From: Alphaproteobacteria bacterium
GTDB lineage: Bacteria > Pseudomonadota > Alphaproteobacteria > Rs-D84
Assembly (NCBI GenBank): GCA_016927395.1
Contig: JAFGMU010000009.1
Span: 1 to 49,617, forward strand
Length of the DNA stretch: 49,617 nucleotides
Reading direction: 5' to 3'
The number at the start of each line of letters is the position of its first letter. The stretch's first letter is position 1. The position numbers and the translations under genes were made by a program. Positions 1 to 49,617 of this stretch are shown here, one piece after another. The notes beneath the pieces are model-generated. The model did not search any database. It saw nothing but the letters and a program-made list of their open reading frames with translations, and had not been told where the DNA came from.

Positions 1-1749
1 GGTGCTTTTCCGAATTTGTTGGCAAATGGTGGTATGGGAATTGCAGTTGGTATGGCTACAAATATTCCGACACACAATGTTTCTGAAATTTGTGATGCTT
101 TGAACTTAATAATTGATAAGCCAGATTCTACTACTGCCCAAATTATGAAAAAAATGGTCGGGCCTGATTTTCCGACAGGTGGTATTTTAATTGATGATTT
201 TGATACTATTGTTAAAAACTATGAAACAGGTCGTGGGGCATTTCGTATTCGTGCGAAATGGGAAGTTGAAAAACTGGATCGTGGGGCCGAGCAGGTTGTA
301 ATCACAGAAATTCCATACGGTGTTGTAAAATCAAAACTGGTTGAACAAATTGCTGAATTAATTGACGCAAAAAAGCTGCCTTTGGTTGATGACATTGTTG
401 ATGAATCAACAACAGATATTCGTATAGTAATAACACCAAAATCGCGCAATGTTCCAGCTGATAAAATGATGGCGCATTTGTTTGCTATGACTGATTTAGA
501 GTCACGTTTTAATATGAATTTTAATGTGATTGACTCGGCTGGTGCACCACGTGTTATGAAAATCGGCGAAGTTTTGAACGAATTCGTTGCGCATCAGAAA
601 GTTGTTTTACAACGCAGAACTAATTGGCGTCTGAAAAATATAGAACGCAGATTGGAAATTTTGGGCGGTTTGTTAGTTGTATATTTGAACCTGGATCGTG
701 TAATTGAAATAATAAGAAACGAAGATGATGCTAAGTCTATTTTGATGGCAGAATTCAGTTTAAATGAAATCCAGGTAGAGGCAATTTTGAATACTCGCCT
801 GCGTTCTTTGCGTAAATTAGAAGAAATGGAAATAAGACGCGAAGACAAAGAATTAAGAGATGAACAGAAAAAATTACAGGCTTTGTTGGCGGATGAAAAT
901 GCCCAGAATGATCAGTTAAAGGCTTGGTTTGCGGATATCAAAAAGACTTATGATAAAAAGACCACACTGGGTCGTCGTCGCACAGCATGGGATAACGAAG
1001 TAGAAGATATTGTCGTAAATGCAGATGAATTTATCGAAAAAGAACCGCTGACAATAATTTTATCAACGATGGGTTGGATTCGTGCAGCCAAGGGTCATCT
1101 GGATTTGAATTCGTTGGATTTGAAATTCAAAGAAGGTGACGAATTACAAACAGCATTGCATGCCCAAAGCACCGATAAAATAAATATATTCGTCAGTTCC
1201 GGTAAAATGTTCACATTGTCTGCAAATGATTTACCGTCTGCACGCGGATTTGGTGAATCGGTTCGTATGATGGCAGATATTGGTGCTGATGAAAATATTT
1301 TGCGTATGTTTGTTCTGAATTCAGAATCTAAGTATTTATTGGTTTCGCGTCATGGAAATGGATTTATTATTTCAGGTGAAAACTGCCTGTCACAAACCAA
1401 AAATGGTAAACAGGTTATGAATGTAGATGATAAAAATCCGGCAACATTGTGTGTTGATGTTAATGGTGAATATGTTGCAATATCCGGATCAAACGACAAA
1501 ATTTTAATATTTAATACATCTGAAATTCCAGAAATGGCACGCGGCAAAGGTGTAATATTGCAAAAATATAATGCTGAACGTACTTATGTTTTGGATGCGA
1601 TGTTCTTTGATTCTGATACTGGATTTGGGTGGACAAATGGTCGTGGTACAACAAAAATGGACGATTGGCAGCCATGGGTTGGTAAACGTGCAACCCAGGG
1701 ACGTACAATACCAGTTGGATTTCCGCGTAACGGAAAATTTGGAAAATAA
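1..1749 (+). CDS. parC: DNA topoisomerase IV subunit A, C-terminal ~580 aa (5' end outside window)
   Basis: Frame is open from nt 1. GAFPNLLANGGMGIAVGMATNIPTHN is the conserved GyrA/ParC core motif. No GyrA-box, and the inferred total length (~740 aa) favours ParC over GyrA. Confidence 0.85.
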   Translation, partial: GAFPNLLANGGMGIAVGMATNIPTHNVSEICDALNLIIDKPDSTTAQIMKKMVGPDFPTGGILIDDFDTIVKNYETGRGAFRIRAKWEVEKLDRGAEQVVITEIPYGVVKSKLVEQIAELIDAKKLPLVDDIVDESTTDIRIVITPKSRNVPADKMMAHLFAMTDLESRFNMNFNVIDSAGAPRVMKIGEVLNEFVAHQKVVLQRRTNWRLKNIERRLEILGGLLVVYLNLDRVIEIIRNEDDAKSILMAEFSLNEIQVEAILNTRLRSLRKLEEMEIRREDKELRDEQKKLQALLADENAQNDQLKAWFADIKKTYDKKTTLGRRRTAWDNEVEDIVVNADEFIEKEPLTIILSTMGWIRAAKGHLDLNSLDLKFKEGDELQTALHAQSTDKINIFVSSGKMFTLSANDLPSARGFGESVRMMADIGADENILRMFVLNSESKYLLVSRHGNGFIISGENCLSQTKNGKQVMNVDDKNPATLCVDVNGEYVAISGSNDKILIFNTSEIPEMARGKGVILQKYNAERTYVLDAMFFDSDTGFGWTNGRGTTKMDDWQPWVGKRATQGRTIPVGFPRNGKFGK

Positions 1750-1785
1750 AAATTAATAGAATTCGTATTAAATATTATTTCAAAT

Positions 1786-1812
1786 AAAAAACCACCAAAA
1801 GGTGGTTTTTTA
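1786..1812. terminator. bidirectional intrinsic terminator between parC and rpmG
   Basis: aaaaaACCACCaaaaGGTGGTttttt hairpin flanked by an A-run and a T-run. Confidence 0.8.
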
Positions 1813-1828
1813 TTTGAATTTTTCTAAA

Positions 1829-2008
1829 TTACTTAGGCATTTTAGCTTCTGTAAATACAACATGTTTACGCAATTTTGGATCGTATTTACGGAATTTCAT
1901 TTTACCCTGAGTATTTTCAGATTTAGTATTTTTTGTGGTTGTGTAGAAATAGCCGGTTTCTTTGTTTTCCAGCTTTACAACTTCTTTGCTACCTTTTTTA
2001 GATGCCAT
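1829..2008 (-). CDS. rpmG: 50S ribosomal protein L33
   Basis: Own minus-strand translation: MASKKGSKEVVKLENKETGYFYTTTKNTKSENTQGKMKFRKYDPKLRKHVVFTEAKMPK (59 aa, below the ORF-track cutoff). Typical L33 sequence. Confidence 0.9.
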   Translation of the reverse strand: MASKKGSKEVVKLENKETGYFYTTTKNTKSENTQGKMKFRKYDPKLRKHVVFTEAKMPK

Positions 2009-2098
2009 TTTGATATACCTTTATTATTGCTCTGGCGATTTTAAGTTAAATTTTACTGGAAATCAAGTTATTTTTATCATAAAGTGTTTCACAATCGT

Positions 2099-2183
<85 letters not shown>

Positions 2184-2202
2184 TTTAATATAAAATTGTT
2201 TT

Positions 2203-2796
2203 TTATCTGAAGTTAGCAGCCAAAAAAATCATATTATTTGTTCTATACATGCAATAAATAATATCTTTAGTAAGACTAAATAATAAAGCCTCTCTTTTTA
2301 TTTTTAAACGATTTTCAATAATCTCTAATTGTTTTTTGTCCATCATACTTTCATAAGCATATATATTAGAAGTAAAATCACCTTGGTTTTGGATTTTCGT
2401 TAATGTATTTAAATAGCTCGGAAAAGTTCCCTTTAAAATGTTTGTTTCAATTTTTTTATTATCATTTTCCAAAACTATGGGTATAAGACTGTTTGTTTCC
2501 ACAGAAAAGAATTTCTGATACAAGTTGTCGTAATTTGATACCAAAGATGTATATTTATCTTTTGCAGTACCAAGTCTTGTTAGATTTGGTTTTTGTATCA
2601 TTATATTTTTTACTGGCATTTGTTCACCAACAATAGCTTCATTGAATTCAATCAACATGCTGTTGTCAGATGCTGCATAAAAACGTTTACCATTTGAATC
2701 AAAAATGTTTATGCAACGAAATTCAGGATGAGTCGGATTTTTTGGAATAATATAAGAAGCCTTTAATAAATATTCTGTATTTAATAACACTGCCAT
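2203..2796 (-). CDS. hypothetical protein (197 aa from the internal Met)
   Basis: Long ORF. I moved the start to MAVLLNTEY (SD-like aaagga upstream) because the 5' extension to 2871 overlaps the upstream lipoprotein gene. No recognisable motif. Confidence 0.6.
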   Translation of the reverse strand: MAVLLNTEYLLKASYIIPKNPTHPEFRCINIFDSNGKRFYAASDNSMLIEFNEAIVGEQMPVKNIMIQKPNLTRLGTAKDKYTSLVSNYDNLYQKFFSVETNSLIPIVLENDNKKIETNILKGTFPSYLNTLTKIQNQGDFTSNIYAYESMMDKKQLEIIENRLKIKREALLFSLTKDIIYCMYRTNNMIFLAANFR

Positions 2797-2806
2797 CTTA
2801 TATCCT

Positions 2807-2929
2807 TTAATAAACCGGATAATTTCTTGGATAATTTGCATCCGGTTTTTCCAGGGCACTTTTAACCCCACATCCGGTCAATGTTCCAATCAAAGAAATA
2901 AAAATAAATAAAGTAAGTATCTTTTTCAT
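2807..2929 (-). CDS. small lipoprotein (40 aa), LptM/YifL-like lipopeptide
   Basis: Own translation MKKILTLFIFISLIGTLTGCGVKSALEKPDANYPRNYPVY. Lipobox LTGC followed by G-x-K-x-x-L-x-x-P as in the small LPAM-type lipoproteins. Confidence 0.55.
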   Translation of the reverse strand: MKKILTLFIFISLIGTLTGCGVKSALEKPDANYPRNYPVY

Positions 2930-2964
2930 ATTTTGATTGTAAAACAAAAATATCACATTGCAAA

Positions 2965-2996
2965 CAAAAAACCACCAAACTGTGGTTTTAATTTTT
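2965..2996. terminator. hairpin terminator (A-run/T-run on both sides)
   Basis: aaaaaACCACcaaactGTGGTtttaattttt. Nearly the same sequence as the parC/rpmG terminator at 1786-1812. Confidence 0.6.
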
Positions 2997-3260
2997 GGCA
3001 GACGCGATACAAAACAATGCGAACCTTATTATCCAAGAAGTCTTGGGTATCGTAGAAATACTGACCGACGCTGACTTTGCGTTATATAAGCCGAAATCGC
3101 CCCCGTCGCCCGAACCCTATATCCCCCACGAATCTATATCCGTATCCGGATTATAACCATTATGTTTGATATTGATTTTCTATCGATTTTGTGATATAAC
3201 TCTTTCATCAAAAACAAAGGCGGCATTATGCCGTTTTTTTTATTACCAAAGGAAATAATA

Positions 3261-4286
3261 ATGTCTAAAGCAGATTGGGCAGGTGCAATTTGGAACGCCA
3301 AAGGTGAGCTAGTTCTTGATATCCACAAAAATCCACCAGATGTAAAAAATGATAAGAATACCAACAGGTCACAACATACATACAGCGAAATAGACTGTGG
3401 CGGGGACTGTGGTGCCTGCATTGCGCTTGTTGTTGACGGCGAAGTTGTGGATGGACCACCGTTTCATAAGAATTGTAAATGTAGTGAGCCAAGCGTCGAT
3501 GATATTGATAATGCGGAAGTTCACGAATCTAATCTGGGCGATGAAGTTGGTCCAAACAGAAATTCTAAACCAGATGATGTTAAATGGTTAAAAGAATCAT
3601 TACATGAACTAGGTTTTTATGAGCCAGATACCCGCGCAGGCGAAAGTGAAAATAATTTAAACGAATATCCAAACCAGAATTTATTTGATGGAATTAACAA
3701 GTTTCAGCGCGAGCATAATCTGAAAGAACGCGGTTCCGTAAAACCGGGCCATCATACCGAAGCAAAACTGAATCATGAATTAGAAAACCAAACAAAACAA
3801 CCCGCAGAAAAGTTCAACTATAATGGTTTTACCTTTAATGGCCCAATAAACCATAAGGACGGTCAGTATGCTGTATTTGACGGAAAATCCTTGACTGTCT
3901 ATGAAGACAGCGAGAAAGTCGCCGAATGGGGTGCTGTTTCTGGTAAAGAAGGTTTTCAAAGTCCTGAATATCAGGATAAAAAATCAACTGGTCCGTTACC
4001 CAAAGGTGCTTATGTCGCACGAAAGAAAGATTTTCAGTCCAGAAGTGATTATGGACCAATAAAAAGGTATACATCTTGGCCTGGTGGTCAAGATAGTTGG
4101 GGAAATCACAGGGGATGGCTGGAACCCGCTTCGGAAAAGAATACTTTGGGTCGCAGTGGTTTTAGTATTCACGGTGGCAAAGAGCCTGGTTCACAAGGTT
4201 GTATTGATCTAACCTCTGGGATGGATGGATTTGCGGATTGGTTTAAAAATAATGGAAAAGATTTGATTCTTTATGTAACATATTAA
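3261..4286 (+). CDS. polymorphic-toxin-like protein: MuF C-terminal motif + peptidoglycan-binding-like domain + Tlde1/DUF2778 (L,D-transpeptidase-fold) toxin domain
   Basis: Start at MSKADW (aaaggaaataataATG). CGACIALVVDGEVVDGPPFHKNCKCS resembles the PP-x-H-x-N-C-R/K-C end of phage Mu F / SPP1 gp7 domains. VKWLKESLHELGF...FDGINKFQREHNLKERG is PG_binding_1-like. The C-terminus (WGAVSG...STGPLPKGAY...GRSGFSIHGG..GSQGCIDL) matches the DUF2778/Tlde1 pattern. Confidence 0.65.
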   Translation: MSKADWAGAIWNAKGELVLDIHKNPPDVKNDKNTNRSQHTYSEIDCGGDCGACIALVVDGEVVDGPPFHKNCKCSEPSVDDIDNAEVHESNLGDEVGPNRNSKPDDVKWLKESLHELGFYEPDTRAGESENNLNEYPNQNLFDGINKFQREHNLKERGSVKPGHHTEAKLNHELENQTKQPAEKFNYNGFTFNGPINHKDGQYAVFDGKSLTVYEDSEKVAEWGAVSGKEGFQSPEYQDKKSTGPLPKGAYVARKKDFQSRSDYGPIKRYTSWPGGQDSWGNHRGWLEPASEKNTLGRSGFSIHGGKEPGSQGCIDLTSGMDGFADWFKNNGKDLILYVTY

Positions 4287-4311
4287 ATAATAACAAGATA
4301 TAGATAATAAA

Positions 4312-4629
4312 ATGAAAAAAAAGAACGATATTATTTTAGAGGTATTTGCTGTATTATGGTTTGCTTTATTCTTCTTTTTTCTTAGCGATTTTTATTCAAT
4401 TATGAAAATTGCAAAATGGGATGGAATTTGGTACTCTTTATGTCATTACAAACATATATGTACAGTTTGGACTGATGTAATATTAGCAATTTTGTTTTTC
4501 CTAATGGGCATGTTATTTGCTTTCAAATTATTCAAAAAATATAAATGGAAAATAATCTGGATACCTGTTGTATCGTTGCCTATATATTTTCTAATAATGT
4601 TTATTTCTATGATTATATTGTGGGCTTAA
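4312..4629 (+). CDS. small polytopic membrane protein (possible cognate immunity protein)
   Basis: 105 aa with 3-4 hydrophobic helices, 25 nt downstream of the toxin ORF on the same strand. The immunity role is inferred from position only. Confidence 0.5.
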   Translation: MKKKNDIILEVFAVLWFALFFFFLSDFYSIMKIAKWDGIWYSLCHYKHICTVWTDVILAILFFLMGMLFAFKLFKKYKWKIIWIPVVSLPIYFLIMFISMIILWA

Positions 4630-4636
4630 AGTAAGG

Positions 4637-5084
4637 TATGGCAACAATGTATACAATCGGATTTTCAGGCAAAAAAGCAGACCAATTTATCGAGGTTCTG
4701 GATGCCGTCGGCGTCAAAACTTTGGCGGATATTCGTCTGTGGCGGGCTGCGCGATTTGTCCCATGGGCATCGGGAATATGCGCATCGAGCGGGCAAGGTA
4801 AAGGGTGAAACCGATGCGCAGACCCGCGCAAGATTAAAAGAGCAAATATCTGAATGTGATGGGCATATCGCGTCATTCGCTAAACTGATAGCGGACAGTG
4901 TGCTTGATGGCGATGTGGGTATGTTGGAAATATATAAAACACAAATTAAAACGGCGACCGATAAAAAGAAAGAATTGGAATCTGCGTTGGACGATGTGCC
5001 CGAGTCAGTAATAGCCACCGATAAATTTCGAACCGCGCTAACACGGCAGATTTTCAATAAAAACACCGCCCAAACGGACGGTGA
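4637..5084 (+). pseudogene. fused remnants: DUF488 N-terminal fragment + serine-recombinase C-terminal coiled-coil fragment
   Basis: MATMYTIGFSGKKADQFIEVLDAVGVKTLADIRLWRAARFVPWASG (DUF488-like) stops after 56 codons. A second frame continues with RARLKEQISECDGHIASFAKLIA...EIYKTQIKTATDKKKELESAL, typical of large serine recombinase tails. The ORF-track version runs into tRNA-Glu. GC content is visibly higher than the surroundings. Confidence 0.5.
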
Positions 5085-5092
5085 ATTATCTT

Positions 5093-5168
5093 TGGCAGCC
5101 CCAACCGGATTCGAACCGGTGTTCTCGCCTTGAAAGGGCGGTGTCCTGGGCCTCTAGACGATGGGGCC
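5093..5168 (-). tRNA. tRNA-Glu (anticodon TTC)
   Basis: Reverse complement GGCCCCATCGTCTAGAGGCCCAGGACACCGCCCTTTCAAGGCGAGAACACCGGTTCGAATCCGGTTGGGGCTGCCA. Close to canonical bacterial tRNA-Glu. Confidence 0.9.
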
Positions 5169-5176
5169 AATGTCTC

Positions 5177-5253
5177 TGGCGGGATTGACGGGGCTCGAAC
5201 CCGCGACCTTCTGCGTGACAGGCAGACGCTCTAACCAACTGAGCTACAACCCC
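5177..5253 (-). tRNA. tRNA-Asp (anticodon GTC)
   Basis: Reverse complement GGGGTTGTAGCTCAGTTGGTTAGAGCGTCTGCCTGTCACGCAGAAGGTCGCGGGTTCGAGCCCCGTCAATCCCGCCA. Anticodon loop CTGTCAC. Confidence 0.9.
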
Positions 5254-5354
5254 AGAGCTCCCGCATTTTATACTCTGTGTTTCATAAATGCAAGCGGTTT
5301 TTTCGTAACTATAAAAAAATCCGCCAATAGGCGGACTTTTAATGGTTTTATTTA

Positions 5355-6353
5355 TTACATTAAATTTCCAATCGCAACGGCTGTGTCGCACATGCGGTTC
5401 GAAAATCCCCATTCATTATCATACCAAGATGTTACATGTAACAGTTTACCACCAATAACCTTGGTCAGGGTTCCATCAAAAATAGAACTGTGGGTGTCGT
5501 GTATAAAATCAACAGATACCAACGGTTTTTCATTGTATCCCAAGATATTCGATACTTCGGATTTTATAGCAGAATTAACTTTGTCGGCTGTTACTTCTTG
5601 GTTCAAATTTACGACCAATTCAATAACAGATACATCTGGTGTTGGTACGCGAATTGAAATACCGTCCAATTTTCCAGCAAGTTTAGGCAATACCAATCCA
5701 ATTGCCTTGGCAGCACCAGTGCTGGTTGGAATCATAGATAAAGCTGCAGCACGTGCACGTCTGAAATCTTTGTGGTTTCTGTCCAACAACACTTGATCGC
5801 CAGTATAGGAATGAACAGTTGTCATCCAACCATCAACTACGCCAAACTGTTCGTCCAATACTTTTAAAACCGGGGCCAGGCAATTTGTTGTGCATGATGC
5901 GTTTGATACAATCTTGTCTTCTGGTGTTAATGTATTATCGTTTACACCAAAAACAATTGTTTTATCTGCACCATCACTTGGTGCGGATACTAAAACACGT
6001 TTTGCGCCACAGTCCAGATGAACCTTGGCTTTGTCAGCAGCACTGAATACCCCAGTGCATTCCATAACAATATCAACCCCCATTTCACCCCAAGGTAATT
6101 TAGAAGGATCTTTTTCAGATAAACATTTAATTTTGTGGTCACCAACAATAATATAACCATCTTCGAATTTTACATCCATTGGTAGTTTCCCATGAACCGA
6201 GTCATATTCCAACAAATGTGCGTTTTCTTCAACAGGTGCTAGATCGTTTAATGCTACAAACTCTAAATCATCACGACCGGATTCCAATGCTGCACGCAAA
6301 ACCAGACGACCAATTCTACCAAAACCATTTATGGCTACTTTTATTTTTGACAT
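5355..6353 (-). CDS. gap: glyceraldehyde-3-phosphate dehydrogenase
   Basis: MSKIKVAINGFGRIGR Rossmann N-terminus, SNASCTTNCLAP active-site motif, WYDNEWGFS C-terminal motif. Start set at the internal Met (332 aa). Confidence 0.95.
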   Translation of the reverse strand: MSKIKVAINGFGRIGRLVLRAALESGRDDLEFVALNDLAPVEENAHLLEYDSVHGKLPMDVKFEDGYIIVGDHKIKCLSEKDPSKLPWGEMGVDIVMECTGVFSAADKAKVHLDCGAKRVLVSAPSDGADKTIVFGVNDNTLTPEDKIVSNASCTTNCLAPVLKVLDEQFGVVDGWMTTVHSYTGDQVLLDRNHKDFRRARAAALSMIPTSTGAAKAIGLVLPKLAGKLDGISIRVPTPDVSVIELVVNLNQEVTADKVNSAIKSEVSNILGYNEKPLVSVDFIHDTHSSIFDGTLTKVIGGKLLHVTSWYDNEWGFSNRMCDTAVAIGNLM

Positions 6354-6466
6354 ATTTTTCTTCCTTTTTATTTTTATTAGACGCCATTTTAGCATTATAA
6401 AAATATAAAACAAAATGATTTTTTTAAATAAAATATTATTGGAAATACCGATTTGTACATGTTAGC

Positions 6467-7495
6467 ATGTTACATCCCACAAGGAGTATAGCAGTGGAAA
6501 GAAAAATAGATTTGGTTTATTTGTGGCTGGATGGTAATGATAAAAATTGGCGTCGCGAAAAAGACAAATGGCAAGCTGTCGAGTCTGGTAAGGTTAAACT
6601 GGCAGAAGAGGGTACAGTCGAAGCCAGATGGCGTGAAAACGATGAATTAAAATATTCGCTGCGCAGTGTTGCCAAGTTTGCACCCTGGATAAATCATATT
6701 TATATAGTTACTGGGTTTGGTCAGATTCCGAGCTGGCTGGATACAAAAAACCCAAAGATTACAATCGTTGATCATAGTGAAATTATGCCTGTGGACGCTT
6801 TGCCGACTTTTAATTCGACAGCAATAGAATGTGGTATTACAAATATTCCTGGGTTGTCAGAATATTTTCTGCATGCAAACGATGATACTTTTTTTGGGCG
6901 TAATTTATCTCCTTCGTATTTCTTTGACGATTGTGGAAGAACTATTGTTTGGTATAACAAAGATAGAAAAATAAAATCGTATTCAGAAAGTTTTATAAAT
7001 GCTGGTTCTGAATATCGCAGTATTATTTATAACTCCGCCAGGGTTATAGAGCTGTTATTTGGTGTCAAAAAATACAGATTAGTACCATGCCACAATATCG
7101 AACCGTACAGAAAATCCAGAATAAAAGAAGTATTACAAAATCCACTGGTTGATGTTTATATACAAAAAACAATACGCAGAAAATTCAGAAACAAATTTGA
7201 TATTCAAAGATGGTTTTTTACACTGTATGATATTGTTTTTGGTAATGCTGTAACGCGTCGTGTTCGTACAAAGAAAAGAATGTTTTATCATTTATATAAA
7301 GTAATCGATTTGTTTTATTCTGGATTCCGCGACAGCCCGGCATATACAACTAATGCTAAAAAAAGATGGTTAAATAAATTCAGACCACCGCTTTTCTGTA
7401 TTAACGATACACAGGTAAACACAAAACAGGATGATATTGACAATATGGAATTTCTGAGAAATTTCTTGCCTGAAAAATCTGAGTTTGAAAAATAA
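6467..7495 (+). CDS. Stealth-family capsular polysaccharide (hexose-1-phosphate) phosphotransferase
   Basis: Stealth CR1/CR2-like blocks: IDLVYLWLDGNDKNW, ENDELKYSLRSVAKFAPWINHIYIVTGFGQIPSWL, TFNSTAIE, FLHANDDTFF. Confidence 0.75.
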   Translation: MLHPTRSIAVERKIDLVYLWLDGNDKNWRREKDKWQAVESGKVKLAEEGTVEARWRENDELKYSLRSVAKFAPWINHIYIVTGFGQIPSWLDTKNPKITIVDHSEIMPVDALPTFNSTAIECGITNIPGLSEYFLHANDDTFFGRNLSPSYFFDDCGRTIVWYNKDRKIKSYSESFINAGSEYRSIIYNSARVIELLFGVKKYRLVPCHNIEPYRKSRIKEVLQNPLVDVYIQKTIRRKFRNKFDIQRWFFTLYDIVFGNAVTRRVRTKKRMFYHLYKVIDLFYSGFRDSPAYTTNAKKRWLNKFRPPLFCINDTQVNTKQDDIDNMEFLRNFLPEKSEFEK

Positions 7496-7519
7496 TCACA
7501 ATAACAATTGGATTTATTT

Positions 7520-8314
7520 ATGCCAAAAGTATCAATAATTATGCCAGCATTCAATGATGGTAAGTACATAGATCTTGCCATAAACAGTGTATTGGAACAA
7601 ACATTCAAAGATTGGGAATTGATAATCATAAATGATGGCAGTTCTGATGATACTTTGAACATAGCAAAAAAATATGCCGCAAAAGATTCCAGAATAACAG
7701 TTTTGTCCCAGGAAAATCAGGGTACAGTTTTTACAAAAAACAGGGGTATAAAAATGGCTGTTGGTGAATATATTTTACCACTTGATGCCGATGATAGAAT
7801 GACCCAAAAGTGTGTTGAAACTTTGTATAATAAAATTGTTGGTTCAAAATATGGTGTTGTTGCCCCATCATCTGCAAAATTTGGACTGAAAAACGAATTT
7901 GATGACAGACAAAAACCCAGCTTTATAAACATGTGTTTGGGAAATAAGATTGTTAATACGTCTATGTTTCGAAAATCGGATTGGGAAAAATATGGCGGAT
8001 ATGATTTGGATTTTAAACGTGGCATAGAAGATTATGCTTTTTGGATGAATTTTGTAAAAGACAGAAAAAGAATTTATCGTGTTCCAGAATTATTGTTTTA
8101 CTTTCGTATAAAAAATGTCGATGAATCCAGACAGAAAAAAGCAGACCAAGTTTATAGTGAACTGATGGAAATAATGTTTCAAAAGTATCCTATTATGAAA
8201 CGTGTTCGGAAATTGTATTATGTTTTGGGTATCAAGAGAACAAGCAGGTTTAATATCGTCAGATTATTGAAAATTCCAATATTTATTTTTCCAAGATTGG
8301 ATAAAAAAGAATAA
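7520..8314 (+). CDS. family 2 glycosyltransferase
   Basis: MPKVSIIMPAFNDGKYIDLAINSVLEQTFKDWELIIINDGSSDDT and a DAD(D) motif. Start set at the ATG (track start is TTG). Confidence 0.85.
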   Translation: MPKVSIIMPAFNDGKYIDLAINSVLEQTFKDWELIIINDGSSDDTLNIAKKYAAKDSRITVLSQENQGTVFTKNRGIKMAVGEYILPLDADDRMTQKCVETLYNKIVGSKYGVVAPSSAKFGLKNEFDDRQKPSFINMCLGNKIVNTSMFRKSDWEKYGGYDLDFKRGIEDYAFWMNFVKDRKRIYRVPELLFYFRIKNVDESRQKKADQVYSELMEIMFQKYPIMKRVRKLYYVLGIKRTSRFNIVRLLKIPIFIFPRLDKKE

Positions 8315-8386
8315 AGAAATATTCAATATAACTGGCATGTGTTAAAAAAATATGCTAAAAAAAGTTAAATAATACAAGGTTGCAAG

Positions 8387-9472
8387 ATGAAAGTTTCAAT
8401 AGTTATACCAACATATAATGTTGAAAAATATATCGCCAGATGTCTGGATTCGGTAATAAATCAAACATTAAAAGAAATAGAAATCATAGTTGTCGATGAT
8501 AAATCGACTGATAATACATTGTCGATTGTAAGAGACTATGCATCGCGCGATAATCGTATAAAAGTCATAGAATTATTTGAAAACCAGGGTGTTTCTGTTG
8601 CCAGAAATACAGGTATTGATTTGTCGACTGGTGAATATATTGGTTTTATAGATCCTGATGATTACGTGGATTTGGATTTTTATGAAAAACTGTACACCAG
8701 GACCAAAGATTCTGATGCTGATATAATTTCAGGAAATATCATAGGTGTTATGTTTAATAACGAAGAAAGAAAATATGATTATTTAATGGAAAGATTAAGA
8801 CAATCAAAATATTGGTTTAACTATACTTTGTGGCATTCAATTTATAAATCATCATTTATAAAAGAAAATAAAATATATAACCCAGTTGGTGTTATAACCA
8901 GTCAAGATACAGTTTTTTGTATAAAATGCGCTTGCCTTGCAAACAGGATAGAAGTTGTCCCAGATACTTATTATCATTATATCCGTGTTCATGATTCTTT
9001 AAGCAGTGTTATATTATCTGAAAAGAAAATAAAATCAAAAATACAGGCAATGGAATTAATAATAGATTTTGTAAATAAACAAAATTTGCAAGAATCTGAT
9101 TATAATAGTCTTTTAATAAGTTTTTTTGAATTTATTTCAACAAATGCATTTTATAGAAATACAAAACGTGAAACAAAAATGTTGTTGGTAAATGCAACAA
9201 TTGATTTTTATAATAAATATAAATACAAAGATGCAATCAGAAAAAGGTTTAAATATATTTATCCATATTTAGAATCAAATGATGCAGATGGTTTATATAA
9301 GCATAATGAAGAGTTTAAAGATGAGGTTTTATCTTGGAAAATAAATTTATTCGGTAAAATTCCATTTATAAAAATAAAAAAATATGTTTTTGAAAATAAA
9401 GTTAGAGTTTCTTTATTTGGATTAACAATATTTATTATAAAAAAAATAAAAAAAGATAAATTCAATGGGTAG
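8387..9472 (+). CDS. family 2 glycosyltransferase
   Basis: MKVSIVIPTYNVEKYIARCLDSVINQTLKEIEIIVVDDKSTDNT and FIDPDD (DxD). Confidence 0.85.
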   Translation: MKVSIVIPTYNVEKYIARCLDSVINQTLKEIEIIVVDDKSTDNTLSIVRDYASRDNRIKVIELFENQGVSVARNTGIDLSTGEYIGFIDPDDYVDLDFYEKLYTRTKDSDADIISGNIIGVMFNNEERKYDYLMERLRQSKYWFNYTLWHSIYKSSFIKENKIYNPVGVITSQDTVFCIKCACLANRIEVVPDTYYHYIRVHDSLSSVILSEKKIKSKIQAMELIIDFVNKQNLQESDYNSLLISFFEFISTNAFYRNTKRETKMLLVNATIDFYNKYKYKDAIRKRFKYIYPYLESNDADGLYKHNEEFKDEVLSWKINLFGKIPFIKIKKYVFENKVRVSLFGLTIFIIKKIKKDKFNG

Positions 9473-9503
9473 TTTTATAAATATATAAATATAAAGGAAA
9501 AAT

Positions 9504-10889
9504 ATGAAAAAAAATAGAATTATTGTATCTCTAACTTCTTTTCCTGCTCGTATAGATGTAGTTCCGCGTGTTATAAAATCTTTGTTGTCTCAAAGTATGA
9601 AACCAGACAAGGTGGTTTTATATTTATCAAAGGATGAATTTAAAGATAAAAACCTTCCTAGCTCTATAATAGATTTGAAAAGTGACGCTTCTTTTGATAT
9701 TGTTTGGGTAAATGAAAATATTAGGTCGTATAAAAAGCTGATATATGCTTTAAGAGATTTTCCAGATGATATAATTATAACTGTTGATGATGATATAGAT
9801 TATCCAGAAGATTTAGTTAAAAATCTTATAAAAACATATAAAAAACATCCAAGAGATATTTGTATAAACAGAGTTCGCTATATAAATATAAAAAATGGTA
9901 TTATTCAACCATATAAGGAATGGGAGTTATCTGAAAAGCGTGGCTTATTTGGACCATTTTTTAAGCGCGGTTACAAAAACTTCTTTTGTGGAGCTGGTGG
10001 TGTTTTATATCCACCAAAATCATTACCATCGGAAACATTTTTAACAGATAAATTTACTTCTTTGTGTAAACACCAAGACGACGTTTGGTTTTGGGCAATG
10101 GCTGTGAAAAATAATGTAAAAATATCAGTAACCAGATTTGGTTATGATATGCGTGCCAGGACTATTAAGGATGTTCAATCAGTTGGTTTATGGCAAACCG
10201 TGAACAGCGGTGATACAAATCCGAATAATATTGCAATTGAAAATGTAATAAAAGAATATCCGGAAATTGCAAAAAAAATAGGATGTAATGAATTTGATTC
10301 TAAAAACTATTGGATTAACAGGTATGAATCTGGAAAAAACAGTGGTGCTGGTAGTTATGGTAAATTAGCCGAATTCAAAGCAGAGATTATAAATGATTTT
10401 GTAAAGTCAAATGATATAAAATCAGTTATTGAATTTGGCAGTGGTGATGGTGCCCAATTGGCTCTGGCTGAATATCCTAAGTTCTTGGGTTTCGACGTTT
10501 CAAAAAACTCTATAAATTTATGTAAGAAAAAATTTTCTAATGATAAGACTAAAAAGTTTTTATTGATGAATGAATACAAAAGTCAAAAGGCTGATTTGAC
10601 ATTGTCTTTGGATGTTATATATCATTTGGTTGAAGATGATGTTTTTGAAAGTTATATGAAAAGTTTGTTTAAAGCATCAGATAAGTTTGTTATAGTTTAT
10701 TCAAGTAATACTGATAGAAAACAATGGGTTAAACATGTAAAGCCGCGTAAGTTTACTGACTGGGTATTAAATAATGCAAAAGATTGGGAATTAATAGAAT
10801 TTATTCCAAATCGATATCCAGATGAAGAAGGTACAGGAAATAATCCAGATAAAAGTTTTGCAGATTTTTATATATTTAAGAAAAAATAA
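9504..10889 (+). CDS. bifunctional glycosyltransferase-like / SAM-dependent methyltransferase fusion
   Basis: N-terminal half IIVSLTSFPARI...TVDDDIDYP is glycosyltransferase-like with DxD. C-terminal half VIEFGSGDGAQLALA...GFDVS carries class I methyltransferase motif I. Confidence 0.65.
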   Translation: MKKNRIIVSLTSFPARIDVVPRVIKSLLSQSMKPDKVVLYLSKDEFKDKNLPSSIIDLKSDASFDIVWVNENIRSYKKLIYALRDFPDDIIITVDDDIDYPEDLVKNLIKTYKKHPRDICINRVRYINIKNGIIQPYKEWELSEKRGLFGPFFKRGYKNFFCGAGGVLYPPKSLPSETFLTDKFTSLCKHQDDVWFWAMAVKNNVKISVTRFGYDMRARTIKDVQSVGLWQTVNSGDTNPNNIAIENVIKEYPEIAKKIGCNEFDSKNYWINRYESGKNSGAGSYGKLAEFKAEIINDFVKSNDIKSVIEFGSGDGAQLALAEYPKFLGFDVSKNSINLCKKKFSNDKTKKFLLMNEYKSQKADLTLSLDVIYHLVEDDVFESYMKSLFKASDKFVIVYSSNTDRKQWVKHVKPRKFTDWVLNNAKDWELIEFIPNRYPDEEGTGNNPDKSFADFYIFKKK

Positions 10890-10916
10890 AAAAAAGCGGT
10901 TTTTAACCGCTTTTTT
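10890..10916. terminator. bidirectional terminator
   Basis: aaaaaaGCGGTTtttAACCGCtttttt between convergent genes. Confidence 0.8.
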
Positions 10917-11397
10917 ATAAGGCCCAACCTTCGACTTTCCAATATGCACGGTCAACCGTTCCTGTGTTTGCTTTCAAATCAATCCTGGTTGTTGTTCCGG
11001 CTGAACGAAGATATACTATCGCTCCACTGGTGTTGTTGATATAACCACTTAGGGTTATTGTGAAATCTGCACTTGCCATTTCTTTTGAAAAATAAACATT
11101 CACAACAGATGTTGTAAGATTGTTGATATAACCGCCTTGTTCTATCCAACCGCTTTTATATTTTCTGTACCACGAAGCATTTGTTCCCCCAGATTCAATA
11201 ACAAAATCATAAGTTTCTGGAATTGTCGTTTGTGTTGGTATTTCATCTGCACGCGCCAATTGAATTCCACCAACCGTTTCCCCATCGTGAACGAATATGG
11301 TTTTTTTATCGGTGTCCATTGTTACTTCGCCGATTGCACCGGTAAAGCTGGCATGTTCAGTCGTCGTGCCACGACGTATTTGTATTTGTCGGCTCAT
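10915..11397 (-). CDS. orphan phage tail-fibre / receptor-binding-like protein (160 aa)
   Basis: N-terminus MSRQIQIRRGTTTEHASFTGAIGEVTMDTDKKTIFVHDGETVGG is the IQ(I/L)RRGT...GE...D motif seen at the start of many phage fibre, Mtd and hyaluronidase-type proteins. SWYRKYKSGWIEQGGY resembles gp53-like fibre C-terminal domains. Confidence 0.6.
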   Translation of the reverse strand: MSRQIQIRRGTTTEHASFTGAIGEVTMDTDKKTIFVHDGETVGGIQLARADEIPTQTTIPETYDFVIESGGTNASWYRKYKSGWIEQGGYINNLTTSVVNVYFSKEMASADFTITLSGYINNTSGAIVYLRSAGTTTRIDLKANTGTVDRAYWKVEGWAL

Positions 11398-11419
11398 AAT
11401 TTTTACCTTTTGTTATAAA

Positions 11420-11444
11420 GAAAAAACCGCGGGAATCCGCGGTC
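11420..11444 (-). terminator. hairpin + T-run directly upstream of the tail-fibre-like gene
   Basis: Minus strand ACCGCGGattcCCGCGGTttttttc, about 25 nt before the SD/ATG at 11397. Confidence 0.55.
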
Positions 11445-11541
11445 TGTTTGAACATGATTATATCATAAATTACAAAAAAAATCAATACATAAATAACGTT
11501 GCTGGTTGAAAATTAAAAAATATGGGTTTATAATAAAATCG

Positions 11542-12435
11542 ATGTCACACAATTCATATATAATTGCAGGCCCGACAGCGTCGGGTAAATCTGATTTTGC
11601 ACATAACCTGGCGCGGCGCGTTAATGGGGTTGTTATCAATTGTGACAGTGTTCAAATCTATGGCGGTATTGAAAATATCAGTGCCAGTCCGCTTGCTGAA
11701 AAAAATCCAAAAGAAACAATTATTGACGGTGTGCCATACCGTTTGTTTTCAATTCTTCCATTAACCGAACAAATCACAGTTGCTGATTATTTGGAAATGG
11801 CACGCCGCGAATACGATGATGCGATAAAATCCGGCAAGACACCAATCTTTGTCGGCGGCAGTGGTTATTACATCGGTGTATTGTTAAATGGAATATCGCC
11901 GATTCCAAATGTGTCTGAACAAAACAGGGCGCGTGCCAGACAAATGGTCGAAGTTGCCCCAGATGCTGTTAAAAAATTATTACCCGAAGATTTTACCGCA
12001 ACAGACCCCCAGCGTACAGCAAGGGCATTAGAGGTTTTTCTGGAAACTGGACGACCGTTGTCCGAATGGCAGGCTTTGCCGCGTCGTGGTGCAATAAATC
12101 CAAAGCCTTTCAAAATTTTGATAAACCCACACAGGGAAATTTTATTAAAACGAATTGCAGACAGAATTCCAAAAATGTTATCCGGTGGTGCAATTGATGA
12201 AGCGCGCGAAGTTATAAAAACAGGATGGGATGAAAGTCGTGCAATCGGCGCAGGCGAGTTATGCAAATTCCTGCGTAATGAAATTGATGAAAAAACCGCA
12301 ATCGAAAATTGGATTACACGTACAAATCAATATGCAAAAAGACAGCGTACATGGTTTCGTGGCCAGTACGCTGCGGATTTTGAAATTTCACACATACCGA
12401 CAGATACGGATGTTGAAATTATTTTAAGTGAATAA
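11542..12435 (+). CDS. miaA: tRNA dimethylallyltransferase
   Basis: IIAGPTASGKS P-loop, DSVQIYGG, QYAKRQRTWFR. Start set at MSHNSY. Confidence 0.9.
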   Translation: MSHNSYIIAGPTASGKSDFAHNLARRVNGVVINCDSVQIYGGIENISASPLAEKNPKETIIDGVPYRLFSILPLTEQITVADYLEMARREYDDAIKSGKTPIFVGGSGYYIGVLLNGISPIPNVSEQNRARARQMVEVAPDAVKKLLPEDFTATDPQRTARALEVFLETGRPLSEWQALPRRGAINPKPFKILINPHREILLKRIADRIPKMLSGGAIDEAREVIKTGWDESRAIGAGELCKFLRNEIDEKTAIENWITRTNQYAKRQRTWFRGQYAADFEISHIPTDTDVEIILSE

Positions 12436-12438
12436 AAA

Positions 12439-12612
12439 TTATCTTTGATGACTAAACCCAGGTATAATTATTTGACCTGTTAGACGATCTATTGTTTTTG
12501 GGTCAACAACCATTGGTTTGGTGTCTTTATCAAGTGGTTTTATATAGATTTCGTTTGTAGAATTTTTTATCTCGGTTTTAACAGGATATGGATGAACTTT
12601 TTTATTTGACAT
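12439..12612 (-). CDS. small hypothetical protein (57 aa)
   Basis: Own translation MSNKKVHPYPVKTEIKNSTNEIYIKPLDKDTKPMVVDPKTIDRLTGQIIIPGFSHQR. It fills an otherwise empty gap. No motif recognised. Confidence 0.3.
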   Translation of the reverse strand: MSNKKVHPYPVKTEIKNSTNEIYIKPLDKDTKPMVVDPKTIDRLTGQIIIPGFSHQR

Positions 12613-12732
12613 ATTTTACTCTTTTTATTGGTTTTATTTAAAAGTGTTTTTTTAAAATATACAAATTATTAATATTTGTCAATAAATTTTTGTTGATTGA
12701 AAAAATACAAAAAAGAAGGTACGTTGTTAATC

Positions 12733-14928
12733 ATGTTTAAATCAGATGATATTGTAAAAGTTTTAATTCCAAACGTTGTGAACGTTGGGTATGACTATCG
12801 TTTGAAATCACCTGCAAATATTGGTGATTATGTTCATGTGTCCGTTATGAACAAACCCTATGTTGGTGTGATAATTGGACGTGGCGACAGTGGGTTGTCG
12901 GAATCAAAAATAAAAAATGTTGTTGCTGTCTTTGATTTTCCCGGGATGTCAAAATCTGATTTGGAATGGATTAAAAAAATGTCCGAATGGACAATGATGC
13001 CAATGGGAAATGTATTACGTTTAATTGTAAATGTTCCGGATGCTTTTGTCCCACCAAAATTGGAAAAGTTGTATTCATTTAATGATGATAAAAAAGTTCG
13101 CCAAACAGAAAATCGTCAGGCTGTTGCAGATGCATATTCCAGTAATGATAACCAACCAATGAGTGTGAATGACGTAAAAAACATCGCAAGGGTCAGTTCT
13201 GCTGTTATAAATTCAATGATAAAAAACGGGACTTTGAAAGAAACTGATTACAGAATAAAAAATACAAATAATAATTTTATTCACGATTATTCTAATACCG
13301 GTAATGTTGTTTTGAACCAAGAACAAAAATATACAGCAGACGAAATTGCAAAAAATATTAATAATGGATTTTCGGTTTTTTTATTAGATGGTATAACAGG
13401 CAGCGGAAAGACCCAGGTTTATTTTGATTCTGCATGGCGCGCGTATGAACAAGGAAAATCTGTTTTATTGATGATGCCAGAAATTGCGCTGACTGCCCAA
13501 TTTATGTCAAGATTTGAAAGCAGATTTGGTGAAAAGCCTGTTGTGTGGCACAGCAATCTGACCGCTGCAAATCGTCGTGAAATTTGGCGTGGTGTTGCAA
13601 ATGGTAAAATAAGAATGGTTGTTGGAACCCGCAGTGCTTTGTTTTTACCATGGCAGAATCTGGGATTGATTGTTGTTGATGAAGAACATGACGGTTCATA
13701 TAAACAGGTTGATATGGGAAATTATCATGCACGCGATATGGCAATTTTACGTGCTAAAATTTCTGGATTTCCAATTATTCTGGCGTCTGCAACACCCAGT
13801 GCAGAAACAATTAAAAATGTAAAATCAGGAAAATATAAAGAACTGCGATTAAAATCAAGATTTGGTGGGGCGCAAATGCCAACAATTGAAACAATCGATA
13901 TGCGCGCGGAAAAACCAGAAAAATATTCTGTTGGGCAAATTAATCATTCTGGAAATTTATCACCATCTTTGATTAATGCGATAAAAGAAACTCTGGATGA
14001 TGGTCAACAAATTATGTTGTTTATAAATCGGCGTGGCTTTGCACCGATTGTTCATTGCAAGAAATGTGGATGGACAGCCCAATGTCCAGACTGTTCAGTT
14101 GGTATGACGTATCATAAAAAAATTGGAAAGTTGCTGTGTCATATTTGTGGTCGAACTGAAAATATGTCCGATGTGTGTCCACAATGTGGTGGTGAAGTTT
14201 CAACATTTGGTGTGGGTTTGGAAAAAGTCCAGGAAGAAATAAATGCAAAATTTCCAAATGCAAAAACTGCATTGGTATCAAGCGATACTATGATGTCGCG
14301 TCAGGCATTGGAACGTTTAGTTTCTAAAATGGAATCTGGTGAAATTGATATCGTAATTGGAACACAGATTTTGGCCAAAGGTCATCATTTCCCAAATCTG
14401 ACCTTGGTTGGTGTAGTGGATAGTGATATGGGTTTGTTTGGTGCTGACTTTCGTGCTGGCGAACACACATTTCAACAGTTATTCCAGGTTGCTGGTCGCG
14501 CTGGTCGTGGTGATAAGCCGGGACGTGTTTTATTGCAAACGTTTCAACCAGAACACCCAGTAATAAAATCAATTTGTGCAGCCGATCGTGATGCATTTAT
14601 GGCCCAGGATATGGAATCGCGCAGTATTGCAAAAATGCCGCCGTATGGTCAATTAATAGCAGTTGTTGTCGAAGCACAAAAAGAAAATATTTTAAAAAAA
14701 TATTGCAGTGATTTGATTGCAAATGCACCGGAATTAAAAGGTGGAAAAATTATGGGACCAATTGCTGCCCAGCTGTATCAAATACGAAATTGGTATCGTA
14801 TGCGATTTTTGGTTGCAGGCGACGAACGCGCAAATTTACAACCTGTTGTGAAACAATGGTTAGAGCGGGTAAAACAACCGAACAATGTTCGTGTAAAAAT
14901 TGATGTTAATCCACAAAATTTTATGTGA
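12733..14928 (+). CDS. priA: primosomal protein N' (replication restart helicase)
   Basis: GITGSGKTQVY Walker A, VVDEEHD, and the cysteine cluster CKKCGW...CPDC...CHICG...CPQCG typical of PriA. The start is uncertain (12697 TTG vs 12733 ATG). Confidence 0.9.
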   Translation: MFKSDDIVKVLIPNVVNVGYDYRLKSPANIGDYVHVSVMNKPYVGVIIGRGDSGLSESKIKNVVAVFDFPGMSKSDLEWIKKMSEWTMMPMGNVLRLIVNVPDAFVPPKLEKLYSFNDDKKVRQTENRQAVADAYSSNDNQPMSVNDVKNIARVSSAVINSMIKNGTLKETDYRIKNTNNNFIHDYSNTGNVVLNQEQKYTADEIAKNINNGFSVFLLDGITGSGKTQVYFDSAWRAYEQGKSVLLMMPEIALTAQFMSRFESRFGEKPVVWHSNLTAANRREIWRGVANGKIRMVVGTRSALFLPWQNLGLIVVDEEHDGSYKQVDMGNYHARDMAILRAKISGFPIILASATPSAETIKNVKSGKYKELRLKSRFGGAQMPTIETIDMRAEKPEKYSVGQINHSGNLSPSLINAIKETLDDGQQIMLFINRRGFAPIVHCKKCGWTAQCPDCSVGMTYHKKIGKLLCHICGRTENMSDVCPQCGGEVSTFGVGLEKVQEEINAKFPNAKTALVSSDTMMSRQALERLVSKMESGEIDIVIGTQILAKGHHFPNLTLVGVVDSDMGLFGADFRAGEHTFQQLFQVAGRAGRGDKPGRVLLQTFQPEHPVIKSICAADRDAFMAQDMESRSIAKMPPYGQLIAVVVEAQKENILKKYCSDLIANAPELKGGKIMGPIAAQLYQIRNWYRMRFLVAGDERANLQPVVKQWLERVKQPNNVRVKIDVNPQNFM

Positions 14929-14930
14929 TT

Positions 14931-15335
14931 TTATTTTTGTTTTTCAGCCATACTTTTTTTTATTGCTGGCCAAATTACTTCTTCAAATTCTTTGTTTCTG
15001 GCCAATCCACGCAGATGTGGGTATTTTGCAAATATTGGATCTGTATCCCATAATTCTGTAATTTTGCGACCAGTTTCTTTTTGAAGTTTTGTAACATCAT
15101 CTTTGTTTTGATCAAAGAATTTATCCCCAGTCAAAATATGCAAAATGGTATCAAAGTCCATTTTCTGAGTAAATAAATCAGCAACCCATTTGGCAATTCT
15201 TTTGCGATCTGAATCATCAATTGCCAAAAAACCATCCTGGCGGATTGAACCGATAATCAGCATCAGCCATTTATGCAATCTGGAATCAAATTGCAAAACA
15301 TAATAACAGAAAACAGCACGACGGAACTTTTGCAT
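14931..15335 (-). CDS. hypothetical protein
   Basis: 134-aa ORF convergent with priA. No recognisable motif. Confidence 0.45.
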   Translation of the reverse strand: MQKFRRAVFCYYVLQFDSRLHKWLMLIIGSIRQDGFLAIDDSDRKRIAKWVADLFTQKMDFDTILHILTGDKFFDQNKDDVTKLQKETGRKITELWDTDPIFAKYPHLRGLARNKEFEEVIWPAIKKSMAEKQK

Positions 15336-15374
15336 GCCAACAGCATAGCATATAAAATACGGATTTTAATAAAA

Positions 15375-16334
15375 TTATACAACTTGGGTAACTGCGCGCA
15401 GACCGCCTTCGCGGGATAATTGAACTACGTGCATTTTCTGTTTCATCTCTGTTATCAACTCTTCGCGGTTATATGCTGGTTGTGTATGCAGAATTCTGTC
15501 AGCGAATGCAGCAAATGCGGCTTCAGCACTTTCTGCATGAATTGTTGTATAAAAATGGTCGTGGCCAGTTCCCATCATTTCCCACAGAACCGATGCGTTG
15601 TCAGTAGAAATTTCACCACCAATAATAACATCAGGTGTCATACGAACAACCAAATCCAACAGTCTGGCATAGTTGAAGTCGTTTGTTTGTTCAGTGCGCG
15701 ACAAAACAAAATGAACACGATTTTTCTGGGGTACAGCTATTTCACGTGCATCTTCGACAGTTATCACACGGCTGTTTTGGTCAATCAATGTCAGCATGTG
15801 ATTCAAAAAAGTTGTTTTTCCGGTTGATGTTGCACCACTGATTAATATTGGTCCACCTTCGTTTATTGCCTGCATCAATCTTTCGTATGGATCATCAGGT
15901 CTTTTTTTGCTGCGCGGTTTTATTTTTAACAGCGGGGATCCTTCTTTTAAATGATAATTTTCGAATGGAACATCGCCAACACCACCACCACGAATATTCA
16001 TGGCAATACCACCAGTTATATCACGATCATCATATTGAACGTTTGGACCAGCAATTGCTGTAAATCTGTGATTTCCAGGCAGTGTTGCATAAACAACAGG
16101 CATGCCGCGAATTGGATCAAAAGGCCGTTCATAAATATTTGCAACTGTGTGAATTAAATCCAGTAAGTATTCTTTTGAAAGCTTTTCTGATTTATATGCC
16201 ACCCACGGAACATGCGCACCATGCAATCGCATCCAAACTTCGCCAGCATGGTTTATTGCGATTTCTTCCACGAACGAAGGTTTATAAAATTCTTCGAGTG
16301 GTTTTAATAAAGATTCCAGAACGACATTTGACAT
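15375..16334 (-). CDS. virB11: VirB11-family type IV secretion ATPase (orphan)
   Basis: ILISGATSTGKTTFLN Walker A, ITVEDAREI, RMTPDVIIGGEI. Length 319 aa is typical of VirB11/TrbB. Confidence 0.8.
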   Translation of the reverse strand: MSNVVLESLLKPLEEFYKPSFVEEIAINHAGEVWMRLHGAHVPWVAYKSEKLSKEYLLDLIHTVANIYERPFDPIRGMPVVYATLPGNHRFTAIAGPNVQYDDRDITGGIAMNIRGGGVGDVPFENYHLKEGSPLLKIKPRSKKRPDDPYERLMQAINEGGPILISGATSTGKTTFLNHMLTLIDQNSRVITVEDAREIAVPQKNRVHFVLSRTEQTNDFNYARLLDLVVRMTPDVIIGGEISTDNASVLWEMMGTGHDHFYTTIHAESAEAAFAAFADRILHTQPAYNREELITEMKQKMHVVQLSREGGLRAVTQVV

Positions 16335-16411
16335 TTATATAAATTCTATCATAAATCGCCGCTTGAATCAAAATGCTTTATTTGATAGAATTTACGTAAG
16401 AGGTTGGGAAT

Positions 16412-16975
16412 ATGAAGAAATTTTTTGCTATTTGTTTATTGCCTTTGGCTTTTGCCGCTTGCACAGAAACAACAAGAGATGCCCCGTATAACGAGGCTGA
16501 TTTTGCCCAGGGTGGTTCAGATGCACCACTGTATAACGAAAGAACAAGTCAGTTTATGCAGTCTGATAATCAATACGCAAACATAGACTCGTCCAAGCCC
16601 AAGACAGATGCAGATAAAGAAAAAAATCAAAATAAATGGAATACCGCCAGAATGGAAACCAGATGGCAAGAATACAAAGGAACAATGGTTCGAATTCAAA
16701 TCTTGCTGGGCAACAGCGATATGCGCGAAATGCGTTTAAGACTGGTTCAAAATGCTGATGGAATGGACGTTGATGGTGATGCTAGAACAATTTTATCCAA
16801 GGTAGCTGATTTTGAAATGAAACGTGTTTGTGGCAGAAATGCAGATAGTATTGTTATGGTTTATGATAAACCTTCGTTTGATTCTATGCGCCCAACACCA
16901 TATTTTGATTACCGTATAGAAGCTGATGGTGTAACCATGCGCGAATACGGTTTCCGTTGCGTGTACAGAAAATAA
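16412..16975 (+). CDS. lipoprotein, unknown function
   Basis: MKKFFAICLLPLAFAACTE lipobox. Confidence 0.65.
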   Translation: MKKFFAICLLPLAFAACTETTRDAPYNEADFAQGGSDAPLYNERTSQFMQSDNQYANIDSSKPKTDADKEKNQNKWNTARMETRWQEYKGTMVRIQILLGNSDMREMRLRLVQNADGMDVDGDARTILSKVADFEMKRVCGRNADSIVMVYDKPSFDSMRPTPYFDYRIEADGVTMREYGFRCVYRK

Positions 16976-17003
16976 TCTTAATTTAAAAATAAAAGGATAA
17001 AAA

Positions 17004-17333
17004 ATGAAAAAATTCATGTCTGTTTTTGCTGTTATTGGAAGTTTATTTGTTGGTGCATGCGATGCTTCGGATTCTGCAAAAAAAGGTGATACTGTTGTAA
17101 TTGATTTTGCAGGTTTTTTGAATGGTGAACAATTCGAAGGTGGAACAGCAAAATCATTTCCATTAAAATTAGGTAGCGGGACTTTTGTGCCAGGTTTCGA
17201 AGATCAATTAATTGGTGCCAAAAAAGGCGAAGAACGCAATGTAAACGTAACATTCCCAAAACAGTATTATCCAAATTTGGCGGGTAAAGATGTCGTGTTC
17301 AAAGTAAAAGTAATTGATATTGTAAAAGAATAA
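17004..17333 (+). CDS. FKBP-type peptidyl-prolyl isomerase (trigger-factor-like PPIase domain) with a lipoprotein-type signal
   Basis: [50 protein letters not shown]...FPKQY...[12 protein letters not shown] matches the trigger factor PPIase core. N-terminus [19 protein letters not shown]. Confidence 0.75.
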
Positions 17334-17356
17334 AAAAATCGCCAAATTGGCGGTTT

Positions 17357-17758
17357 TTATTTTAATAATTTTTTTTTCTTAGCAATCGTTATTGGAATAA
17401 TCGCAATAAACAGAATTACAAATGTCCATAAATTTCCAGTTATTATGTTATACTGGGAAAATATTTCATATGCAGTTTTATGTCCCAGGATACCAATTAA
17501 TATTTCAAAAAATACGGTTGCGGTTGCCCAATAAATACCCATTTTTACAAATGTTTCCTTTGATGCCTTACCCAATTTTGGAATAAAAATATACGACATC
17601 AAAAATATCATTGTGCCCAGAATAACTGCGCTGATTGGCAATCCGATTTTTCCAAAATTTGGAATTAAAACAAATTCACGCAGACCACCATTTATAAAAG
17701 CCAGTGGAATTATTCCCAGCCATATAAGAAAAGATTTTGCGATAATTTTATTATTCAT
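17357..17758 (-). CDS. integral membrane protein (4 TM)
   Basis: 133 aa, hydrophobic throughout. Confidence 0.6.
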   Translation of the reverse strand: MNNKIIAKSFLIWLGIIPLAFINGGLREFVLIPNFGKIGLPISAVILGTMIFLMSYIFIPKLGKASKETFVKMGIYWATATVFFEILIGILGHKTAYEIFSQYNIITGNLWTFVILFIAIIPITIAKKKKLLK

Positions 17759-17761
17759 TTT

Positions 17762-18592
17762 TTAATCCACTGAAACGATAAATATCCCAAGTTTGTTTGC
17801 CAGTTTTATAACTTCTGGTTTATTAACAACAAAACATGTTTTTGTGTTTACAACAATTCCACGCAGTTTTGCCGCAGCAACAGATTTTACTGTATCAATT
17901 CCAATTGCAGGAATATCAATTCGCAAATCCTGGCCAGGTTTTGTCATTTTTGCAAAAACTCCGCTTATCGTTTGTTTTTTACGACTTCCGCGAAATGCAA
18001 TAACACGTTCCAACATACGATGTGTGCCTTCGGCTGCTTCGACTGCAATGACCTGTTTATCAACAACAACAGATGCACCAATATCTTCTGTGCCTATTGT
18101 ATGTGAAACCGCCACTGCGCGTTCAATATCTTTTTTGTCGCGAGCCGATGGTTTTGTTTTTGTTTGAACACCAGATTTTTCAAAAGTCAGTTCTGGTGCC
18201 AAATCCTGGGCAGCGACGACTTCGAATCCTTTTTTACCCAATGCCTTGGTTAATGCAACAGCCATAGAATCATATCCTTTTTGATTTTTCATAATACTTA
18301 ACAATGCAGATATTGACCAAAAATCTGGCCAAATATCAGACAAATTCGGATGCCCAATTGCACCAACAAATGTCAGTTTTTTAATTCCCCGTTTTTTACA
18401 TTCGCGCGCAGCAGTACCACCACCACCCAAGCGAATTATCAAATCAGGCTTTAACCGAGGGTCATAAAATCCACGCAGACCAATAACATAAACGTCCCAT
18501 CCGTTTTTACGCAGAGCATCGCGTGTAAAAAAAGGCAAGTCCAATGCACCTGCGAATAATGCTATTTTTTTATCTGTATTATTTTTCTTCAT
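17762..18592 (-). CDS. lpxI: UDP-2,3-diacylglucosamine pyrophosphatase LpxI (DUF1009)
   Basis: IALFAGALDLP, GAIGHP, VVVDKQVIAVEAAEGT..ML, and DIPAIGIDT blocks characteristic of LpxI. Confidence 0.75.
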   Translation of the reverse strand: MKKNNTDKKIALFAGALDLPFFTRDALRKNGWDVYVIGLRGFYDPRLKPDLIIRLGGGGTAARECKKRGIKKLTFVGAIGHPNLSDIWPDFWSISALLSIMKNQKGYDSMAVALTKALGKKGFEVVAAQDLAPELTFEKSGVQTKTKPSARDKKDIERAVAVSHTIGTEDIGASVVVDKQVIAVEAAEGTHRMLERVIAFRGSRKKQTISGVFAKMTKPGQDLRIDIPAIGIDTVKSVAAAKLRGIVVNTKTCFVVNKPEVIKLANKLGIFIVSVD

Positions 18593-18679
18593 GTTATTAA
18601 TAATACGCGCAAATCACGCTGGAATCAAGTTTGATTTTATGGTAAAATTCATAGTAATTAGACTTAGGTGAAAAGTTTT

Positions 18680-19450
18680 ATGAAAAAAATATCAATACTT
18701 GGTTTGTTTTGTTCTGCTTTTGTTGTATTTAACGGTGCAATTGCTAGCTATGATGATGCACGTTTCCGCAGGGAAGTTTCTGATGGTGTCGACGTGTTCA
18801 CAGCAAAAACAAATGTAAAGGTTCAACAGGACGAAGCACCAGGTCAACTGGGATTAGAGGTTTATCAAACCAAGACAGAGATACCAGAAGGTGGATTGGG
18901 TATATTTATTCCAACAACAATGTATGTTCGTTTGGGTGGTGGTGTTAATTTGGGATTTGCATCCGATAAAGCAAGTTTGGGTAATACATCAACTGAATTA
19001 TCAGGCGGTTGGGATGCCCAGATGGGATTGGGTTGGAACTTGTCATCATATGTCAGAACGGAATTGGATTTTCAAACCCAGACTTTCAAATTCTCGCAAA
19101 ACCAAGATGCACTGGCAACCACAAGAAATTTTGGCGGAAATTTGTATTTTGATTTTGCCAGACGTTATGTCAGGACTGGTGATGTAATAAGACGCAGAAC
19201 TCTGGTTCCGTTTATGGGATTGGGTGCGGGTATTGGAAATTATAACTTTGAAGGTTTAAATGGCGCAAACGGTGACTTTGTCGCACCACGCGCAATACTG
19301 GGATTAAATGTTATGGTTAATGATTTAGTTGGTATAGATTTGGCATACCAATATCAGATGTTTATCGGAAATGGTTTTGGATGGAATACCAGCAATGGTG
19401 GTGTACAAAGCCTTAGCGATTTAATGCTTTCTATCAGAATGAATTTTTAA
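18680..19450 (+). CDS. outer-membrane beta-barrel protein
   Basis: Signal peptide, alternating-hydrophobicity strands, C-terminal ...LSIRMNF. Confidence 0.7.
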   Translation: MKKISILGLFCSAFVVFNGAIASYDDARFRREVSDGVDVFTAKTNVKVQQDEAPGQLGLEVYQTKTEIPEGGLGIFIPTTMYVRLGGGVNLGFASDKASLGNTSTELSGGWDAQMGLGWNLSSYVRTELDFQTQTFKFSQNQDALATTRNFGGNLYFDFARRYVRTGDVIRRRTLVPFMGLGAGIGNYNFEGLNGANGDFVAPRAILGLNVMVNDLVGIDLAYQYQMFIGNGFGWNTSNGGVQSLSDLMLSIRMNF

Positions 19451-19463
19451 ACAGGAATCGAAA

Positions 19464-20111
19464 ATGAATTTTAAATTTGTACCATATTTATTTTGTTTTT
19501 TACCATTTACGGCTAATGCTGCTATGCCGTATATTTCAGAACAAGTAAATAGTTATTCAGAACAACAAAATGGTAAAAATGATTCCCAAGCGTTTGCACG
19601 CGAAAGACGTTTTTATGTTGGTGGTGGTTATAACTTTTCTATGTGGCAATCTGGTGCAGATGATACAGTCAGTATTTCCGGTAAAAACACATATTCGTTC
19701 GAGGGTATGGTTGGTGTGCGTTTTACAGATACATTCAGATTGGAAGCCAATTATTATAATTTGAAAGCAGATTGGGATGCATTTTCTATTTCTGGAAACA
19801 CATTCTTTGTAAATGCATTGTTTGATGCTAGAATTGACAGTATGTATCGATTCTTCCGCAAACAAGTGTTTGTCCCATACGTTGGATTTGGTGCAGGTTT
19901 GTCATGGAATTCAATCGATGGTGCAAACGTTGAAAACAAAATTACCCAAGGTGTTTCTGCGCTGGCAGGTATTGGTATTGAAATGGGTGACATATTTACA
20001 TTGGATTTAGGATATAGATATTTTTACATGTTTTCACCGAAGTTTGATGTAATAGAAAATTTTTCACCAATTGCACACCAGTTTCGAATCGGTGCACGCA
20101 TAAACTTTTAA
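19464..20111 (+). CDS. outer-membrane beta-barrel protein (OmpA-like 8-strand class)
   Basis: Signal peptide ...FTANA, beta-strand periodicity, C-terminal RIGARINF. Paralog-like neighbour of the preceding ORF. Confidence 0.7.
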   Translation: MNFKFVPYLFCFLPFTANAAMPYISEQVNSYSEQQNGKNDSQAFARERRFYVGGGYNFSMWQSGADDTVSISGKNTYSFEGMVGVRFTDTFRLEANYYNLKADWDAFSISGNTFFVNALFDARIDSMYRFFRKQVFVPYVGFGAGLSWNSIDGANVENKITQGVSALAGIGIEMGDIFTLDLGYRYFYMFSPKFDVIENFSPIAHQFRIGARINF

Positions 20112-20115
20112 TAAA

Positions 20116-21039
20116 ATGAAACAATGTCCCTTTTTTGGCAAATGTGGTGGATGTAAATTTGATTTTACTTCGCCTGATTATAATGAATCGAAAATATCTT
20201 TGTTAAAAAATTTGCCAATAACCAATAATCCAATTTGGATTCCATCAAAACAGCGTCGTCGCGCTGATTTTGCATTTTTAAATAATGTTTTTGGTTTTTA
20301 CCGGGCTGGTTCAAAAAATATTATACCAATTGATAGTTGTCCGCTGTTGACAGAACAGATGAATAAATTCTTGCCAGAAGTTTATTCAATGCCATGGACG
20401 GGCAGTGGTAGTGTTTTGGTAACACAATGCGATAATGGTTTTGATATTTCTGTTGTGTCCCAGGTTCCATATTTTACGACTGAATTTAAAAAAGCTGCGG
20501 ATAAAAGCAATGCTATCAGAATTGTTTGGAATGATAAGATTGTAAAACAAACCCAAAAACCAATTATTAAATTTAATGATATTGTTGTTGAATATTTGCC
20601 GAATGCTTTTTTACAGCCAAGTAAAGCTGGTGAAGATGCATTGCGAAACCTGGTTAATTCTGCTGCACGTGGCAGTAATAAAATTGCAGATTTGTTTTCG
20701 GGTATGGGTAGTTTTACATTTGCATTGAATGCCGACGGATTCGATATATTTGGAAATGGTATAAAAAGAGATTTATTCAAAAAACCACTTACTGTTCAAA
20801 ATTTAAAAAAATATGACTGTGTTGTTATGGATCCCCCCAGGGCAGGTGCGATATCACAGTGTGAAGAATTAGCAAAAAGCGATGTGAAGAAGATTATTTA
20901 TGTTTCGTGTAATCCCCAGACATTTATGCGGGATAAAATAATATTGGAACGCGGTGGTTTTGAAATGACAGAATTAACACCGGTTGATCAATTTGTTGGA
21001 TCGATTCATTGGGAATTGGTCAGCGTTTTTAAAAAATAA
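20116..21039 (+). CDS. TrmA/RumA-family RNA (uracil-5)-methyltransferase without a TRAM domain
   Basis: CPFFGKCGGCKF Fe-S cysteine motif, DPPRAG, YVSCNP. Confidence 0.8.
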   Translation: MKQCPFFGKCGGCKFDFTSPDYNESKISLLKNLPITNNPIWIPSKQRRRADFAFLNNVFGFYRAGSKNIIPIDSCPLLTEQMNKFLPEVYSMPWTGSGSVLVTQCDNGFDISVVSQVPYFTTEFKKAADKSNAIRIVWNDKIVKQTQKPIIKFNDIVVEYLPNAFLQPSKAGEDALRNLVNSAARGSNKIADLFSGMGSFTFALNADGFDIFGNGIKRDLFKKPLTVQNLKKYDCVVMDPPRAGAISQCEELAKSDVKKIIYVSCNPQTFMRDKIILERGGFEMTELTPVDQFVGSIHWELVSVFKK

Positions 21040-21052
21040 TTAAAAAATTTAT

Positions 21053-21245
21053 AAAAAAATCCCGCCGTCTGGCGGGTTTTTTTGAATGTCCAAGAAAGGA
21101 AGGAAAGGAGAAAAAGAATATGGACATTCTAAACTGTAAAAAAAGAGGCCCAAAGTCCAGAGGAGAGAGAATGTAGGAGGGAGTCTGAATCTCCGGGCCT
21201 TCCCAGACGCTTTGCATCTGTGCCAAAGAATTTTCATCCCTCGAC
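21053..21245 (-). ncRNA. candidate small RNA (~190 nt) with CU-rich loops
   Basis: Minus-strand TTGACA-N16-TATATT promoter (21279-21252). Three hairpins follow, then the intrinsic terminator at 21083-21055. The only ORFs here run through the terminator. Confidence 0.5.
21055..21083. terminator. bidirectional terminator
   Basis: aaaaaaatCCCGCCgtctGGCGGGttttttt. Confidence 0.85.
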
Positions 21246-21251
21246 AACTGA

Positions 21252-21279
21252 AATATAATACATTTATTTTATTTGTCAA
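21252..21279 (-). promoter_or_regulatory. sigma-70-like promoter for the candidate sRNA
   Basis: Minus strand TTGACAaataaaataaatgtatTATATT. A second TTGACA lies 13 nt further upstream. Confidence 0.5.
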
Positions 21280-21438
21280 GATAAATTGTCAAAAAATATT
21301 TTTTGTATAAAATGTTGGGTCTTTTACGGTTTTTTACCTAGGAAATCTTACCTGGTTTTTATAGTTGAAATAAAAATAGAATTCAATCATAATTAGAACA
21401 TAGTCCTAGGAATTAAGGACTTAACAGGGGAGAGAAAA

Positions 21439-21681
21439 ATGACACACGAAGATATATGGATGGCCATAGAGAACTTTGCAGTTGAACATAAGATGTCCTG
21501 TTCTGGACTTGCAAAAAACAGTGGACTGGACCCAACTACTTTTAACAGAAGTAAAAGATGGTCCAAAGAGGGTCAGCCCAGATGGCCTTCGACTTTAAGC
21601 ATATCAAAAATATTGAATGCCACAGGTTCTGATATTTCAGAACTGACAAAGTTTATACACAATTCTGGGAATAATTTTTAA
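21439..21681 (+). CDS. small HTH DNA-binding protein (phage-repressor N-terminal-domain-like, no peptidase domain)
   Basis: IWMAIENFAVEHKMSCSGLAKNSGLDPTTFNRSKRWSKEGQPRWPSTLSISKIL resembles the N-terminal HTH of alphaproteobacterial S24-type repressors. Strong SD ggggagag. Confidence 0.65.
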   Translation: MTHEDIWMAIENFAVEHKMSCSGLAKNSGLDPTTFNRSKRWSKEGQPRWPSTLSISKILNATGSDISELTKFIHNSGNNF

Positions 21682-21704
21682 TCAAGACTCCTTGTTTGTG
21701 AAGA

Positions 21705-21732
21705 AAACCACCGAGTAATTCGGTGGTTTTTT
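21705..21732 (+). terminator. intrinsic terminator
   Basis: aaACCACCGAgtaatTCGGTGGTtttttt. Confidence 0.8.
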
Positions 21733-21799
21733 AGCGAAAATATAATCGGCTATTTTTCCTAAAAAGTTTGCAACGGTCTTTTTTATTGTTTAATATGGC

Positions 21800-22222
21800 A
21801 TGATGTTAAATGGAATCAGTATCTATGCGACCAATAAAGTATGGCGTAAAATCTTGATTGATTTGGGCGCCACTCTTGTTGACGATTCTAAGCTTGCTGA
21901 TTTGAACTTCGATTCGCTGGAAGTTCCTGATAATTTGACACCAATAGAATTACAGTCGATAATATTGAATACAATTGATACCAACCAACGCGAAATAATA
22001 AAAAAAATATTTAAAAAATCAGAAGTTCTGCCCAGTTTGCAAAAAAGTATAGTTGTTTTGCTGTATAAAACTGGTGGAATATCTGCATCGGACTTAAAAT
22101 CTGTTATGGGGTATTCGCCTGATATTGCTACTCATACAATTGATACAGCTATTTATCAGCTTAGAAAAACATATGGTAAAGATTTTATAAAAAATGAAAA
22201 CGGAAAATATTTTATTGGATAA
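21800..22222 (+). CDS. receiver-less OmpR/PhoB-type winged-helix protein
   Basis: C-terminus LPSLQKSIVVLLYKTGG...HTIDTAIYQLRKTYGKDFIKNENGKYFIG fits the Trans_reg_C pattern. The N-terminal 60 aa is not a receiver domain. Confidence 0.55.
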   Translation: MMLNGISIYATNKVWRKILIDLGATLVDDSKLADLNFDSLEVPDNLTPIELQSIILNTIDTNQREIIKKIFKKSEVLPSLQKSIVVLLYKTGGISASDLKSVMGYSPDIATHTIDTAIYQLRKTYGKDFIKNENGKYFIG

Positions 22223-22225
22223 CTG

Positions 22226-22888
22226 ATGTCATATAAATTGATTTCTTTGAATAAAATTCCCAGTACGCAGACATATGCGCATGAATTGATTGTGAAAGAA
22301 AATGCTGCAGACAGAACTGTTGTTATGGCTGAATCCCAATCTGCTGGTCGTGGACGTTACAGAAGAACATGGGTTTCACATCATGGAAATTTATATACCA
22401 GCTTTATTTATGCAATAGAAGAGCGAGATCCAAAATTATCATATGCTGTCGCTGTCGCAATTGCTGAAACTTTGATATCATTTGGTATAAGTCCAAATAT
22501 AAAATGGCCAAATGATATTTTAATAGATGGAAAAAAAGTTAGTGGTGTTTTGATTGAATATGCAAAAGATTTTGTTATTGTTGGAATTGGCATAAATATA
22601 AAAACAAATCCAAAAGTTGCAAAATATGAAACAACTAAATTAAATAATTACAAAGAAATAAATAAATCCGAATTATTATCTTCTTTGATGAAGTTTTTAG
22701 ATGTTTGGTTGGGTCGGGATTTTCTGGTTGTTAGAAAAAGATGGATGGAATTGGCAGCTGGATTAAACAAAATTATAACACATCGTGGACGTTCCGTTGA
22801 ATTAATAGGTATAAATGAAGATGGCGCATTGGTTTTGCGAAATGGTTCAGAATATATAATGACATATGGTGATGAAATAAGTATCTGA
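22226..22888 (+). CDS. birA: biotin--[acetyl-CoA-carboxylase] ligase (class I, no HTH)
   Basis: QSAGRGRYRRTWVS (GRGRxGRxW motif), KWPNDILIDGKKVSGVLIE. Confidence 0.9.
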   Translation: MSYKLISLNKIPSTQTYAHELIVKENAADRTVVMAESQSAGRGRYRRTWVSHHGNLYTSFIYAIEERDPKLSYAVAVAIAETLISFGISPNIKWPNDILIDGKKVSGVLIEYAKDFVIVGIGINIKTNPKVAKYETTKLNNYKEINKSELLSSLMKFLDVWLGRDFLVVRKRWMELAAGLNKIITHRGRSVELIGINEDGALVLRNGSEYIMTYGDEISI

Positions 22889-22933
22889 ACACCTTGAATT
22901 CATTAGGGTTTTTAAGATTTATATTTTTTTATA

Positions 22934-22962
22934 TTGACTTTTTTATCGTTTTGTGATAGTAT
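22934..22962 (+). promoter_or_regulatory. near-consensus sigma-70 promoter with extended -10
   Basis: TTGACT-N17-TAGTAT with TGa immediately upstream of the -10. Confidence 0.55.
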
Positions 22963-22988
22963 TATAAAAGTAAAAGTACAAAATATGC

Positions 22989-23012
22989 CCGCACAATGAT
23001 GCGGTTTTTTTT
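22989..23012 (+). terminator. leader terminator 1
   Basis: CCGCAcaatgaTGCGGtttttttt, about 20-40 nt downstream of the predicted TSS. Confidence 0.5.
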
Positions 23013-23035
23013 ACTTTTTTAATTACACAAGATTT

Positions 23036-23062
23036 AACCCGTAAATTTTTTACGGGTTTTTC
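23036..23062 (+). terminator. leader terminator 2
   Basis: AACCCGTAAAtttTTTACGGGTTtttc, a 10-bp stem 26 nt before the first gene of the particle cluster. Confidence 0.65.
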
Positions 23063-23087
23063 TTTTGCTATAAAAAGGAAATATCAT

Positions 23088-23498
23088 ATGCATTTGACGA
23101 TTATAAAAAATCCAGACGAATCAAAAATAGTCATGTATAAAATTGCAAGATTGGTTTATGCGGAAACTTTTGGTTCATCACTGGCTGCTGTGGAAGCTTT
23201 AACGTCAATGATATCTAACTTATGCATAACTTCAAAAAGAGAACTTTCTGACATAGCCCAAGATAATAATATTTTCGAATCATTAAACAAAAATTCAAAG
23301 CGTAATAAATATCTGTCAATTGATAGTGGAAATCGGAATTTTAAAATGTGCATTCGTGTAGTTCAAAGAATGTTTAATGGAAATTTACCAGATTCTTGTT
23401 TTGGCGCAACAAAATTTCATCATATCGAGGTGTTGCCAGATTGGGCCAGATCACGTGGATATATCGCAGAAATAGACGGTTTATTATTTTACTTATAA
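23088..23498 (+). CDS. cell-wall hydrolase (SleB/CwlJ Hydrolase_2 family), endolysin candidate
   Basis: IARLVYAETFG...ATKFHHIEVLPDWA...IDGLLFY follows the Hydrolase_2 pattern. Confidence 0.65.
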   Translation: MHLTIIKNPDESKIVMYKIARLVYAETFGSSLAAVEALTSMISNLCITSKRELSDIAQDNNIFESLNKNSKRNKYLSIDSGNRNFKMCIRVVQRMFNGNLPDSCFGATKFHHIEVLPDWARSRGYIAEIDGLLFYL

Positions 23499-23518
23499 AT
23501 TTTAAAAAGGGACTTGTT

Positions 23519-23710
23519 ATGGAAAAAATTATAACAGGCGGCTTTATGGCCGGAAAGAGAACGTATATAGTGTCGACCGTCGGAATACTTTCTGCGATCG
23601 GTGCATATTTAGTCGGAGATACCACGATATTTGGTGCTCTGCAAACAATTTTTACATTGGGTGGAATATATTTTCTGCGTAAATCAAATGAAAATAAAAG
23701 GAAAAAATAA
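23519..23710 (+). CDS. holin-like small membrane protein (63 aa, 2 TM, basic tail)
   Basis: MEKIITGGFMAGKRTYIVSTVGILSAIGAYLVGDTTIFGALQTIFTLGGIYFLRKSNENKRKK. Placed directly after the hydrolase. Confidence 0.5.
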   Translation: MEKIITGGFMAGKRTYIVSTVGILSAIGAYLVGDTTIFGALQTIFTLGGIYFLRKSNENKRKK

Positions 23711-24367
23711 ATGAATAAAATTCCAGAAAAATTTCTGAACGAAGACGGAACATTGAACTCTGATGCTTTGGTAAAGTCTTATTCTGAACTTGAAAAAAAA
23801 ATAGGGTCAATGATTTCTGTGCCAGATGAAGATTCAGATCCAGATGTGCGTGAAAAATTTAATCGCGCAATAGGTGTTCCAGATGATGCCAGTCAATATC
23901 CACAAAATGTTTTGTTTGAAGATGAATCGGTTCGTAATAAATTTTATGAAATTGGTTTGACTGCAAAGCAAGTTGAAAAAATTTATGAAATCGCAGATGA
24001 ATTTTTGTCACCAGTGTTATCAGAAGTTTTTAGAACACAATATGAATCAAACGCAATTTCTGATTTGAAAAAGTTTTTTGGTGACGAAGATAAAATGAAA
24101 GATGCAATAAAAGAAATAAATGCATTCGGACAAAAATTTTTACCAGCCGAAGCATTCGAAGCTCTAAGCGCTACACCCCAGGGAATTCAAAGCATTTATA
24201 AGATGATGCAATCAATGGAACCAACTGTTAGAACCGATAATAATGCTGCACAAAATTTTTCAGATTCAGATTTAAGACGAATGATGCGAGATCCAAAATA
24301 CTGGCGCGAACAAGATCCAGAATATGTTCGCAAAATCGAAAGCGGGTTCAAAAAATTATATTCATAG
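23711..24367 (+). CDS. capsid scaffolding/assembly protein candidate
   Basis: N-terminus MNKIPEKFLNEDGTLNSDALVKSYSELEKKIG is typical of podovirus scaffold proteins. Acidic, helical, and sits upstream of the capsid gene. Confidence 0.55.
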   Translation: MNKIPEKFLNEDGTLNSDALVKSYSELEKKIGSMISVPDEDSDPDVREKFNRAIGVPDDASQYPQNVLFEDESVRNKFYEIGLTAKQVEKIYEIADEFLSPVLSEVFRTQYESNAISDLKKFFGDEDKMKDAIKEINAFGQKFLPAEAFEALSATPQGIQSIYKMMQSMEPTVRTDNNAAQNFSDSDLRRMMRDPKYWREQDPEYVRKIESGFKKLYS

Positions 24368-24468
24368 ATTTTTCACTTTCTTCTTTACTAATTTTTTGGT
24401 TTTAGATAAAATAAGTTACAAGAACAAAAAAATTTGTTCTACCGAGAAAACTTAAAAGGAGAGAAAGA

Positions 24469-24762
24469 ATGGCATTTACATTCTTAAAACCAGCCGCAAA
24501 AAAACCAGCTGTAAAAAAACCAGCTGCAAAAAAACCGGTTGCTAAAAAGCCAGCTGCAAAAAAACCAGCTGCCAAAAAAGTAGTTGCTGCAAAACCAGCT
24601 GCTAAAAAAGTAGTTGCTAAAAAGCCAGCTGCAAAAAAACCAGTTGTTAAAAAAGTAGTTGCAAAAAAAGTTGTTGCTAAAAAACCAGTAGCAAAAAAAG
24701 TTGCAATGAAAAAGCCAGCTGTAAAAAAACCAGCTGCTAAAAAGAAAGTTGTAAAAAAATAA
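24469..24762 (+). CDS. histone H1-like Lys/Ala/Pro repeat protein (97 aa)
   Basis: About 17 tandem (P/V)(A/V)(A/V)KK pentapeptides. By my count 37 Lys and no acidic residue. Strong SD aaaaggagag. Confidence 0.75.
   Translation: MAFTFLKPAAKKPAVKKPAAKKPVAKKPAAKKPAAKKVVAAKPAAKKVVAKKPAAKKPVVKKVVAKKVVAKKPVAKKVAMKKPAVKKPAAKKKVVKK
24478..24750 (+). repeat. 15-nt coding tandem repeats (aaaaaaccagctgca-type)
   Basis: Degenerate 15-nt periodicity encoding the AAKKP units. Confidence 0.8.
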
Positions 24763-24763
24763 T

Positions 24764-24791
24764 AAAAGTCCTGCAATTGCGGGACTTTTTA
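24764..24791 (+). terminator. intrinsic terminator after the H1-like gene
   Basis: aaaAGTCCTGCaattGCGGGACTttttt. Confidence 0.8.
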
Positions 24792-24819
24792 TTTCCAGGT
24801 TAAAAGATTACAACAAATT

Positions 24820-24848
24820 AAAACACGCCCACAGGGCGCGTTTTTTTA
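24820..24848 (+). terminator. second intrinsic terminator
   Basis: aaaacaCGCCCacaGGGCGcgttttttt. Confidence 0.7.
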
Positions 24849-25026
24849 TTCGGTTTGATTTAATCTTTTAATTTTGATTCGCGGATAATTCTGGATGTCT
24901 TTGATAGATATTATTTGAACCCGCTTATTTTATTATTTGGCGCGATGATTCGCATAACCAGAAAATAAAATTCCCCTGATGCGCATTTTATGCGTTTTTT
25001 AATTTAAAAAACAAAAGGAAAATTTT

Positions 25027-25854
25027 ATGTCTGTTTCCATAGATCAAGTCTTCGTAAAACAATTCGAAGCTGATGTTCATTTGGCTTATCAGCAAATGGG
25101 CACCAAACTGCGTTCAACTGTTCGCAGCAAATCTGGTATTATCGGCAGTTCTACCACTTTCCAAAAAGTAGGCAAAGGAACAGCTGCAACAAAATCCCGC
25201 CATGGTATCGTGCCGGTTATGAATCTGAATCATGAACCTGTTGAATGTATGTTACAGGATTACTATGCAGGCGACTGGGTAGATAGTATGGATGAATTAA
25301 AAACAAATATTGATGAACGTCGTGTCGTTGCTTCGGCTGGTGCATATGCATTGGGACGCAAAACAGACGAATTGATTATTGATGCTATGAACGCTGCAAA
25401 TGTTGAAGTTGGCGATTACACAACAAATTTGACCAAAGATTTGATTTTATCTGCTGTAGAACAGTTAAATGCAAATGATGTGCCAGATGATGGTCGTAGA
25501 TTCGCAGTAGTTGGTGTTCAGCAATGGAATCAATTATTGTCAATGGATGAATTTGTATCTAGTGAATATGTTGGTGGCGAAACACCATTGGTATCAGGAT
25601 TTGAAACTAAAAAATGGTTGGGATTGGTTTGGGTATTACACAATGCTTTGCCAATAAACGAATCTGGTCGTGATTGTTTTATTTATCACGCAGCCAGCGT
25701 TGGGCACGCATGTGGACAAGAAGTTAAAACGGATATCAGCTGGCATGGTGAACGTGCTGCGCATTTTATATCCAACAGCATGTCCCAAGGCGCCGTTTTA
25801 ATTGATGCAGACGGTATCGTACGTATTAAGTGCGATGAAACTGCTTCTATCTAA
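25027..25854 (+). CDS. major capsid protein, T7 gp10-like
   Basis: VFVKQFEADVHLAYQQMGTKLRSTVRSKSGIIGSSTTFQKVGKGTA parallels T7 gp10 (LFLKVFGGEVLTAFARTSV...VRSISSGKSAQFPVLGRT). Position is scaffold > capsid > tubular proteins. Confidence 0.75.
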   Translation: MSVSIDQVFVKQFEADVHLAYQQMGTKLRSTVRSKSGIIGSSTTFQKVGKGTAATKSRHGIVPVMNLNHEPVECMLQDYYAGDWVDSMDELKTNIDERRVVASAGAYALGRKTDELIIDAMNAANVEVGDYTTNLTKDLILSAVEQLNANDVPDDGRRFAVVGVQQWNQLLSMDEFVSSEYVGGETPLVSGFETKKWLGLVWVLHNALPINESGRDCFIYHAASVGHACGQEVKTDISWHGERAAHFISNSMSQGAVLIDADGIVRIKCDETASI

Positions 25855-25880
25855 TTTAAAATAACCAAAGGAAAATAGAA

Positions 25881-26111
25881 ATGGCATTTCAAAATAAAAA
25901 CTTGTCTGTGATTGCTTATGCTAATGGATTTACTCTGTGGCATTATGCAGCTGCTGAAACATTGGCAACAATTACTGCAACTGGTTATTTTAATAGTGTT
26001 AAAACTTTGATGAATATTGGCGATATTATTATTGTTAATGCATCGGATAACACTTCGATTAAAAAAATCAATATTACGGAACTTAACGTAACAACAAACG
26101 CTTTGGCATAA
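25881..26111 (+). CDS. small virion-associated hypothetical protein (76 aa)
   Basis: Good SD (aaaggaaaa). Co-transcribed with the capsid gene and followed by a terminator. Confidence 0.5.
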   Translation: MAFQNKNLSVIAYANGFTLWHYAAAETLATITATGYFNSVKTLMNIGDIIIVNASDNTSIKKINITELNVTTNALA

Positions 26112-26130
26112 TTTTTAGCACAATTAAAAA

Positions 26131-26167
26131 AAGACCAAGAGATTTTAATCTAGTGGTCTTTTTTTTA
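26131..26167 (+). terminator. terminator after the capsid unit
   Basis: AAGACCA...TGGTCTTtttttt compound hairpin. Confidence 0.7.
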
Positions 26168-26182
26168 ACACAGGATTTACAA

Positions 26183-26701
26183 ATGCTTACAAAAATTGAT
26201 TTGTGTTCTTTTGCACTGTTGAAACTGGGCGAAGAACCAATACAATCCCTGACTGATAATTCTGCTTCTGCTCAATTATCCAGGACACTTTTTGATCCAG
26301 TTGTCGAAACTTTGATTGCTTCGCATCCATGGCGATTCGCACAGAAGAAATTTGAATTAACAAAAACGGCTGATGATGTATTTTTGATACCTTCTGAAGT
26401 TCTGAGAGTTCTGAAATGTCCAGGAGAAGTAATAGGAAATACAATTATTTCTTCCAGTGATGTGATTTCAATTTCAGCAATAGTTCGCACATCAGTTGAA
26501 TATTTCCCAAGTTATTTTGTATCACTGGCCGCAACCAAGCTGGCAATGGAGTTTTGTATCCCATTGTTAGGTGATCAAAATGTTTTCAGAATGCTGGCAG
26601 CATTATACGAATCAGAGTTGCGCGTTGCAAAGTTTATAGACAGCACGATTTCGGTAAATACTGATATCAGAGATTTTTCGCTGGTCAGTGCACGTTTTTA
26701 A
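26183..26701 (+). CDS. tail tubular protein A, T7 gp11-like
   Basis: IDLCSFALLKLGEEPIQSLTDNSASAQLSRTLFD...HPWRFA parallels T7 gp11 (NDILASIGEPPVSTLEGD...A...GWTFN). Confidence 0.65.
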   Translation: MLTKIDLCSFALLKLGEEPIQSLTDNSASAQLSRTLFDPVVETLIASHPWRFAQKKFELTKTADDVFLIPSEVLRVLKCPGEVIGNTIISSSDVISISAIVRTSVEYFPSYFVSLAATKLAMEFCIPLLGDQNVFRMLAALYESELRVAKFIDSTISVNTDIRDFSLVSARF

Positions 26702-26725
26702 TATTTTTTACAAAGAGCAAATATC

Positions 26726-28438
26726 ATGGGAAACTTTATTTATACTCAAAACTCTTTTGCATCCGGAGAAGTGTCATCGGAATTTTTTGCACGTGAAAAT
26801 CTGAACGGGTTGTCAAAATTAGAAAATATGGATGTTATATCCAGTGGGGCTTTGTCCAGACGACGTGGTTTAATGAATGTATCAGAAACGATTGCTGGGA
26901 CACGATTAATACCTTTCTCTGTTAACGAAGATGAAAATTATATACTGGCATTGACTGATGGTCATATAAACGTTTTTTATAACGGATCAAAAATCCAAGA
27001 TATTATTTCACCATGGAACGAATCTAGTTTGGAAAAATTGCAGTATGCACAAAGATTTGGAACAATGATATTTGTTCATCCCGATTATCAACCCCATGTT
27101 CTGAAAAAAGGAATAATAAATTTTGAATTATCAGTTTTTAGTTTTTCATCAAATGATGATATGACTGTAAATATACCTTTTATGAAATTTGATGACGCCA
27201 GTGGAATAAAAATAACAGTAACAACAAGCGCGTACGGTAATAGTTATGCAACATTTACCACAAATAAAAATTTCTGGAACAGCACCAATGTTGGTGGTCG
27301 ATTATATTTGTTGGGAAAACAATGGATAGTTTATGAATATGTCAGCCCCACAGTTATAATAGCAAATCTTAATGGAAGTTATGTACTTCCGGGATCTGCT
27401 GTATCAGACTGGTCCGAGGCAGCATTTGGTACACGTCGTGGCTGGCCATGCAGTATTTCTTTTCATCAAGACAGATTGGTTTTTGGGGGTTCACGTGAAT
27501 GGCCCAGCGGTGTATGGATGTCCAAAGTCGGAAATCATAACAATTTTGATGCAGGCACAGGATTAGATGACGAAGCAATATTTATAACACTGTTGTCAGA
27601 ACAGCGTCAACAAATTTGCACAGTTGTCAGCAGTGATAATTTACAAATTCTGACATCAACAGGTGAATGGGCAATATCAAATAAACCATTAATACCATCA
27701 TCGGTTGATATAAAACAGCACACATCGGTTGGCAGTTTTTCTGAAAGATACTTGCCACCACAGAAAATAGAAGGCAGTACGGTTTTTATATCAAACAGTA
27801 AAAAAGATATTCGCGAATTGTCTTTGGACGAACTGAGTGAAAACTATAACGCGACTGATTTGTGTTCTTTGTCAAAGCACCTTATGGATAATCCAATAGA
27901 TTTGGCATACAACGATCAAACCGGTCAATTGTTTATAGTTATGCAAAATGGAGATATGGCTGTTTTAAATAAAAATTCAAATCTGGGTGTTTCTGCGTGG
28001 GGAATTTATAAAACCCAGGGAAATTTCGAATCTGTTGCAGTTATGGATGGTGAAACATATGTTTCTGTTAAACGTAATGATAAGACTTTTATAGAAAAGT
28101 TTTCAGATTTGGCCTTAATCGATAATGGAATTTATGGATTTTCATATGCAGCGTATGGGTTGCCTTTATTAAGTGCAAAAAATTCACCGACAAAAATCAG
28201 AATACGAAAAATCAGCGCGCGTGTTCTGAATACAAAATCATTGTTTATAAATGGGTTTCGCGCACCATTGCCCAATGAAGCATATTCAGATGATTCGCCA
28301 GGATATTCAGGCGATGTGTCTATAAATTTGTTGGGGTCATCAACAGACATAATCCAACCAGTGTGGAAAATAGAAAGCAGTGAACAACTGCCAACAACGG
28401 TTCTGTCACTAAGCGTTAATGGTTGGTACATGGTTTAA
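26726..28438 (+). CDS. tail tubular protein B, T7 gp12-like (short, 570 aa)
   Basis: N-terminus NSFASGEVSSEF...NMDVISSGALSRRRGL...ENYILALTDGHINVF parallels gp12 (KGGISQQP...GLQKRPP...YYAVFTNGDIRVF). Position is after gp11-like. Confidence 0.6.
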   Translation: MGNFIYTQNSFASGEVSSEFFARENLNGLSKLENMDVISSGALSRRRGLMNVSETIAGTRLIPFSVNEDENYILALTDGHINVFYNGSKIQDIISPWNESSLEKLQYAQRFGTMIFVHPDYQPHVLKKGIINFELSVFSFSSNDDMTVNIPFMKFDDASGIKITVTTSAYGNSYATFTTNKNFWNSTNVGGRLYLLGKQWIVYEYVSPTVIIANLNGSYVLPGSAVSDWSEAAFGTRRGWPCSISFHQDRLVFGGSREWPSGVWMSKVGNHNNFDAGTGLDDEAIFITLLSEQRQQICTVVSSDNLQILTSTGEWAISNKPLIPSSVDIKQHTSVGSFSERYLPPQKIEGSTVFISNSKKDIRELSLDELSENYNATDLCSLSKHLMDNPIDLAYNDQTGQLFIVMQNGDMAVLNKNSNLGVSAWGIYKTQGNFESVAVMDGETYVSVKRNDKTFIEKFSDLALIDNGIYGFSYAAYGLPLLSAKNSPTKIRIRKISARVLNTKSLFINGFRAPLPNEAYSDDSPGYSGDVSINLLGSSTDIIQPVWKIESSEQLPTTVLSLSVNGWYMV

Positions 28439-28459
28439 CCATATCCAAAGGAGAAAATA

Positions 28460-28807
28460 ATGTCACAAATAGTATCTGATGTAACAGATGTTTTGAATAA
28501 TAAAAAATCAGAAAAAGAAGCAGATAATTCAAGAAAAAAAATATTGGCACAAATTGCGGCCGATGAAAAAGCAAAAACAAATTTGGTAAAAAAAACGCTA
28601 GCAACCCAACGTGCTAAATACGGTGCTGCTGGGATGTCCAGCAGTGGAATGACCGAAGAAGCCGTTTTGAAAAGGCTGCGTGAAGAAACCGAAGAACCAT
28701 ATAACGAAAAGAAAAGAACAAATTTGGAAAAGTTAAAGAATGTAAAAGCAAAAAAGACAAATCTTTTGGGTTCATTGGTTTCAAATTTAGACAATCTGTT
28801 CAAATAA
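28460..28807 (+). CDS. Lys-rich coiled-coil protein, the only ORF in the slot where T7 has internal virion proteins
   Basis: 115 aa with strong SD (aaaggagaaaataATG). No motif. Confidence 0.5.
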   Translation: MSQIVSDVTDVLNNKKSEKEADNSRKKILAQIAADEKAKTNLVKKTLATQRAKYGAAGMSSSGMTEEAVLKRLREETEEPYNEKKRTNLEKLKNVKAKKTNLLGSLVSNLDNLFK

Positions 28808-28832
28808 AAAATAATTTATACGGAGTTAAACT

Positions 28833-29381
28833 ATGTATAAAGTTTCATACTTTGGTGATGGTCAGACTTTGGAATTTATTTTTGTATTTCCTTTCTTTCA
28901 AGAATCAGATATTCGTGTTGCACTGAACGAAGAGGTTTTAGATTTTTCGCAGTATAGCGTTAAAATTAATCCAGAATTTGATGGTGGTACAGTAATGTTT
29001 GCTGTGCCCCCAATCGAAGGTACAAAAATAGACATATTCAGACAAATAAGTCTAGAAAGAACAATTGATTACCAGCCGACTGTAAAAATAGATCCAGAAA
29101 ATCTTAATACTGATTTTAATTTTATATTGGAAGCATTTAAAGATTTTAAATCAATAGATGTTGATTTTGCAGAATGGAAAAATATTCACGATAATGTAGT
29201 GTCCAGTATTGAATACACAATCAGTCTAATAGAAGATAAACTTTCCGGCGGCGGTGTTTTAGGTTTGTATAACAATTTATTATCAGTACTTGCCAGTGCT
29301 GTGCCGAATTTAATAAATGATTATGGTTCAATAGCTGAAATTGCAAATAATGAAAACGCAGACGATTACGGAATATTATAA
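28833..29381 (+). CDS. tail fibre N-terminal (particle-attachment) domain only, T7 gp17-like
   Basis: VSYFGDGQTLEFIFVFPFFQESDIRVALNEEVL..YSV...GTKIDIFRQISLERTIDYQ...ENLNTDFNF follows the Phage_T7_tail pattern (YQLDGSNRDFNIPFEYLARKFVVVTL...IELRRVTS..RLVDF..ILRAYDLN). It stops at 182 aa vs 553 aa in T7. Confidence 0.65.
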   Translation: MYKVSYFGDGQTLEFIFVFPFFQESDIRVALNEEVLDFSQYSVKINPEFDGGTVMFAVPPIEGTKIDIFRQISLERTIDYQPTVKIDPENLNTDFNFILEAFKDFKSIDVDFAEWKNIHDNVVSSIEYTISLIEDKLSGGGVLGLYNNLLSVLASAVPNLINDYGSIAEIANNENADDYGIL

Positions 29382-29958
29382 ATTTTTAGATGAATGGAAT
29401 AAACTGTTGAATCTGGATACTCCAAAACATCATAAACAAATAACAGAGTTTTTGGCTGATGTTTTCGAAAATTCACCAAAACGCGGATTGCTGATGGCTT
29501 TTCGACATTCTGGAAAGTCGTCTGTTGTAGGAATTTTTGCAGCATGTGTTTTGTATCTTTATCCACAAACAAGAATACTGATTTTATCTGCAGAAACAAA
29601 ATTGTCTTCTCGGATGGTTTCGCACATAAAACATATCTTGGAAAATCATCCAAAGTGTAGTGATATGTTACCAGATGTAAAAAAAGAATGGGGTTCGCAC
29701 AAGATAACAATCGAGCGTCCAATTGGAATTCGTGAACCGTCTGTGATTTGTCAGGGAATTCATGGAAACGTAACTGGTTTGCGTGCAGATTTGATAATTT
29801 GCGATGACGTAGAAGTTCCAAATACAAGTAACACAAATCAAAAGCGTGAAAGTTTGCGTGAAAGATTGCGTGAATTAGATTTTATATTATCACCAAACGG
29901 GGCAATGATTTACATTGGCACCCCACATACAGTTGATACTATTTATCGCGTGGAATAA
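29350..29958 (+). CDS. large terminase, N-terminal ATPase fragment
   Basis: Walker A FRHSGKSS, Walker B DLIICDDVE, coupling motif YIGTPHT. A stop follows ...VDTIYRVE. Confidence 0.75.
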   Translation: MKTQTITEYYKFLDEWNKLLNLDTPKHHKQITEFLADVFENSPKRGLLMAFRHSGKSSVVGIFAACVLYLYPQTRILILSAETKLSSRMVSHIKHILENHPKCSDMLPDVKKEWGSHKITIERPIGIREPSVICQGIHGNVTGLRADLIICDDVEVPNTSNTNQKRESLRERLRELDFILSPNGAMIYIGTPHTVDTIYRVE

Positions 29959-29960
29959 AA

Positions 29961-29986
29961 AAAAGCATCTAAATTTAGATGCTTTT
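29961..29986. terminator. perfectly palindromic bidirectional terminator at the left edge of the inserted block
   Basis: AAAAGCATCTAAATTTAGATGCTTTT. Confidence 0.8.
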
Positions 29987-29991
29987 AAAAT

Positions 29992-30627
29992 TTATATACT
30001 GCTGACGAATATACGAAGCTTGGAAAGAATTTCTTTTCCCTGGTCACCGAACATAGGAAGATAAGTCTCGTATTCTGGTAAATCTGCTTGGATACGTGCG
30101 CGTGAGCGTTCTGATAGTGGTGCTGCCAAAATATCATTAGCAACTTTCCATAAATAATATGCACGTGCAGTTTTTATAACATTATTCCATTTTTCCATCA
30201 ATTCATGGTTGCTGGAAAGAGCAGAGCGTATAGCAACTTGCCATTCGTCACCAAATCTTTTCACAACATTTAAAGATTTGATTTTGTTAAGACCGTCTAA
30301 GTCTGGAGCAAATTCAGCAAGTGCGTTTTCAAGTTCTGCAACTTCGGATTCGGAAAGATGAATTGATACAATTGATTCTGACATTAAACCGCCATAGGGA
30401 ACCAAATCAGGAGAAATAGAGTCCATAGGTGTTTTGCCACTCCGCAGATTTTCAATATGTTGTGCCAACATACGTCCAGTTGGTAATTCTTTGATTTCCA
30501 AAATTACTTCTGTATCAGCTTCTTTAACGAAAATCTGGTTTACGGTTTTCCATCCACCAAAAATAACATGATGTTGACGATAAAGATTCAAAAGCTTTTG
30601 TGCAATTACGCTCGGCTTAGTTTTCAT
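29992..30627 (-). CDS. hypothetical protein (211 aa) downstream of the dual-HTH regulator
   Basis: SD ggagag before the ATG. No motif recognised. Confidence 0.6.
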   Translation of the reverse strand: MKTKPSVIAQKLLNLYRQHHVIFGGWKTVNQIFVKEADTEVILEIKELPTGRMLAQHIENLRSGKTPMDSISPDLVPYGGLMSESIVSIHLSESEVAELENALAEFAPDLDGLNKIKSLNVVKRFGDEWQVAIRSALSSNHELMEKWNNVIKTARAYYLWKVANDILAAPLSERSRARIQADLPEYETYLPMFGDQGKEILSKLRIFVSSI

Positions 30628-30646
30628 CACTCTCTCCGTGAACTTT

Positions 30647-31654
30647 TTATTCCATGACGATCATAACAACTTTGTGCATAGTTTTATAAGTTATCTTTTC
30701 GTCAGGGGATAAAACTTGTCCGTAAACGTTCCCTTTGGAATCTTCGCGAACGATTGCAATTTGTGCATTAGCAGAACTGTCAAATCCCAGTTTTTCAAAA
30801 TCAGCATCAACAAAAACCGCCATATCACCAACAACAGGTTTCTTTTCAGAATCTGCAAAAATATAAGATTTTTCAGGAATTGTGCTGCCTAAACGTTTTG
30901 TATTTGGAATTACAGCATAGATTCCTTTGCGACCTTCCAAGCTGATTGGAGAAACAATCATTGTTTTATCAGATTTTTTGAAAGATATATTTTTTCCGTT
31001 TGGTGTTCCAAAAACAGGGGCCAGTTTTTTACGAGCGCTGTCATATAATTTTGCACCGTACAAACTTCCTGGTAAATCAATTCCAGACAAAGGACTGCCT
31101 GGTATTAATACAGATTTTACACGTTCTTTGACCTTGTTTATTTGTTTGTTCAAATCACCGGATTTATATAATTTTGCAACTTCGTCAAACATTGTTGCAA
31201 CAGAGTGTTTGAATGATTTGGCCAAAGGTTCGATTTCTTTTTCATAAACTTCGCGTTGTCCAACTTCGATTTTATGATAAACAGACAATGTCATACCTGC
31301 ATCTTTGGCGGCCTGGGCGATTGTTTTTCCAGCCTTTTGACGAATTTTGCGCAAGCCACTACCGAATATTTTCAGTCCGCTGCCTTCGTTGTCTGTCAGT
31401 CTGCGTTTGATTTCATTTTGCCAAACATCTGCGACTTCATCGGATTCACGAATAAATATATCGGAAAGTTTGCATCCCAAGATATTGCAAATATTCAACA
31501 ATTGTTTTTGATTCAGACGACGTACGCCTTTTTCAATTTTTGAAACAGCAGATAAAGAAAGTTTTGCACGTCTGGATAATTCGGTCATTTTCATACCATT
31601 TGCCAAACGAATATTTCTGATGTTATTTGGGAATATAATTTCTTCCTGAGCCAT
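30647..31654 (-). CDS. XRE-family regulator with two HTH domains and a C-terminal beta-rich (S24-like?) domain
   Basis: IRNIRLANGMKMTELSRRAKLSLSAVSKIEKG and LRKIRQKAGKTIAQAAKDAGMTLSVYHKIEVG are two HTH_3 units. The C-terminus has ...VVGDMAVFV... without a clear Ser/Lys dyad. Start set at MAQEE (SD aaggggg). Confidence 0.7.
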   Translation of the reverse strand: MAQEEIIFPNNIRNIRLANGMKMTELSRRAKLSLSAVSKIEKGVRRLNQKQLLNICNILGCKLSDIFIRESDEVADVWQNEIKRRLTDNEGSGLKIFGSGLRKIRQKAGKTIAQAAKDAGMTLSVYHKIEVGQREVYEKEIEPLAKSFKHSVATMFDEVAKLYKSGDLNKQINKVKERVKSVLIPGSPLSGIDLPGSLYGAKLYDSARKKLAPVFGTPNGKNISFKKSDKTMIVSPISLEGRKGIYAVIPNTKRLGSTIPEKSYIFADSEKKPVVGDMAVFVDADFEKLGFDSSANAQIAIVREDSKGNVYGQVLSPDEKITYKTMHKVVMIVME

Positions 31655-31730
31655 GACAAACCCCCTTGTTGACAAAAATGTTAGTCAATTTTTTATAAGT
31701 TCGCAAGAGAAATAATTTAGGAAAGTATTT

Positions 31731-33299
31731 TTAGTATTGAATATTGTCTGAAATATTATTCAAATCTGGTTCATTATTATCTTTCTTTGAACCAAAAGAG
31801 TTTGTTTTTGGTTCCGCAAAAGAATTGTACCCACTGTTACCATGGTCAAATTCATCCAAATCTTCGAATAAACTGTATTCACCTTTGAATGCCAGGCGCA
31901 TAGTTTCTGGTTTTCCGTGACGGTTTTTGCCGACTATGATTTCGGCTTTGCCGCGGGCATCGTTCAAACGTTTTGCCCATTCTTCATGTTCTTTTTGCAA
32001 GAACTGGTCACTGCGGCCGGAAATTTTATACATCGGGTCACGACCGTCCAGATAATATTCTTCGCGGTATGTAAACATTACAATGTCAGCGTCTTGTTCA
32101 ATTGATCCTGATTCACGCAAATCTGACAACTGTGGTCGTTTATCTGTTCTGTCTTTGGATTCGACATTACGTGATAACTGGGACAGGGCGATAACTGGGA
32201 CATCCAATTCCTTGGCCAGCATTTTTAAACCACGAGTTATTTCAGAAATTTCGTTAACACGATTGTCGCTGCGTCTTCCACCAGGGGATGTCATCAACTG
32301 TAAATAGTCAATTACAATCAATGCAATTCCGCCGTGTTTACGTGCAATTCTGCGTGCGCGTGTACGCATCATTGGAACGGACATTCCAGGTGTGTCGTCA
32401 AAATACAACGGTACCTTGGACAGTGCATCTGAATATTGTGACATTTTCAGGAAATCTTCGTCTGTTAATGATCCGTTGCGCATAGAGCTGCTGGAAATTT
32501 TTGTCTGCGAAGACAGAACACGTGATGCTAACTGCGAAGCAGACATTTCAAGACTGAAAAATACAACTGCGCCTTTGTATTTTTTGTTTGCTCGTTCTGA
32601 TAAAATAGCACTGGCCGCATTAAATGCAATATTCATTGCAAATGTGGTTTTACCCATCGCAGGACGTCCAGCAATTATAATCAGGTCAGAATGATGAAGA
32701 CCACTGATAGATTTATCCAGTTCACGAAATCCAGTTGTCAGACCAGAAAGTTTACCATCGGCCTTGTATGCGATTTCGGCTTCTTCCAGTGCTTCGCGTA
32801 ACGCGCTGGAAATAGGCATTGCGCCTTTTTCAGTAGAGCCCGCAACAGATAAATCAAAAAGTCTTTTTTCTGCAGATTCAATTTGTGTAGAAACAGGATT
32901 TTCCAAATCTTCTATGAATGCAGAATCGGTTATGTCTTGGCCCAGGTTTATTAATTCACGACGAAGTGCGTTTTCATAAACAATACGTCCATATTGTTCA
33001 GCGTTAACAACTGTTGTTCCTGCACCTGACAATTGTGTCAGATAATCAATTCCGCCAACGGATTCCAAGACACCCTGTTGTTCCAGATAATTTTTTGCTG
33101 TGATAATATCAAATGGAATTCCAGCTGCGAATTGTTTTTCAGCTAGTTTATAAATTTCCTTATGGGCAGGATGTGTAAAGTGATCAGGTCTTAGAAATTC
33201 AGACATGCGTTCCAAGGCGCGGTTATTCACCAGTACCGCTGCCAAGACTGCTTGTTCTGCTTCCAAGTTTGTCGGTAAAGTTTTCGGAGTAAAATCCAT
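31731..33299 (-). CDS. dnaB: replicative DNA helicase DnaB (522 aa, with a low-complexity C-terminal tail)
   Basis: LPTNLEAEQAVLAAVL N-terminus, GRPAMGKTTFAMNIA Walker A, IVIDYLQLM, ALSQLSR, ESGSIEQDAD. Confidence 0.95.
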   Translation of the reverse strand: MDFTPKTLPTNLEAEQAVLAAVLVNNRALERMSEFLRPDHFTHPAHKEIYKLAEKQFAAGIPFDIITAKNYLEQQGVLESVGGIDYLTQLSGAGTTVVNAEQYGRIVYENALRRELINLGQDITDSAFIEDLENPVSTQIESAEKRLFDLSVAGSTEKGAMPISSALREALEEAEIAYKADGKLSGLTTGFRELDKSISGLHHSDLIIIAGRPAMGKTTFAMNIAFNAASAILSERANKKYKGAVVFFSLEMSASQLASRVLSSQTKISSSSMRNGSLTDEDFLKMSQYSDALSKVPLYFDDTPGMSVPMMRTRARRIARKHGGIALIVIDYLQLMTSPGGRRSDNRVNEISEITRGLKMLAKELDVPVIALSQLSRNVESKDRTDKRPQLSDLRESGSIEQDADIVMFTYREEYYLDGRDPMYKISGRSDQFLQKEHEEWAKRLNDARGKAEIIVGKNRHGKPETMRLAFKGEYSLFEDLDEFDHGNSGYNSFAEPKTNSFGSKKDNNEPDLNNISDNIQY

Positions 33300-34146
33300 G
33301 GCAGATATAGTATATCAAAATTTTCAATTTTCAACGCCTTTTTTAAGAGGGTATAAAGAGCTTAGAATTCCGGTACTGAATTCCCACGGAATATCAGCAT
33401 GGCCAGAGCTTTTTCCGTTGGAAAAAATAGAAGAAATGCGCGATATTGTCGGCCCCAGACATTTTTCTTCGCAGATGATGTTGGAATATGTTAACGAAGA
33501 TAAAGCCAGATTAGATCCCGGTGCACTACATTTTTACGATTATAATTTTGATTCAAATAATGCAAAGTTGGGGGATAATTTGATAACAGGTGCTGCGATG
33601 TATTGGGATCCAAGTGGTGGTATGGCAAAATCAGACAACAGCGTTTGTGTTTTGATTTATAGAGATGATAGAAACCGTCGTATATTTATCCAAGATGTAA
33701 AATATTTAACCGTAGATGATAATGATTTTCACCCTTTGGCGACCCAATGTGAATCAATTTTGAATTTTATGCAGGTTCATAACCAAAAAAAAATCGCAAT
33801 TGAAGTAAATGGAATGGGAAATGCTTTGCCAGAAATATTACGCGAAGCTGCTATGAAACGTGGGCAATCAGTTCTGGTTCAAAAAATAGTCAGCAATCTG
33901 AATAAAGAAAAAAGAATACTGAATGCAATAGAGCCATTGTTAACAACGGGTCGGTTATATGCGCATGAAAAAATAAAATCTACTCCGCTATTATCTGAAA
34001 TGCTGGGGTGGTCACCATTGATGTCAAACAACAAAGACGATGGCTTGGACGCTTTGGCTGGGGCTATGCAATTACAACCTACGATAATCAGGACGTTGTC
34101 CAGTAAATTACGACCGTTAAAAGCAAAAATCGATTTTAAAGTTTGA
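33298..34146 (+). CDS. large terminase, C-terminal nuclease fragment
   Basis: WPELFPLEKIEEMRDIVGPRHFSSQMMLE, YWDPSGGMAKSDNSVCVL, IAIEVNGMG and KDDGLDALAGAM are RNase-H-like terminase nuclease motifs. The ATG interlocks with the dnaB ATG (CATG at 33297-33300). Confidence 0.75.
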   Translation: MADIVYQNFQFSTPFLRGYKELRIPVLNSHGISAWPELFPLEKIEEMRDIVGPRHFSSQMMLEYVNEDKARLDPGALHFYDYNFDSNNAKLGDNLITGAAMYWDPSGGMAKSDNSVCVLIYRDDRNRRIFIQDVKYLTVDDNDFHPLATQCESILNFMQVHNQKKIAIEVNGMGNALPEILREAAMKRGQSVLVQKIVSNLNKEKRILNAIEPLLTTGRLYAHEKIKSTPLLSEMLGWSPLMSNNKDDGLDALAGAMQLQPTIIRTLSSKLRPLKAKIDFKV

Positions 34147-34149
34147 ATA

Positions 34150-34743
34150 TTATTGTGCGTAATTGCACGTACCAGTGTCGATTATATAACTGCCCTTGGT
34201 ATTACTTCCAGTTTTTCCAGCCGAAAGATAACAACCAGTTATTGATGTGCTGCCTGAACTTGATGTGGCATTTGAATTTCCGGTTGCTAATACACAACTT
34301 ACACAATTGGAACCGTTGTAATAATAACCTGCGTTGCAAACAACACTTCCGGTTGTACACGTTGCATTTGATGGACATGGACTGCATGTCGTACTTGAAC
34401 TTAGATAATAACCGGAATTACAAACAATTGTACCAGTTGTACAAGTTGCATTTGATGGACATGGACTGCATGCTGTACTGGAACTTTTATAATATCCGGA
34501 ATTACATGTGAATGTTGATGGATTTATAGCTTCTCCAGAACATGTTGCATTTGCAGGGCATGCGACGCAGCCTGTATAACTGCTGGTTGCTGTTCCATAA
34601 TATCCAAATGCACAGAAATAAATAATTGGACAACTTAAACAACTTGAGCCAGATGGAGTACAAATAGGATATAAGGCAGAAAAAGCACCAGTCACTGAAA
34701 CAGCATAAATAAATAAAGAAAAAATATAAGTTTTAATTTTCAT
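34150..34743 (-). CDS. secreted cysteine-rich repeat protein (197 aa, ~20 Cys)
   Basis: Signal peptide MKIKTYIFSLFIYAVSVTGAFS. Repeated C-N-S-G-Y-Y-x5-C-S-P-C-P-S-N-A-T-C-T-T-G units (CxxC spacing). Confidence 0.75.
   Translation of the reverse strand: MKIKTYIFSLFIYAVSVTGAFSALYPICTPSGSSCLSCPIIYFCAFGYYGTATSSYTGCVACPANATCSGEAINPSTFTCNSGYYKSSSTACSPCPSNATCTTGTIVCNSGYYLSSSTTCSPCPSNATCTTGSVVCNAGYYYNGSNCVSCVLATGNSNATSSSGSTSITGCYLSAGKTGSNTKGSYIIDTGTCNYAQ
34339..34506 (-). repeat. two near-identical 84-nt (28-codon) tandem repeats inside the Cys-rich gene
   Basis: CNSGYYKSSSTACSPCPSNATCTTGTIV / CNSGYYLSSSTTCSPCPSNATCTTGSVV. Confidence 0.85.
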
Positions 34744-34745
34744 TT

Positions 34746-35009
34746 TTATATTTGTGGATCCAATGGATCAAGTATACCATCATCGCAAGTACAAGAAATT
34801 TCATCAAAAAACATTGGTGGACAATCTGGTTCGCAAGTACAAGTTGGAGAAGAATATTCGTATGTTAATTTGCATACGTTATTTATGCAATTTGTTTGTC
34901 CTATGCATAATGCGGTTCTTTCAAAGCAATCATATATAATTCCAGAAGGTGGGGCAAAAGCCTGTGATGCAAAAAATAAAACAAATAAAAAAGATAATAT
35001 TTTTTTCAT
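34746..35009 (-). CDS. small secreted cysteine-rich protein (87 aa)
   Basis: MKKILSFLFVLFFASQAFA signal. The mature part has 9 Cys (…CTCEPDCPP…CTCDDG). Its stop lies 2 nt before the start of the next Cys-rich gene. Confidence 0.65.
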   Translation of the reverse strand: MKKILSFLFVLFFASQAFAPPSGIIYDCFERTALCIGQTNCINNVCKLTYEYSSPTCTCEPDCPPMFFDEISCTCDDGILDPLDPQI

Positions 35010-35131
35010 GATGTTCACTGTTATGTACATTGGCATTATAGAAAGAAAATACATATTCTGTAAAGATTATTTTTATTCTTGGATTTATATAATTTATATT
35101 ATAAAATTGTTTGGTAGTTCAAGGATAAAAT

Positions 35132-35410
35132 ATGAAAAATAAATCGATAGTTTTATTGGCTTTGATTGTTTGCGCATGCAGCAATGTATCCAGTATAAAA
35201 TATGAAAATGATGGTGATGGTTGCACATACACTGAAACATATCGCCCCAGAAAGGTTTTTCCATTTGATTGGTTTGGAATAAATGACAAAGATGTAAAAA
35301 TACACTATGCAGGTACAACTTGTGAAAAAATGGTGGATAAAAATATAAAGAGCAGTATGTATGTTCCAGATACCGGAAAATCCGAAAAAGCAGATAATAA
35401 AAATAAATAA
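35132..35410 (+). CDS. lipoprotein (92 aa)
   Basis: MKNKSIVLLALIVCACSN lipobox, followed by the terminator at 35427-35454. Confidence 0.6.
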   Translation: MKNKSIVLLALIVCACSNVSSIKYENDGDGCTYTETYRPRKVFPFDWFGINDKDVKIHYAGTTCEKMVDKNIKSSMYVPDTGKSEKADNKNK

Positions 35411-35426
35411 TAAAACAAAAAATTAT

Positions 35427-35454
35427 AAAATCCCGCATTTTGCGGGATTTTTTA
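35427..35454 (+). terminator. intrinsic terminator
   Basis: aaAATCCCGCAttttGCGGGATTtttt. Confidence 0.8.
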
Positions 35455-35473
35455 TTTAACATAAGGAAAAAAA

Positions 35474-36694
35474 ATGAATAAAAATCTTTTACAACTTTAT
35501 AAAAAGGCATTAGATATGCGTGATCCGTGGTTGAATCGTTGGGATTCTGCACGACGTTATACCATGCCGACAACGGACGATGAAATTGCAACACTTTACG
35601 ATGCAACAGCGTCCGATGCAGTCGATAATTTGGCCGCCAGTATGTACACTTTATTAACACCACCCGAATCTGGTTGGTTAAATTTGGTTCGCGAAAGTGA
35701 TTTGTCACCAGATGCAGAAATCGCAACTAAAACATTACGTGCGCATTTAAACGATTCAAATTTTTATACAACAATTCATCAATGTTATTTGGATTTAGTT
35801 ATTTTTGGAACAGCTTGTTTATTTATGTCTGAAAATCCAATTGGTGCTGACAGTGCGTTTTCTTTCACAGCTATTCCTGTATCGGACATTGCAATATTGG
35901 GTGGTGCGATATTTCATACCACGTCAATGACCGCAGCCGAAGTAATGGAAAAATATCCAACATGGACACCACCTGCAAATTTACGTAGCTCTATTAAAAC
36001 TAATCCGCAAATACAATTAAAATTGGTGCAAAGCCTGGTTGGAAAAGAATTTACAGCTTGGTTAGATGTTGGTGGTGATATTGAAAATAATATAGTATCC
36101 CATGGTGTTTTTGAAACAAATCCATATATTATTTTCCGCTGGTCATTGGCCAGTGGTGAATTGTATGGTCGCAGTCCTGTGTTACGTGCTTTGCCCGATA
36201 TTAAAACTGCAAACAAAGTCGTAGAACTGGTTTTAAAAAATGCAACTATCGCAGTCAGTGGAATTTGGCAGGCTGATGACGACGGTGTTATAAATTTGTC
36301 GAATATTAACCTGACGCCGGGTGCAATAATTCCAAAAGCTGTTGGATCATCGGGATTAACACCATTGTCATCAGGTGCCGATTTTGATGTTTCACAGATA
36401 GTTTTGGGCGATTTACGCGACAGAATCAGACATACATTGCTGGCAGACAGATTGGGGTTTTTGTCTGAAAAAGAAATGACAGCAACAGAAATACTGGCAC
36501 GCAATGCAGATATGATGCGTGTTCTGGGCGCAACATATGGTCGTTTGTTGAATGAATTTATTAAACCAATGTGTGAACGTGGTTTGCAAATATTATCGCG
36601 TCGCGGATTGATTGAAAAAATATCTTTGCATTCGGACGCAGAATTAAAATACATGGCACCAATTGCACAAATGACTGGAAATACAATTTTGTAA
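35474..36694 (+). CDS. portal (head-tail connector), T7 gp8-like (short, 406 aa)
   Basis: GELYGRSPVLRALPDIKTANKVVELVLKN parallels T7 DGESYGRSYIEEYLGDLRSLENLQEAIVK. MTATEILARNADMMRVLGATYGRLLNEFIKPM parallels VTAEEIRYVASELEDTLGGVYSILSQELQLPL. Confidence 0.8.
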   Translation: MNKNLLQLYKKALDMRDPWLNRWDSARRYTMPTTDDEIATLYDATASDAVDNLAASMYTLLTPPESGWLNLVRESDLSPDAEIATKTLRAHLNDSNFYTTIHQCYLDLVIFGTACLFMSENPIGADSAFSFTAIPVSDIAILGGAIFHTTSMTAAEVMEKYPTWTPPANLRSSIKTNPQIQLKLVQSLVGKEFTAWLDVGGDIENNIVSHGVFETNPYIIFRWSLASGELYGRSPVLRALPDIKTANKVVELVLKNATIAVSGIWQADDDGVINLSNINLTPGAIIPKAVGSSGLTPLSSGADFDVSQIVLGDLRDRIRHTLLADRLGFLSEKEMTATEILARNADMMRVLGATYGRLLNEFIKPMCERGLQILSRRGLIEKISLHSDAELKYMAPIAQMTGNTIL

Positions 36695-36709
36695 CCAAGG
36701 AATATTTTT

Positions 36710-36904
36710 ATGAAAGCCGAAATAGAAAAAAATTATTTACGTTGTTTCAGTACACCGTCTGGTGCTGTTGTTTTGCAACATTTACGAGAAATTACAATTG
36801 AAAGATTTCTGGGACCAAATGCAACAGAATCAGAACTTAGAAGTCTGGAATCCCAACGTTCGCTTGTTCATCAGATTGAAAATTTAATTGAAAGGGGTAA
36901 ATAG
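36710..36904 (+). CDS. small phage protein (64 aa), Bbp19-like by recollection
   Basis: FSTPSGAVVLQHLREITIERFLGPNATESELRSLESQRSLVHQIENLI. Portal-adjacent position with a good SD. Confidence 0.45.
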   Translation: MKAEIEKNYLRCFSTPSGAVVLQHLREITIERFLGPNATESELRSLESQRSLVHQIENLIERGK

Positions 36905-36907
36905 AAT

Positions 36908-37165
36908 ATGTCAGAAAAACACGATGTTATTGGTGTATTGGAATTTTTACGCAGCAGTTGGTTTTTAATAGTTTTTATTGGTGGATTGATATACTGGGCT
37001 GCTAAACAAGACAGTTCATTATCAAATATAGAAAAAAGCGAAAACAGAATAACTGCATTAGAAAATAGAACAAGTTTATTGGAATCGGGTATAGGTCAAT
37101 TACAATTGAAAATAGACGGAATAAAAGAAGATTTAAACCTGATAAAAAGCGCAGTTATAAAATAA
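36908..37165 (+). CDS. i-spanin-like protein (N-terminal TM + coiled coil, 85 aa)
   Basis: WFLIVFIGGLIYWAA TM segment followed by heptad-rich ...ITALENRTSLLESGIGQLQLKIDGIKEDLNLIK. Confidence 0.4.
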   Translation: MSEKHDVIGVLEFLRSSWFLIVFIGGLIYWAAKQDSSLSNIEKSENRITALENRTSLLESGIGQLQLKIDGIKEDLNLIKSAVIK

Positions 37166-37286
37166 ACGCATATGAAATTAGTGCTTTTTAAGGACATATT
37201 GTTTGACTTAATATTGGGTTAACTATATAATAAAATTAGTTGTCCAAAAAGGATACATAAAACAATATTTAAAATAAGGAAAAAAA

Positions 37287-37493
37287 ATGAAAAAAATAAT
37301 TTTGTTAACTGCTTTAACAGTATCTTTGACAGGTTGTTACGTTTATAAAACTGAACATATTATGAAACCAGCGGGTAAAGAATGTTCTTATAATGTAAGT
37401 AAAATTGGTAATTCTATTGTTGGCTATTCAGAAAGTTCAAATTCTAATGAATTTCGTGCTGAAAAAGATTGTAAAGAATGGTTAAGAAAATAA
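37287..37493 (+). CDS. small lipoprotein (68 aa), o-spanin-like
   Basis: MKKIILLTALTVSLTGC lipobox. Short mature part with 2 further Cys. Confidence 0.45.
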   Translation: MKKIILLTALTVSLTGCYVYKTEHIMKPAGKECSYNVSKIGNSIVGYSESSNSNEFRAEKDCKEWLRK

Positions 37494-37500
37494 AATAATA

Positions 37501-37527
37501 AAAACCGGGCAGATTTGCCCGGTTTTT
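37501..37527. terminator. bidirectional terminator
   Basis: aaaACCGGGCagatttGCCCGGTtttt. Confidence 0.85.
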
Positions 37528-37528
37528 A

Positions 37529-37672
37529 TTATTTATTACAGCTATCAATAATTCTGGAAATTGATATGTCTTTGTGAAACAAAAAGCCATATTCACAATT
37601 GCCAGATTTATATGAACCTGTGCAAGCTGCCAATGTTAAAACAGCAAATAATACTAATAATAATTTTTTCAT
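37529..37672 (-). CDS. small lipoprotein (47 aa)
   Basis: Own translation MKKLLLVLFAVLTLAACTGSYKSGNCEYGFLFHKDISISRIIDSCNK. Lipobox LAAC. Confidence 0.4.
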   Translation of the reverse strand: MKKLLLVLFAVLTLAACTGSYKSGNCEYGFLFHKDISISRIIDSCNK

Positions 37673-37736
37673 CTATTTCTCCTTTTTTGCAATCAACACT
37701 TTAATTATAAGTCTAACAAATAGTTTTTCAATAAAT

Positions 37737-38093
37737 TTATATAGCGTTTTTGAACCAATTTATATGGTGACCACAAACAGTAATGACGTCAAATCTGGCG
37801 TCGCCAACCCAATGTTTTTTCATTATATAATTTTCAGCAGCACTTCGTAATCTGGCAATTTGTTGTTTGCTTATAGCATCAAAAGCAACTTCAATATTTT
37901 TTCGTTTTTTTACTTCTACAAAAATAATTAAATTTCCACGACGTGCAATTATATCAATTTCAGCGCGATTTGTATTTCGTCCTGTAATATATCTGGATTC
38001 TAAAATTTTAAAACCGTGAAATCGCAAAAACCACCGTGCCAGAAATTCCGAAACCAGACCATAATCATAAGAAGTTTTGTTTTTAGAAAGCAT
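37737..38093 (-). CDS. yraN: YraN-family (UPF0102) endonuclease
   Basis: GFKILESRY....AEIDIIARRGNLIIFVEVKKR...FDVI is the classic YraN pattern. Start set at MLSKNK. Confidence 0.8.
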   Translation of the reverse strand: MLSKNKTSYDYGLVSEFLARWFLRFHGFKILESRYITGRNTNRAEIDIIARRGNLIIFVEVKKRKNIEVAFDAISKQQIARLRSAAENYIMKKHWVGDARFDVITVCGHHINWFKNAI

Positions 38094-38865
38094 AGGGTTT
38101 TGCGCGGAAATTTTCACGTGCTTCTTGGACGTTCTTAGCAGCGTCGGAGGCATTTCTGCCCATATCCACCAAATCCAATGACCCATAATAAGCAGTCATC
38201 ATTGGATCATAAGCATTTCCAGATGAAATCCATTTATCATTTCCAGAATTCGGCGCACCGTATTTGTCCAAAACACCTTGCCAGAATGCCAATATTTTTT
38301 TCTGTCTTTGGTTTTCAAATTTTTCATCGGCGCCTTCAATATTATTCACATCATTATTATAAACGATGCGCCAAACCAGGTTATCTGTTGCATTACTGGT
38401 GAAATAAATATCAACTGTTTCACCGGTACTGTTCCGTTCCAGATGCAATTCAGATGCATACATCAATCCGCGGTTTGTTGCCAGCGTATTTATACATTTT
38501 TCCAATTGTGCAGGCGCATAGATTTTTTGTTGTCTGCATTCATAATCCAAGTTGTACTTCCAATCTTTGTGCATTGTATAAATTATACTATCTTTTTTTC
38601 TGGGAACATATAGAGACTTTGTTTTGAAGAACAAAGTTTGAACATCTTCGAATGGCATTCCCAACATTACCCCAGCAATATCAAATCCAGAAACATTAAC
38701 AGGTGCAGAATCCATATTCATAGATACTGGTGTTGTTGTAATATCTGCATTATCGCTGTCTTCGATTGCAAAATTTTTTAACGAAAATGGATCATCTTCT
38801 GCAAAAAGAATACCAATTGGCGCAAATGCAAAAACATAGAAAACAAATAATATTTTTTTAAGCAT
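38083..38865 (-). CDS. secreted hypothetical protein (260 aa)
   Basis: MLKKILFVFYVFAFAPIGILFA signal peptide. No motif. Confidence 0.6.
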   Translation of the reverse strand: MLKKILFVFYVFAFAPIGILFAEDDPFSLKNFAIEDSDNADITTTPVSMNMDSAPVNVSGFDIAGVMLGMPFEDVQTLFFKTKSLYVPRKKDSIIYTMHKDWKYNLDYECRQQKIYAPAQLEKCINTLATNRGLMYASELHLERNSTGETVDIYFTSNATDNLVWRIVYNNDVNNIEGADEKFENQRQKKILAFWQGVLDKYGAPNSGNDKWISSGNAYDPMMTAYYGSLDLVDMGRNASDAAKNVQEARENFRAKPYAF

Positions 38866-38875
38866 CTTGGTCTTA

Positions 38876-39514
38876 CTATCTCCGTACTTCATCAACTCTG
38901 AATTTGAAAATTGCCGCAGGGTCGCCGCCGCTATTCAAATATTTTTGAACATCAAATTTCGAACCGGCCCGTTTATCACGAACACCTTTTTCAAATACTA
39001 TTTTCAAATATATAATTCCATTTTCAACCTGCGGAGTCAAATTCATATCATTGGATTTACCCCAGGTTTTTAATTCATAATGTACTTCCCAATAATCGCC
39101 TTTTTTTATAATCTCGTCAACAACTGTTGCAGTACGCATACATTTTTTGTCTGATAATGTGTTGATTTCTTTTGCGACATTCTTTTTCCAGTCTTTGAAT
39201 ACGATTGGTCCAGACATTGCTGCCATTACACTGTCACTACGAGTACGCAAAGCAATATTTTCAACGTCTGGGTTCACATAAAAGTATTCGGTTATAAATT
39301 TTTTTATCAATTTTTCCCGAACGAATTTATCAGACAATTGGTCAATTGGAACAGGGTGTCCAATACGATCACTGGACAGATTATTTGGTTGGAAAACAAA
39401 AGCATCAATGTATCTGTCATTATTTGCATCAAACAATGCACCTGAAAAATAAAGTGCTGCGACTGATAACAACAAAATCATAATTCCAGAAAAAAACATA
39501 ATAATTTTTCGCAT
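38876..39514 (-). CDS. bitopic membrane protein, possibly VirB8/DotI-like (NTF2-type periplasmic domain)
   Basis: N-terminal TM, then KFVREKLIKKFITEYFYVNP...WEVHYELKTW. The layout resembles VirB8/IcmL proteins. Tentative. Confidence 0.3.
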   Translation of the reverse strand: MRKIIMFFSGIMILLLSVAALYFSGALFDANNDRYIDAFVFQPNNLSSDRIGHPVPIDQLSDKFVREKLIKKFITEYFYVNPDVENIALRTRSDSVMAAMSGPIVFKDWKKNVAKEINTLSDKKCMRTATVVDEIIKKGDYWEVHYELKTWGKSNDMNLTPQVENGIIYLKIVFEKGVRDKRAGSKFDVQKYLNSGGDPAAIFKFRVDEVRR

Positions 39515-40206
39515 CAGTCAATCCGATAAGAGTTAAAGTCAGCAACATAAAAACCCATTGTCTGCGGATAAAAGTTTTTGTTCCTTGCTACTTTCATAAA
39601 AATTTTTACATTAAAACGCCCAGCGATGTTTGAAACCAAATTTAAATTAACTTGCCATGTACCACCATTATCAGATATTTTTCCAGCAGGCATTATAGAT
39701 AATGACTTTTCATCGATTTGCCAAGTTTCGCCATTTTGAAATCGTTTTTTATAATCAGGTAAAATATCATAAGAAAATCTGGAATATAAATCTTCACTGA
39801 CACTACAATATATTGCACATGAACGTTCACCAAACATCAATGTATCGCCGGAAATACAAACATTACGATCACAGTCTTTCCATGCGTTTTCATTTTCCGA
39901 ATTATCTTTTGATATTTTGAACCAATCTTTTACAAAATTTCCAACAACAGATTCTTGCATTGTTCTTTGGGCAGGGTATTCCAAAGAAACAGGATTTTTG
40001 CCAACAATTTTCCATTCACCATTTTCACTGTTTGTAGAAATCATAAAAGGCTCTAATCGTTCAGAACGTGCAGACCATAGAAGAATTCCACACAAAAATA
40101 CGATTATAAAAAAAGCTACAAAAGTGCAAATAGCCATAAAGCGGGAAACAGCTATGCTTTTTCCCGCTGGATCCGCCGGTGTTTGAAAATTTCCCGGATA
40201 GTCCAA
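39514..40206 (-). CDS. bitopic membrane protein, possibly VirB8/DotI-like
   Basis: TTG start with SD aaggagag. One TM, then ...VVGNFVKDWFKIS...TWQVNLNLV. ATGA overlap with the downstream paralog-like ORF. Confidence 0.3.
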   Translation of the reverse strand: MDYPGNFQTPADPAGKSIAVSRFMAICTFVAFFIIVFLCGILLWSARSERLEPFMISTNSENGEWKIVGKNPVSLEYPAQRTMQESVVGNFVKDWFKISKDNSENENAWKDCDRNVCISGDTLMFGERSCAIYCSVSEDLYSRFSYDILPDYKKRFQNGETWQIDEKSLSIMPAGKISDNGGTWQVNLNLVSNIAGRFNVKIFMKVARNKNFYPQTMGFYVADFNSYRID

Positions 40207-40241
40207 CTATACTCTCCTTGTGACTAAATATAAAAATCTGA

Positions 40242-40391
40242 TTAAGCAGGCAAAACCATCATGCATGCACAAGGGCTTAATTTCAATTCATCATTGTCAT
40301 AACCAATACCAACTGGTTCACGATCATAAACCTGACCGCATCCGGCAAGTGCAATTATAACAAATAAACTTAAAACAATTTTCTTAAACAT
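40242..40391 (-). CDS. small lipoprotein (49 aa), VirB7-like by size and position
   Basis: Own translation MFKKIVLSLFVIIALAGCGQVYDREPVGIGYDNDELKLSPCACMMVLPA. SD ggtggaga. Confidence 0.4.
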   Translation of the reverse strand: MFKKIVLSLFVIIALAGCGQVYDREPVGIGYDNDELKLSPCACMMVLPA

Positions 40392-40566
40392 ATTCTCCAC
40401 CTTTCCTGGACAAGGAAATTATAGGAAAAATCCGCTGACCGCGTCAAGTTCAAAAGAAAAATATAAATTAAATAAATAATGTAAATTTATGTAAAACTTT
40501 TAATAAGTTGACAATATTTCAAAATAGGCTAATATAGGGATGCTAAAAAAACAAATCGAGGAGATT

Positions 40567-41544
40567 ATGACAGGCAGTACCAGCCCAATGGGCAACAAAG
40601 AAGTTTTAGAAAATATAAATGATAATTGTGAAGTTATAAAAGTTTACGATTCAAACAAATCAAATCAAATACATTTAGCCAACTTATATTATTTACATAA
40701 AAATCCACAAAGTTTGGGCACCATTTTCGGAATTCATGGTCACGGTGGCAGTCCGTATGATATCTCTTTGACCACAGTCGCAAAACAAGCGCCAGATTTT
40801 AATTTTAATTTTATTATGATAGAAAGTCTTGCTATGTCTATTACATATGATAACCCGATTAAAGGTGATTTTTATAAAATGAACCTGAGTAATCATAAAA
40901 AAGCAATAGCAAATGCATTGATTACCGCATACAAAAAAGATAAGTCTATTTATAGTGGATATAATATATCTGTGGCGCATTCAATGGGTGGTCGTGCAAT
41001 TACAGATTTGATATTGGATTCTTTGTTTATTCGTGAAATGTTTTCCGAATACACGTTTGTAAATCCATATTTTTTATCATTACAGAAACTTTTGGAAATG
41101 ATCGAAAAATATAAACAAAAAGATCCATCAGGAAAAAAATTGAAAGAATTTTTGGAAAGACAAAAAGTAAAAAAACGTAATATTAATGGAAGAAACTTTG
41201 AATATTCTATTTGTGCCGCGGATTTTAATATTTCCTTGCCAGATTTTTTATCGGTTTTTTGCAAAGATATCCATGGTCTGATGGGATCTATCTCTGACAA
41301 AATGCAGAAATGTTCAAACAGAAAAACAGTTAACTTTATGCTTGGAACGGCTGATGAAGAAGCTGATTGGAAACAAAGTGAATTGTTGTTTAATGAATTG
41401 CATTTTGAAAATTGCATAAAATACCTGTATGAAATAACAGGCGGTGACCATCATTTGGAAAATAGTATCAGTAATTATGTACCAGAAGTTCAAATTTTTC
41501 TGGAACGTGCCAGAAGAAATGCTTTCTTATACAAACATAAATAA
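40567..41544 (+). CDS. alpha/beta hydrolase
   Basis: GIHGHGGSP and nucleophile elbow AHSMGG. Start moved to MTGSTS (SD gaggag) because a TTGACA-N16-TAATAT promoter ends 4 nt before the track start. Confidence 0.7.
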   Translation: MTGSTSPMGNKEVLENINDNCEVIKVYDSNKSNQIHLANLYYLHKNPQSLGTIFGIHGHGGSPYDISLTTVAKQAPDFNFNFIMIESLAMSITYDNPIKGDFYKMNLSNHKKAIANALITAYKKDKSIYSGYNISVAHSMGGRAITDLILDSLFIREMFSEYTFVNPYFLSLQKLLEMIEKYKQKDPSGKKLKEFLERQKVKKRNINGRNFEYSICAADFNISLPDFLSVFCKDIHGLMGSISDKMQKCSNRKTVNFMLGTADEEADWKQSELLFNELHFENCIKYLYEITGGDHHLENSISNYVPEVQIFLERARRNAFLYKHK

Positions 41545-41568
41545 AAATGCGGCCAAGCCGCATTTTTA

Positions 41569-43833
41569 TTAGAACTGGGTTTCAAAAGATAACAAAAATC
41601 TTCTTTCACGGTCATATGGATTCAAGTGCAGTGGCCAACCCCATGAAAAGTTAATTGGTCCCATCGGTGTATTCCAATAAATTCCAACACCGGCACTGGT
41701 ACGTACATCTTGGTCTATTAAGTTTGGTTTGCCCAAATATTCATATTCGGCCTTTGGTGGACGACCCAAAACACCATAATCTGTGAACAAGAAACCTTTT
41801 ATTTGATATTCGTCAGGTATGAATATTGGAAAGTTTAACTGTGTAGAACCATTCAATTTCCACATGCCACCCAATGAATATGTTTGATATGCCCAGTTTC
41901 TGCTGCCGATACCCGCGACATCAAAACCGCGCAAAGATTCACCGCCCAAAAAGTAACGATAAACACGTGATACATAATCACCATCTAATGGTTGAACTAA
42001 ACCAAATTCCAACGAAGATTTTAACTGCCAACGATTATCAAAGAAGTTTACCAATCCAGTTACATCCGCATTATATCGCATGAATGTTTCCGTGCTGCCG
42101 AAACCAGTATATGCCAGTCCTAAATTAGCAACAACACCAGTGTGCGTATTCTGGGTAAAATCTGTATCCATATTATAATATTTGAAATTTGTGCCCAATG
42201 TGTACAAATCAGCTACCTGCCAACCAGATGATTGTAAATCATAGTTTTGGTCATAAGATGCACTGAGACGCAAAGTCTGTGACCAGTTGTCAGTTAATTT
42301 CCACCCCAGACGCCCAGCCAACATTAAACTGTCGCGATCATATCCCAAACTTCCCAAAGAAGAATAGTTATATGTAGTGTATGATACATCAAATCCACCT
42401 GACAGATCGCGACCGAATAAATACGGTTCTGTAAAGCTGAAAACAGCCTGTTTTTGATACTGTGCAACAGATCCTTTGATTTGAACGATTTGTCCGCGTC
42501 CCATAAAGTTATTTTCTGTTATCCCAGCATCAATCATAAATCCGTTAATATTTGACCAGCCAATACCACCTGATAATTCACCAGTTGGTTGTTCTTCGAC
42601 TTTGACATCCAAGTTCATTAAATTCTGACCTTCGATACGTGTCGGTACCATTTGAACGTCTTTGAAATATCTGGTACGCATCATTTGCTGGCGGCCCTGT
42701 TCAATTGTTTGTAGTGAAAAAGGATCGCCTTCGCGCATTGGTAACAAGTGTTCTATAACACCGTCGAATGTTCTGACATTACCAAGAATATTGATACTGT
42801 TCAGATAAACCCTGTTTGTTTTTTGAATTGAAAAGTCTAAGTCAATAGTTCTGTTGTCATTATGTTTTTCTGGAATTGTGTTTACATTTATAAATGCATA
42901 CCCATGTTCTGCAACAGCGCTGCGCAGTGCAGAAACTGTTTCATCTACTTTATCAACGTTATAAAAATCACCTTGGGACATTTTTATTGCTTTATACAAT
43001 TGTGAATCCGGGACATCTTTGAAAGGATTTTTAATTGTCATTTTTCCGAATTTATATCTGGGACCTTCGTCAACGTTAAAGGTGACAGAATAAGATTTTC
43101 TATCAGGTGTAAATACACCTTTTGCATCTTTTATTTGGAAATCTACATAACCGTTACGTAAATAAAATTGGTGTAATAATTGTTGGTCATATTGAATTCT
43201 GTCTTCGTCAAAAACGTCAAACTGTGTCATGAAACGCCACCAAGCATGTTCGCGTGACAGTATTTCACCGCGCAGAGTTTTGCTGCTGAATTTTTTGTTT
43301 CCAGTAAATTTAATTTTGTCGATGTATGTTGGGTGACCTTCGGTTACTTCGTAAACAACGTTTACACGATTATCTGCCAGATTTATTTTTTTTGGATTTA
43401 TTGTTGTGCCAAAAAATCCTTTTCGCTGATAAACAACCAGCATACGTTGAACGTCGGCACCAATAACTGATTCATCATAAGAAGAACGTTCTTTTAATCT
43501 GATTTCTTTTTTTAAATCATCATTTGAAATTTCATCGTTTCCTTCGATTGTGACCATGTTCACAGTTGGTGATTCAGCCAATTTAATTTTCAATACACCA
43601 TCATTCAATTTCACATCAACTTTTGAAAAATAACCAGACTGCTGTAATTTTTTTGCGATTTGATTAACATCTTCGGAATTCAAATCGTTTCCAATTTTTA
43701 CATCAGCCAACAGTCGAACAGATTCTGAATCCATTCTTTGATTTCCAGATACATCTATGCGTGATACAACATCTGCAAATGCAGAAAAAGCAACAGCCAT
43801 AGAACAAACAGCAGAAAGTATTATTTTTTTCAT
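41569..43833 (-). CDS. bamA: outer membrane protein assembly factor BamA
   Basis: Five POTRA-like repeats, C-terminal barrel ending ...FLLSFETQF. Follows rseP as in the conserved operon. Confidence 0.95.
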   Translation of the reverse strand: MKKIILSAVCSMAVAFSAFADVVSRIDVSGNQRMDSESVRLLADVKIGNDLNSEDVNQIAKKLQQSGYFSKVDVKLNDGVLKIKLAESPTVNMVTIEGNDEISNDDLKKEIRLKERSSYDESVIGADVQRMLVVYQRKGFFGTTINPKKINLADNRVNVVYEVTEGHPTYIDKIKFTGNKKFSSKTLRGEILSREHAWWRFMTQFDVFDEDRIQYDQQLLHQFYLRNGYVDFQIKDAKGVFTPDRKSYSVTFNVDEGPRYKFGKMTIKNPFKDVPDSQLYKAIKMSQGDFYNVDKVDETVSALRSAVAEHGYAFINVNTIPEKHNDNRTIDLDFSIQKTNRVYLNSINILGNVRTFDGVIEHLLPMREGDPFSLQTIEQGRQQMMRTRYFKDVQMVPTRIEGQNLMNLDVKVEEQPTGELSGGIGWSNINGFMIDAGITENNFMGRGQIVQIKGSVAQYQKQAVFSFTEPYLFGRDLSGGFDVSYTTYNYSSLGSLGYDRDSLMLAGRLGWKLTDNWSQTLRLSASYDQNYDLQSSGWQVADLYTLGTNFKYYNMDTDFTQNTHTGVVANLGLAYTGFGSTETFMRYNADVTGLVNFFDNRWQLKSSLEFGLVQPLDGDYVSRVYRYFLGGESLRGFDVAGIGSRNWAYQTYSLGGMWKLNGSTQLNFPIFIPDEYQIKGFLFTDYGVLGRPPKAEYEYLGKPNLIDQDVRTSAGVGIYWNTPMGPINFSWGWPLHLNPYDRERRFLLSFETQF

Positions 43834-43835
43834 TT

Positions 43836-44894
43836 TTAATTCAATCCAAATACACGCGCCAAATCATTCCACATTGTCAAAGCAAACAGGCACATTATTA
43901 ATATCCAGCCGCCAATCATAGTGATTTCCATACCACGACCACCCAATTTGCGACGACTTATGGCTTCGATTATCAGTATCAACAAATAACCGCCATCCAA
44001 CACCGGTAAAGGTAACAAATTTATAACTGCCAAGTTAACCGATAATAATGCAATAATTGACAGTAAAGCAAAAAATCCTTCGGACATTGCTTTTGCTGAT
44101 ACTTCTGCGATTGTTATAAATGAACCCAATTGTTTGCTGGAACGTTCACCGGTTATTATTTGTTTCATCACAACCAATAAAGTTTTTGATTGGTTGTATG
44201 TTTCACGTGCGCCAGAATACATTGCACCAAAAATTCCTTTTTTACGGAATTCGGTTTTGCTGCCATCTGCGACCAATCCCCATCTGGGCACAGGTGATAG
44301 TTTTACCTGGACTAATTTTTCACCACGTACCAATGTGACATCAGCATCACGATTGGATGCTAATTCTTTTGCAACTATGATTTCGCCCCAGTTTGTTATT
44401 TTTTTATTATCAATACGAATAACAGTATCGCCAGCGCGAACACCAGATTTGAAAGCAGGGCTGTTTTGAATAACTTGACCAACAACAGGCAACTGGATAT
44501 TTTTTGGGCGAAAAGCAAATAATGTTGAATAAATTCCCCATGCCAAAATAAAATTCATAACAACGCCGGCGGCAATAATAATAAATTGTTTCCAAGCGGG
44601 TGCTGACAAATAATGTCCAATCTTTTTTTCTTTTGGTAATTCTGCATATTTTTTACGACTGAACATATCTTCTTGACCGTAAATAGATACAAAACCGCCC
44701 AAGGGCAACAAAGATATTTTCCAAATTGTTCCGCGTTTATCTTTCCATTTTAAAATGGCAGGACCAAATCCGATTGAAAAAGTATCAACACGAACCTTTG
44801 CCCAACGTGCAGCCAAAAAATGTCCCAGTTCGTGTACAAAAACCACCACGCCCAAGACAATCAACAACGCAGCAATGGTCAAAATAGTTTCCAT
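43836..44894 (-). CDS. rseP: RIP zinc metalloprotease RseP
   Basis: HELGHF, PDZ region, NLLPLPVLDGG. Confidence 0.9.
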   Translation of the reverse strand: METILTIAALLIVLGVVVFVHELGHFLAARWAKVRVDTFSIGFGPAILKWKDKRGTIWKISLLPLGGFVSIYGQEDMFSRKKYAELPKEKKIGHYLSAPAWKQFIIIAAGVVMNFILAWGIYSTLFAFRPKNIQLPVVGQVIQNSPAFKSGVRAGDTVIRIDNKKITNWGEIIVAKELASNRDADVTLVRGEKLVQVKLSPVPRWGLVADGSKTEFRKKGIFGAMYSGARETYNQSKTLLVVMKQIITGERSSKQLGSFITIAEVSAKAMSEGFFALLSIIALLSVNLAVINLLPLPVLDGGYLLILIIEAISRRKLGGRGMEITMIGGWILIMCLFALTMWNDLARVFGLN

Positions 44895-44922
44895 ATTATT
44901 TCCTTCCCTTCAAATTTTTTTA

Positions 44923-45573
44923 TTACAGCATAACCAGCCAGACAATTGGCAGAACGTAAATCCATCCATCGAATCTATCTAAAATTCCGCCATGACCAGG
45001 TAAAATATTTCCAAAGTCTTTTATACCAGTTTTTCTTTTTATCCAGCTGGCGGTTAAATCACCGTATTGTGATAATAATGATACTGAAATTCCAATCCAT
45101 AATAATTGTGGTAAAAATGTATCAGTTCCCAACAAACCATACATAACTGCTGCAAATGTTCCACATGCAATACCTGCAATTTGACCAGACCATGTTTTAC
45201 CTGCTGATAGTCTTTCCCACATTTTATCGCCACCCAGTTTTTTACCAAAAAACCATGCGCCAATGTCAGCAGAACTGATTGTTAATAACAACAATAATAC
45301 AATCCATGGGCGTGCGCCAACAAAATAAGCTGCAAACATAAAAAATATTAACCAAGCAAAAGCAAAACCAAAAGTCAAAATGTTATTTTTTTCAAACATT
45401 TTCTTTTTTGGAATTTTTCTAAAAGCCATTATCAATTCAAATATCATTCCAAGCGCAATAATAACACTTAGAATTTTAACAGCGTGTATTCCAAAGTATT
45501 CGGCAACCCCAGCACCAACAGCGATCAATGCCATAGCAGTTCCAACCAAAATTCTTTTTTTATTCTCTGTCAT
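44923..45573 (-). CDS. cdsA: phosphatidate cytidylyltransferase
   Basis: SQYGDLTASWIKRKTGIKDFGNILPGHGGILDRFDG signature. Confidence 0.9.
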   Translation of the reverse strand: MTENKKRILVGTAMALIAVGAGVAEYFGIHAVKILSVIIALGMIFELIMAFRKIPKKKMFEKNNILTFGFAFAWLIFFMFAAYFVGARPWIVLLLLLTISSADIGAWFFGKKLGGDKMWERLSAGKTWSGQIAGIACGTFAAVMYGLLGTDTFLPQLLWIGISVSLLSQYGDLTASWIKRKTGIKDFGNILPGHGGILDRFDGWIYVLPIVWLVML

Positions 45574-46343
45574 TTTGATTTTCCTTTCTTTCCAGAATAA
45601 TCTTTTTCTTTGCCACCACCAAAACGTCTGTTGCGTTTGGCAAATTCTTCCATAATTTCTGCCCAGTGTTTTTTACTTTTAACCAATTCTGGCCAATGAT
45701 ATGGAACGAATAATAATTCAGCATAAGCCAATTTCCATAACAAAAAGTTTGAAATGCGATTTTCGTTACTTGTTCTTACCATGAAATCAATTGGTAATAA
45801 ATCACCAGTGTCCAAGAAAGATTCAAAAGATTCACGTGTTATTGATTTTTCGCCAGATTCAATAATCCCATTAACAGCATTTATTATTTCATCTTGTCCA
45901 CCGTAATTTAATGCAAATACAACAGTGCCAGATGTATTTTCTGCTGATTTTTCTTCCAATTCGTCACATAGTTTTGCTAATTTTTTTGGCAGACGATCAC
46001 GTGAACCAATAACACGATAACGCAGATTTTTTTCAATAGAATGTTTTAAATTTTTCTTTAATTCTGTGTAAAAAAGATTCATTAAAAAATCAACTTCTTC
46101 TTTACTTCTATCCCAATTCTCTGTCGAGAAAATAAAAAAAGTTACAGTTGAAACACCATGAGCCATGAACCAGTCAACTAAGTTTTCAAAGTTTGATATA
46201 CCGGCCTTGTGTCCCATCAATGGGGGTAATCCATGTTCCTTGGCCCAGCGGCGGTTACCATCACAAATAAAAGCAACGTGCTGAGGAATTTTTTTTGACG
46301 CATCAACAACGGTTGTTTTTTTCTTTTTCAGAAATTTAAACAT
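45570..46343 (-). CDS. uppS: undecaprenyl diphosphate synthase
   Basis: HVAFICDGNRRWA, SNFLLWKLAYAELLF. Confidence 0.95.
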   Translation of the reverse strand: MFKFLKKKKTTVVDASKKIPQHVAFICDGNRRWAKEHGLPPLMGHKAGISNFENLVDWFMAHGVSTVTFFIFSTENWDRSKEEVDFLMNLFYTELKKNLKHSIEKNLRYRVIGSRDRLPKKLAKLCDELEEKSAENTSGTVVFALNYGGQDEIINAVNGIIESGEKSITRESFESFLDTGDLLPIDFMVRTSNENRISNFLLWKLAYAELLFVPYHWPELVKSKKHWAEIMEEFAKRNRRFGGGKEKDYSGKKGKSK

Positions 46344-46369
46344 GATTTAATCTTTATTTTTGGAAAATT

Positions 46370-46930
46370 TTATACAGACATGATGTCGGTTTCTTTTTGT
46401 TTTGCCAATGCATCAACTTCGGATGCGCGGTGTTCAAACACTTTTTGCAGGTCTTCTTCGAAACGACGTTGATCGTCTTCGGATATTTCTTTGTCTGTGA
46501 CTGCGCGTTTGATTTTTCCCATCAAATCCTGGCGAATATTGCGCATAGAAATTTTTGCTTCTTCGGCATATTTTCCAGAAACCTTGACCAATTCTTTGCG
46601 ACGTTCTTCGGTTAATGGTGGCAGGTTCAATCTGATTACACCACCTGCTGTCATTGGGTTTAATCCCAAACCAGAATCACGGATTGCCTTTTCAACAGCT
46701 GCTGCATTTGATGCGTCCCAAACTGTGACTGACAAAACAGTATTTTCTGGTGCGGATACTGTCGCAACTTGGTTAAGTGGCATTTCGGTTCCATAAACTG
46801 GAACACGAACACCGTCCAGTAAATGTACAGATGCACGACCTGTACGCAGACCGGCAAATTCTTCTTTTAATATTTCAATAGTTTGAAGTGTTTTTTGTTC
46901 AGCTTCGGACTTCAAAGAATTATAATCCAT
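46370..46930 (-). CDS. frr: ribosome recycling factor
   Basis: FAGLRTGRASVHLLDGVRV..YG, LNLPPLTEERRKELVK. Start set at MDYNSLK (186 aa). Confidence 0.95.
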   Translation of the reverse strand: MDYNSLKSEAEQKTLQTIEILKEEFAGLRTGRASVHLLDGVRVPVYGTEMPLNQVATVSAPENTVLSVTVWDASNAAAVEKAIRDSGLGLNPMTAGGVIRLNLPPLTEERRKELVKVSGKYAEEAKISMRNIRQDLMGKIKRAVTDKEISEDDQRRFEEDLQKVFEHRASEVDALAKQKETDIMSV

Positions 46931-47025
46931 AATGTTTCTCCTGTTATACACGCTAATATATAGCAAATTGAGTTGACATTTAGCAAGAAGAAATATAAAA
47001 TGTGCGAGCAAATATCGAAATATAC

Positions 47026-47101
47026 GGGGTTGTAGCTCAGTTGGTAGAGCACTTGCATGGCATGCAAGGGGTCGTCGGTTCGAGTCCGATCAGCTCCACC
47101 A
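47026..47101 (+). tRNA. tRNA-Ala (anticodon GGC)
   Basis: 76-nt cloverleaf with G3:U70, anticodon loop ATGGCAT, encoded CCA. Confidence 0.9.
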
Positions 47102-47116
47102 AGTTTTTTGATTTTT

Positions 47117-47180
47117 GGGGTTGGGACACTTGATGACATGCAACACGCACTCGTCGGTTCGAGTCCGATCAGCTCCACCA
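47117..47180 (+). pseudogene. D-arm-less tandem copy of tRNA-Ala (acceptor stem + T-arm intact)
   Basis: GGGGTTG + 29 nt resembling the anticodon arm (CACTTGATGACATGCAA vs CACTTGCATGGCATGCAA) + a 30-nt exact repeat of the tRNA 3' end (tcgtcggttcgagtccgatcagctccacca). Confidence 0.7.
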
Positions 47181-47228
47181 GACTTTTGGGGATTAGAAGA
47201 GAGAATTCAAATAACCAAAAGGTTTTTA

Positions 47229-47927
47229 ATGAAAAGAATTGAATCATTGTTTGATATTTTATCGGAAGTTGGGGTCAGAAGAATTCCAACTATGAGTTAT
47301 TTCTTTAATAAAGATGTTTTTTCTGGATGTTTGGTGGTTGGTGTGGGACCTGGAATTTGTGATATAAATAACAGTATAAAAACATCAGGTGTTAAAATTA
47401 ATTATCTGTTGGATGTTGTTTATAAATTTAATGCTAAAAATTATAAGTTAATAAAAAAAATAGAAAATAAAGAATCGAAAGGTTTTTGTGTTTGTAGAAA
47501 AAAAGGTTCTGTTAATTATCCTTTTGTAGGTGTTGTTAATATTAAAGCGTTTGGTGAAAATTTTTCTATGGGCAATCCTATGTTAAGATCAGGTGAAATA
47601 GAACTATGTAACAGTTTTGGGTGTTTTGATAAATTTAATTCATTTGCTGAGTATGAAGATCAAATTCCTTACTTACCAGATGGTAAAAATAAAGATTTTG
47701 TTTATTATTATCCTGGTCATGAAATAGTTGTTATGGAACAATTGAAATATCTTGAAAAATGGGTGCAAAAAAAGCTTTTGATTACCGAAAATGAACTTAA
47801 TTATATTAAAAAATATAAAACTTATTTAGACGATTTGGTAAAAAGTTGGAAAATTTATCAAACTTCTGATTATGATCGTAAGACACAGGCAATGGCTTTG
47901 TTTGAAAAATCAGCCCAAGGTAAATAA
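47229..47927 (+). CDS. hypothetical protein (232 aa) between tRNA-Ala and tRNA-His
   Basis: Start moved to MKRIES because the track start overlaps the tRNA-like element. No motif. Confidence 0.55.
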   Translation: MKRIESLFDILSEVGVRRIPTMSYFFNKDVFSGCLVVGVGPGICDINNSIKTSGVKINYLLDVVYKFNAKNYKLIKKIENKESKGFCVCRKKGSVNYPFVGVVNIKAFGENFSMGNPMLRSGEIELCNSFGCFDKFNSFAEYEDQIPYLPDGKNKDFVYYYPGHEIVVMEQLKYLEKWVQKKLLITENELNYIKKYKTYLDDLVKSWKIYQTSDYDRKTQAMALFEKSAQGK

Positions 47928-47976
47928 TTTTTCTTGAATATCCAAGATTTTAATGTTAGGATTGTCGAGCTGTTAC

Positions 47977-48053
47977 GGCGGATGTAGCTCAGTTGGTAGA
48001 GCGCCGGTTTGTGGTACCGGTTGTCGCGGGTTCGAGCCCCGTCATTCGCCCCA
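47977..48053 (+). tRNA. tRNA-His (anticodon GTG) with encoded G-1:C73
   Basis: G-GCGGATG...CATTCGC-C-CCA, anticodon loop TTGTGGT. Confidence 0.9.
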
Positions 48054-48173
48054 GTTATAAAAACACCGCTTTTGCGGTGTTTTTAATGAAAAAAATATTG
48101 ACAATATTATATTTTGTATAGTATAATATTCTCAAAAGTATAATATAAAATTTATATATAAGGTTAATAAATT

Positions 48174-48722
48174 ATGAAAATGAACTTTAATACAAAATTA
48201 ATTTTGTTTTATCTGGTTTTTATGGCTGGGGTTAAAGCTAATGCCCAGACAACTAAATCTGATTCAGCACGATTTGCAAAAGAATTGTCTATTGAAACTG
48301 CGAAAAAACTTGATTTTATTAAATCAAATAATCCAAATGGTTATAAAGTTTTATTGGATGATTTGCAGTTGAATTATAATAAATATTCCAGAAATATCGA
48401 CAGTTTACGTAGCTTGGCCAAAATTATTATTTCTGAACAAACTGGTGATGGCGATTTAATAGATTCCTGGGAAGTTGTGTCCGAGGATACTTTGAAAAAA
48501 GATGGCCAAGTTTTAGATTTGTTTGAATTGAACAAAGCAACAATGCTGATTGAAAAGTCAAAAGAAGAATTAAAAAATCAAAATAAACAAAAAGATTTTT
48601 TGATAAATAAAGAATTTATAGGGATTTTGGATAAAATTGGTGGTTGGGATTTTTCAAGCAAACCTGTAAAAATGGGGTTGTTTAAAAGAATGATAGTAAG
48701 ATTTGGTGGGAAAACAAAATAA
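48174..48722 (+). CDS. secreted hypothetical protein
   Basis: Signal peptide ...MAGVKANA. No motif. Confidence 0.55.
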   Translation: MKMNFNTKLILFYLVFMAGVKANAQTTKSDSARFAKELSIETAKKLDFIKSNNPNGYKVLLDDLQLNYNKYSRNIDSLRSLAKIIISEQTGDGDLIDSWEVVSEDTLKKDGQVLDLFELNKATMLIEKSKEELKNQNKQKDFLINKEFIGILDKIGGWDFSSKPVKMGLFKRMIVRFGGKTK

Positions 48723-48748
48723 AAAAACCGCTGTAATAAGCGGTTTTT
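48721..48748 (+). terminator. intrinsic terminator
   Basis: aaaaaaACCGCTgtaataAGCGGTttttt. Confidence 0.8.
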
Positions 48749-48754
48749 ATTATG

Positions 48755-48780
48755 ATATTGTCTACTATAGTAGACAATAT
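48755..48780. repeat. 26-bp perfect palindrome
   Basis: ATATTGTCTACTA|TAGTAGACAATAT, verified base by base. Confidence 0.9.
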
Positions 48781-48806
48781 TTAATTCACAGTTAATGTAA
48801 TATATT

Positions 48807-49523
48807 TTATTCCAAAACCTGTTTCTGAAGGTCGATTATTTTTTTGCACCCCGCCTTGGACAATTCCATCAGACCCAATAATTGTTCCTGGGTAAATGGA
48901 TGTTCTTCGCCGGTTGCCTGGATTTCAATAAAGTTTCCATTTCCAGATAATACAAAGTTCGCGTCTAGTTCTGCGCCGCAATCTTCTTCAAAATCCAAAT
49001 CTAAAATCATTTCACCATTTCTTACACCGGCACTGACCGCAGCAACATAGTCAGAAATAGGATTTTCACGGATACGTCCTGATTCTAATAATTTCTTTAC
49101 CGCCAATGACAGTGCAACAAATCCACCCGTGATGCTGGCACATCTGGTGCCGCCATCTGCCTGGATTACGTCGCAATCAATTGTAATTGTGTTTTTGCCC
49201 AGTTTTTCCATATCAACCACACTTCGTATTGAACGGCCAATCAATCTGGAAATTTCAGAAGAACGATGGTCGCGTGCGATTGCCTCACGTCCTTTGCGAA
49301 TGTCAACTGCACGTGGCAGCATCGAATATTCTGCCGACACCCATCCACCGGTTTTGTTTTGTTGACGTTTCCACAGTGGTTGATTTGGTTCAACAGATGC
49401 TGTGCAAATAATCTGGGTTCCACCAATTTTGATTAAACATGATCCTTCGGCCCATTTATTTATGTTGGTTTCCATGGATATTGGGCGTATTTGGTCTGCT
49501 TTTCTAAGTGAAGGGCGTATCAT
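48807..49523 (-). CDS. rph: ribonuclease PH
   Basis: MIRPSLRKADQIRPISMETN..AEGSCLIKIGGTQIIC, DCDVIQADGGTR. Start set at the internal Met. Confidence 0.9.
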   Translation of the reverse strand: MIRPSLRKADQIRPISMETNINKWAEGSCLIKIGGTQIICTASVEPNQPLWKRQQNKTGGWVSAEYSMLPRAVDIRKGREAIARDHRSSEISRLIGRSIRSVVDMEKLGKNTITIDCDVIQADGGTRCASITGGFVALSLAVKKLLESGRIRENPISDYVAAVSAGVRNGEMILDLDFEEDCGAELDANFVLSGNGNFIEIQATGEEHPFTQEQLLGLMELSKAGCKKIIDLQKQVLE

Positions 49524-49617
49524 GTGTTTTACCTTTTGTATTGACAAATTTGTTTTTTGTTTTATATTGTCACATGTTACATACAAGGGAATATAAAATC
49601 AAATGAAAACATTGATA

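Follow-up and report, generated by a model that had tools for sequence, protein, structure and literature searches.

Introduction

To our knowledge, Tlde1 enzymes are known only as cargo of T6SS, and we know of no characterised T7-like phage that makes use of MuF proteins. The toxin heads found on MuF proteins so far are nucleases, ADP-ribosyltransferases, alarmone synthetases and others, and they are encoded inside prophages. For the Tlde1 protein of Salmonella, trimming and exchange of peptide stems have been established. In the main text of Jamet et al. on MuF toxins, the terms peptidoglycan, lysozyme and transpeptidase are absent (PMC5576092).

Here, we describe a gene pair at positions 3261 to 4629 of a 49,617-nucleotide stretch of Rs-D84 DNA, which was analyzed as a whole and is referred to as the window. 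On comparative grounds, this pair very likely encodes a toxin that attacks the cell wall and a membrane immunity protein, belonging to a small family with swappable toxins. Our overall explanation, to which we assign a probability of about 0.6, is that the pair represents a polymorphic peptidoglycan (PG)-targeting effector and its immunity protein, whose expression would be gated by terminators and which would be delivered by a phage-type particle.

The putative toxin carries a Tlde1 domain

The toxin ORF (3261..4286, + strand) was defined by ORF calling, Pfam and homologue alignment and encodes 341 aa without a signal peptide. A longer reading of the ORF opens at 3228; the orthologues begin at the position of the ATG at 3261, which has the Shine-Dalgarno sequence AAGGAA 7 nt on its 5' side. 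The sequence-only reading had assigned the C-terminus to DUF2778/Tlde1, and it is indeed a genuine Tlde1/DUF2778 domain (3858..4283, + strand), i.e. a YkuD-fold variant of Tlde1 type. In the window protein, Pfam gives 36.1 bits for Tlde1_dom (PF10908, DUF2778) at aa 225-329, against a cut-off of 30.1, and 35.4 bits for YkuD, against a cut-off of 23.4, the two matches together spanning aa 210-329. The AlphaFold model of the toxin has a pLDDT of about 90 across aa 200-341, and its top three structure matches in the PDB are all Salmonella Tlde1a (7UO8, 7UO3 and 7UMA; probability 1.00, TM 0.60 normalised to the target). A PDB sequence search with the window protein as query returned chance matches only. 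The predicted catalytic residues of the SIHGG...GCIDL block, His304 (4170-4172, + strand) and Cys314 (4200-4202, + strand), were located by alignment and are invariant in 21 orthologues. Public sequencing runs containing the toxin-locus sequence were DNA metagenomes only (sediment, freshwater, sludge and biofilm).

The domain would thus be an enzyme of the L,D-transpeptidase fold, with His304 and Cys314 forming its active site, placed C-terminally on a constant module. By analogy with Salmonella Tlde1, it would trim or exchange the terminal residues of peptide stems in the periplasm of the target cell, and the target wall would therefore be weakened.

A constant N-terminal module with exchangeable heads

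The constant N-terminal module appears to be composed of a short conserved segment, a MuF-type Cys/His knuckle and a PG-binding domain. The first segment (aa 1-45; 3261..3395, + strand) has the pattern W..WNE.GELVLDIY..PP in the family alignment, with a variable acidic insert in relatives and a pLDDT below 50. It could not be aligned to the long, MuF-like relatives described below and was counted as a separate conserved segment. It is followed by the knuckle C46-x3-C50-x2-C53 ... P66-P67-x-H69-x2-C72-x-C74 (3396..3482, + strand), a motif of the MuF C-terminal type that was delimited by alignment and hhalign. The motif CxxC...PPxHxNC(K/R)C is present in the window protein and invariant across the family alignment, and hhalign pairs it with the corresponding motif of longer relatives (95%, E 3.7e-8, 27 columns). 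These longer relatives reach 25-26 bits against PF04233, under the cut-off of 29.6 and at profile positions 61-111 only, and they also match phage head-morphogenesis proteins with E of about 2e-4. The window protein itself has no match to PF04233 (Phage_Mu_F) even at E<=10, and a PDB sequence search with the long MuF-like N-terminus yielded chance matches only. As 27 columns align and the window protein lacks a PF04233 match, the MuF-like stretch is a zinc-knuckle motif that comprises about 27 aa and not about 75 aa. Thus, the PP-H-x-N-C-(R/K)-C signature pointed out in the sequence-only reading stands, whereas its view that a truncated MuF domain makes up the first 75 aa had to be rejected. 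A match of a 1540-aa protein (P0311) to the knuckle region was discarded, as this is an unrelated Cys-rich PKD protein.

The PG-binding segment had been called from the letters alone, in all likelihood correctly. It is a probable PG_binding_1-like domain at aa ~100-177 (3558..3791, + strand), identified by Pfam, HMMER and the structure model. In the window protein PG_binding_1 (PF01471) scores 15.6 bits with a cut-off of 23, and in the aligned segment of relatives it scores 31-35 bits. In the model, this region contains helices at aa 104-116, 139-151 and 164-176. An exhaustive HMMER search found 248 matching proteins, most of which aligned only to roughly aa 91-177, and the Pfam-scanned members among them carry PG_binding_1 in this region.

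The same N-terminal module is fused to Tlde1, to GH108 plus PG_binding_3, to three lysozyme types and to an SAA-like domain, and these Tlde1 and lysozyme heads are also found on a second N-terminus, which is MuF-like and longer. A pesticin-like lysozyme head, scoring below the Pfam threshold, occurs in some family members. A constant N-terminus with exchangeable C-terminal toxins, the arrangement by which polymorphic toxins are recognized, is therefore present. The full module occurs in only about 10 clusters among 1.84 billion representatives, and 39 out of 39 genome loci belong to MAGs of Alphaproteobacteria of the Rs-D84/"Candidatus Enterousia" type.

A shared control region and the T7-like particle cluster

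A promoter-like site lies upstream of the toxin gene at 3172..3200 (+ strand), with a -35 element TTGATT, a 17-nt T-rich spacer and an extended -10 element TGTGATATAAC. It was scored with a position weight matrix (PWM) built only from promoters of family genes in other genomes and reaches 23.3 bits; a plain consensus search for TGTGATATAAT with 2 mismatches performed no better than chance. Only four sites in the window exceed 12 bits with this PWM, compared to none in shuffled sequences, and they lie ahead of the toxin gene, a tail-fibre-like gene, the opening gene of a T7-like cluster and a single ATPase gene of the T2SSE family (20 bits). The site in front of the T7-like cluster is the weakest of the four, with 14.8 bits in the window, 23.5 at the related locus L046 and less than 18 at L045. 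In 607 kb of related DNA, every match of at least 25 bits lies before a family toxin, a stand-alone lysozyme, a tail-fibre-like gene or a member of a 166-aa protein family, except for one at a locus end without a readable gene; this background is biased, because the PWM is based on paralogues and the loci sampled were all taken around toxin genes.

A terminator scan detected, downstream of the promoter and ahead of the Shine-Dalgarno sequence, the hairpin CGGCA-tta-TGCCG followed by T8 (3216..3241, + strand), which resembles an intrinsic terminator or attenuator. Across 21 loci, the homologous hairpin 1 shows 93.6% pairing and compensatory changes in four of its six pairs, and none of 500 shuffles equalled it. 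In most other loci a second hairpin with a T-run is present, which the leader of the window toxin lacks. Every family gene has the distinctive promoter and, behind it, one or two hairpins of terminator type. An Rfam scan of 1700-5400 gave only tRNAs above threshold and no match to the leader. A covariance model (R1) built on the leader retained no more than 6 base pairs and caught ordinary terminators as well, e.g. the one before tRNA-Asp, and for this reason the promoter PWM was used instead.

The promoter with intrinsic terminator(s) ahead of the first gene corresponds to the layout of late operons of the lambda Q type, and the same design precedes the particle cluster. Transcription from the family-specific promoter would reach the ribosome-binding site only after passing one or two intrinsic terminators, so that expression probably needs an antitermination signal. 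Two genes adjoining the particle cluster, a small HTH gene (21440-21680) and a winged-helix-like gene of 140 aa (21800-22222), are candidate regulators only.

The tail-fibre-like gene (10915..11485, - strand; 160 aa with an Mtd_N domain) has the same control region as the toxin, with a promoter of 34.8 bits at 11457-11485 and a leader hairpin at 11424-11445, both on the - strand. The T7-like particle cluster (22934..29958, + strand) begins with a leader of promoter, two terminator hairpins and Shine-Dalgarno sequence (22934-23087, + strand) of the same design as that of the family toxins. Its genes encode, in this order, a SleB-like lysin, scaffold, capsid, tubular tail proteins A and B, a fibre-adaptor and the N-terminal part of the large terminase, with a small membrane protein gene directly 3' of the SleB-like hydrolase gene. 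The remaining particle genes lie at 33205..36694 (+ strand), namely the terminase nuclease part (33205-34146) and a T7-type portal (35474-36694). The cluster is syntenic in three genomes of the lineage, i.e. the window and two other Rs-D84 genomes, and the promoter, both hairpins and the Shine-Dalgarno sequence in front of it are conserved in all three. The capsid (81-85% identity) and the portal (82%) are more conserved among these genomes than DnaB, BirA and LpxI. No internal core or wall-digesting protein resembling T7 gp14-16 was found between the tail and terminase genes of the cluster.

The toxin and the particle cluster are 19 kb apart in the window and about 45 kb apart in another genome (L019 and L046 on one contig), and thus they are linked by their control region only. 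The earlier suggestion that the toxin is connected to this cluster finds indirect support in the specific promoter-plus-terminator leader common to both, and the connection as such is still an interpretation. Delivery by the T7-like particle is plausible. Given the missing signal peptide, the motif of a phage head protein and the matching promoter and leader design, we infer with moderate confidence that the toxin travels as particle cargo rather than through a T6SS.

The alternative that fares best is a conventional secretion-system pair, in which a T6SS, or a T4SS or T1SS elsewhere in the genome, would export the effector and the N-terminal module would be a new adaptor. Family membership and fold of the toxin speak for it, since a T6SS effector function is known for the characterised Tlde1 proteins and DUF2778 genes have also been reported near T1SS, T2SS, T4SS and T5SS genes (bioRxiv 10.1101/2020.02.18.954545), as does the related 20-bit promoter of the VirB11/T2SSE-type ATPase gene (15375-16334). 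However, this ATPase gene is an isolated one, with priA on one side and an FKBP gene on the other, and neither the Pfam-scanned genes of the window nor the called neighbours listed for four related loci include Hcp, VgrG, PAAR, Rhs or another T6SS family. With most members of the lineage having genomes below 1 Mb (PMC12306168), there is also little room for a 13-gene T6SS. In the toxin, Pfam revealed no trafficking domain that would name an export route (no signal peptide, PAAR, VgrG, Rhs, LXG or similar) but only the MuF-type knuckle, a motif that is otherwise a feature of phage head proteins. We regard secretion of this kind as unlikely.

The downstream three-TM protein as a candidate for immunity

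The ORF at 4312..4629 (+ strand), found as described in the sequence-only reading, starts 25 nt past the toxin stop codon and encodes 105 aa with three hydrophobic segments starting at aa 4, 47 and 79. A conserved loop with the pattern D..K-W-D-G-I-W..C..C lies between TM1 and TM2. Homologues were collected with phmmer and jackhmmer. When the 105-aa protein was used in a word-indexed homologue search, nothing but a near-identical copy came up, and the other three-TM relatives were recovered from the DNA neighbouring toxin homologues (phmmer E 1e-12 to 1e-4; the jackhmmer search was specific among 4182 ORFs). The family has no Pfam match and is unrelated to DUF2195. Three-TM homologues of 100-113 aa are located 3' of all but two of the intact Tlde1-type family genes examined and 3' of no lysozyme- or GH108-type family gene. 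The partners of lysozyme and GH108 heads are distinct genes for signal-peptide proteins or lipoproteins, often in convergent orientation. Thus, the downstream partner co-varies with the enzyme head and not with the N-terminus. Furthermore, the three-TM gene occurs in tandem at four loci (L011, L016, L019 and L034) and as orphan copies at two (L025 and L035), and orphan Tlde1 C-terminal fragments are found in L006.

An immunity gene that co-varies with the toxin domain, along with orphan toxin tips and orphan immunity genes, is a further property of polymorphic toxins that this family displays. As far as gene arrangement can tell, head-specific partners, tandems and orphans are the pattern of a polymorphic toxin with cognate immunity, and comparative genomics strongly supports the toxin-immunity pair proposed at the outset. 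Comparison of the loci shows the pair to be one allele of a family that is restricted to Alphaproteobacteria of the Rs-D84/Enterousia type and in which each head comes with its own putative immunity gene. The protein encoded at 4312-4629 would be the cognate three-TM immunity protein in the inner membrane. According to the positive-inside rule, its TM1-TM2 loop should face the periplasm, where it would block the toxin. The immunity gene might be silent together with the toxin gene, as it is co-directional and only 25 nt downstream, unless a weak internal promoter works: the site TTGATT-17-AATAAT in the 3' end of the toxin gene (4263..4291, + strand), a consensus match only, might serve as an independent promoter for the predicted immunity gene.

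The two genes could also be pictured as a lysis cassette that releases the T7-like particles, with the enzyme as endolysin and the 105-aa three-TM protein as class-I-type holin. The enzyme lacks a signal peptide, a small protein with three TM segments is encoded directly 3' of it, and the promoter is common to the particle genes; moreover, phages encode Tlde1/YkuD-fold proteins, one of them annotated as endolysin, and the GH108 and GH24 heads are typical endolysin folds. A holin, however, should be common to all enzyme types, whereas the three-TM protein accompanies Tlde1 heads only, and the switch to a secreted protein or lipoprotein, often encoded convergently, next to lysozyme and GH108 heads fits immunity instead. 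On the basis of this co-variation and of the tandem and orphan copies, which together with the orphan toxin fragments are hallmarks of polymorphic toxins, a holin function of the ORF was rejected. In addition, the particle cluster already possesses the SleB-like hydrolase and the small membrane protein at its start, and one genome can harbour several family members, two of them within 3 kb at L001. Accordingly, we consider a lysis cassette improbable.

Neighbourhood and conservation of the toxin family

In the window, the toxin pair is flanked by tRNA genes, an unannotated 222-aa ORF and a DUF488 fragment, the latter lying just 3' of the pair together with a weak integrase-like ORF. Family genes adjoin tRNA genes at varying positions, and the relatives are flanked by housekeeping genes. 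The family was never found inside a prophage or in a phage head module beside portal and terminase, neither in the window nor at related loci, and a scan of IMG/VR with the family alignment gave 56 pattern matches, none of which encodes a relative. Full-length orthologues with 50-70% identity keep all catalytic and knuckle residues, the promoter, the leader hairpin with its compensatory changes and the immunity gene, arguing for purifying selection.

YkuD-fold enzymes are common in wall maturation and the toxin ORF includes a probable PG-binding domain; it is therefore conceivable that the protein is a housekeeping or remodelling L,D-carboxypeptidase or transpeptidase acting on the wall of its own cell, regulated or positioned by a membrane partner. 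Such a role is very improbable, as an export signal is absent, the enzyme heads are exchangeable and mutually unrelated, the gene positions beside tRNA genes vary, with the DUF488 fragment and the weak integrase-like ORF nearby, the leader appears terminator-gated and the phyletic range of the module is very narrow. That the pair is a non-functional relic of a decaying prophage MuF toxin, as the small MuF fragment and the DUF488 fragment and weak integrase-like ORF just 3' might suggest, is hardly compatible with the purifying selection on its orthologues.

Discussion

The locus joins the Tlde1 and MuF concepts in a different setting, namely a chromosomal, lineage-specific family in which all heads would attack the wall. 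The host bacteria have some of the smallest free-standing genomes in gut and sludge, and the fact that such reduced genomes keep several toxin pairs suggests that attack on the walls of other cells is central to their lifestyle. The same genomes keep a phage-type particle whose capsid and portal are more conserved than the replication helicase. If the shared leader truly ties the toxins to this particle, it would be a domesticated virus delivering protein toxins and would also give access to a new antitermination regulon; should the link to the particle fail, the locus still defines a clean new effector-immunity family with a defined putative catalytic pair.

A more far-reaching model is speculative and in our opinion rather doubtful. 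In Rs-D84/Enterousia, a domesticated T7-like particle encoded in the core genome might be loaded via the knuckle module with exchangeable PG-degrading effectors that replace the missing T7 core proteins. Toxin, fibre and head-tail genes might then form one dispersed regulon, held by terminators and switched on by an antiterminator, with kin spared by immunity. This would provide genomes of <1 Mb with contact-independent toxin delivery and possibly also with a gene transfer agent.

Among the known systems, the T6SS pairs Tlde1/Tldi1 of Salmonella and other Proteobacteria (also Tae5-7/Tai5-7; bioRxiv 10.1101/2020.02.18.954545) are similar in their above-threshold DUF2778 domain, His/Cys site, Tlde1a fold and adjacent predicted immunity gene. 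The same work reports transmembrane immunity proteins for one DUF2778 subfamily, so that for this superfamily a membrane immunity protein is not unusual, contrary to the sequence-only reading. The window toxin differs by its 200-aa N-terminal extension, the Tlde1 proteins being single-domain or Rhs fusions. Furthermore, no T6SS families were found in the scanned window genes or related neighbours, the immunity family is not DUF2195 and the leader is apparently terminator-gated. With the MuF polymorphic toxins of temperate phages (Zhang et al. 2012, PMC3482391; Jamet et al. 2017, PMC5576092) the family shares the CxxC...PxHPNC(R/K)C motif 5' of a variable C-terminal toxin, a small immunity-like ORF following it and the proposed delivery by a phage-type particle. 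In contrast to these, only the knuckle is present here (half of the Pfam domain in the longer relatives) and stays below the Pfam cut-off, the genes are found among housekeeping genes and not beside portal and terminase, and the heads would act on the wall from the periplasm.

If the link to the particle holds, there is also a resemblance to the wall-degrading virion proteins of podoviruses, such as the lytic transglycosylase gp16 of T7, and to wall-domain fusions of MuF and polyvalent proteins (Iyer et al. 2017, PMC5512222), as a PG-active enzyme in a short-tailed particle would be released at the envelope of the recipient. Unlike T7 gp16, to which there is no sequence relationship, the heads are exchangeable and the genes are scattered in the chromosome. 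Since exchangeable heads have dedicated immunity genes, they would probably harm the recipient rather than open a local entry hole as gp16 does. PG-targeting bacteriocins such as pesticin/Pim are likewise modular toxins with a killing domain of lysozyme or wall-enzyme type and an immunity protein in the envelope; in our family receptor-binding and translocation domains of the colicin type are absent and the genes are not plasmid-borne. Finally, the T7-like architecture with a split terminase, known here from genes alone, sets the particle apart from gene transfer agents, of which toxin cargo is no known property. With RcGTA-type agents and the podovirus-like FpGTA (PMC12946183) it nevertheless has in common that a phage-derived particle is encoded in the core genome, that the fibre gene lies apart and that the loci share their control elements.

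Domain architecture and genomic setting

The C-terminal domain of the 341-aa toxin scored 36.1 bits against Tlde1_dom (cut-off 30.1) and 35.4 bits against YkuD in Pfam. An AlphaFold model from 21 orthologues was confident over residues 200-341, and its best PDB matches were three Salmonella Tlde1a entries, which ranked above ordinary L,D-transpeptidases. The catalytic residues His304 and Cys314 are invariant in the orthologue alignment, and the Tlde1/DUF2778 assignment of the sequence-only reading is thus confirmed. The middle segment, which had been called peptidoglycan-binding-like, is probably a PG_binding_1 domain; the window protein falls below the threshold (15.6 bits), and aligned relatives exceed it. 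Most of the 248 proteins matched in an exhaustive HMMER search align to this segment only. The proposed MuF remnant held for the Cys/His knuckle, which is invariant in the family and aligns over 27 columns (hhalign, 95%) with the motif of relatives carrying a longer MuF-like N-terminus (long type). The wider MuF domain did not hold, as Pfam gave no PF04233 match in the window protein; residues 1-45 form a conserved segment distinct from the knuckle. The long type itself reaches 25-26 bits against PF04233, under the cut-off and only at profile positions 61-111, and also matches siphovirus head-morphogenesis proteins, whose gene adjoins portal and terminase genes.

The window is chromosomal DNA with a G+C content of 24-44% in 1-kb windows, and contains parC, rpmG, gap, miaA, priA, lpxI, birA and dnaB as well as five tRNA genes. 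Within the toxin ORF (3228..4286) the start codon most likely lies at 3261, since orthologues begin there and AAGGAA sits 7 nt upstream. The 105-aa multi-TM ORF (4312..4629) begins 25 nt past the toxin ORF as described before, and its family has three hydrophobic segments. The pair is flanked by tRNA-Leu (2099-2183) and tRNA-Glu/Asp (5093-5253). In the same interval, adjoining tRNA-Glu, a truncated DUF488 gene continues into an ORF that weakly matches an integrase (4638-5133, plus strand; phrog_95, E 0.008). Intact DUF488 copies come after the toxin-immunity pair in three related loci (L013, L014, L019), and the remnants suggest an earlier rearrangement at this site. The tRNA-adjacent sites that hold toxin genes differ between genomes. 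In four loci (L022, L028, L034, L044) a block homologous to window 41569-47011 and a tRNA gene are directly followed by a family toxin gene; at the equivalent place (47026-48053) the window has an uncharacterised ORF of 230-270 aa (47115-47927) and tRNA-His instead.

A word-indexed search returned 108 related protein clusters, and a scan of species-representative genomes returned 39 loci, all of them in MAGs labelled Candidatus Enterousia, uncultured Alphaproteobacteria, Rickettsiales or proteobacterium. Where their isolate labels name an animal source, it is sheep, goat, roe deer or horse; the window sequence itself occurs in sediment, freshwater, sludge and biofilm metagenomes. The complete N-terminal module was found in only about 10 clusters when 1.84 billion representatives were searched exhaustively, relatives of the family were not found in IMG/VR, and the neighbours of family genes were housekeeping genes in every context inspected. 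Delivery of the toxin by a type VI or other secretion system is unlikely, as this route is without support in the DNA seen, and Rs-D84/Enterousia genomes, mostly smaller than 1 Mb and lacking the TCA cycle, respiration and standard transporters (PMC12306168), leave little room for it.

Interchangeable heads and their partner genes

Behind one and the same knuckle and PG-binding module stand different heads: Tlde1, GH108 together with PG_binding_3, phage-type lysozymes of three kinds, of which one has a pesticin-like match below the threshold, and an SAA-like domain. The longer MuF-like N-terminus carries these Tlde1 and lysozyme heads as well. The exhaustive search yielded P0238, a 272-aa member whose module is followed not by a wall hydrolase but by a serum-amyloid-A-like domain (PF00277, 75.7 bits). 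The downstream gene co-varies with the head and not with the N-terminus. Intact Tlde1-type genes, with two exceptions (L017, L022), are followed by a co-directional gene for a 100-113-aa protein with three hydrophobic segments, and the genes downstream of lysozyme and GH108 heads are unrelated, of signal-peptide or lipoprotein type and frequently on the opposite strand. The three-TM proteins form a single family (phmmer from the window protein, E 1e-12 to 1e-4) with two subfamilies; jackhmmer collected 34 members and nothing else from 4182 ORFs. Tandem copies of the three-TM gene occur in L011 (7025-7696), L016, L019 (7034-7704) and L034 (6476-7160), orphan copies lie beside non-Tlde1 toxins in L025 (8927-9262) and L035 (6810-7112), and in L006 (7374-7887) an intact pair is followed by orphan C-terminal pieces of Tlde1.

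Head swapping, partner co-variation and tandem or orphan copies are classic marks of polymorphic toxin loci. The pair could also be read as a lysis cassette, an enzyme with a three-TM holin, a reading that gains a little from the existence of phage-encoded Tlde1/YkuD-fold proteins. It is nevertheless improbable, since the co-variation of partners, the tandem and orphan immunity copies and the orphan toxin tips fit polymorphic toxin loci. A housekeeping wall enzyme and a non-functional relic are both very improbable, since neither sits well with the absence of an export signal, with heads that can be exchanged or with the evidence of purifying selection. The proposed toxin-immunity pair is highly probable. 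The idea that a membrane-located immunity protein would be unusual had to be dropped, because transmembrane immunity proteins are already known for one DUF2778 family (bioRxiv 10.1101/2020.02.18.954545). Positive charges at the N-terminus (MKKK) and behind TM2 (KLFKKYKWK) would, by the positive-inside rule, place the conserved TM1-TM2 loop on the periplasmic side.

A shared promoter and leader

All family genes share one upstream arrangement. A -35 element TTGATT with a T-run is separated by some six variable bases from TTTRTGRTATAAT; then come GC-rich hairpins, one or two in number and each with a T-run behind it, and, ahead of the start codon, a Shine-Dalgarno sequence. Hairpin 1 is 93.6% paired and shows compensatory changes on both sides in 4 of 6 pairs, a value reached by none of 500 shuffles. 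The window toxin has the promoter (3172-3200) and hairpin 1 (3216-3241); hairpin 2 is absent. As terminators sit between promoter and gene, regulated read-through is implied.

A position weight matrix was built solely from promoters of other genomes, the window being excluded. Over the whole window it found four sites above 12 bits, and none in shuffled sequence: ahead of a 160-aa tail-fibre-like gene (11457-11485, minus strand, 34.8 bits, the strongest), the toxin gene (3172-3200, plus, 23.3 bits), a lone T2SSE-family ATPase gene (16343-16371, minus, 20.4 bits) and the first gene of the T7-like cluster (22934-22962, plus, 14.8 bits). In related DNA totalling 607 kb, the genes behind sites of at least 25 bits are family toxins, a stand-alone lysozyme, tail-fibre-like genes and members of a 166-aa protein family, and no others; for one more site, at the end of L029, no gene could be read downstream. 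No housekeeping gene carried this promoter and leader design in the sample, which is centred on toxin loci and hence gives a biased background. The promoter, two hairpins and Shine-Dalgarno sequence ahead of the cluster are kept in the window and two other Rs-D84 genomes (L045, L046), and the SleB-like first cluster gene of L046 has a 23.5-bit promoter.

The tail-fibre-like gene (10915-11485, minus strand; Mtd_N 59 bits) has a leader hairpin as well and stands by itself, with a glycosyltransferase gene on one side and miaA on the other, 12 kb away from the particle cluster. The ATPase gene (15375-16371, minus strand; also L046 1-526) encodes a 319-aa VirB11/T2SSE-family protein between priA and an FKBP gene; its promoter (about 20 bits) is of a related type without leader hairpin, and the start codon lies 9 nt past the -10 box. 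A Cys-containing protein of 166-189 aa is encoded divergently beside toxin genes (L002 11471-11971, minus; L034 4506-5048, minus; L011 4316-4549) behind the same promoter type (28-33 bits); it had no Pfam or PHROG match and no homologue in the window. Directly upstream of birA and the particle cluster lie genes for a small Cro/C1-like HTH protein (21440-21680) and a 140-aa winged-helix-like protein (21800-22222), both on the plus strand, which are candidate regulators of the shared promoter. Homologues of the former adjoin toxin loci elsewhere (L032 5166-5414, L041 1372-1620, both minus).

The T7-like particle cluster

The particle genes (23088-29958, 33205-34146, 35474-36694) encode a SleB-like hydrolase, a small membrane protein, T7-type scaffold and capsid, tubular tail A and B, a protein with only the N-terminal domain of the T7 fibre, a large terminase in two ORFs and a T7-type portal. 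Their order is the same in L045 and L046, giving three syntenic genomes in all, and the synteny takes in the flanking lpxI, trmA-like and birA genes and an opposite-strand 3.2-kb block. This block (29992-33299, minus strand), which parts the terminase ATPase ORF (29341-29958) from the nuclease ORF (33205-34146), encodes a 212-aa protein, a double-HTH protein and a DnaB helicase; the split is likewise kept in L045, L046 and a further locus, L047. Between these genomes, the capsid (81-85% identity) and the portal (82%) have diverged less than DnaB (74-78%), LpxI (73-76%) and BirA (65-70%). The capsid has more than 4200 homologues, of which the best 120 listed are all at least 76% identical. The cluster sits among core genes and looks like a long-domesticated particle and not a prophage, possibly a podovirus-type gene transfer agent or delivery device. 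T7 digests the wall at ejection with one large internal core protein; nothing similar to the large T7 internal core proteins was found within the cluster.

Between scaffold and capsid, a protein of about 97 aa (24470-24763, plus strand) consists almost entirely of KKPA/AKKV repeats resembling histone H1/HC2 and is followed by two hairpins; it may condense DNA in the particle. Terminator-like hairpins with T-runs (24764-24995, 26125-26160, 35427-35451) lie right before the ribosome binding sites of capsid, tubular tail A and portal, consistent with a cluster that requires processive antitermination. Between terminase nuclease and portal, two Cys-rich secreted proteins (34150-34743 and 34746-35054, minus strand) and a small lipoprotein (35134-35412) are encoded; this insertion (34150-35412) is missing at that place in L045 and L046.

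Proposed mechanism and relation to known systems

We propose that toxin expression would need antitermination, that the toxin would travel with the T7-like particle, that the enzyme would damage peptidoglycan in the recipient's periplasm, and that the three-TM protein would block it there. Lacking an export signal, a cytoplasmic protein has no access to the wall of its producer, and immunity would pay only if the toxin comes to kin cells from outside; that immunity genes exist therefore argues for cell-to-cell delivery. With regard to the suggested link to the particle cluster, the shared promoter and leader design stands; that the particle itself delivers the toxin is a tentative proposal, with the odds somewhat against it. 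We assign the combined statement, a toxin-immunity pair with a particle route, a probability of roughly 0.6, since its core is independent of the route.

No description of the Rs-D84 cluster was found in a literature search; the first podovirus-like gene transfer agent, from Faecalibacterium, was reported in 2026 (PMC12946183). Overall, the sequence-only observation is confirmed and its interpretation borne out in part. The locus combines features of Tlde1 effectors with those of MuF-type polymorphic toxins, and its control region links it, unexpectedly and in a testable way, to a conserved T7-like particle.

Follow-up and report, generated by a model that had tools for sequence, protein, structure and literature searches.

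We identified, in a 49,617-nt stretch of DNA (the window) from the lineage Rs-D84/Candidatus Enterousia, gut Alphaproteobacteria with genomes smaller than 1 Mb, a domesticated T7-type (podovirus-like) and putatively particle-forming element that is inherited vertically throughout this lineage and is most likely a gene transfer agent, a reading to which we assign a probability of roughly 55%. Its domestication is well supported. The cluster probably represents a new kind of gene-transfer particle, and we infer particle formation, packaging of host DNA, transfer and a regulatory coupling to the host.

Gene content and borders of the cluster

The region from 22.9 to 37.5 kb of the window carries T7-type head, tail, packaging and lysis genes without replication genes (Table 1). 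The family calls come from Pfam and PHROG scans and PDB sequence searches, which show that the T7-type cluster described here in an earlier note is real. The flanks are housekeeping DNA, with parC, gap, miaA, priA, lpxI and birA to the left and yraN, bamA, rseP, uppS and frr to the right. The proposed fixed place between birA and yraN holds for birA, syntenic in 44/44 loci, and not for yraN, which is the neighbour in only 17/44. The left border, formerly put at 22934, moves to orf80 (21439), which is homologous to the N-domain of the S24 (LexA/CI-like) repressor flanking clusters of the Acetobacteraceae (hhalign 99.7%, E 1.5e-26). It is the remnant of the element's repressor and is present in 43 of the 44 full loci (median identity 79%, dN/dS 0.013-0.022). 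Membership of the adjacent orf140, without a Pfam or PHROG match, is uncertain.

Table 1. Features of the element and of its surroundings in the window.
Feature	Position	Strand	Description
Unlinked tail protein, 160 aa	10915-11397	-	Mtd_N domain PF18454 at 3.3e-16; phrog_9648 'tail protein' at 4.5e-15
orf80	21439-21681	+	HTH only; upstream of birA
orf140	21800-22222	+	conserved syntenic gene, 44/44 loci at 50% identity
birA	22226-22888	+	housekeeping; TIGR00121, 147 bits (cutoff 83); between repressor remnant and lysis genes
Lysis/scaffold leader	22934-23066	+	promoter-like TTGACT-17-TAGTAT with TG, then two terminator-like hairpins (22989-23004, 23036-23058) before RBS
Endolysin (cell-wall hydrolase)	23088-23498	+	phrog_938 at 1.7e-7; dN/dS 0.12
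Holin-like protein, 64 aa	23516-23710	+	by inspection only: two hydrophobic/transmembrane segments, basic tail
Scaffold, T7-type	23711-24367	+	PF05396 at 3e-10; dN/dS 0.054
Lys/Ala/Pro-repeat protein, histone H1/HC2-like	24469-24762	+	PF07382 at 1.9e-14; inside head module
Capsid leader	24952-25005	+	conserved motif GCATAACC, then terminator-like hairpin (24981-24995, followed by T-run) directly before RBS
Major capsid protein	25027-25854	+	PF19821 at 3.3e-70; PDB 9eg4 at 9e-25
p76, conserved, 76 aa	25881-26111	+	phrog_18004; directly after capsid gene
Adaptor, gp11-type (tubular protein A)	26183-26701	+	phrog_394 at 2.4e-29; connector of PDB 8ck1
Nozzle, gp12-type (tubular protein B)	26726-28438	+	phrog_376 at 7.7e-84; tail nozzle 8ck1_A at 5.7e-42
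Charged 115-aa protein	28460-28807	+	internal-protein slot after nozzle; dN/dS 0.044
Tail-fibre N-terminal (tail-attachment) domain only	28833-29381	+	phrog_1640 and phrog_2710, residues 4-100
TerN, N-terminal terminase piece	29350-29958	+	Walker A, Walker B, motif III; dN/dS 0.031
Bidirectional hairpin terminator	29961-29986		between terN and convergent u212
u212	29992-30630	-	all-helical, lineage-specific; last gene of operon; dN/dS 0.074
Regulator	30647-31675	-	two XRE-type HTH domains (PF01381 twice) and C-terminal domain
dnaB, cellular-type replicative helicase	31731-33299	-	NF006606, 609 bits (cutoff 540)
TerC, C-terminal terminase piece	33298-34146	+	PF22530 (T7 RNaseH-like nuclease), PF17289; dN/dS 0.044
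dnaB promoter	33307-33334	-	TTGAAA-16-TACTAT in terC codons 4-13; ends 7 nt before dnaB ATG
Variable insert	34150-35410		two Cys-rich secreted ORFs (-), small ORF with signal-like N-terminus (+)
Portal, gp8 type, 406 aa	35474-36694	+	PF12236 at 3.3e-80; dN/dS 0.038
Bbp19-like small protein	36710-36904	+	PF25181 at 2e-9; dN/dS 0.24
p85	36908-37165	+	N-terminal membrane anchor, coiled coil; i-spanin-like or holin-like by inspection

Both leaders carry conserved sequences, with CTTGACTTT being conserved in 40/60 loci upstream of the lysis and scaffold genes and TGCATAACC being present in 43/76 loci upstream of the capsid gene. An equivalent of the histone-H1-like ORF (N-terminus MAFTFLKPAAKK) lies between scaffold and capsid in 60/63 loci. 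The capsid protein (median identity 82%, dN/dS 0.026) is encoded by the gene with the lowest synonymous entropy among six genes profiled, which is what high expression predicts and may be read as a hint of expression. Its length of 275 aa is below that of the T7 protein, as had been noted before, but a short capsid is typical of the phage group: the capsid gene of the lytic phage Hodr has about 275 codons (L081, 2893-3717) and its product aligns end to end with the window capsid. p76 occupies the same post-capsid position in phage Hodr, MT838907 and AMB-1, and the Bbp19-like gene follows the portal gene in Hodr and MT838907 too. The portal matches T7 gp8 portal structures in the PDB sequence search and covers positions 2-439 of the 489 of the PF12236 model, the C-terminal ~50 missing.

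Among the tail genes, the nozzle has more than 1,000 homologues, the best 120 listed being 539-575 aa and nearly all 570-575 aa long. For the adaptor, a stop codon precedes the ATG in five loci, which rules out the GTG at 26153 as the start. After the nozzle there is only the 115-aa ORF, conserved in 79 loci and weakly related to the post-nozzle 146-aa gene of the Acetobacteraceae (hhalign 75%), and the window contains none of the large core proteins. ORF scans likewise detected no integrase, polymerase, primase or small terminase inside the cluster among ORFs of at least about 60 aa, nor outside it, within the window, among ORFs of at least 110 aa, in agreement with the absences listed earlier. 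One tail gene of the system lies outside 22934-37493, at 10915-11397, which amends the earlier note. Its product, conserved over the N-terminal ~55 aa with a variable C-terminus, is a candidate for the distal fibre or receptor-binding protein of the same system, and homologues are encoded 22-880 nt downstream of p85 in 16/59 species loci.

For the endolysin, hhalign gives 98.9% with its homologue in the Acetobacteraceae clusters, a Hydrolase_2 gene. The holin-like protein, found in 62 loci at 68% identity (dN/dS 0.13), has no family match in the Pfam and PHROG scans. Only half of a suggested spanin-like pair persists: p85 is conserved in about 60 loci, but a lipoprotein ORF follows p85 in only 2/60 loci, and the 68-aa ORF gave no tblastn match in any of 80 loci. 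Outside the conserved core, the variable insert occurs in at most 5/80 loci and evolves fast (pN/pS 0.38-0.54 even against a 97.5%-identical relative).

Conservation, selection and co-divergence with the host

The locus is lineage-wide and not strain-specific, with about 490 matches in species-representative genomes and with homologues of portal and nozzle on chromosomal contigs, some as long as 848 kb. Gene order from orf80 through the portal is identical in 44/44 full-length loci, each from a different species, bbp19 and p85 are found in 43 of these 44, and the same order recurs in 59 IMG/VR fragments. About 97-100% of loci have intact reading frames, and among some 1,400 gene copies only four contain a real internal stop. 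Across the dozens of species compared, where synonymous sites are saturated, the main genes for structure, terminase and lysis have a dN/dS of 0.03-0.13 (dnaB 0.016, birA 0.06), which is far below 1 both between species and, with the same pattern, at the 2.5% divergence of the 97.5%-identical relative. Distances of the phage genes correlate with those of dnaB or birA (Mantel r 0.59-0.75, p = 0.001) as strongly as birA and dnaB correlate with each other. Lineage-wide order, intact frames, low dN/dS and co-divergence with the host thus bear out the earlier proposal of a domesticated element kept by the host, as opposed to a decaying prophage.

A helicase operon within the split terminase gene

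The large terminase is encoded in two pieces, as the earlier note had it. TerN aligns to residues 21-211 of T7 gp19 (8dgc, 4bij) and to residues 4-202 of an unsplit relative, whose residues 198-464 align to TerC, comprising the remaining ATPase part and the RNaseH-like nuclease with its acidic motifs WDPS, EVNG and DDGLDA being readable. The unsplit terminase aligns colinearly to TerN and then TerC, both halves being complete and the junction being without loss. The fission is ancient and conserved. The cut falls inside the ATPase domain, which counts against a working gene transfer agent, and we know of no active two-piece terminase of such kind.

Between the two pieces sits a minus-strand operon of dnaB, the two-HTH regulator (median identity 78%, dN/dS 0.028) and u212, with dnaB being found there in every locus. 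The phage_DnaB model scores dnaB at 401 bits, under its cutoff of 499. The ATGs of terC and dnaB overlap (CATG), an overlap that is conserved, and no promoter was identified for terC. The dnaB promoter sequence stands in the same register in 36/69 loci, and synonymous entropy over the first ~20 terC codons is 0.30 compared to a gene mean of 0.77. u212 has about 1,000 homologues, none of them named, and a search of PDB and BFVD with its AF2 model (pLDDT 83) gave no match by fold.

Proposed working, alternatives and related systems

In our model, host RNA polymerase would transcribe the plus-strand units in a subset of cells, each unit opening with a leader carrying terminator-like hairpins, which makes control of read-through probable. 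Scaffold, capsid and portal would build the procapsid, and the two-polypeptide terminase would package DNA, TerN contributing the ATPase core and TerC the ATPase remainder and the nuclease; the lack of a recognisable small terminase suggests packaging with little sequence specificity. The basic, histone-H1-like protein may compact the DNA or travel with it. A short tail would be completed by adaptor, nozzle, fibre N-domain and the separate Mtd_N-type fibre tip, and holin-like protein, endolysin and p85 would lyse the producer cell. Because large ejection proteins of the gp15/16 type are absent, DNA would probably be delivered only into the periplasm of the recipient, whose cellular machinery would then take it up. 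All particle genes of the cluster lie on the plus strand, and the operon of dnaB, XRE regulator and u212, nested in the terminase gene, has the opposite orientation. A transcript that continues into terC and portal would then be antisense to this operon and to the dnaB promoter, making particle production and replication antagonistic, a coupling that we infer from the gene layout alone.

A T7-type particle without ejection proteins or small terminase, and without a detectable fibre N-domain in 9/44 full loci, may not deliver DNA. Particles or assemblies kept for another use are possible, though distinctly less probable than a gene transfer agent. They could serve to kill or lyse competitors, to set free DNA or cell contents through programmed lysis, or as a decoy that captures DNA or components from T7-like phages infecting the cell. 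The evidence for domestication is identical for such a use, the missing ejection proteins and the loss of the fibre N-domain fit it, the variable C-terminus of the fibre tip is expected for targeting other cells, and related gut phages exist (MT838907 capsid at 62% identity). However, purifying selection acts on both terminase pieces and on the portal with the same strength as on the capsid, which argues that DNA packaging itself is selected, and we know of no killing particle described on a T7-type head and tail.

A satellite-like or defective prophage, dependent on a helper phage or an unlinked replication module and packaging specific DNA (its own or the helper's), is unlikely. The Acetobacteraceae clusters, with their genus-dependent flanks and own S24 repressor, are compatible with past mobility, but in Rs-D84 the position is fixed, the essential host genes birA and dnaB are interleaved, neither integrase nor repeats bound the element, divergence follows the host and no TerS or pac-type recognition module was found in the window. 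That the cluster is a functionless, decaying remnant kept only through the embedded essential dnaB and birA might be suggested by the interrupted terminase gene and several missing T7 modules; it is highly improbable, as genes are kept neither in open frame nor at a dN/dS of 0.03-0.13 by their linkage to essential neighbours, and nothing was lost at the terminase junction.

The gene transfer agent that we favour resembles the RcGTA-type agents of Alphaproteobacteria, such as that of Rhodobacter capsulatus, in being a ~15-kb phage-derived head, tail, packaging and lysis cluster that is chromosomally fixed, vertically inherited and under purifying selection, without replication and integration genes and with at least one extra structural gene elsewhere. 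RcGTA consists of a long-tailed, siphovirus-like module of HK97 type, whereas the window cluster is T7-type (PF12236, PF05396, PF22530, phrog_394/376), with a short tail predicted from its genes, a split terminase and no small terminase found. BaGTA of Bartonella adjoins a phage-derived run-off replication origin, and rearranged genomic surroundings uncoupled phage replication from particle gene expression. It shares with the window cluster domestication, co-divergence with the host and a link to replication functions but differs in phage ancestry, and in the window cluster a cellular helicase gene itself lies inside the terminase gene. Dd1 of Desulfovibrio desulfuricans, from an unrelated phylum, is a GTA-like particle, reportedly short-tailed, whose genes have, to our knowledge, never been identified, so that sequences cannot be compared.

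The closest cultured relative is the 34-kb Pelagibacter phage EXVC031P Hodr (OQ414635), which has homologous portal (32%), capsid (45%), Bbp19-like, scaffold, p76, adaptor and nozzle genes in the matching local order portal, bbp19, scaffold, capsid, p76, adaptor, nozzle. Hodr has a much longer portal (~527 codons) and nozzle (~918 codons), three ORFs of ~159, 783 and 1,247 codons after the nozzle, i.e. in the T7 core-protein slot, and many further unannotated genes; no match to TerN or TerC was found for its terminase. Compared to Hodr, the window cluster has a permuted order and a reduced gene set, is interrupted by host genes and is immobile. Compact T7-like clusters, undescribed as far as we know, occur in Acetobacteraceae (Neoroseomonas, Belnapia, Rhodovarius) and in Paramagnetospirillum magneticum AMB-1 (amb4267 region), with capsids of the same family (50-58%), portal, scaffold, adaptor, nozzle, fibre N-domain, terminase and endolysin. 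In Acetobacteraceae the repressor is also of the orf80 family, large core proteins are missing, and neither the clusters nor the DNA next to them contain integrase or replication genes. Unlike the window cluster, the Acetobacteraceae and AMB-1 clusters have an unsplit terminase (about 480 aa), a full-length fibre (about 770 aa), a 90-100-aa ORF before terL as a small-terminase candidate and a repressor retaining its S24 domain, in a different gene order and with different flanks.

A domesticated T7-type particle gene set

We show that the gene cluster at about 22.9-37.5 kb of the window is a domesticated T7-type particle gene set. Gene identities were assigned by combining the ORF listing with Pfam and PHROG scans and searches of solved structures (see table), which together bear out the series of particle genes that an earlier note had read from the sequence; the profile searches it had proposed found T7-type families, and all matches are T7-type (PF12236, PF05396, PF22530, phrog_394/376 and the T7 gp19 and gp8 structures). 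In the structure searches, the portal retrieved T7 gp8, the nozzle and adaptor retrieved podovirus tail structures and the capsid a phage capsid of 289 aa. The cluster does not differ in GC content from its flanks, which carry ordinary housekeeping genes. Within the 49.6-kb window, the scans found neither an integrase, a polymerase or a primase nor a small terminase or a large core protein, confirming the absences noted earlier, and no replication, integration or excision module either; the nozzle gene is followed by a 115-aa ORF only, and no ORF lies between the genes for the fibre N-domain and TerN, the first of the two pieces of the large terminase. Between scaffold and capsid, 60 of 63 loci have a histone-H1-like repeat ORF; the open frame antisense to it most likely arises as a side effect of the repeat and is not a gene. 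One element of the earlier gene list is not supported, the o-spanin of the proposed spanin-like pair, since a lipoprotein ORF follows p85 in only 2 of 60 loci.

Features of the cluster and of the neighbouring DNA, with dN/dS where computed
Feature	Position	Strand	Match	dN/dS
Low-GC island (24-33%): Stealth-family protein, two glycosyltransferases, methyltransferase-like protein	6467-10889			
160-aa ORF with Mtd_N domain	10915-11397	-	PF18454, 3e-16; PHROG tail family	
VirB11-like ATPase	15375-16334	-	TIGR02788, 1.5e-43, below cutoff	
birA (host)				0.061
Leader of endolysin gene with CTTGACTTT	22934-23066			
Endolysin	23088-23498	+	phrog_938	0.12
Holin-like, 64 aa, two membrane segments	23516-23710	+		0.13
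T7-type scaffold	23711-24367	+	PF05396	0.054
124-aa antisense open frame, rich in Phe, Ala, Thr, Gly	24402-24776	-		
Lys/Ala/Pro-repeat protein resembling histone H1/HC2	24469-24762	+	PF07382	
Leader of capsid gene with TGCATAACC	24766-25005			
Capsid	25027-25854	+	PF19821, 3e-70	0.026
p76, 76-aa protein	after capsid	+	phrog_18004	
Adaptor	26183-26701	+	phrog_394	0.10
Nozzle	26726-28438	+	phrog_376, 8e-84	0.083
p115, 115-aa charged protein	after nozzle	+		
Fibre N-domain	28833-29381	+		0.087
TerN	29350-29958	+	T7 gp19 residues 21-211 (solved structures)	0.031
dnaB (host)		-		0.016
TerC	33298-34146	+	PF22530 and PF17289	0.044
First ~20 codons of terC	33298-33360	+		
Sigma-70-like promoter	33334-33307	-		
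Two Cys-rich secreted ORFs (-; 197, 102 aa) and 92-aa ORF with signal-like N-terminus	34150-35410			
Portal	35474-36694	+	PF12236, 3e-80	0.038
Bbp19-like protein (bbp19)	after portal	+	PF25181	0.24
p85, 85-aa membrane-anchored coiled-coil protein	after Bbp19-like gene	+		
Former o-spanin candidate	37287-37493			
ORFs near VirB8-domain gene	38083-39514		no family matches	
VirB8-domain protein	39514-40206	-	PF04335	

Portal homologues number more than 4,500, the best 120 being all 82-89% identical and many of these lying on chromosomal contigs (up to 848 kb) of MAGs with an Alphaproteobacteria or Rickettsiales label; the best 120 of more than 1,000 nozzle homologues are 539-575 aa long, nearly all of them 570-575 aa. 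Scanning a single genome for each species yielded about 490 loci, the best 80 of which are gut MAGs of the GTDB order Rs-D84, including many Candidatus Enterousia and one closed chromosome of 958,618 bp. Nearly all members of Rs-D84 have genomes below 1 Mb with about 850 genes, as described in a paper whose text contains none of the words phage, capsid and gene transfer (PMC12306168). All 44 loci with full flanks, which come from different species, share one gene order: orf80, orf140, birA, endolysin, holin, scaffold, capsid, p76, adaptor, nozzle, p115, (fibre-N) and terN, followed by u212, xre342 and dnaB on the other strand and then by terC, portal, bbp19 and p85. The same order is found in 59 IMG/VR fragments of the lineage. 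bbp19 and p85 occur in 43 of these 44 loci and the fibre N-domain is absent from nine; the Cys-rich ORFs between terC and portal and a 68-aa lipoprotein ORF vary, as does the right flank, with yraN in 17/44 loci, so that of the fixed position between birA and yraN claimed earlier only the birA side was confirmed. In MAG RGIG4147 (JAFTTY01), the cluster is present on two different contigs, which could be due to two strains binned together or to a real duplication.

Nearly all gene copies are full-length and uninterrupted, with only four real internal stops, the other apparent stops lying upstream of the true adaptor and terN starts or being the natural capsid stop. Synonymous sites are saturated in most species pairs (pS about 0.72-0.75; pN 0.09-0.27), and dN/dS was computed from pairs with dS below 0.5, resulting in overall values of 0.03-0.13 for the structural, terminase and lysis genes, with bbp19 outside this range; comparison with a 97.5%-identical relative gives the same picture of selection. 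In non-synonymous distance, the phage genes follow dnaB and birA (Mantel r between the matrices 0.59-0.75, p = 0.001) as closely as birA follows dnaB. Intact frames, low dN/dS and this correlation with host genes show that the locus is vertically inherited and under selection. The open frames and dN/dS below 1 expected in relatives by the earlier note were thus both found, and its trivial alternative, a decaying prophage, is contradicted by the frames, the dN/dS values and the co-divergence with host genes.

Relatives and classification of the cluster

Among cultured phages, Pelagibacter phage Hodr comes closest (capsid 45%, portal 32%), and a human-gut scaffold, MT838907, has a capsid of 62% identity. 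Both carry the order portal, bbp19, scaffold, capsid, p76, adaptor, nozzle, and Hodr has ORFs of about 159, 783 and 1,247 codons behind the nozzle gene; the cluster of the window is thus a permuted and reduced version of this module. Compact relatives of about 13 kb are found in cultured Acetobacteraceae (Neoroseomonas, Belnapia, Rhodovarius and others), in which a divergent S24 repressor and three small genes precede portal, scaffold, capsid, adaptor and nozzle, followed by a 146-aa gene, a fibre of ~770 aa, an ORF of ~100 aa, an unsplit terminase, a small membrane protein and the endolysin. These clusters have neither integrase nor replication genes, and their flanks differ between genera. 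The product of orf80 corresponds to the HTH domain of this repressor family without the S24 domain (hhalign 99.7%), and this kinship places the start of the element upstream of birA, which is interleaved with it as dnaB is. A related version is also present in Paramagnetospirillum magneticum AMB-1 (AP007255, 4666301-4687119), a model magnetotactic strain providing a laboratory handle on this cluster family. The AMB-1 cluster starts with the capsid gene, directly adjoining aroA, cmk and rpsA, and before its terminase lie three ORFs with a fibre N-domain, one with a SPRY domain (PF00622) and one with a weak Phage_T7_tail match.

Compared with known systems, the cluster shares with gene transfer agents (GTAs) in the general sense that it is a phage-derived structural cluster, chromosomally fixed and vertically inherited (44/44 loci; Mantel r 0.59-0.75), with intact frames under purifying selection. 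In contrast to the HK97/siphovirus-like RcGTA type, its portal, capsid, terminase and tail genes match T7-type families instead of the RcGTA head-tail cluster, it has no long-tail module, and tape-measure or tail-tube genes are absent from the cluster. It has the structural module of a T7-like (Autographiviridae-type) phage, i.e. portal, scaffold, capsid, tubular proteins A and B, fibre and large terminase, whereas single-subunit RNA polymerase, DNA polymerase and primase-helicase are absent from cluster and window, and core or ejection proteins of the gp14-16 type and a small terminase are lacking. Unlike an integrated functional prophage or PICI-type satellite, for which integrase, attachment repeats and variable presence and position are expected, it has no integrase in the window and a fixed position with birA and dnaB interleaved.

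The divided terminase, the dnaB promoter and the leaders

The large terminase is in two pieces, as read earlier: TerN and TerC match successive stretches of a single terminase profile (phrog_38, positions 271-458 and 466-702) and of an unsplit relative of 481 aa (residues 4-202 and 198-464). Nothing is missing at the junction, where about five residues are present at both ends (TerN ...DTIYR; TerC M-x-DIVY[KQ]); we take the cut to lie a few residues past motif III, inside the ATPase domain. Directly behind terN lies a bidirectional hairpin terminator, and the insert is a 3.3-kb minus-strand operon of three genes, dnaB, xre342, encoding a regulator with two XRE-type HTH domains, and u212, whose product has no Pfam or PHROG match and, as an AF2 model (pLDDT 83), no fold match in PDB or BFVD. 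A phage origin of the helicase was rejected, since dnaB passed the cellular replicative-helicase models and failed the phage_DnaB cutoff. An intein or intron would have to account for colinearity of TerN and TerC over the unsplit relative with only ~5 residues duplicated, and for an insert of three ordinary genes on the opposite strand, and was likewise rejected. Excision rejoining terN and terC, as in the skin or nifD elements, would call for junction repeats and a recombinase; the longest shared word at the junctions averages 6.5 nt, compared with 7.4 nt in random controls, and the three inserted genes have no recombinase family matches. With programmed excision rejected, we conclude that the terminase is made as two polypeptides. 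The distant lineage L142 (GC 51%, capsid 77%, portal 58%) also has terN, inverted dnaB and terC, showing that the fission is old. The nearest terminase relatives elsewhere are mostly unsplit proteins of 450-510 aa, a few short ones being indistinguishable from fragments.

In most species the terC ATG overlaps the dnaB ATG (CATG), and the Shine-Dalgarno sequence of terC, GGAG or GGGG, lies inside dnaB codons 3-5. Five loci (L002, L003, L030, L024 and L049) have terC and dnaB 32-1,607 nt apart without overlap, and in L002 and L003 the G-rich stretch in dnaB codons 3-5 is also degraded. On the minus strand, a sigma-70-like promoter (TTGAAA-16-TACTAT) spans terC codons 4-13, its end being 7 nt away from the dnaB ATG that follows; 36/69 loci have it in the same register. 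Normalised synonymous entropy in the first ~20 terC codons drops to 0.30, compared with a gene mean of 0.77 and 0.56-0.85 in all other windows of the six genes tested. Promoter and suppressed synonymous variation together show that the beginning of terC also serves as promoter of dnaB, implying a leaderless or near-leaderless dnaB mRNA starting inside terC. For a conserved terC promoter within dnaB, no marked dip in dnaB synonymous variation was found.

With 28 terminator-like hairpins, compared with 12.2 +/- 3.6 in shuffles, the region is enriched in such structures, and the leaders in which they sit are those of the portal and of the lysis/scaffold and capsid units. The endolysin and capsid genes are preceded by the conserved leader motifs CTTGACTTT and TGCATAACC, respectively; behind each motif, one to three of these hairpins come immediately before the ribosome-binding site, a layout typical of regulated read-through, which the leader hairpins suggest here. 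Rfam returned no family at gathering score anywhere in the cluster, leaders included.

Candidate function and neighbouring genes

In 16 of 59 other species, a homologue of the Mtd_N ORF is located behind p85, at a distance of 22-880 nt; conservation covers the N-terminal ~55 residues, whereas the C-terminus is variable. We read it as a putative distal fibre or receptor-binding protein, relocated in the window to a place beside the low-GC glycosyltransferase island. The island directly adjoins this gene and may link surface polysaccharide to the receptor-binding protein of the particle.

In our view the cluster most likely functions as a gene transfer agent, with a probability of roughly 0.55, judging from gene content and conservation. 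Strong selection on both terminase pieces (the ATPase core, and the rest of the ATPase with the nuclease), on the portal, on the full set of short-tail genes, on a variable receptor-binding protein and on the lysis genes favours this function, as does the absence of self-propagation functions from the 49.6-kb window. RcGTA delivers into the periplasm and packages non-specifically, and a particle without ejection proteins and small terminase would fit such delivery and packaging. The same two absences equally leave room for a particle gene set kept for a role other than transfer, which we regard as somewhat unlikely. The gene layout suggests that, with all particle genes pointing one way, the dnaB operon inverted within them and the dnaB promoter in terC, transcription of terC and portal would interfere with dnaB. 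A wider model, tentative and on balance improbable in its full form, is that of an order-wide GTA of independent T7-like ancestry, with a terminase working as two polypeptides and packaging genes head-to-head with the essential dnaB through overlapping start codons, a dnaB promoter within terC and a dnaB operon antisense to the particle genes, so that the cell would either replicate or make particles.

To our knowledge, GTAs with identified genes all derive from long-tailed phage modules and none is T7-derived; we also know of no naturally split large terminase and of no report of such clusters in Enterousia, Acetobacteraceae or Magnetospirillum. A T7-derived GTA would have arisen independently and would deliver by quite different machinery, showing that domestication into transfer particles is not tied to one phage architecture. 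Keeping ~14 kb in genomes below 1 Mb implies a strong benefit, e.g. recombination in a lineage whose genomes are reduced; with its conserved fission, the terminase would be a packaging motor naturally made of two pieces, and from the nested position of dnaB follows a concrete hypothesis on the commitment of producer cells. The host is uncultured; experiments are feasible in relatives that are in culture (Neoroseomonas, Belnapia and Magnetospirillum AMB-1), the unsplit versions in Acetobacteraceae and M. magneticum AMB-1 rendering the family testable in the laboratory if the model is true.

Type IV secretion-like genes, for a VirB11-like ATPase and a VirB8-domain protein, lie on both sides of the cluster. 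The ORFs in the gap between terC and portal are present in at most 5 of 80 species loci and evolve fast, as seen even in the comparison with the 97.5%-identical relative (pS 0.18-0.34, pN/pS 0.38-0.54); at the equivalent place, L142 encodes an 834-aa Cys-rich secreted protein.

Follow-up and report, generated by a model that had tools for sequence, protein, structure and literature searches.

Why should the large terminase gene of a T7-like phage particle cluster be interrupted, in a bacterial chromosome, by a backwards copy of a replicative helicase gene, and can an enzyme encoded in this way still be functional? This question was raised by a preliminary description of a 49,617-nucleotide stretch of DNA from an uncultured alphaproteobacterium (assembly GCA_016927395.1, contig JAFGMU010000009.1, positions 1 to 49,617 of the forward strand; hereafter, the window). 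It had noted that the two halves of a terminase, in the same orientation, flank a block of oppositely oriented genes that includes dnaB, and that the start codons of dnaB and of the C-terminal half share the tetranucleotide CATG. We found that this observation is correct in every feature and coordinate. The upstream ORF, TerL-N (29350-29958, plus strand, with an alternative start at 29341), carries Walker A (FRHSGKSS), Walker B (LIICDDVE) and the IGTPHT motif and ends in VDTIYRVE. The downstream ORF, TerL-C, runs from the ATG at 33298 to 34146 on the plus strand (Pfam Terminase-T7_RNaseH-like, 7.7e-10; Terminase_6C, 8.6e-06). Between them, on the minus strand, lie a 212-aa protein of unknown function (29992-30630), an XRE-type regulator with two HTH_3 domains and a C-terminal domain (30647-31675; Pfam HTH_3 with two matched stretches, 2.7e-18) and a full-length dnaB (31731-33299; Pfam DnaB, 3.4e-30; DnaB_C, 3.5e-100). 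The CATG at 33297-33300 holds both start codons.

To determine whether the two ORFs represent one contiguous terminase, a point on which the preliminary description had said its reading would stand or fall, we compared them with intact homologues. The NCBIfam model termin_lrg_T7 matched TerL-N at profile positions 3-189 of 500 (220 bits against a cut-off of 150) and TerL-C at positions 333-499, although TerL-C on its own scored below the cut-off (105 bits). MAFFT alignments placed the end of TerL-N (GTPHTVDTIYRVE) and the start of TerL-C (MADIVYQNFQFSTPFL) on either side of a variable linker of about 12-17 residues, with nothing lost or repeated. All of the invariant and near-invariant columns of a 64-sequence alignment were present in the window protein, including K56, D152, D153, E155, D306, E371, D449 and D450. 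An AlphaFold2 model of TerL-N joined to TerL-C, built with 64 intact homologues, had a pLDDT of 93.1 and a pTM of 0.87. In this model the junction (residues 202|203) lies in a coil at 191-221, between strands 180-190 and 222-226, in one of the lowest-confidence parts of the structure. Because the model is of an artificial fusion guided by intact homologues, it shows compatibility of the halves rather than assembly. The best Foldseek match to the model was the TerL of the T7-like phage PhiV-1 (PDB 8dgc; E 9.6e-27), and a profile search hit the same entry at 1.9e-69. Thus, TerL-N and TerL-C together make one complete T7-type large terminase, broken in a variable surface loop just after ATPase motif III.

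We next asked whether the split is peculiar to this assembly. A search with TerL-N found 850 homologues, of which the 120 listed were all 196-226 aa long and 75-100% identical, and a search with TerL-C found 833 homologues, of which the 120 listed were 261-402 aa long (119 of them 261-374 aa). At 50% clustering, the only TerL-N representatives at 59% identity or more were fragments of 59-210 aa, and the nearest full-length TerLs (450-530 aa) were 42-49% identical. The order TerL-N, unknown gene, HTH regulator, dnaB, TerL-C, portal was found in more than 10 independent assemblies (loci L001-L005, L010, L012-L016, L030 and L090; L numbers denote the loci of relatives that we compared), and the same split was present in hundreds of related metagenomic proteins and in every syntenic locus examined. 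In deeper termite-gut lineages the gap has grown to 9 kb or more: in L098 it is 9.2 kb and holds extra cellular genes, and in L097 no TerL-N lies within 10 kb of TerL-C. The arrangement is therefore neither an assembly error or chance event nor a fresh disruption.

Estimates of dN/dS indicated strong purifying selection on both halves, at 0.05-0.08 for TerL-N and 0.05-0.21 for TerL-C, the same range as for the capsid (0.04-0.13) and portal (0.01-0.10) genes. These values are rough, as pS is near saturation (0.47-0.80). TerL-C is also less conserved than TerL-N (51-63% against 70-78% identity to the window). The genes of the enclosed block were similarly constrained, with dN/dS of 0.10-0.17 for the 212-aa protein, 0.04-0.10 for the HTH regulator and 0.015-0.08 for dnaB. 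The 212-aa protein, which always abuts TerL-N, had no Pfam, NCBIfam, PHROG or PADLOC hit, but 1,008 homologues were found, of which the 120 listed were 211-233 aa long. The HTH regulator was 52-81% identical across the clade.

The enclosed dnaB scored as the canonical alphaproteobacterial replicative helicase rather than as a phage type (NCBIfam NF006606, 609.5 bits, above the cut-off of 540; phage_DnaB TIGR03600, 400.8 bits, below the cut-off of 498.65; it also fails the SPI-7-island model). Its identity fell from 71-79% within the clade to 51% or less in other Alphaproteobacteria, none of which had TerL nearby. The genome scan behind this comparison used a few exact peptide patterns and was not exhaustive; a second dnaB elsewhere in these genomes is not excluded.

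As the preliminary description had noted, no Shine-Dalgarno (SD) sequence precedes dnaB, and it had reasoned that any dnaB promoter must lie within TerL-C. Consistent with this, a scan identified a candidate sigma-70-type promoter on the minus strand (33307-33334; TTGAAA-16-TACTAT) within TerL-C codons 4-13, with its −10 element ending 7 nt before the A of the dnaB ATG, so that dnaB would be leaderless. The −35 element lies within a 17-mer, TTTTCAACGCCTTTTTT (33328-33344; TerL-C codons 11-16, FSTPFL), that was identical in all 11 loci aligned at this junction, even though the TerL-C proteins are only 51-61% identical to the window, and the −10 element was also conserved. An in-frame ATG interlocked in the same CATG manner was present in 10 of the 11 aligned loci. 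Lineages with an 18-nt insert (L016 and L030) or a 44-nt spacer (L090) at the junction gain an AAGGA SD for dnaB. TerL-C itself has a GGAG SD on the plus strand (33286-33289), 8 nt before its ATG and embedded antisense in dnaB codons 4-5, with GGAG or GGGG found in all aligned loci.

At the other junction, a perfect 13+13-nt palindrome with T-runs on both sides (29961-29986), a candidate bidirectional terminator, separates TerL-N from the unknown gene. This terminator, which the preliminary description had pointed out, is specific to this genome, and most relatives have overlapping stop codons there instead, interlocked as CTAG or TTAA. The further proposal that VDTIY at the end of TerL-N and ADIVY at the start of TerL-C might be a target duplication was not supported. 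The ADIVY codons are the antisense of the dnaB −10 region and are absent from the TerL-C proteins of two relatives in which dnaB is not the divergent neighbor of TerL-C (L009 and L011), and no direct repeats flank the block.

We then examined the surrounding genes of the particle cluster, all on the plus strand. A candidate promoter of the particle cluster (22934-22962; TTGACT-17-TAGTAT with a TG-extended −10) has counterparts (TTGACT...TGTGATA(G/C)TAT) upstream of the endolysin gene in L001 and L004. It is followed by two tandem intrinsic-terminator-like hairpins in the leader before the first particle gene (22989-23058; hairpins at 22989-23004 and 23036-23058), again with equivalents in L001 and L004. 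Next come an endolysin-like protein of 136 aa (23088-23498; phrog_938, 1.7e-07), whose orthologues carry weak or faint Hydrolase_2 marks, and a T7-type scaffold (capsid assembly) protein (23711-24367; Pfam Phage_T7_Capsid, 3e-10). Terminator-like hairpins directly upstream of the capsid gene (24826-24995; hairpins at 24826-24838 and 24981-24995) have counterparts in L001, L004 and L090. The major capsid protein (25027-25854; Pfam Phage_capsid_2, 3.3e-70) is followed by a tail protein of the size and position of the T7 adaptor gp11 (26153-26701; phrog_394, 2.4e-29) and by a T7 gp12-like tail nozzle (26726-28438; phrog_376, 7.7e-84), whose homologue in a related cluster, L089, carries Pfam Phage_nozzle. 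A conserved 115-aa protein of unknown function (28460-28807; dN/dS 0.05-0.16), syntenic in all clade loci, had no family hit. A short protein (28833-29381) resembles the N-terminal part of tail and tail-fiber proteins (phrog_1640, 2.1e-10; residues 4-82 matching profile positions 10-94 of 765). Beyond TerL-C, a terminator-like hairpin (35427-35451) immediately upstream of the portal SD, with similar hairpins before the portal gene in L004, L090 and L097, precedes the portal, or head-to-tail connector (35474-36694; Pfam Head-tail_con, 3.3e-80), and a Bbp19-like small phage protein (36710-36904; Pfam Phage_Bbp19, 2e-09).

No small terminase, T7-type internal core proteins or full-length fiber were recognized in our family searches, and no integrase, polymerase or primase gene was seen in the stretches examined. 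The locus sits at a fixed chromosomal position, with lipB conserved on the left and UPF0102 (with bamA and rseP further on in some loci) on the right. In all, 28 terminator-like sites were found, against 10.9 ± 2.9 expected. The layout, in which a strong promoter is followed by two terminators, with more terminators before the capsid and portal genes, is in the style of antitermination control, and processive antitermination controls the Caulobacter and Bartonella gene transfer agents (GTAs) (bioRxiv 10.1101/2023.11.12.565669 and 10.1101/2024.11.20.624540).

Taken together, these results are best explained, and with fair confidence, by a vertically inherited, domesticated T7-like particle cluster in a group of uncultured gut Alphaproteobacteria, whose large terminase underwent an ancient gene fission. 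TerL-N holds the Walker A, Walker B and motif III core, and TerL-C the last ATPase strand, the lid and the RNase H-like nuclease, and we infer that the separately translated products reassemble noncovalently into a working packaging enzyme. In this view, the gap between the halves behaves as ordinary chromosome, and in this clade it holds the cell's own dnaB, the regulator and the unknown gene, with no spare nucleotide at either junction in most members. The dnaB gene would be driven by the promoter within TerL-C and, in the CATG-type loci, is probably transcribed as a leaderless mRNA. TerL-C and the portal gene have an SD but no recognizable promoter of their own. We infer that they are expressed either from a promoter inside dnaB or by terminator-resistant read-through from the cluster promoter at 22934, and in either case their transcription would oppose that of dnaB. 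No convincing promoter for TerL-C was found, and its expression route is therefore a guess. The anatomy, the homology, the conservation, the selection and the promoter motif with its conservation rest directly on the analysis, whereas association of the halves, leaderless initiation, read-through and production of GTA-like particles are inferences from sequence. The interpretation in the preliminary description was thus partly supported. Of its two options, an inactivated terminase or a two-piece enzyme, the second is favored, while its suggestion that a dnaB locked inside the cluster would stabilize the element remains only a suggestion; in one relative, L011, the particle genes have decayed around a retained dnaB and most of them are lost, so that the cluster is dispensable in at least one lineage.

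Other readings are possible but appear unlikely. That the terminase was inactivated by an insertion, leaving two clean ORFs in a decaying prophage remnant, could draw on L011, in which capsid residues 1-85 are fused to TerL-N residues 177-200 and the portal is absent, on an unrelated bacterium carrying a remnant with TerL in two overlapping frames and no capsid genes (L094/L095), and on the lack of a recognizable small terminase or core proteins. However, this reading is strongly disfavored by the hundreds of independent sequences that keep both ORFs at full length, by the dN/dS values, by the retention of all conserved alignment positions and by the persistence of the split across lineages that differ by 25-45% at the protein level, even where the halves lie 9 kb or more apart. 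Still less likely is that the halves are rejoined, through programmed excision of the 3.3-kb block in particle-producing cells, an intron or a split intein. Precise deletion would restore one gene, since the halves are on the same strand and in the right order, and loss of dnaB might not matter if, as we can only infer, producing such particles is lethal to the cell. Yet the block contains no recombinase and no flanking direct repeats, no Rfam intron or other RNA family lies in the region, and unrelated genes separate the halves in L098 and L097. Furthermore, TerL-N and TerL-C total 484 aa against 450-530 aa for intact homologues, which leaves no room for intein pieces, and there is no Cys, Ser or Thr at the +1 position.

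The possibility that the dnaB block is phage derived or mobile, so that this dnaB is an extra paralogue and the real one lies elsewhere, is also improbable, although it is the least unlikely of these alternatives. In a circularized T7-like genome the regulatory and replication genes lie between terL and the portal gene, the double-HTH protein resembles phage repressors (PHROG transcriptional regulator and repressor families), and single-copy status is not established by our scan. On the other hand, dnaB passes the alphaproteobacterial equivalog cut-off and fails the phage model, is among the most constrained genes in the locus and usually the most constrained, declines in identity with taxonomic distance as expected for a vertically inherited gene, is retained in L011 and is joined by other cellular genes, such as recG, in L009 and L098. 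Finally, both halves might be functional but no longer act together in packaging, for example as a stand-alone ATPase and a stand-alone nuclease recruited for other cellular roles. The distance between them in L097, their different rates of evolution and the persistence of TerL-C in L011 without most of TerL-N are compatible with this idea, but we consider it unlikely because the predicted ATPase fold needs the strand and lid contributed by TerL-C, because both halves co-occur with conserved capsid, portal, scaffold and tail genes under similar constraint and because nearly the same numbers of homologues were found for each.

Among known systems, the large terminase of T7-like phages (T7 gp19; PhiV-1 TerL, PDB 8DGC; NCBIfam NF033889) has the same fold, as predicted for the joined halves, the same domain order and the same conserved positions, and the accompanying portal, scaffold, capsid and nozzle are also of T7 type. 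Here, however, the enzyme is encoded by two genes 3.3 kb to more than 10 kb apart, is split inside the ATPase domain, is compact (484 aa against 586 aa for the PhiV-1 TerL sequence in 8dgc) and is chromosomal and vertically inherited rather than part of a phage genome. The GTAs of Alphaproteobacteria (RcGTA, CcGTA and BaGTA; viriforms) likewise have phage-derived head, tail and packaging genes at a fixed chromosomal locus, with no integrase, polymerase or primase gene in the stretches examined, purifying selection on these genes and cellular genes interspersed or scattered among them (PMC9662315), and the promoter-then-terminator layout is like that of the antitermination-controlled CcGTA and BaGTA clusters. 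The present cluster differs in its T7-like structural module, which is not of the RcGTA or BaGTA type, and in its two-piece terminase, and its GTA-like nature is inferred without particle or DNA-transfer data; in the library searched, no paper combined gene transfer agent, T7-like and domesticated.

Phage enzymes that work as two polypeptides after a gene was split, such as Aeromonas phage Aeh1 NrdA, split by mobE, and the T4 topoisomerase gp39/gp60, are also encoded by two ORFs separated by inserted DNA, with activity restored by noncovalent assembly. In those cases the insert is a homing endonuclease gene or a short segment in a phage genome, whereas here the gap holds essential cellular genes on the opposite strand, the split is inside a RecA-like ATPase domain and it has been kept across a whole bacterial clade. 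In the herpesvirus terminase gene UL15, two exons on the same strand flank the antisense genes UL16 and UL17, but they are joined by spliceosomal splicing into one protein, whereas here no intron signature was found and each part has its own start codon, with an SD in front of TerL-C. Another chromosomal counterpart is the compact T7-like cluster in L089, about 10-11 kb long and flanked by host genes in another bacterial chromosome, which has a homologous capsid (62% identity), TerL (protein P0124; 47% and 35% identity for the two halves), portal (45%), scaffold, adaptor, nozzle and endolysin, plus a Bbp19 gene. In that cluster TerL is a single 496-aa ORF, the gene order and the chromosomal site differ, and dnaB is not nearby.

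The window is a bacterial chromosome segment of low G+C content that carries parC, gap, miaA, priA, lpxI, bamA, rseP, cdsA and uppS. Every element of the arrangement reported in the preliminary description was present. TerL-N, the N-terminal part of the large terminase, lies at 29350-29958 on the plus strand and is followed by a perfect palindromic terminator at 29961-29986. Three genes then lie on the minus strand, encoding a 212-aa protein of unknown function (29992-30630), a protein with two HTH_3 domains (30647-31675) and DnaB (31731-33299). TerL-C occupies 33298-34146 on the plus strand, and its start codon and that of dnaB share the tetranucleotide CATG at 33297-33300. An assembly or sequencing error was rejected because the arrangement recurs in many independent assemblies.

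To determine whether the two open reading frames (202 and 282 aa, 3.3 kb apart) derive from one terminase, we compared them with the NCBIfam model of T7-type large terminases (NF033889, termin_lrg_T7) and with intact homologues. TerL-N matched positions 3-189 of the 500-position model with 220 bits against a cut-off of 150, and TerL-C matched positions 333-499, although on its own it reached only 105 bits against the 150-bit cut-off of this full-length model. TerL-C did match Pfam Terminase-T7_RNaseH-like above its cut-off (7.7e-10). The nearest full-length TerL proteins are 450-530 aa long and 42-49% identical to TerL-N. When the halves were aligned with them, TerL-N ended just after the motif III segment (IGTPHTVDTIYRVE) and TerL-C began (MADIVYQNFQFSTPFLRGY) on the other side of a linker that is variable in the intact proteins, with nothing missing or repeated. 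The window protein carries the conserved residue at every invariant and near-invariant alignment column; K56, D152, D153, E155, G190 and T191 of the ATPase, with its Walker A, Walker B/catalytic Glu and motif III elements, fall on invariant columns, and the acidic residues D306, E371, D449 and D450 of the nuclease are conserved.

A single-sequence AlphaFold prediction of the concatenated halves was uninformative (pLDDT 37), but an AlphaFold2 model guided by 64 intact homologues was confident (pLDDT 93.1, pTM 0.87). In this model the junction (residues 202|203) lies in a coil at 191-221, between strands 180-190 and 222-226, which is one of the least confident parts of the prediction. The best structural match of the model was the terminase of the T7-like phage PhiV-1 (8dgc, E 9.6e-27), and a profile search hit the same entry at 1.9e-69. 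The cut is therefore inside the ATPase domain, and TerL-C supplies the last strand and the lid as well as the nuclease. We also considered a longer TerL-C starting at the ATG at 33205 but rejected it, because that start is not conserved, whereas the CATG start and its Shine-Dalgarno sequence (SD) are.

We next asked how old the split is and whether it has been maintained. A search with TerL-N returned 850 homologues, and the 120 that were listed are all 196-226 aa long and 75-100% identical; the equivalent search with TerL-C returned 833 homologues, and the 120 listed are nearly all 261-350 aa long. The order TerL-N, unknown gene, HTH gene, dnaB, TerL-C and portal recurs in every clade locus that was long enough to show it, and these loci come from human, ruminant and other gut metagenomes. 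Pairwise dN/dS was 0.05-0.08 for TerL-N and 0.05-0.21 for TerL-C, the same range as for the capsid (0.04-0.13) and portal (0.01-0.10) genes and within the 0.01-0.22 found for all particle genes, although synonymous sites are near saturation and these values are rough. In termite-gut relatives the gap has grown. In the locus designated L098 (221-15271), 9.2 kb separates the halves and includes a beta-lactamase gene, a recG-like gene, dnaB and others, and cellular genes are also interspersed among the particle genes, with tmk and thyA lying between the portal and Bbp19 genes. A second such locus, L009, has recG between dnaB and TerL-C, and a third, L097, has no TerL-N or dnaB within 10 kb of TerL-C. 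The halves have therefore behaved as independent, maintained genes for a long time, which rules out recent inactivation and argues for a working two-piece enzyme.

The enclosed DnaB scored 609.5 bits against the 540-bit cut-off of the alphaproteobacterial replicative-helicase equivalog (NF006606), contained both the DnaB and DnaB_C Pfam domains, and fell below the cut-offs of the phage-DnaB and SPI-7-island models. This assigns the protein to the cellular type by score rather than by copy number. dnaB is among the most constrained genes in the locus (dN/dS 0.015-0.08), and its identity drops from 71-79% within the clade to 51% or less in other Alphaproteobacteria, none of which has TerL, the HTH gene or the unknown gene nearby. 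A comparison with outgroups to find the ancestral dnaB neighbourhood revealed no shared neighbours. Defence-system annotation of the block gave only generic HTH hits and one weak mad8 hit for DnaB.

A DNA alignment of the divergent junction from 11 loci showed an island of complete identity, TTTTCAACGCCTTTTTT (33328-33344), lying inside TerL-C codons 11-16 in a protein that is otherwise only 51-61% identical to the window in these loci. Read on the minus strand, this island supplies a -35 box (TTGAAA), and with a conserved -10 box (TACTAT, 33312-33307) it forms a promoter-like site that was also found by a promoter scan. The -10 box ends 7 nt before the A of the dnaB ATG, a spacing that fits a leaderless dnaB mRNA and explains the missing SD. 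Three lineages differ, and the differences fit this reading: the loci L016 and L030 carry an 18-nt in-frame insert in the TerL-C N-terminus and the locus L090 has a 44-nt spacer, and each of these brings an AAGGA SD in front of dnaB. An in-frame TerL-C ATG interlocked with the dnaB ATG was present in 10 of the 11 loci, and TerL-C has a conserved GGAG or GGGG SD encoded antisense in dnaB codons 4-5. In contrast, no sigma-70 promoter for TerL-C was found that was convincing or conserved. At the other junction, the stop codons of TerL-N and the unknown gene overlap by 2 nt (CTAG or TTAA) in 8 of the 11 loci, and the palindromic terminator is peculiar to this window.

The preliminary description had proposed that similar residues at the end of TerL-N (VDTIY) and the start of TerL-C (ADIVY) might represent a target-site duplication. 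We rejected this proposal because there are no DNA repeats at the junctions and because the ADIVY codons coincide with the dnaB -10 region. Moreover, in L009 and in L011, a decayed relative, dnaB is not the divergent neighbour of TerL-C, and there TerL-C starts MTDNQPFLKGF or MNEQSQPFLRGY, without the DIVYxNFxFST stretch. That stretch is therefore shaped by the promoter. In L011 (636-5226), capsid residues 1-85 are joined to TerL-N residues 177-200, dnaB is inverted, no portal is found, and TerL-C is preceded by its own TTGATT-17-TATAAT promoter and a terminator. Thus, the interpretation offered in the preliminary description was supported only in part: of its two alternatives for the terminase, inactivation or a two-piece enzyme, the second is favored, but the duplication is not upheld.

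The split gene sits in a T7-like particle cluster encoding an endolysin, scaffold, capsid, adaptor, nozzle, 115-aa protein, fibre N-terminal stub, TerL-N, TerL-C, portal and Bbp19-like protein; no TerS, holin, core proteins or full-length fibre were recognized. The cluster occupies a fixed chromosomal site, with lipB conserved on the left and UPF0102 on the right across divergent members, and no integrase, polymerase or primase gene was found in the 20-kb loci examined, although a phage origin for the double-HTH regulator is not excluded. Two cysteine-rich proteins (197 and 102 aa, with TNFR/EGF-like repeat hits) are wedged between TerL-C and the portal gene at 34150-35054 on the minus strand; the clade loci L001 and L004 have no genes there, and L090 has three small ORFs on both strands. 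A 160-aa protein encoded at 10915-11397 on the minus strand carries the Mtd_N domain, the N-terminal domain of the BPP-1 tropism determinant. In the clade loci L001-L003, a gene with the same domain (158 aa; 17637-18113 in L002) sits just downstream of the particle cluster, and L098 (19487-19837) has a bAvd gene nearby, which hints that receptor-binding parts of the diversity-generating-retroelement type belong to the element. A VirB8-like gene and neighboring unknown genes downstream of the cluster (38083-40206, minus strand) are conserved in L090.

The cluster begins with a conserved near-consensus candidate promoter at 22934-22962 on the plus strand (TTGACT-17-TAGTAT, TG-extended), which is followed by two tandem terminators before the first particle gene (promoter and terminators together spanning 22934-23058). 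Further terminators sit directly in front of the capsid (24826-24995) and portal (35427-35451) genes, and terminator-like sites number 28 against 10.9 +/- 2.9 expected. This is the layout of antitermination-controlled late operons and suggests control by antitermination. A conserved 140-aa ORF just upstream of lipB and the cluster (21800-22222, plus strand; 170 aa in L001 and 139 aa in L004) has only subthreshold winged-helix hits (MarR, Trans_reg_C) and is a candidate regulator of the cluster. A second strong promoter-like site (TTGACT-17-TATAAT, 11 of 12 matches) lies after the last particle gene, and a 19-bp-stem bidirectional terminator follows it about 260 nt downstream (site and terminator together spanning 37203-37534), with no ORF of 100 aa or more between them; it could encode a small RNA or a small peptide.

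Taken together, these results lead us, with fair confidence, to a model in which a fissioned but functional TerL belongs to a domesticated cluster resembling gene transfer agents (GTAs), with the cell's dnaB operon nested in the gap and driven from inside TerL-C. The gene order, the homology of the two halves to one terminase, the conservation of the split and the purifying selection were observed directly in the sequences, whereas association of the halves, ATP-driven packaging and DNA cutting at a portal, production of particles that would transfer host DNA, the transcription start sites and the standing of this dnaB as the cell's own gene are inferred from sequence alone. How TerL-C and the portal gene are expressed is a more tentative part of the model. 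They may be reached by terminator-resistant read-through, antisense across the dnaB block, or from a promoter inside dnaB, and in either case their transcription would run against the dnaB promoter, such that the two programs would interfere with each other.

We regard the alternatives as unlikely. A decaying remnant, as L011 illustrates for a single relative, is hard to reconcile with the selection on both halves, and recruitment of the halves for separate functions is only slightly less improbable. A phage-derived dnaB paralogue is also doubtful given the scores of the protein. Least likely is that the halves are rejoined. The two together total 484 aa, the same length as intact homologues, the alignment shows no extra sequence at the break, and TerL-C starts with M-A-D, so that neither intein halves nor a nucleophile at the +1 position is present. 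An Rfam scan of the whole window at gathering thresholds found only 5 tRNAs and no intron, and we found no recombinase domain in the block and no direct repeats at its ends, both of which would be expected of a developmentally excised element of the skin or nifD type.

A more speculative possibility, which we consider improbable but not excluded, is that this is a previously unrecognized family of GTAs in gut Alphaproteobacteria, derived from a T7-like phage, with a packaging motor assembled from two polypeptides and late transcription that either reads through or starts inside the oppositely oriented dnaB operon. Switching on particle production would then shut off the replicative helicase, active dnaB transcription would keep the nuclease half and the portal silent, and the CATG interlock would be the physical core of that either/or switch. 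Packing the replicative helicase gene head-to-head into the terminase gene, with its predicted promoter inside terminase codons, is an unusually tight link between a domesticated virus and the host's replication machinery, and it may tie particle production to replication control.

The literature that we could search, which was incomplete and does not exclude a prior description, contained no account of this cluster, of a T7-like GTA or of a terminase split around dnaB. Processive antitermination, which the promoter and terminator layout recalls, has been shown for the Caulobacter and Bartonella GTAs, and the present cluster looks like a new lineage of GTA-like elements built on a T7-like structural module in widespread gut bacteria. 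A related compact cluster lies between host genes in another bacterium (L089), but there TerL is an intact protein of 496 aa. In an unrelated bacterium, a terminase-only remnant (L094, 8001-9480; L095, 8001-9441) has TerL as two ORFs (210 aa, and 284 or 271 aa) that overlap by 8 nt, with the break at about the same position in the protein, and it is either a frameshift pseudogene or an independent fission. Large terminases are regarded as single-chain motors, and we know of no naturally split one that is maintained by selection. A natural version cut inside the ATPase domain and conserved across a clade would show where the motor tolerates fission and would give a ready-made two-part system for studying how the ATPase and nuclease communicate. 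Compared with T7-type large terminases, which are single polypeptides of about 450-590 aa, the protein described here is a TerL by descent and predicted fold, but one encoded by two genes.
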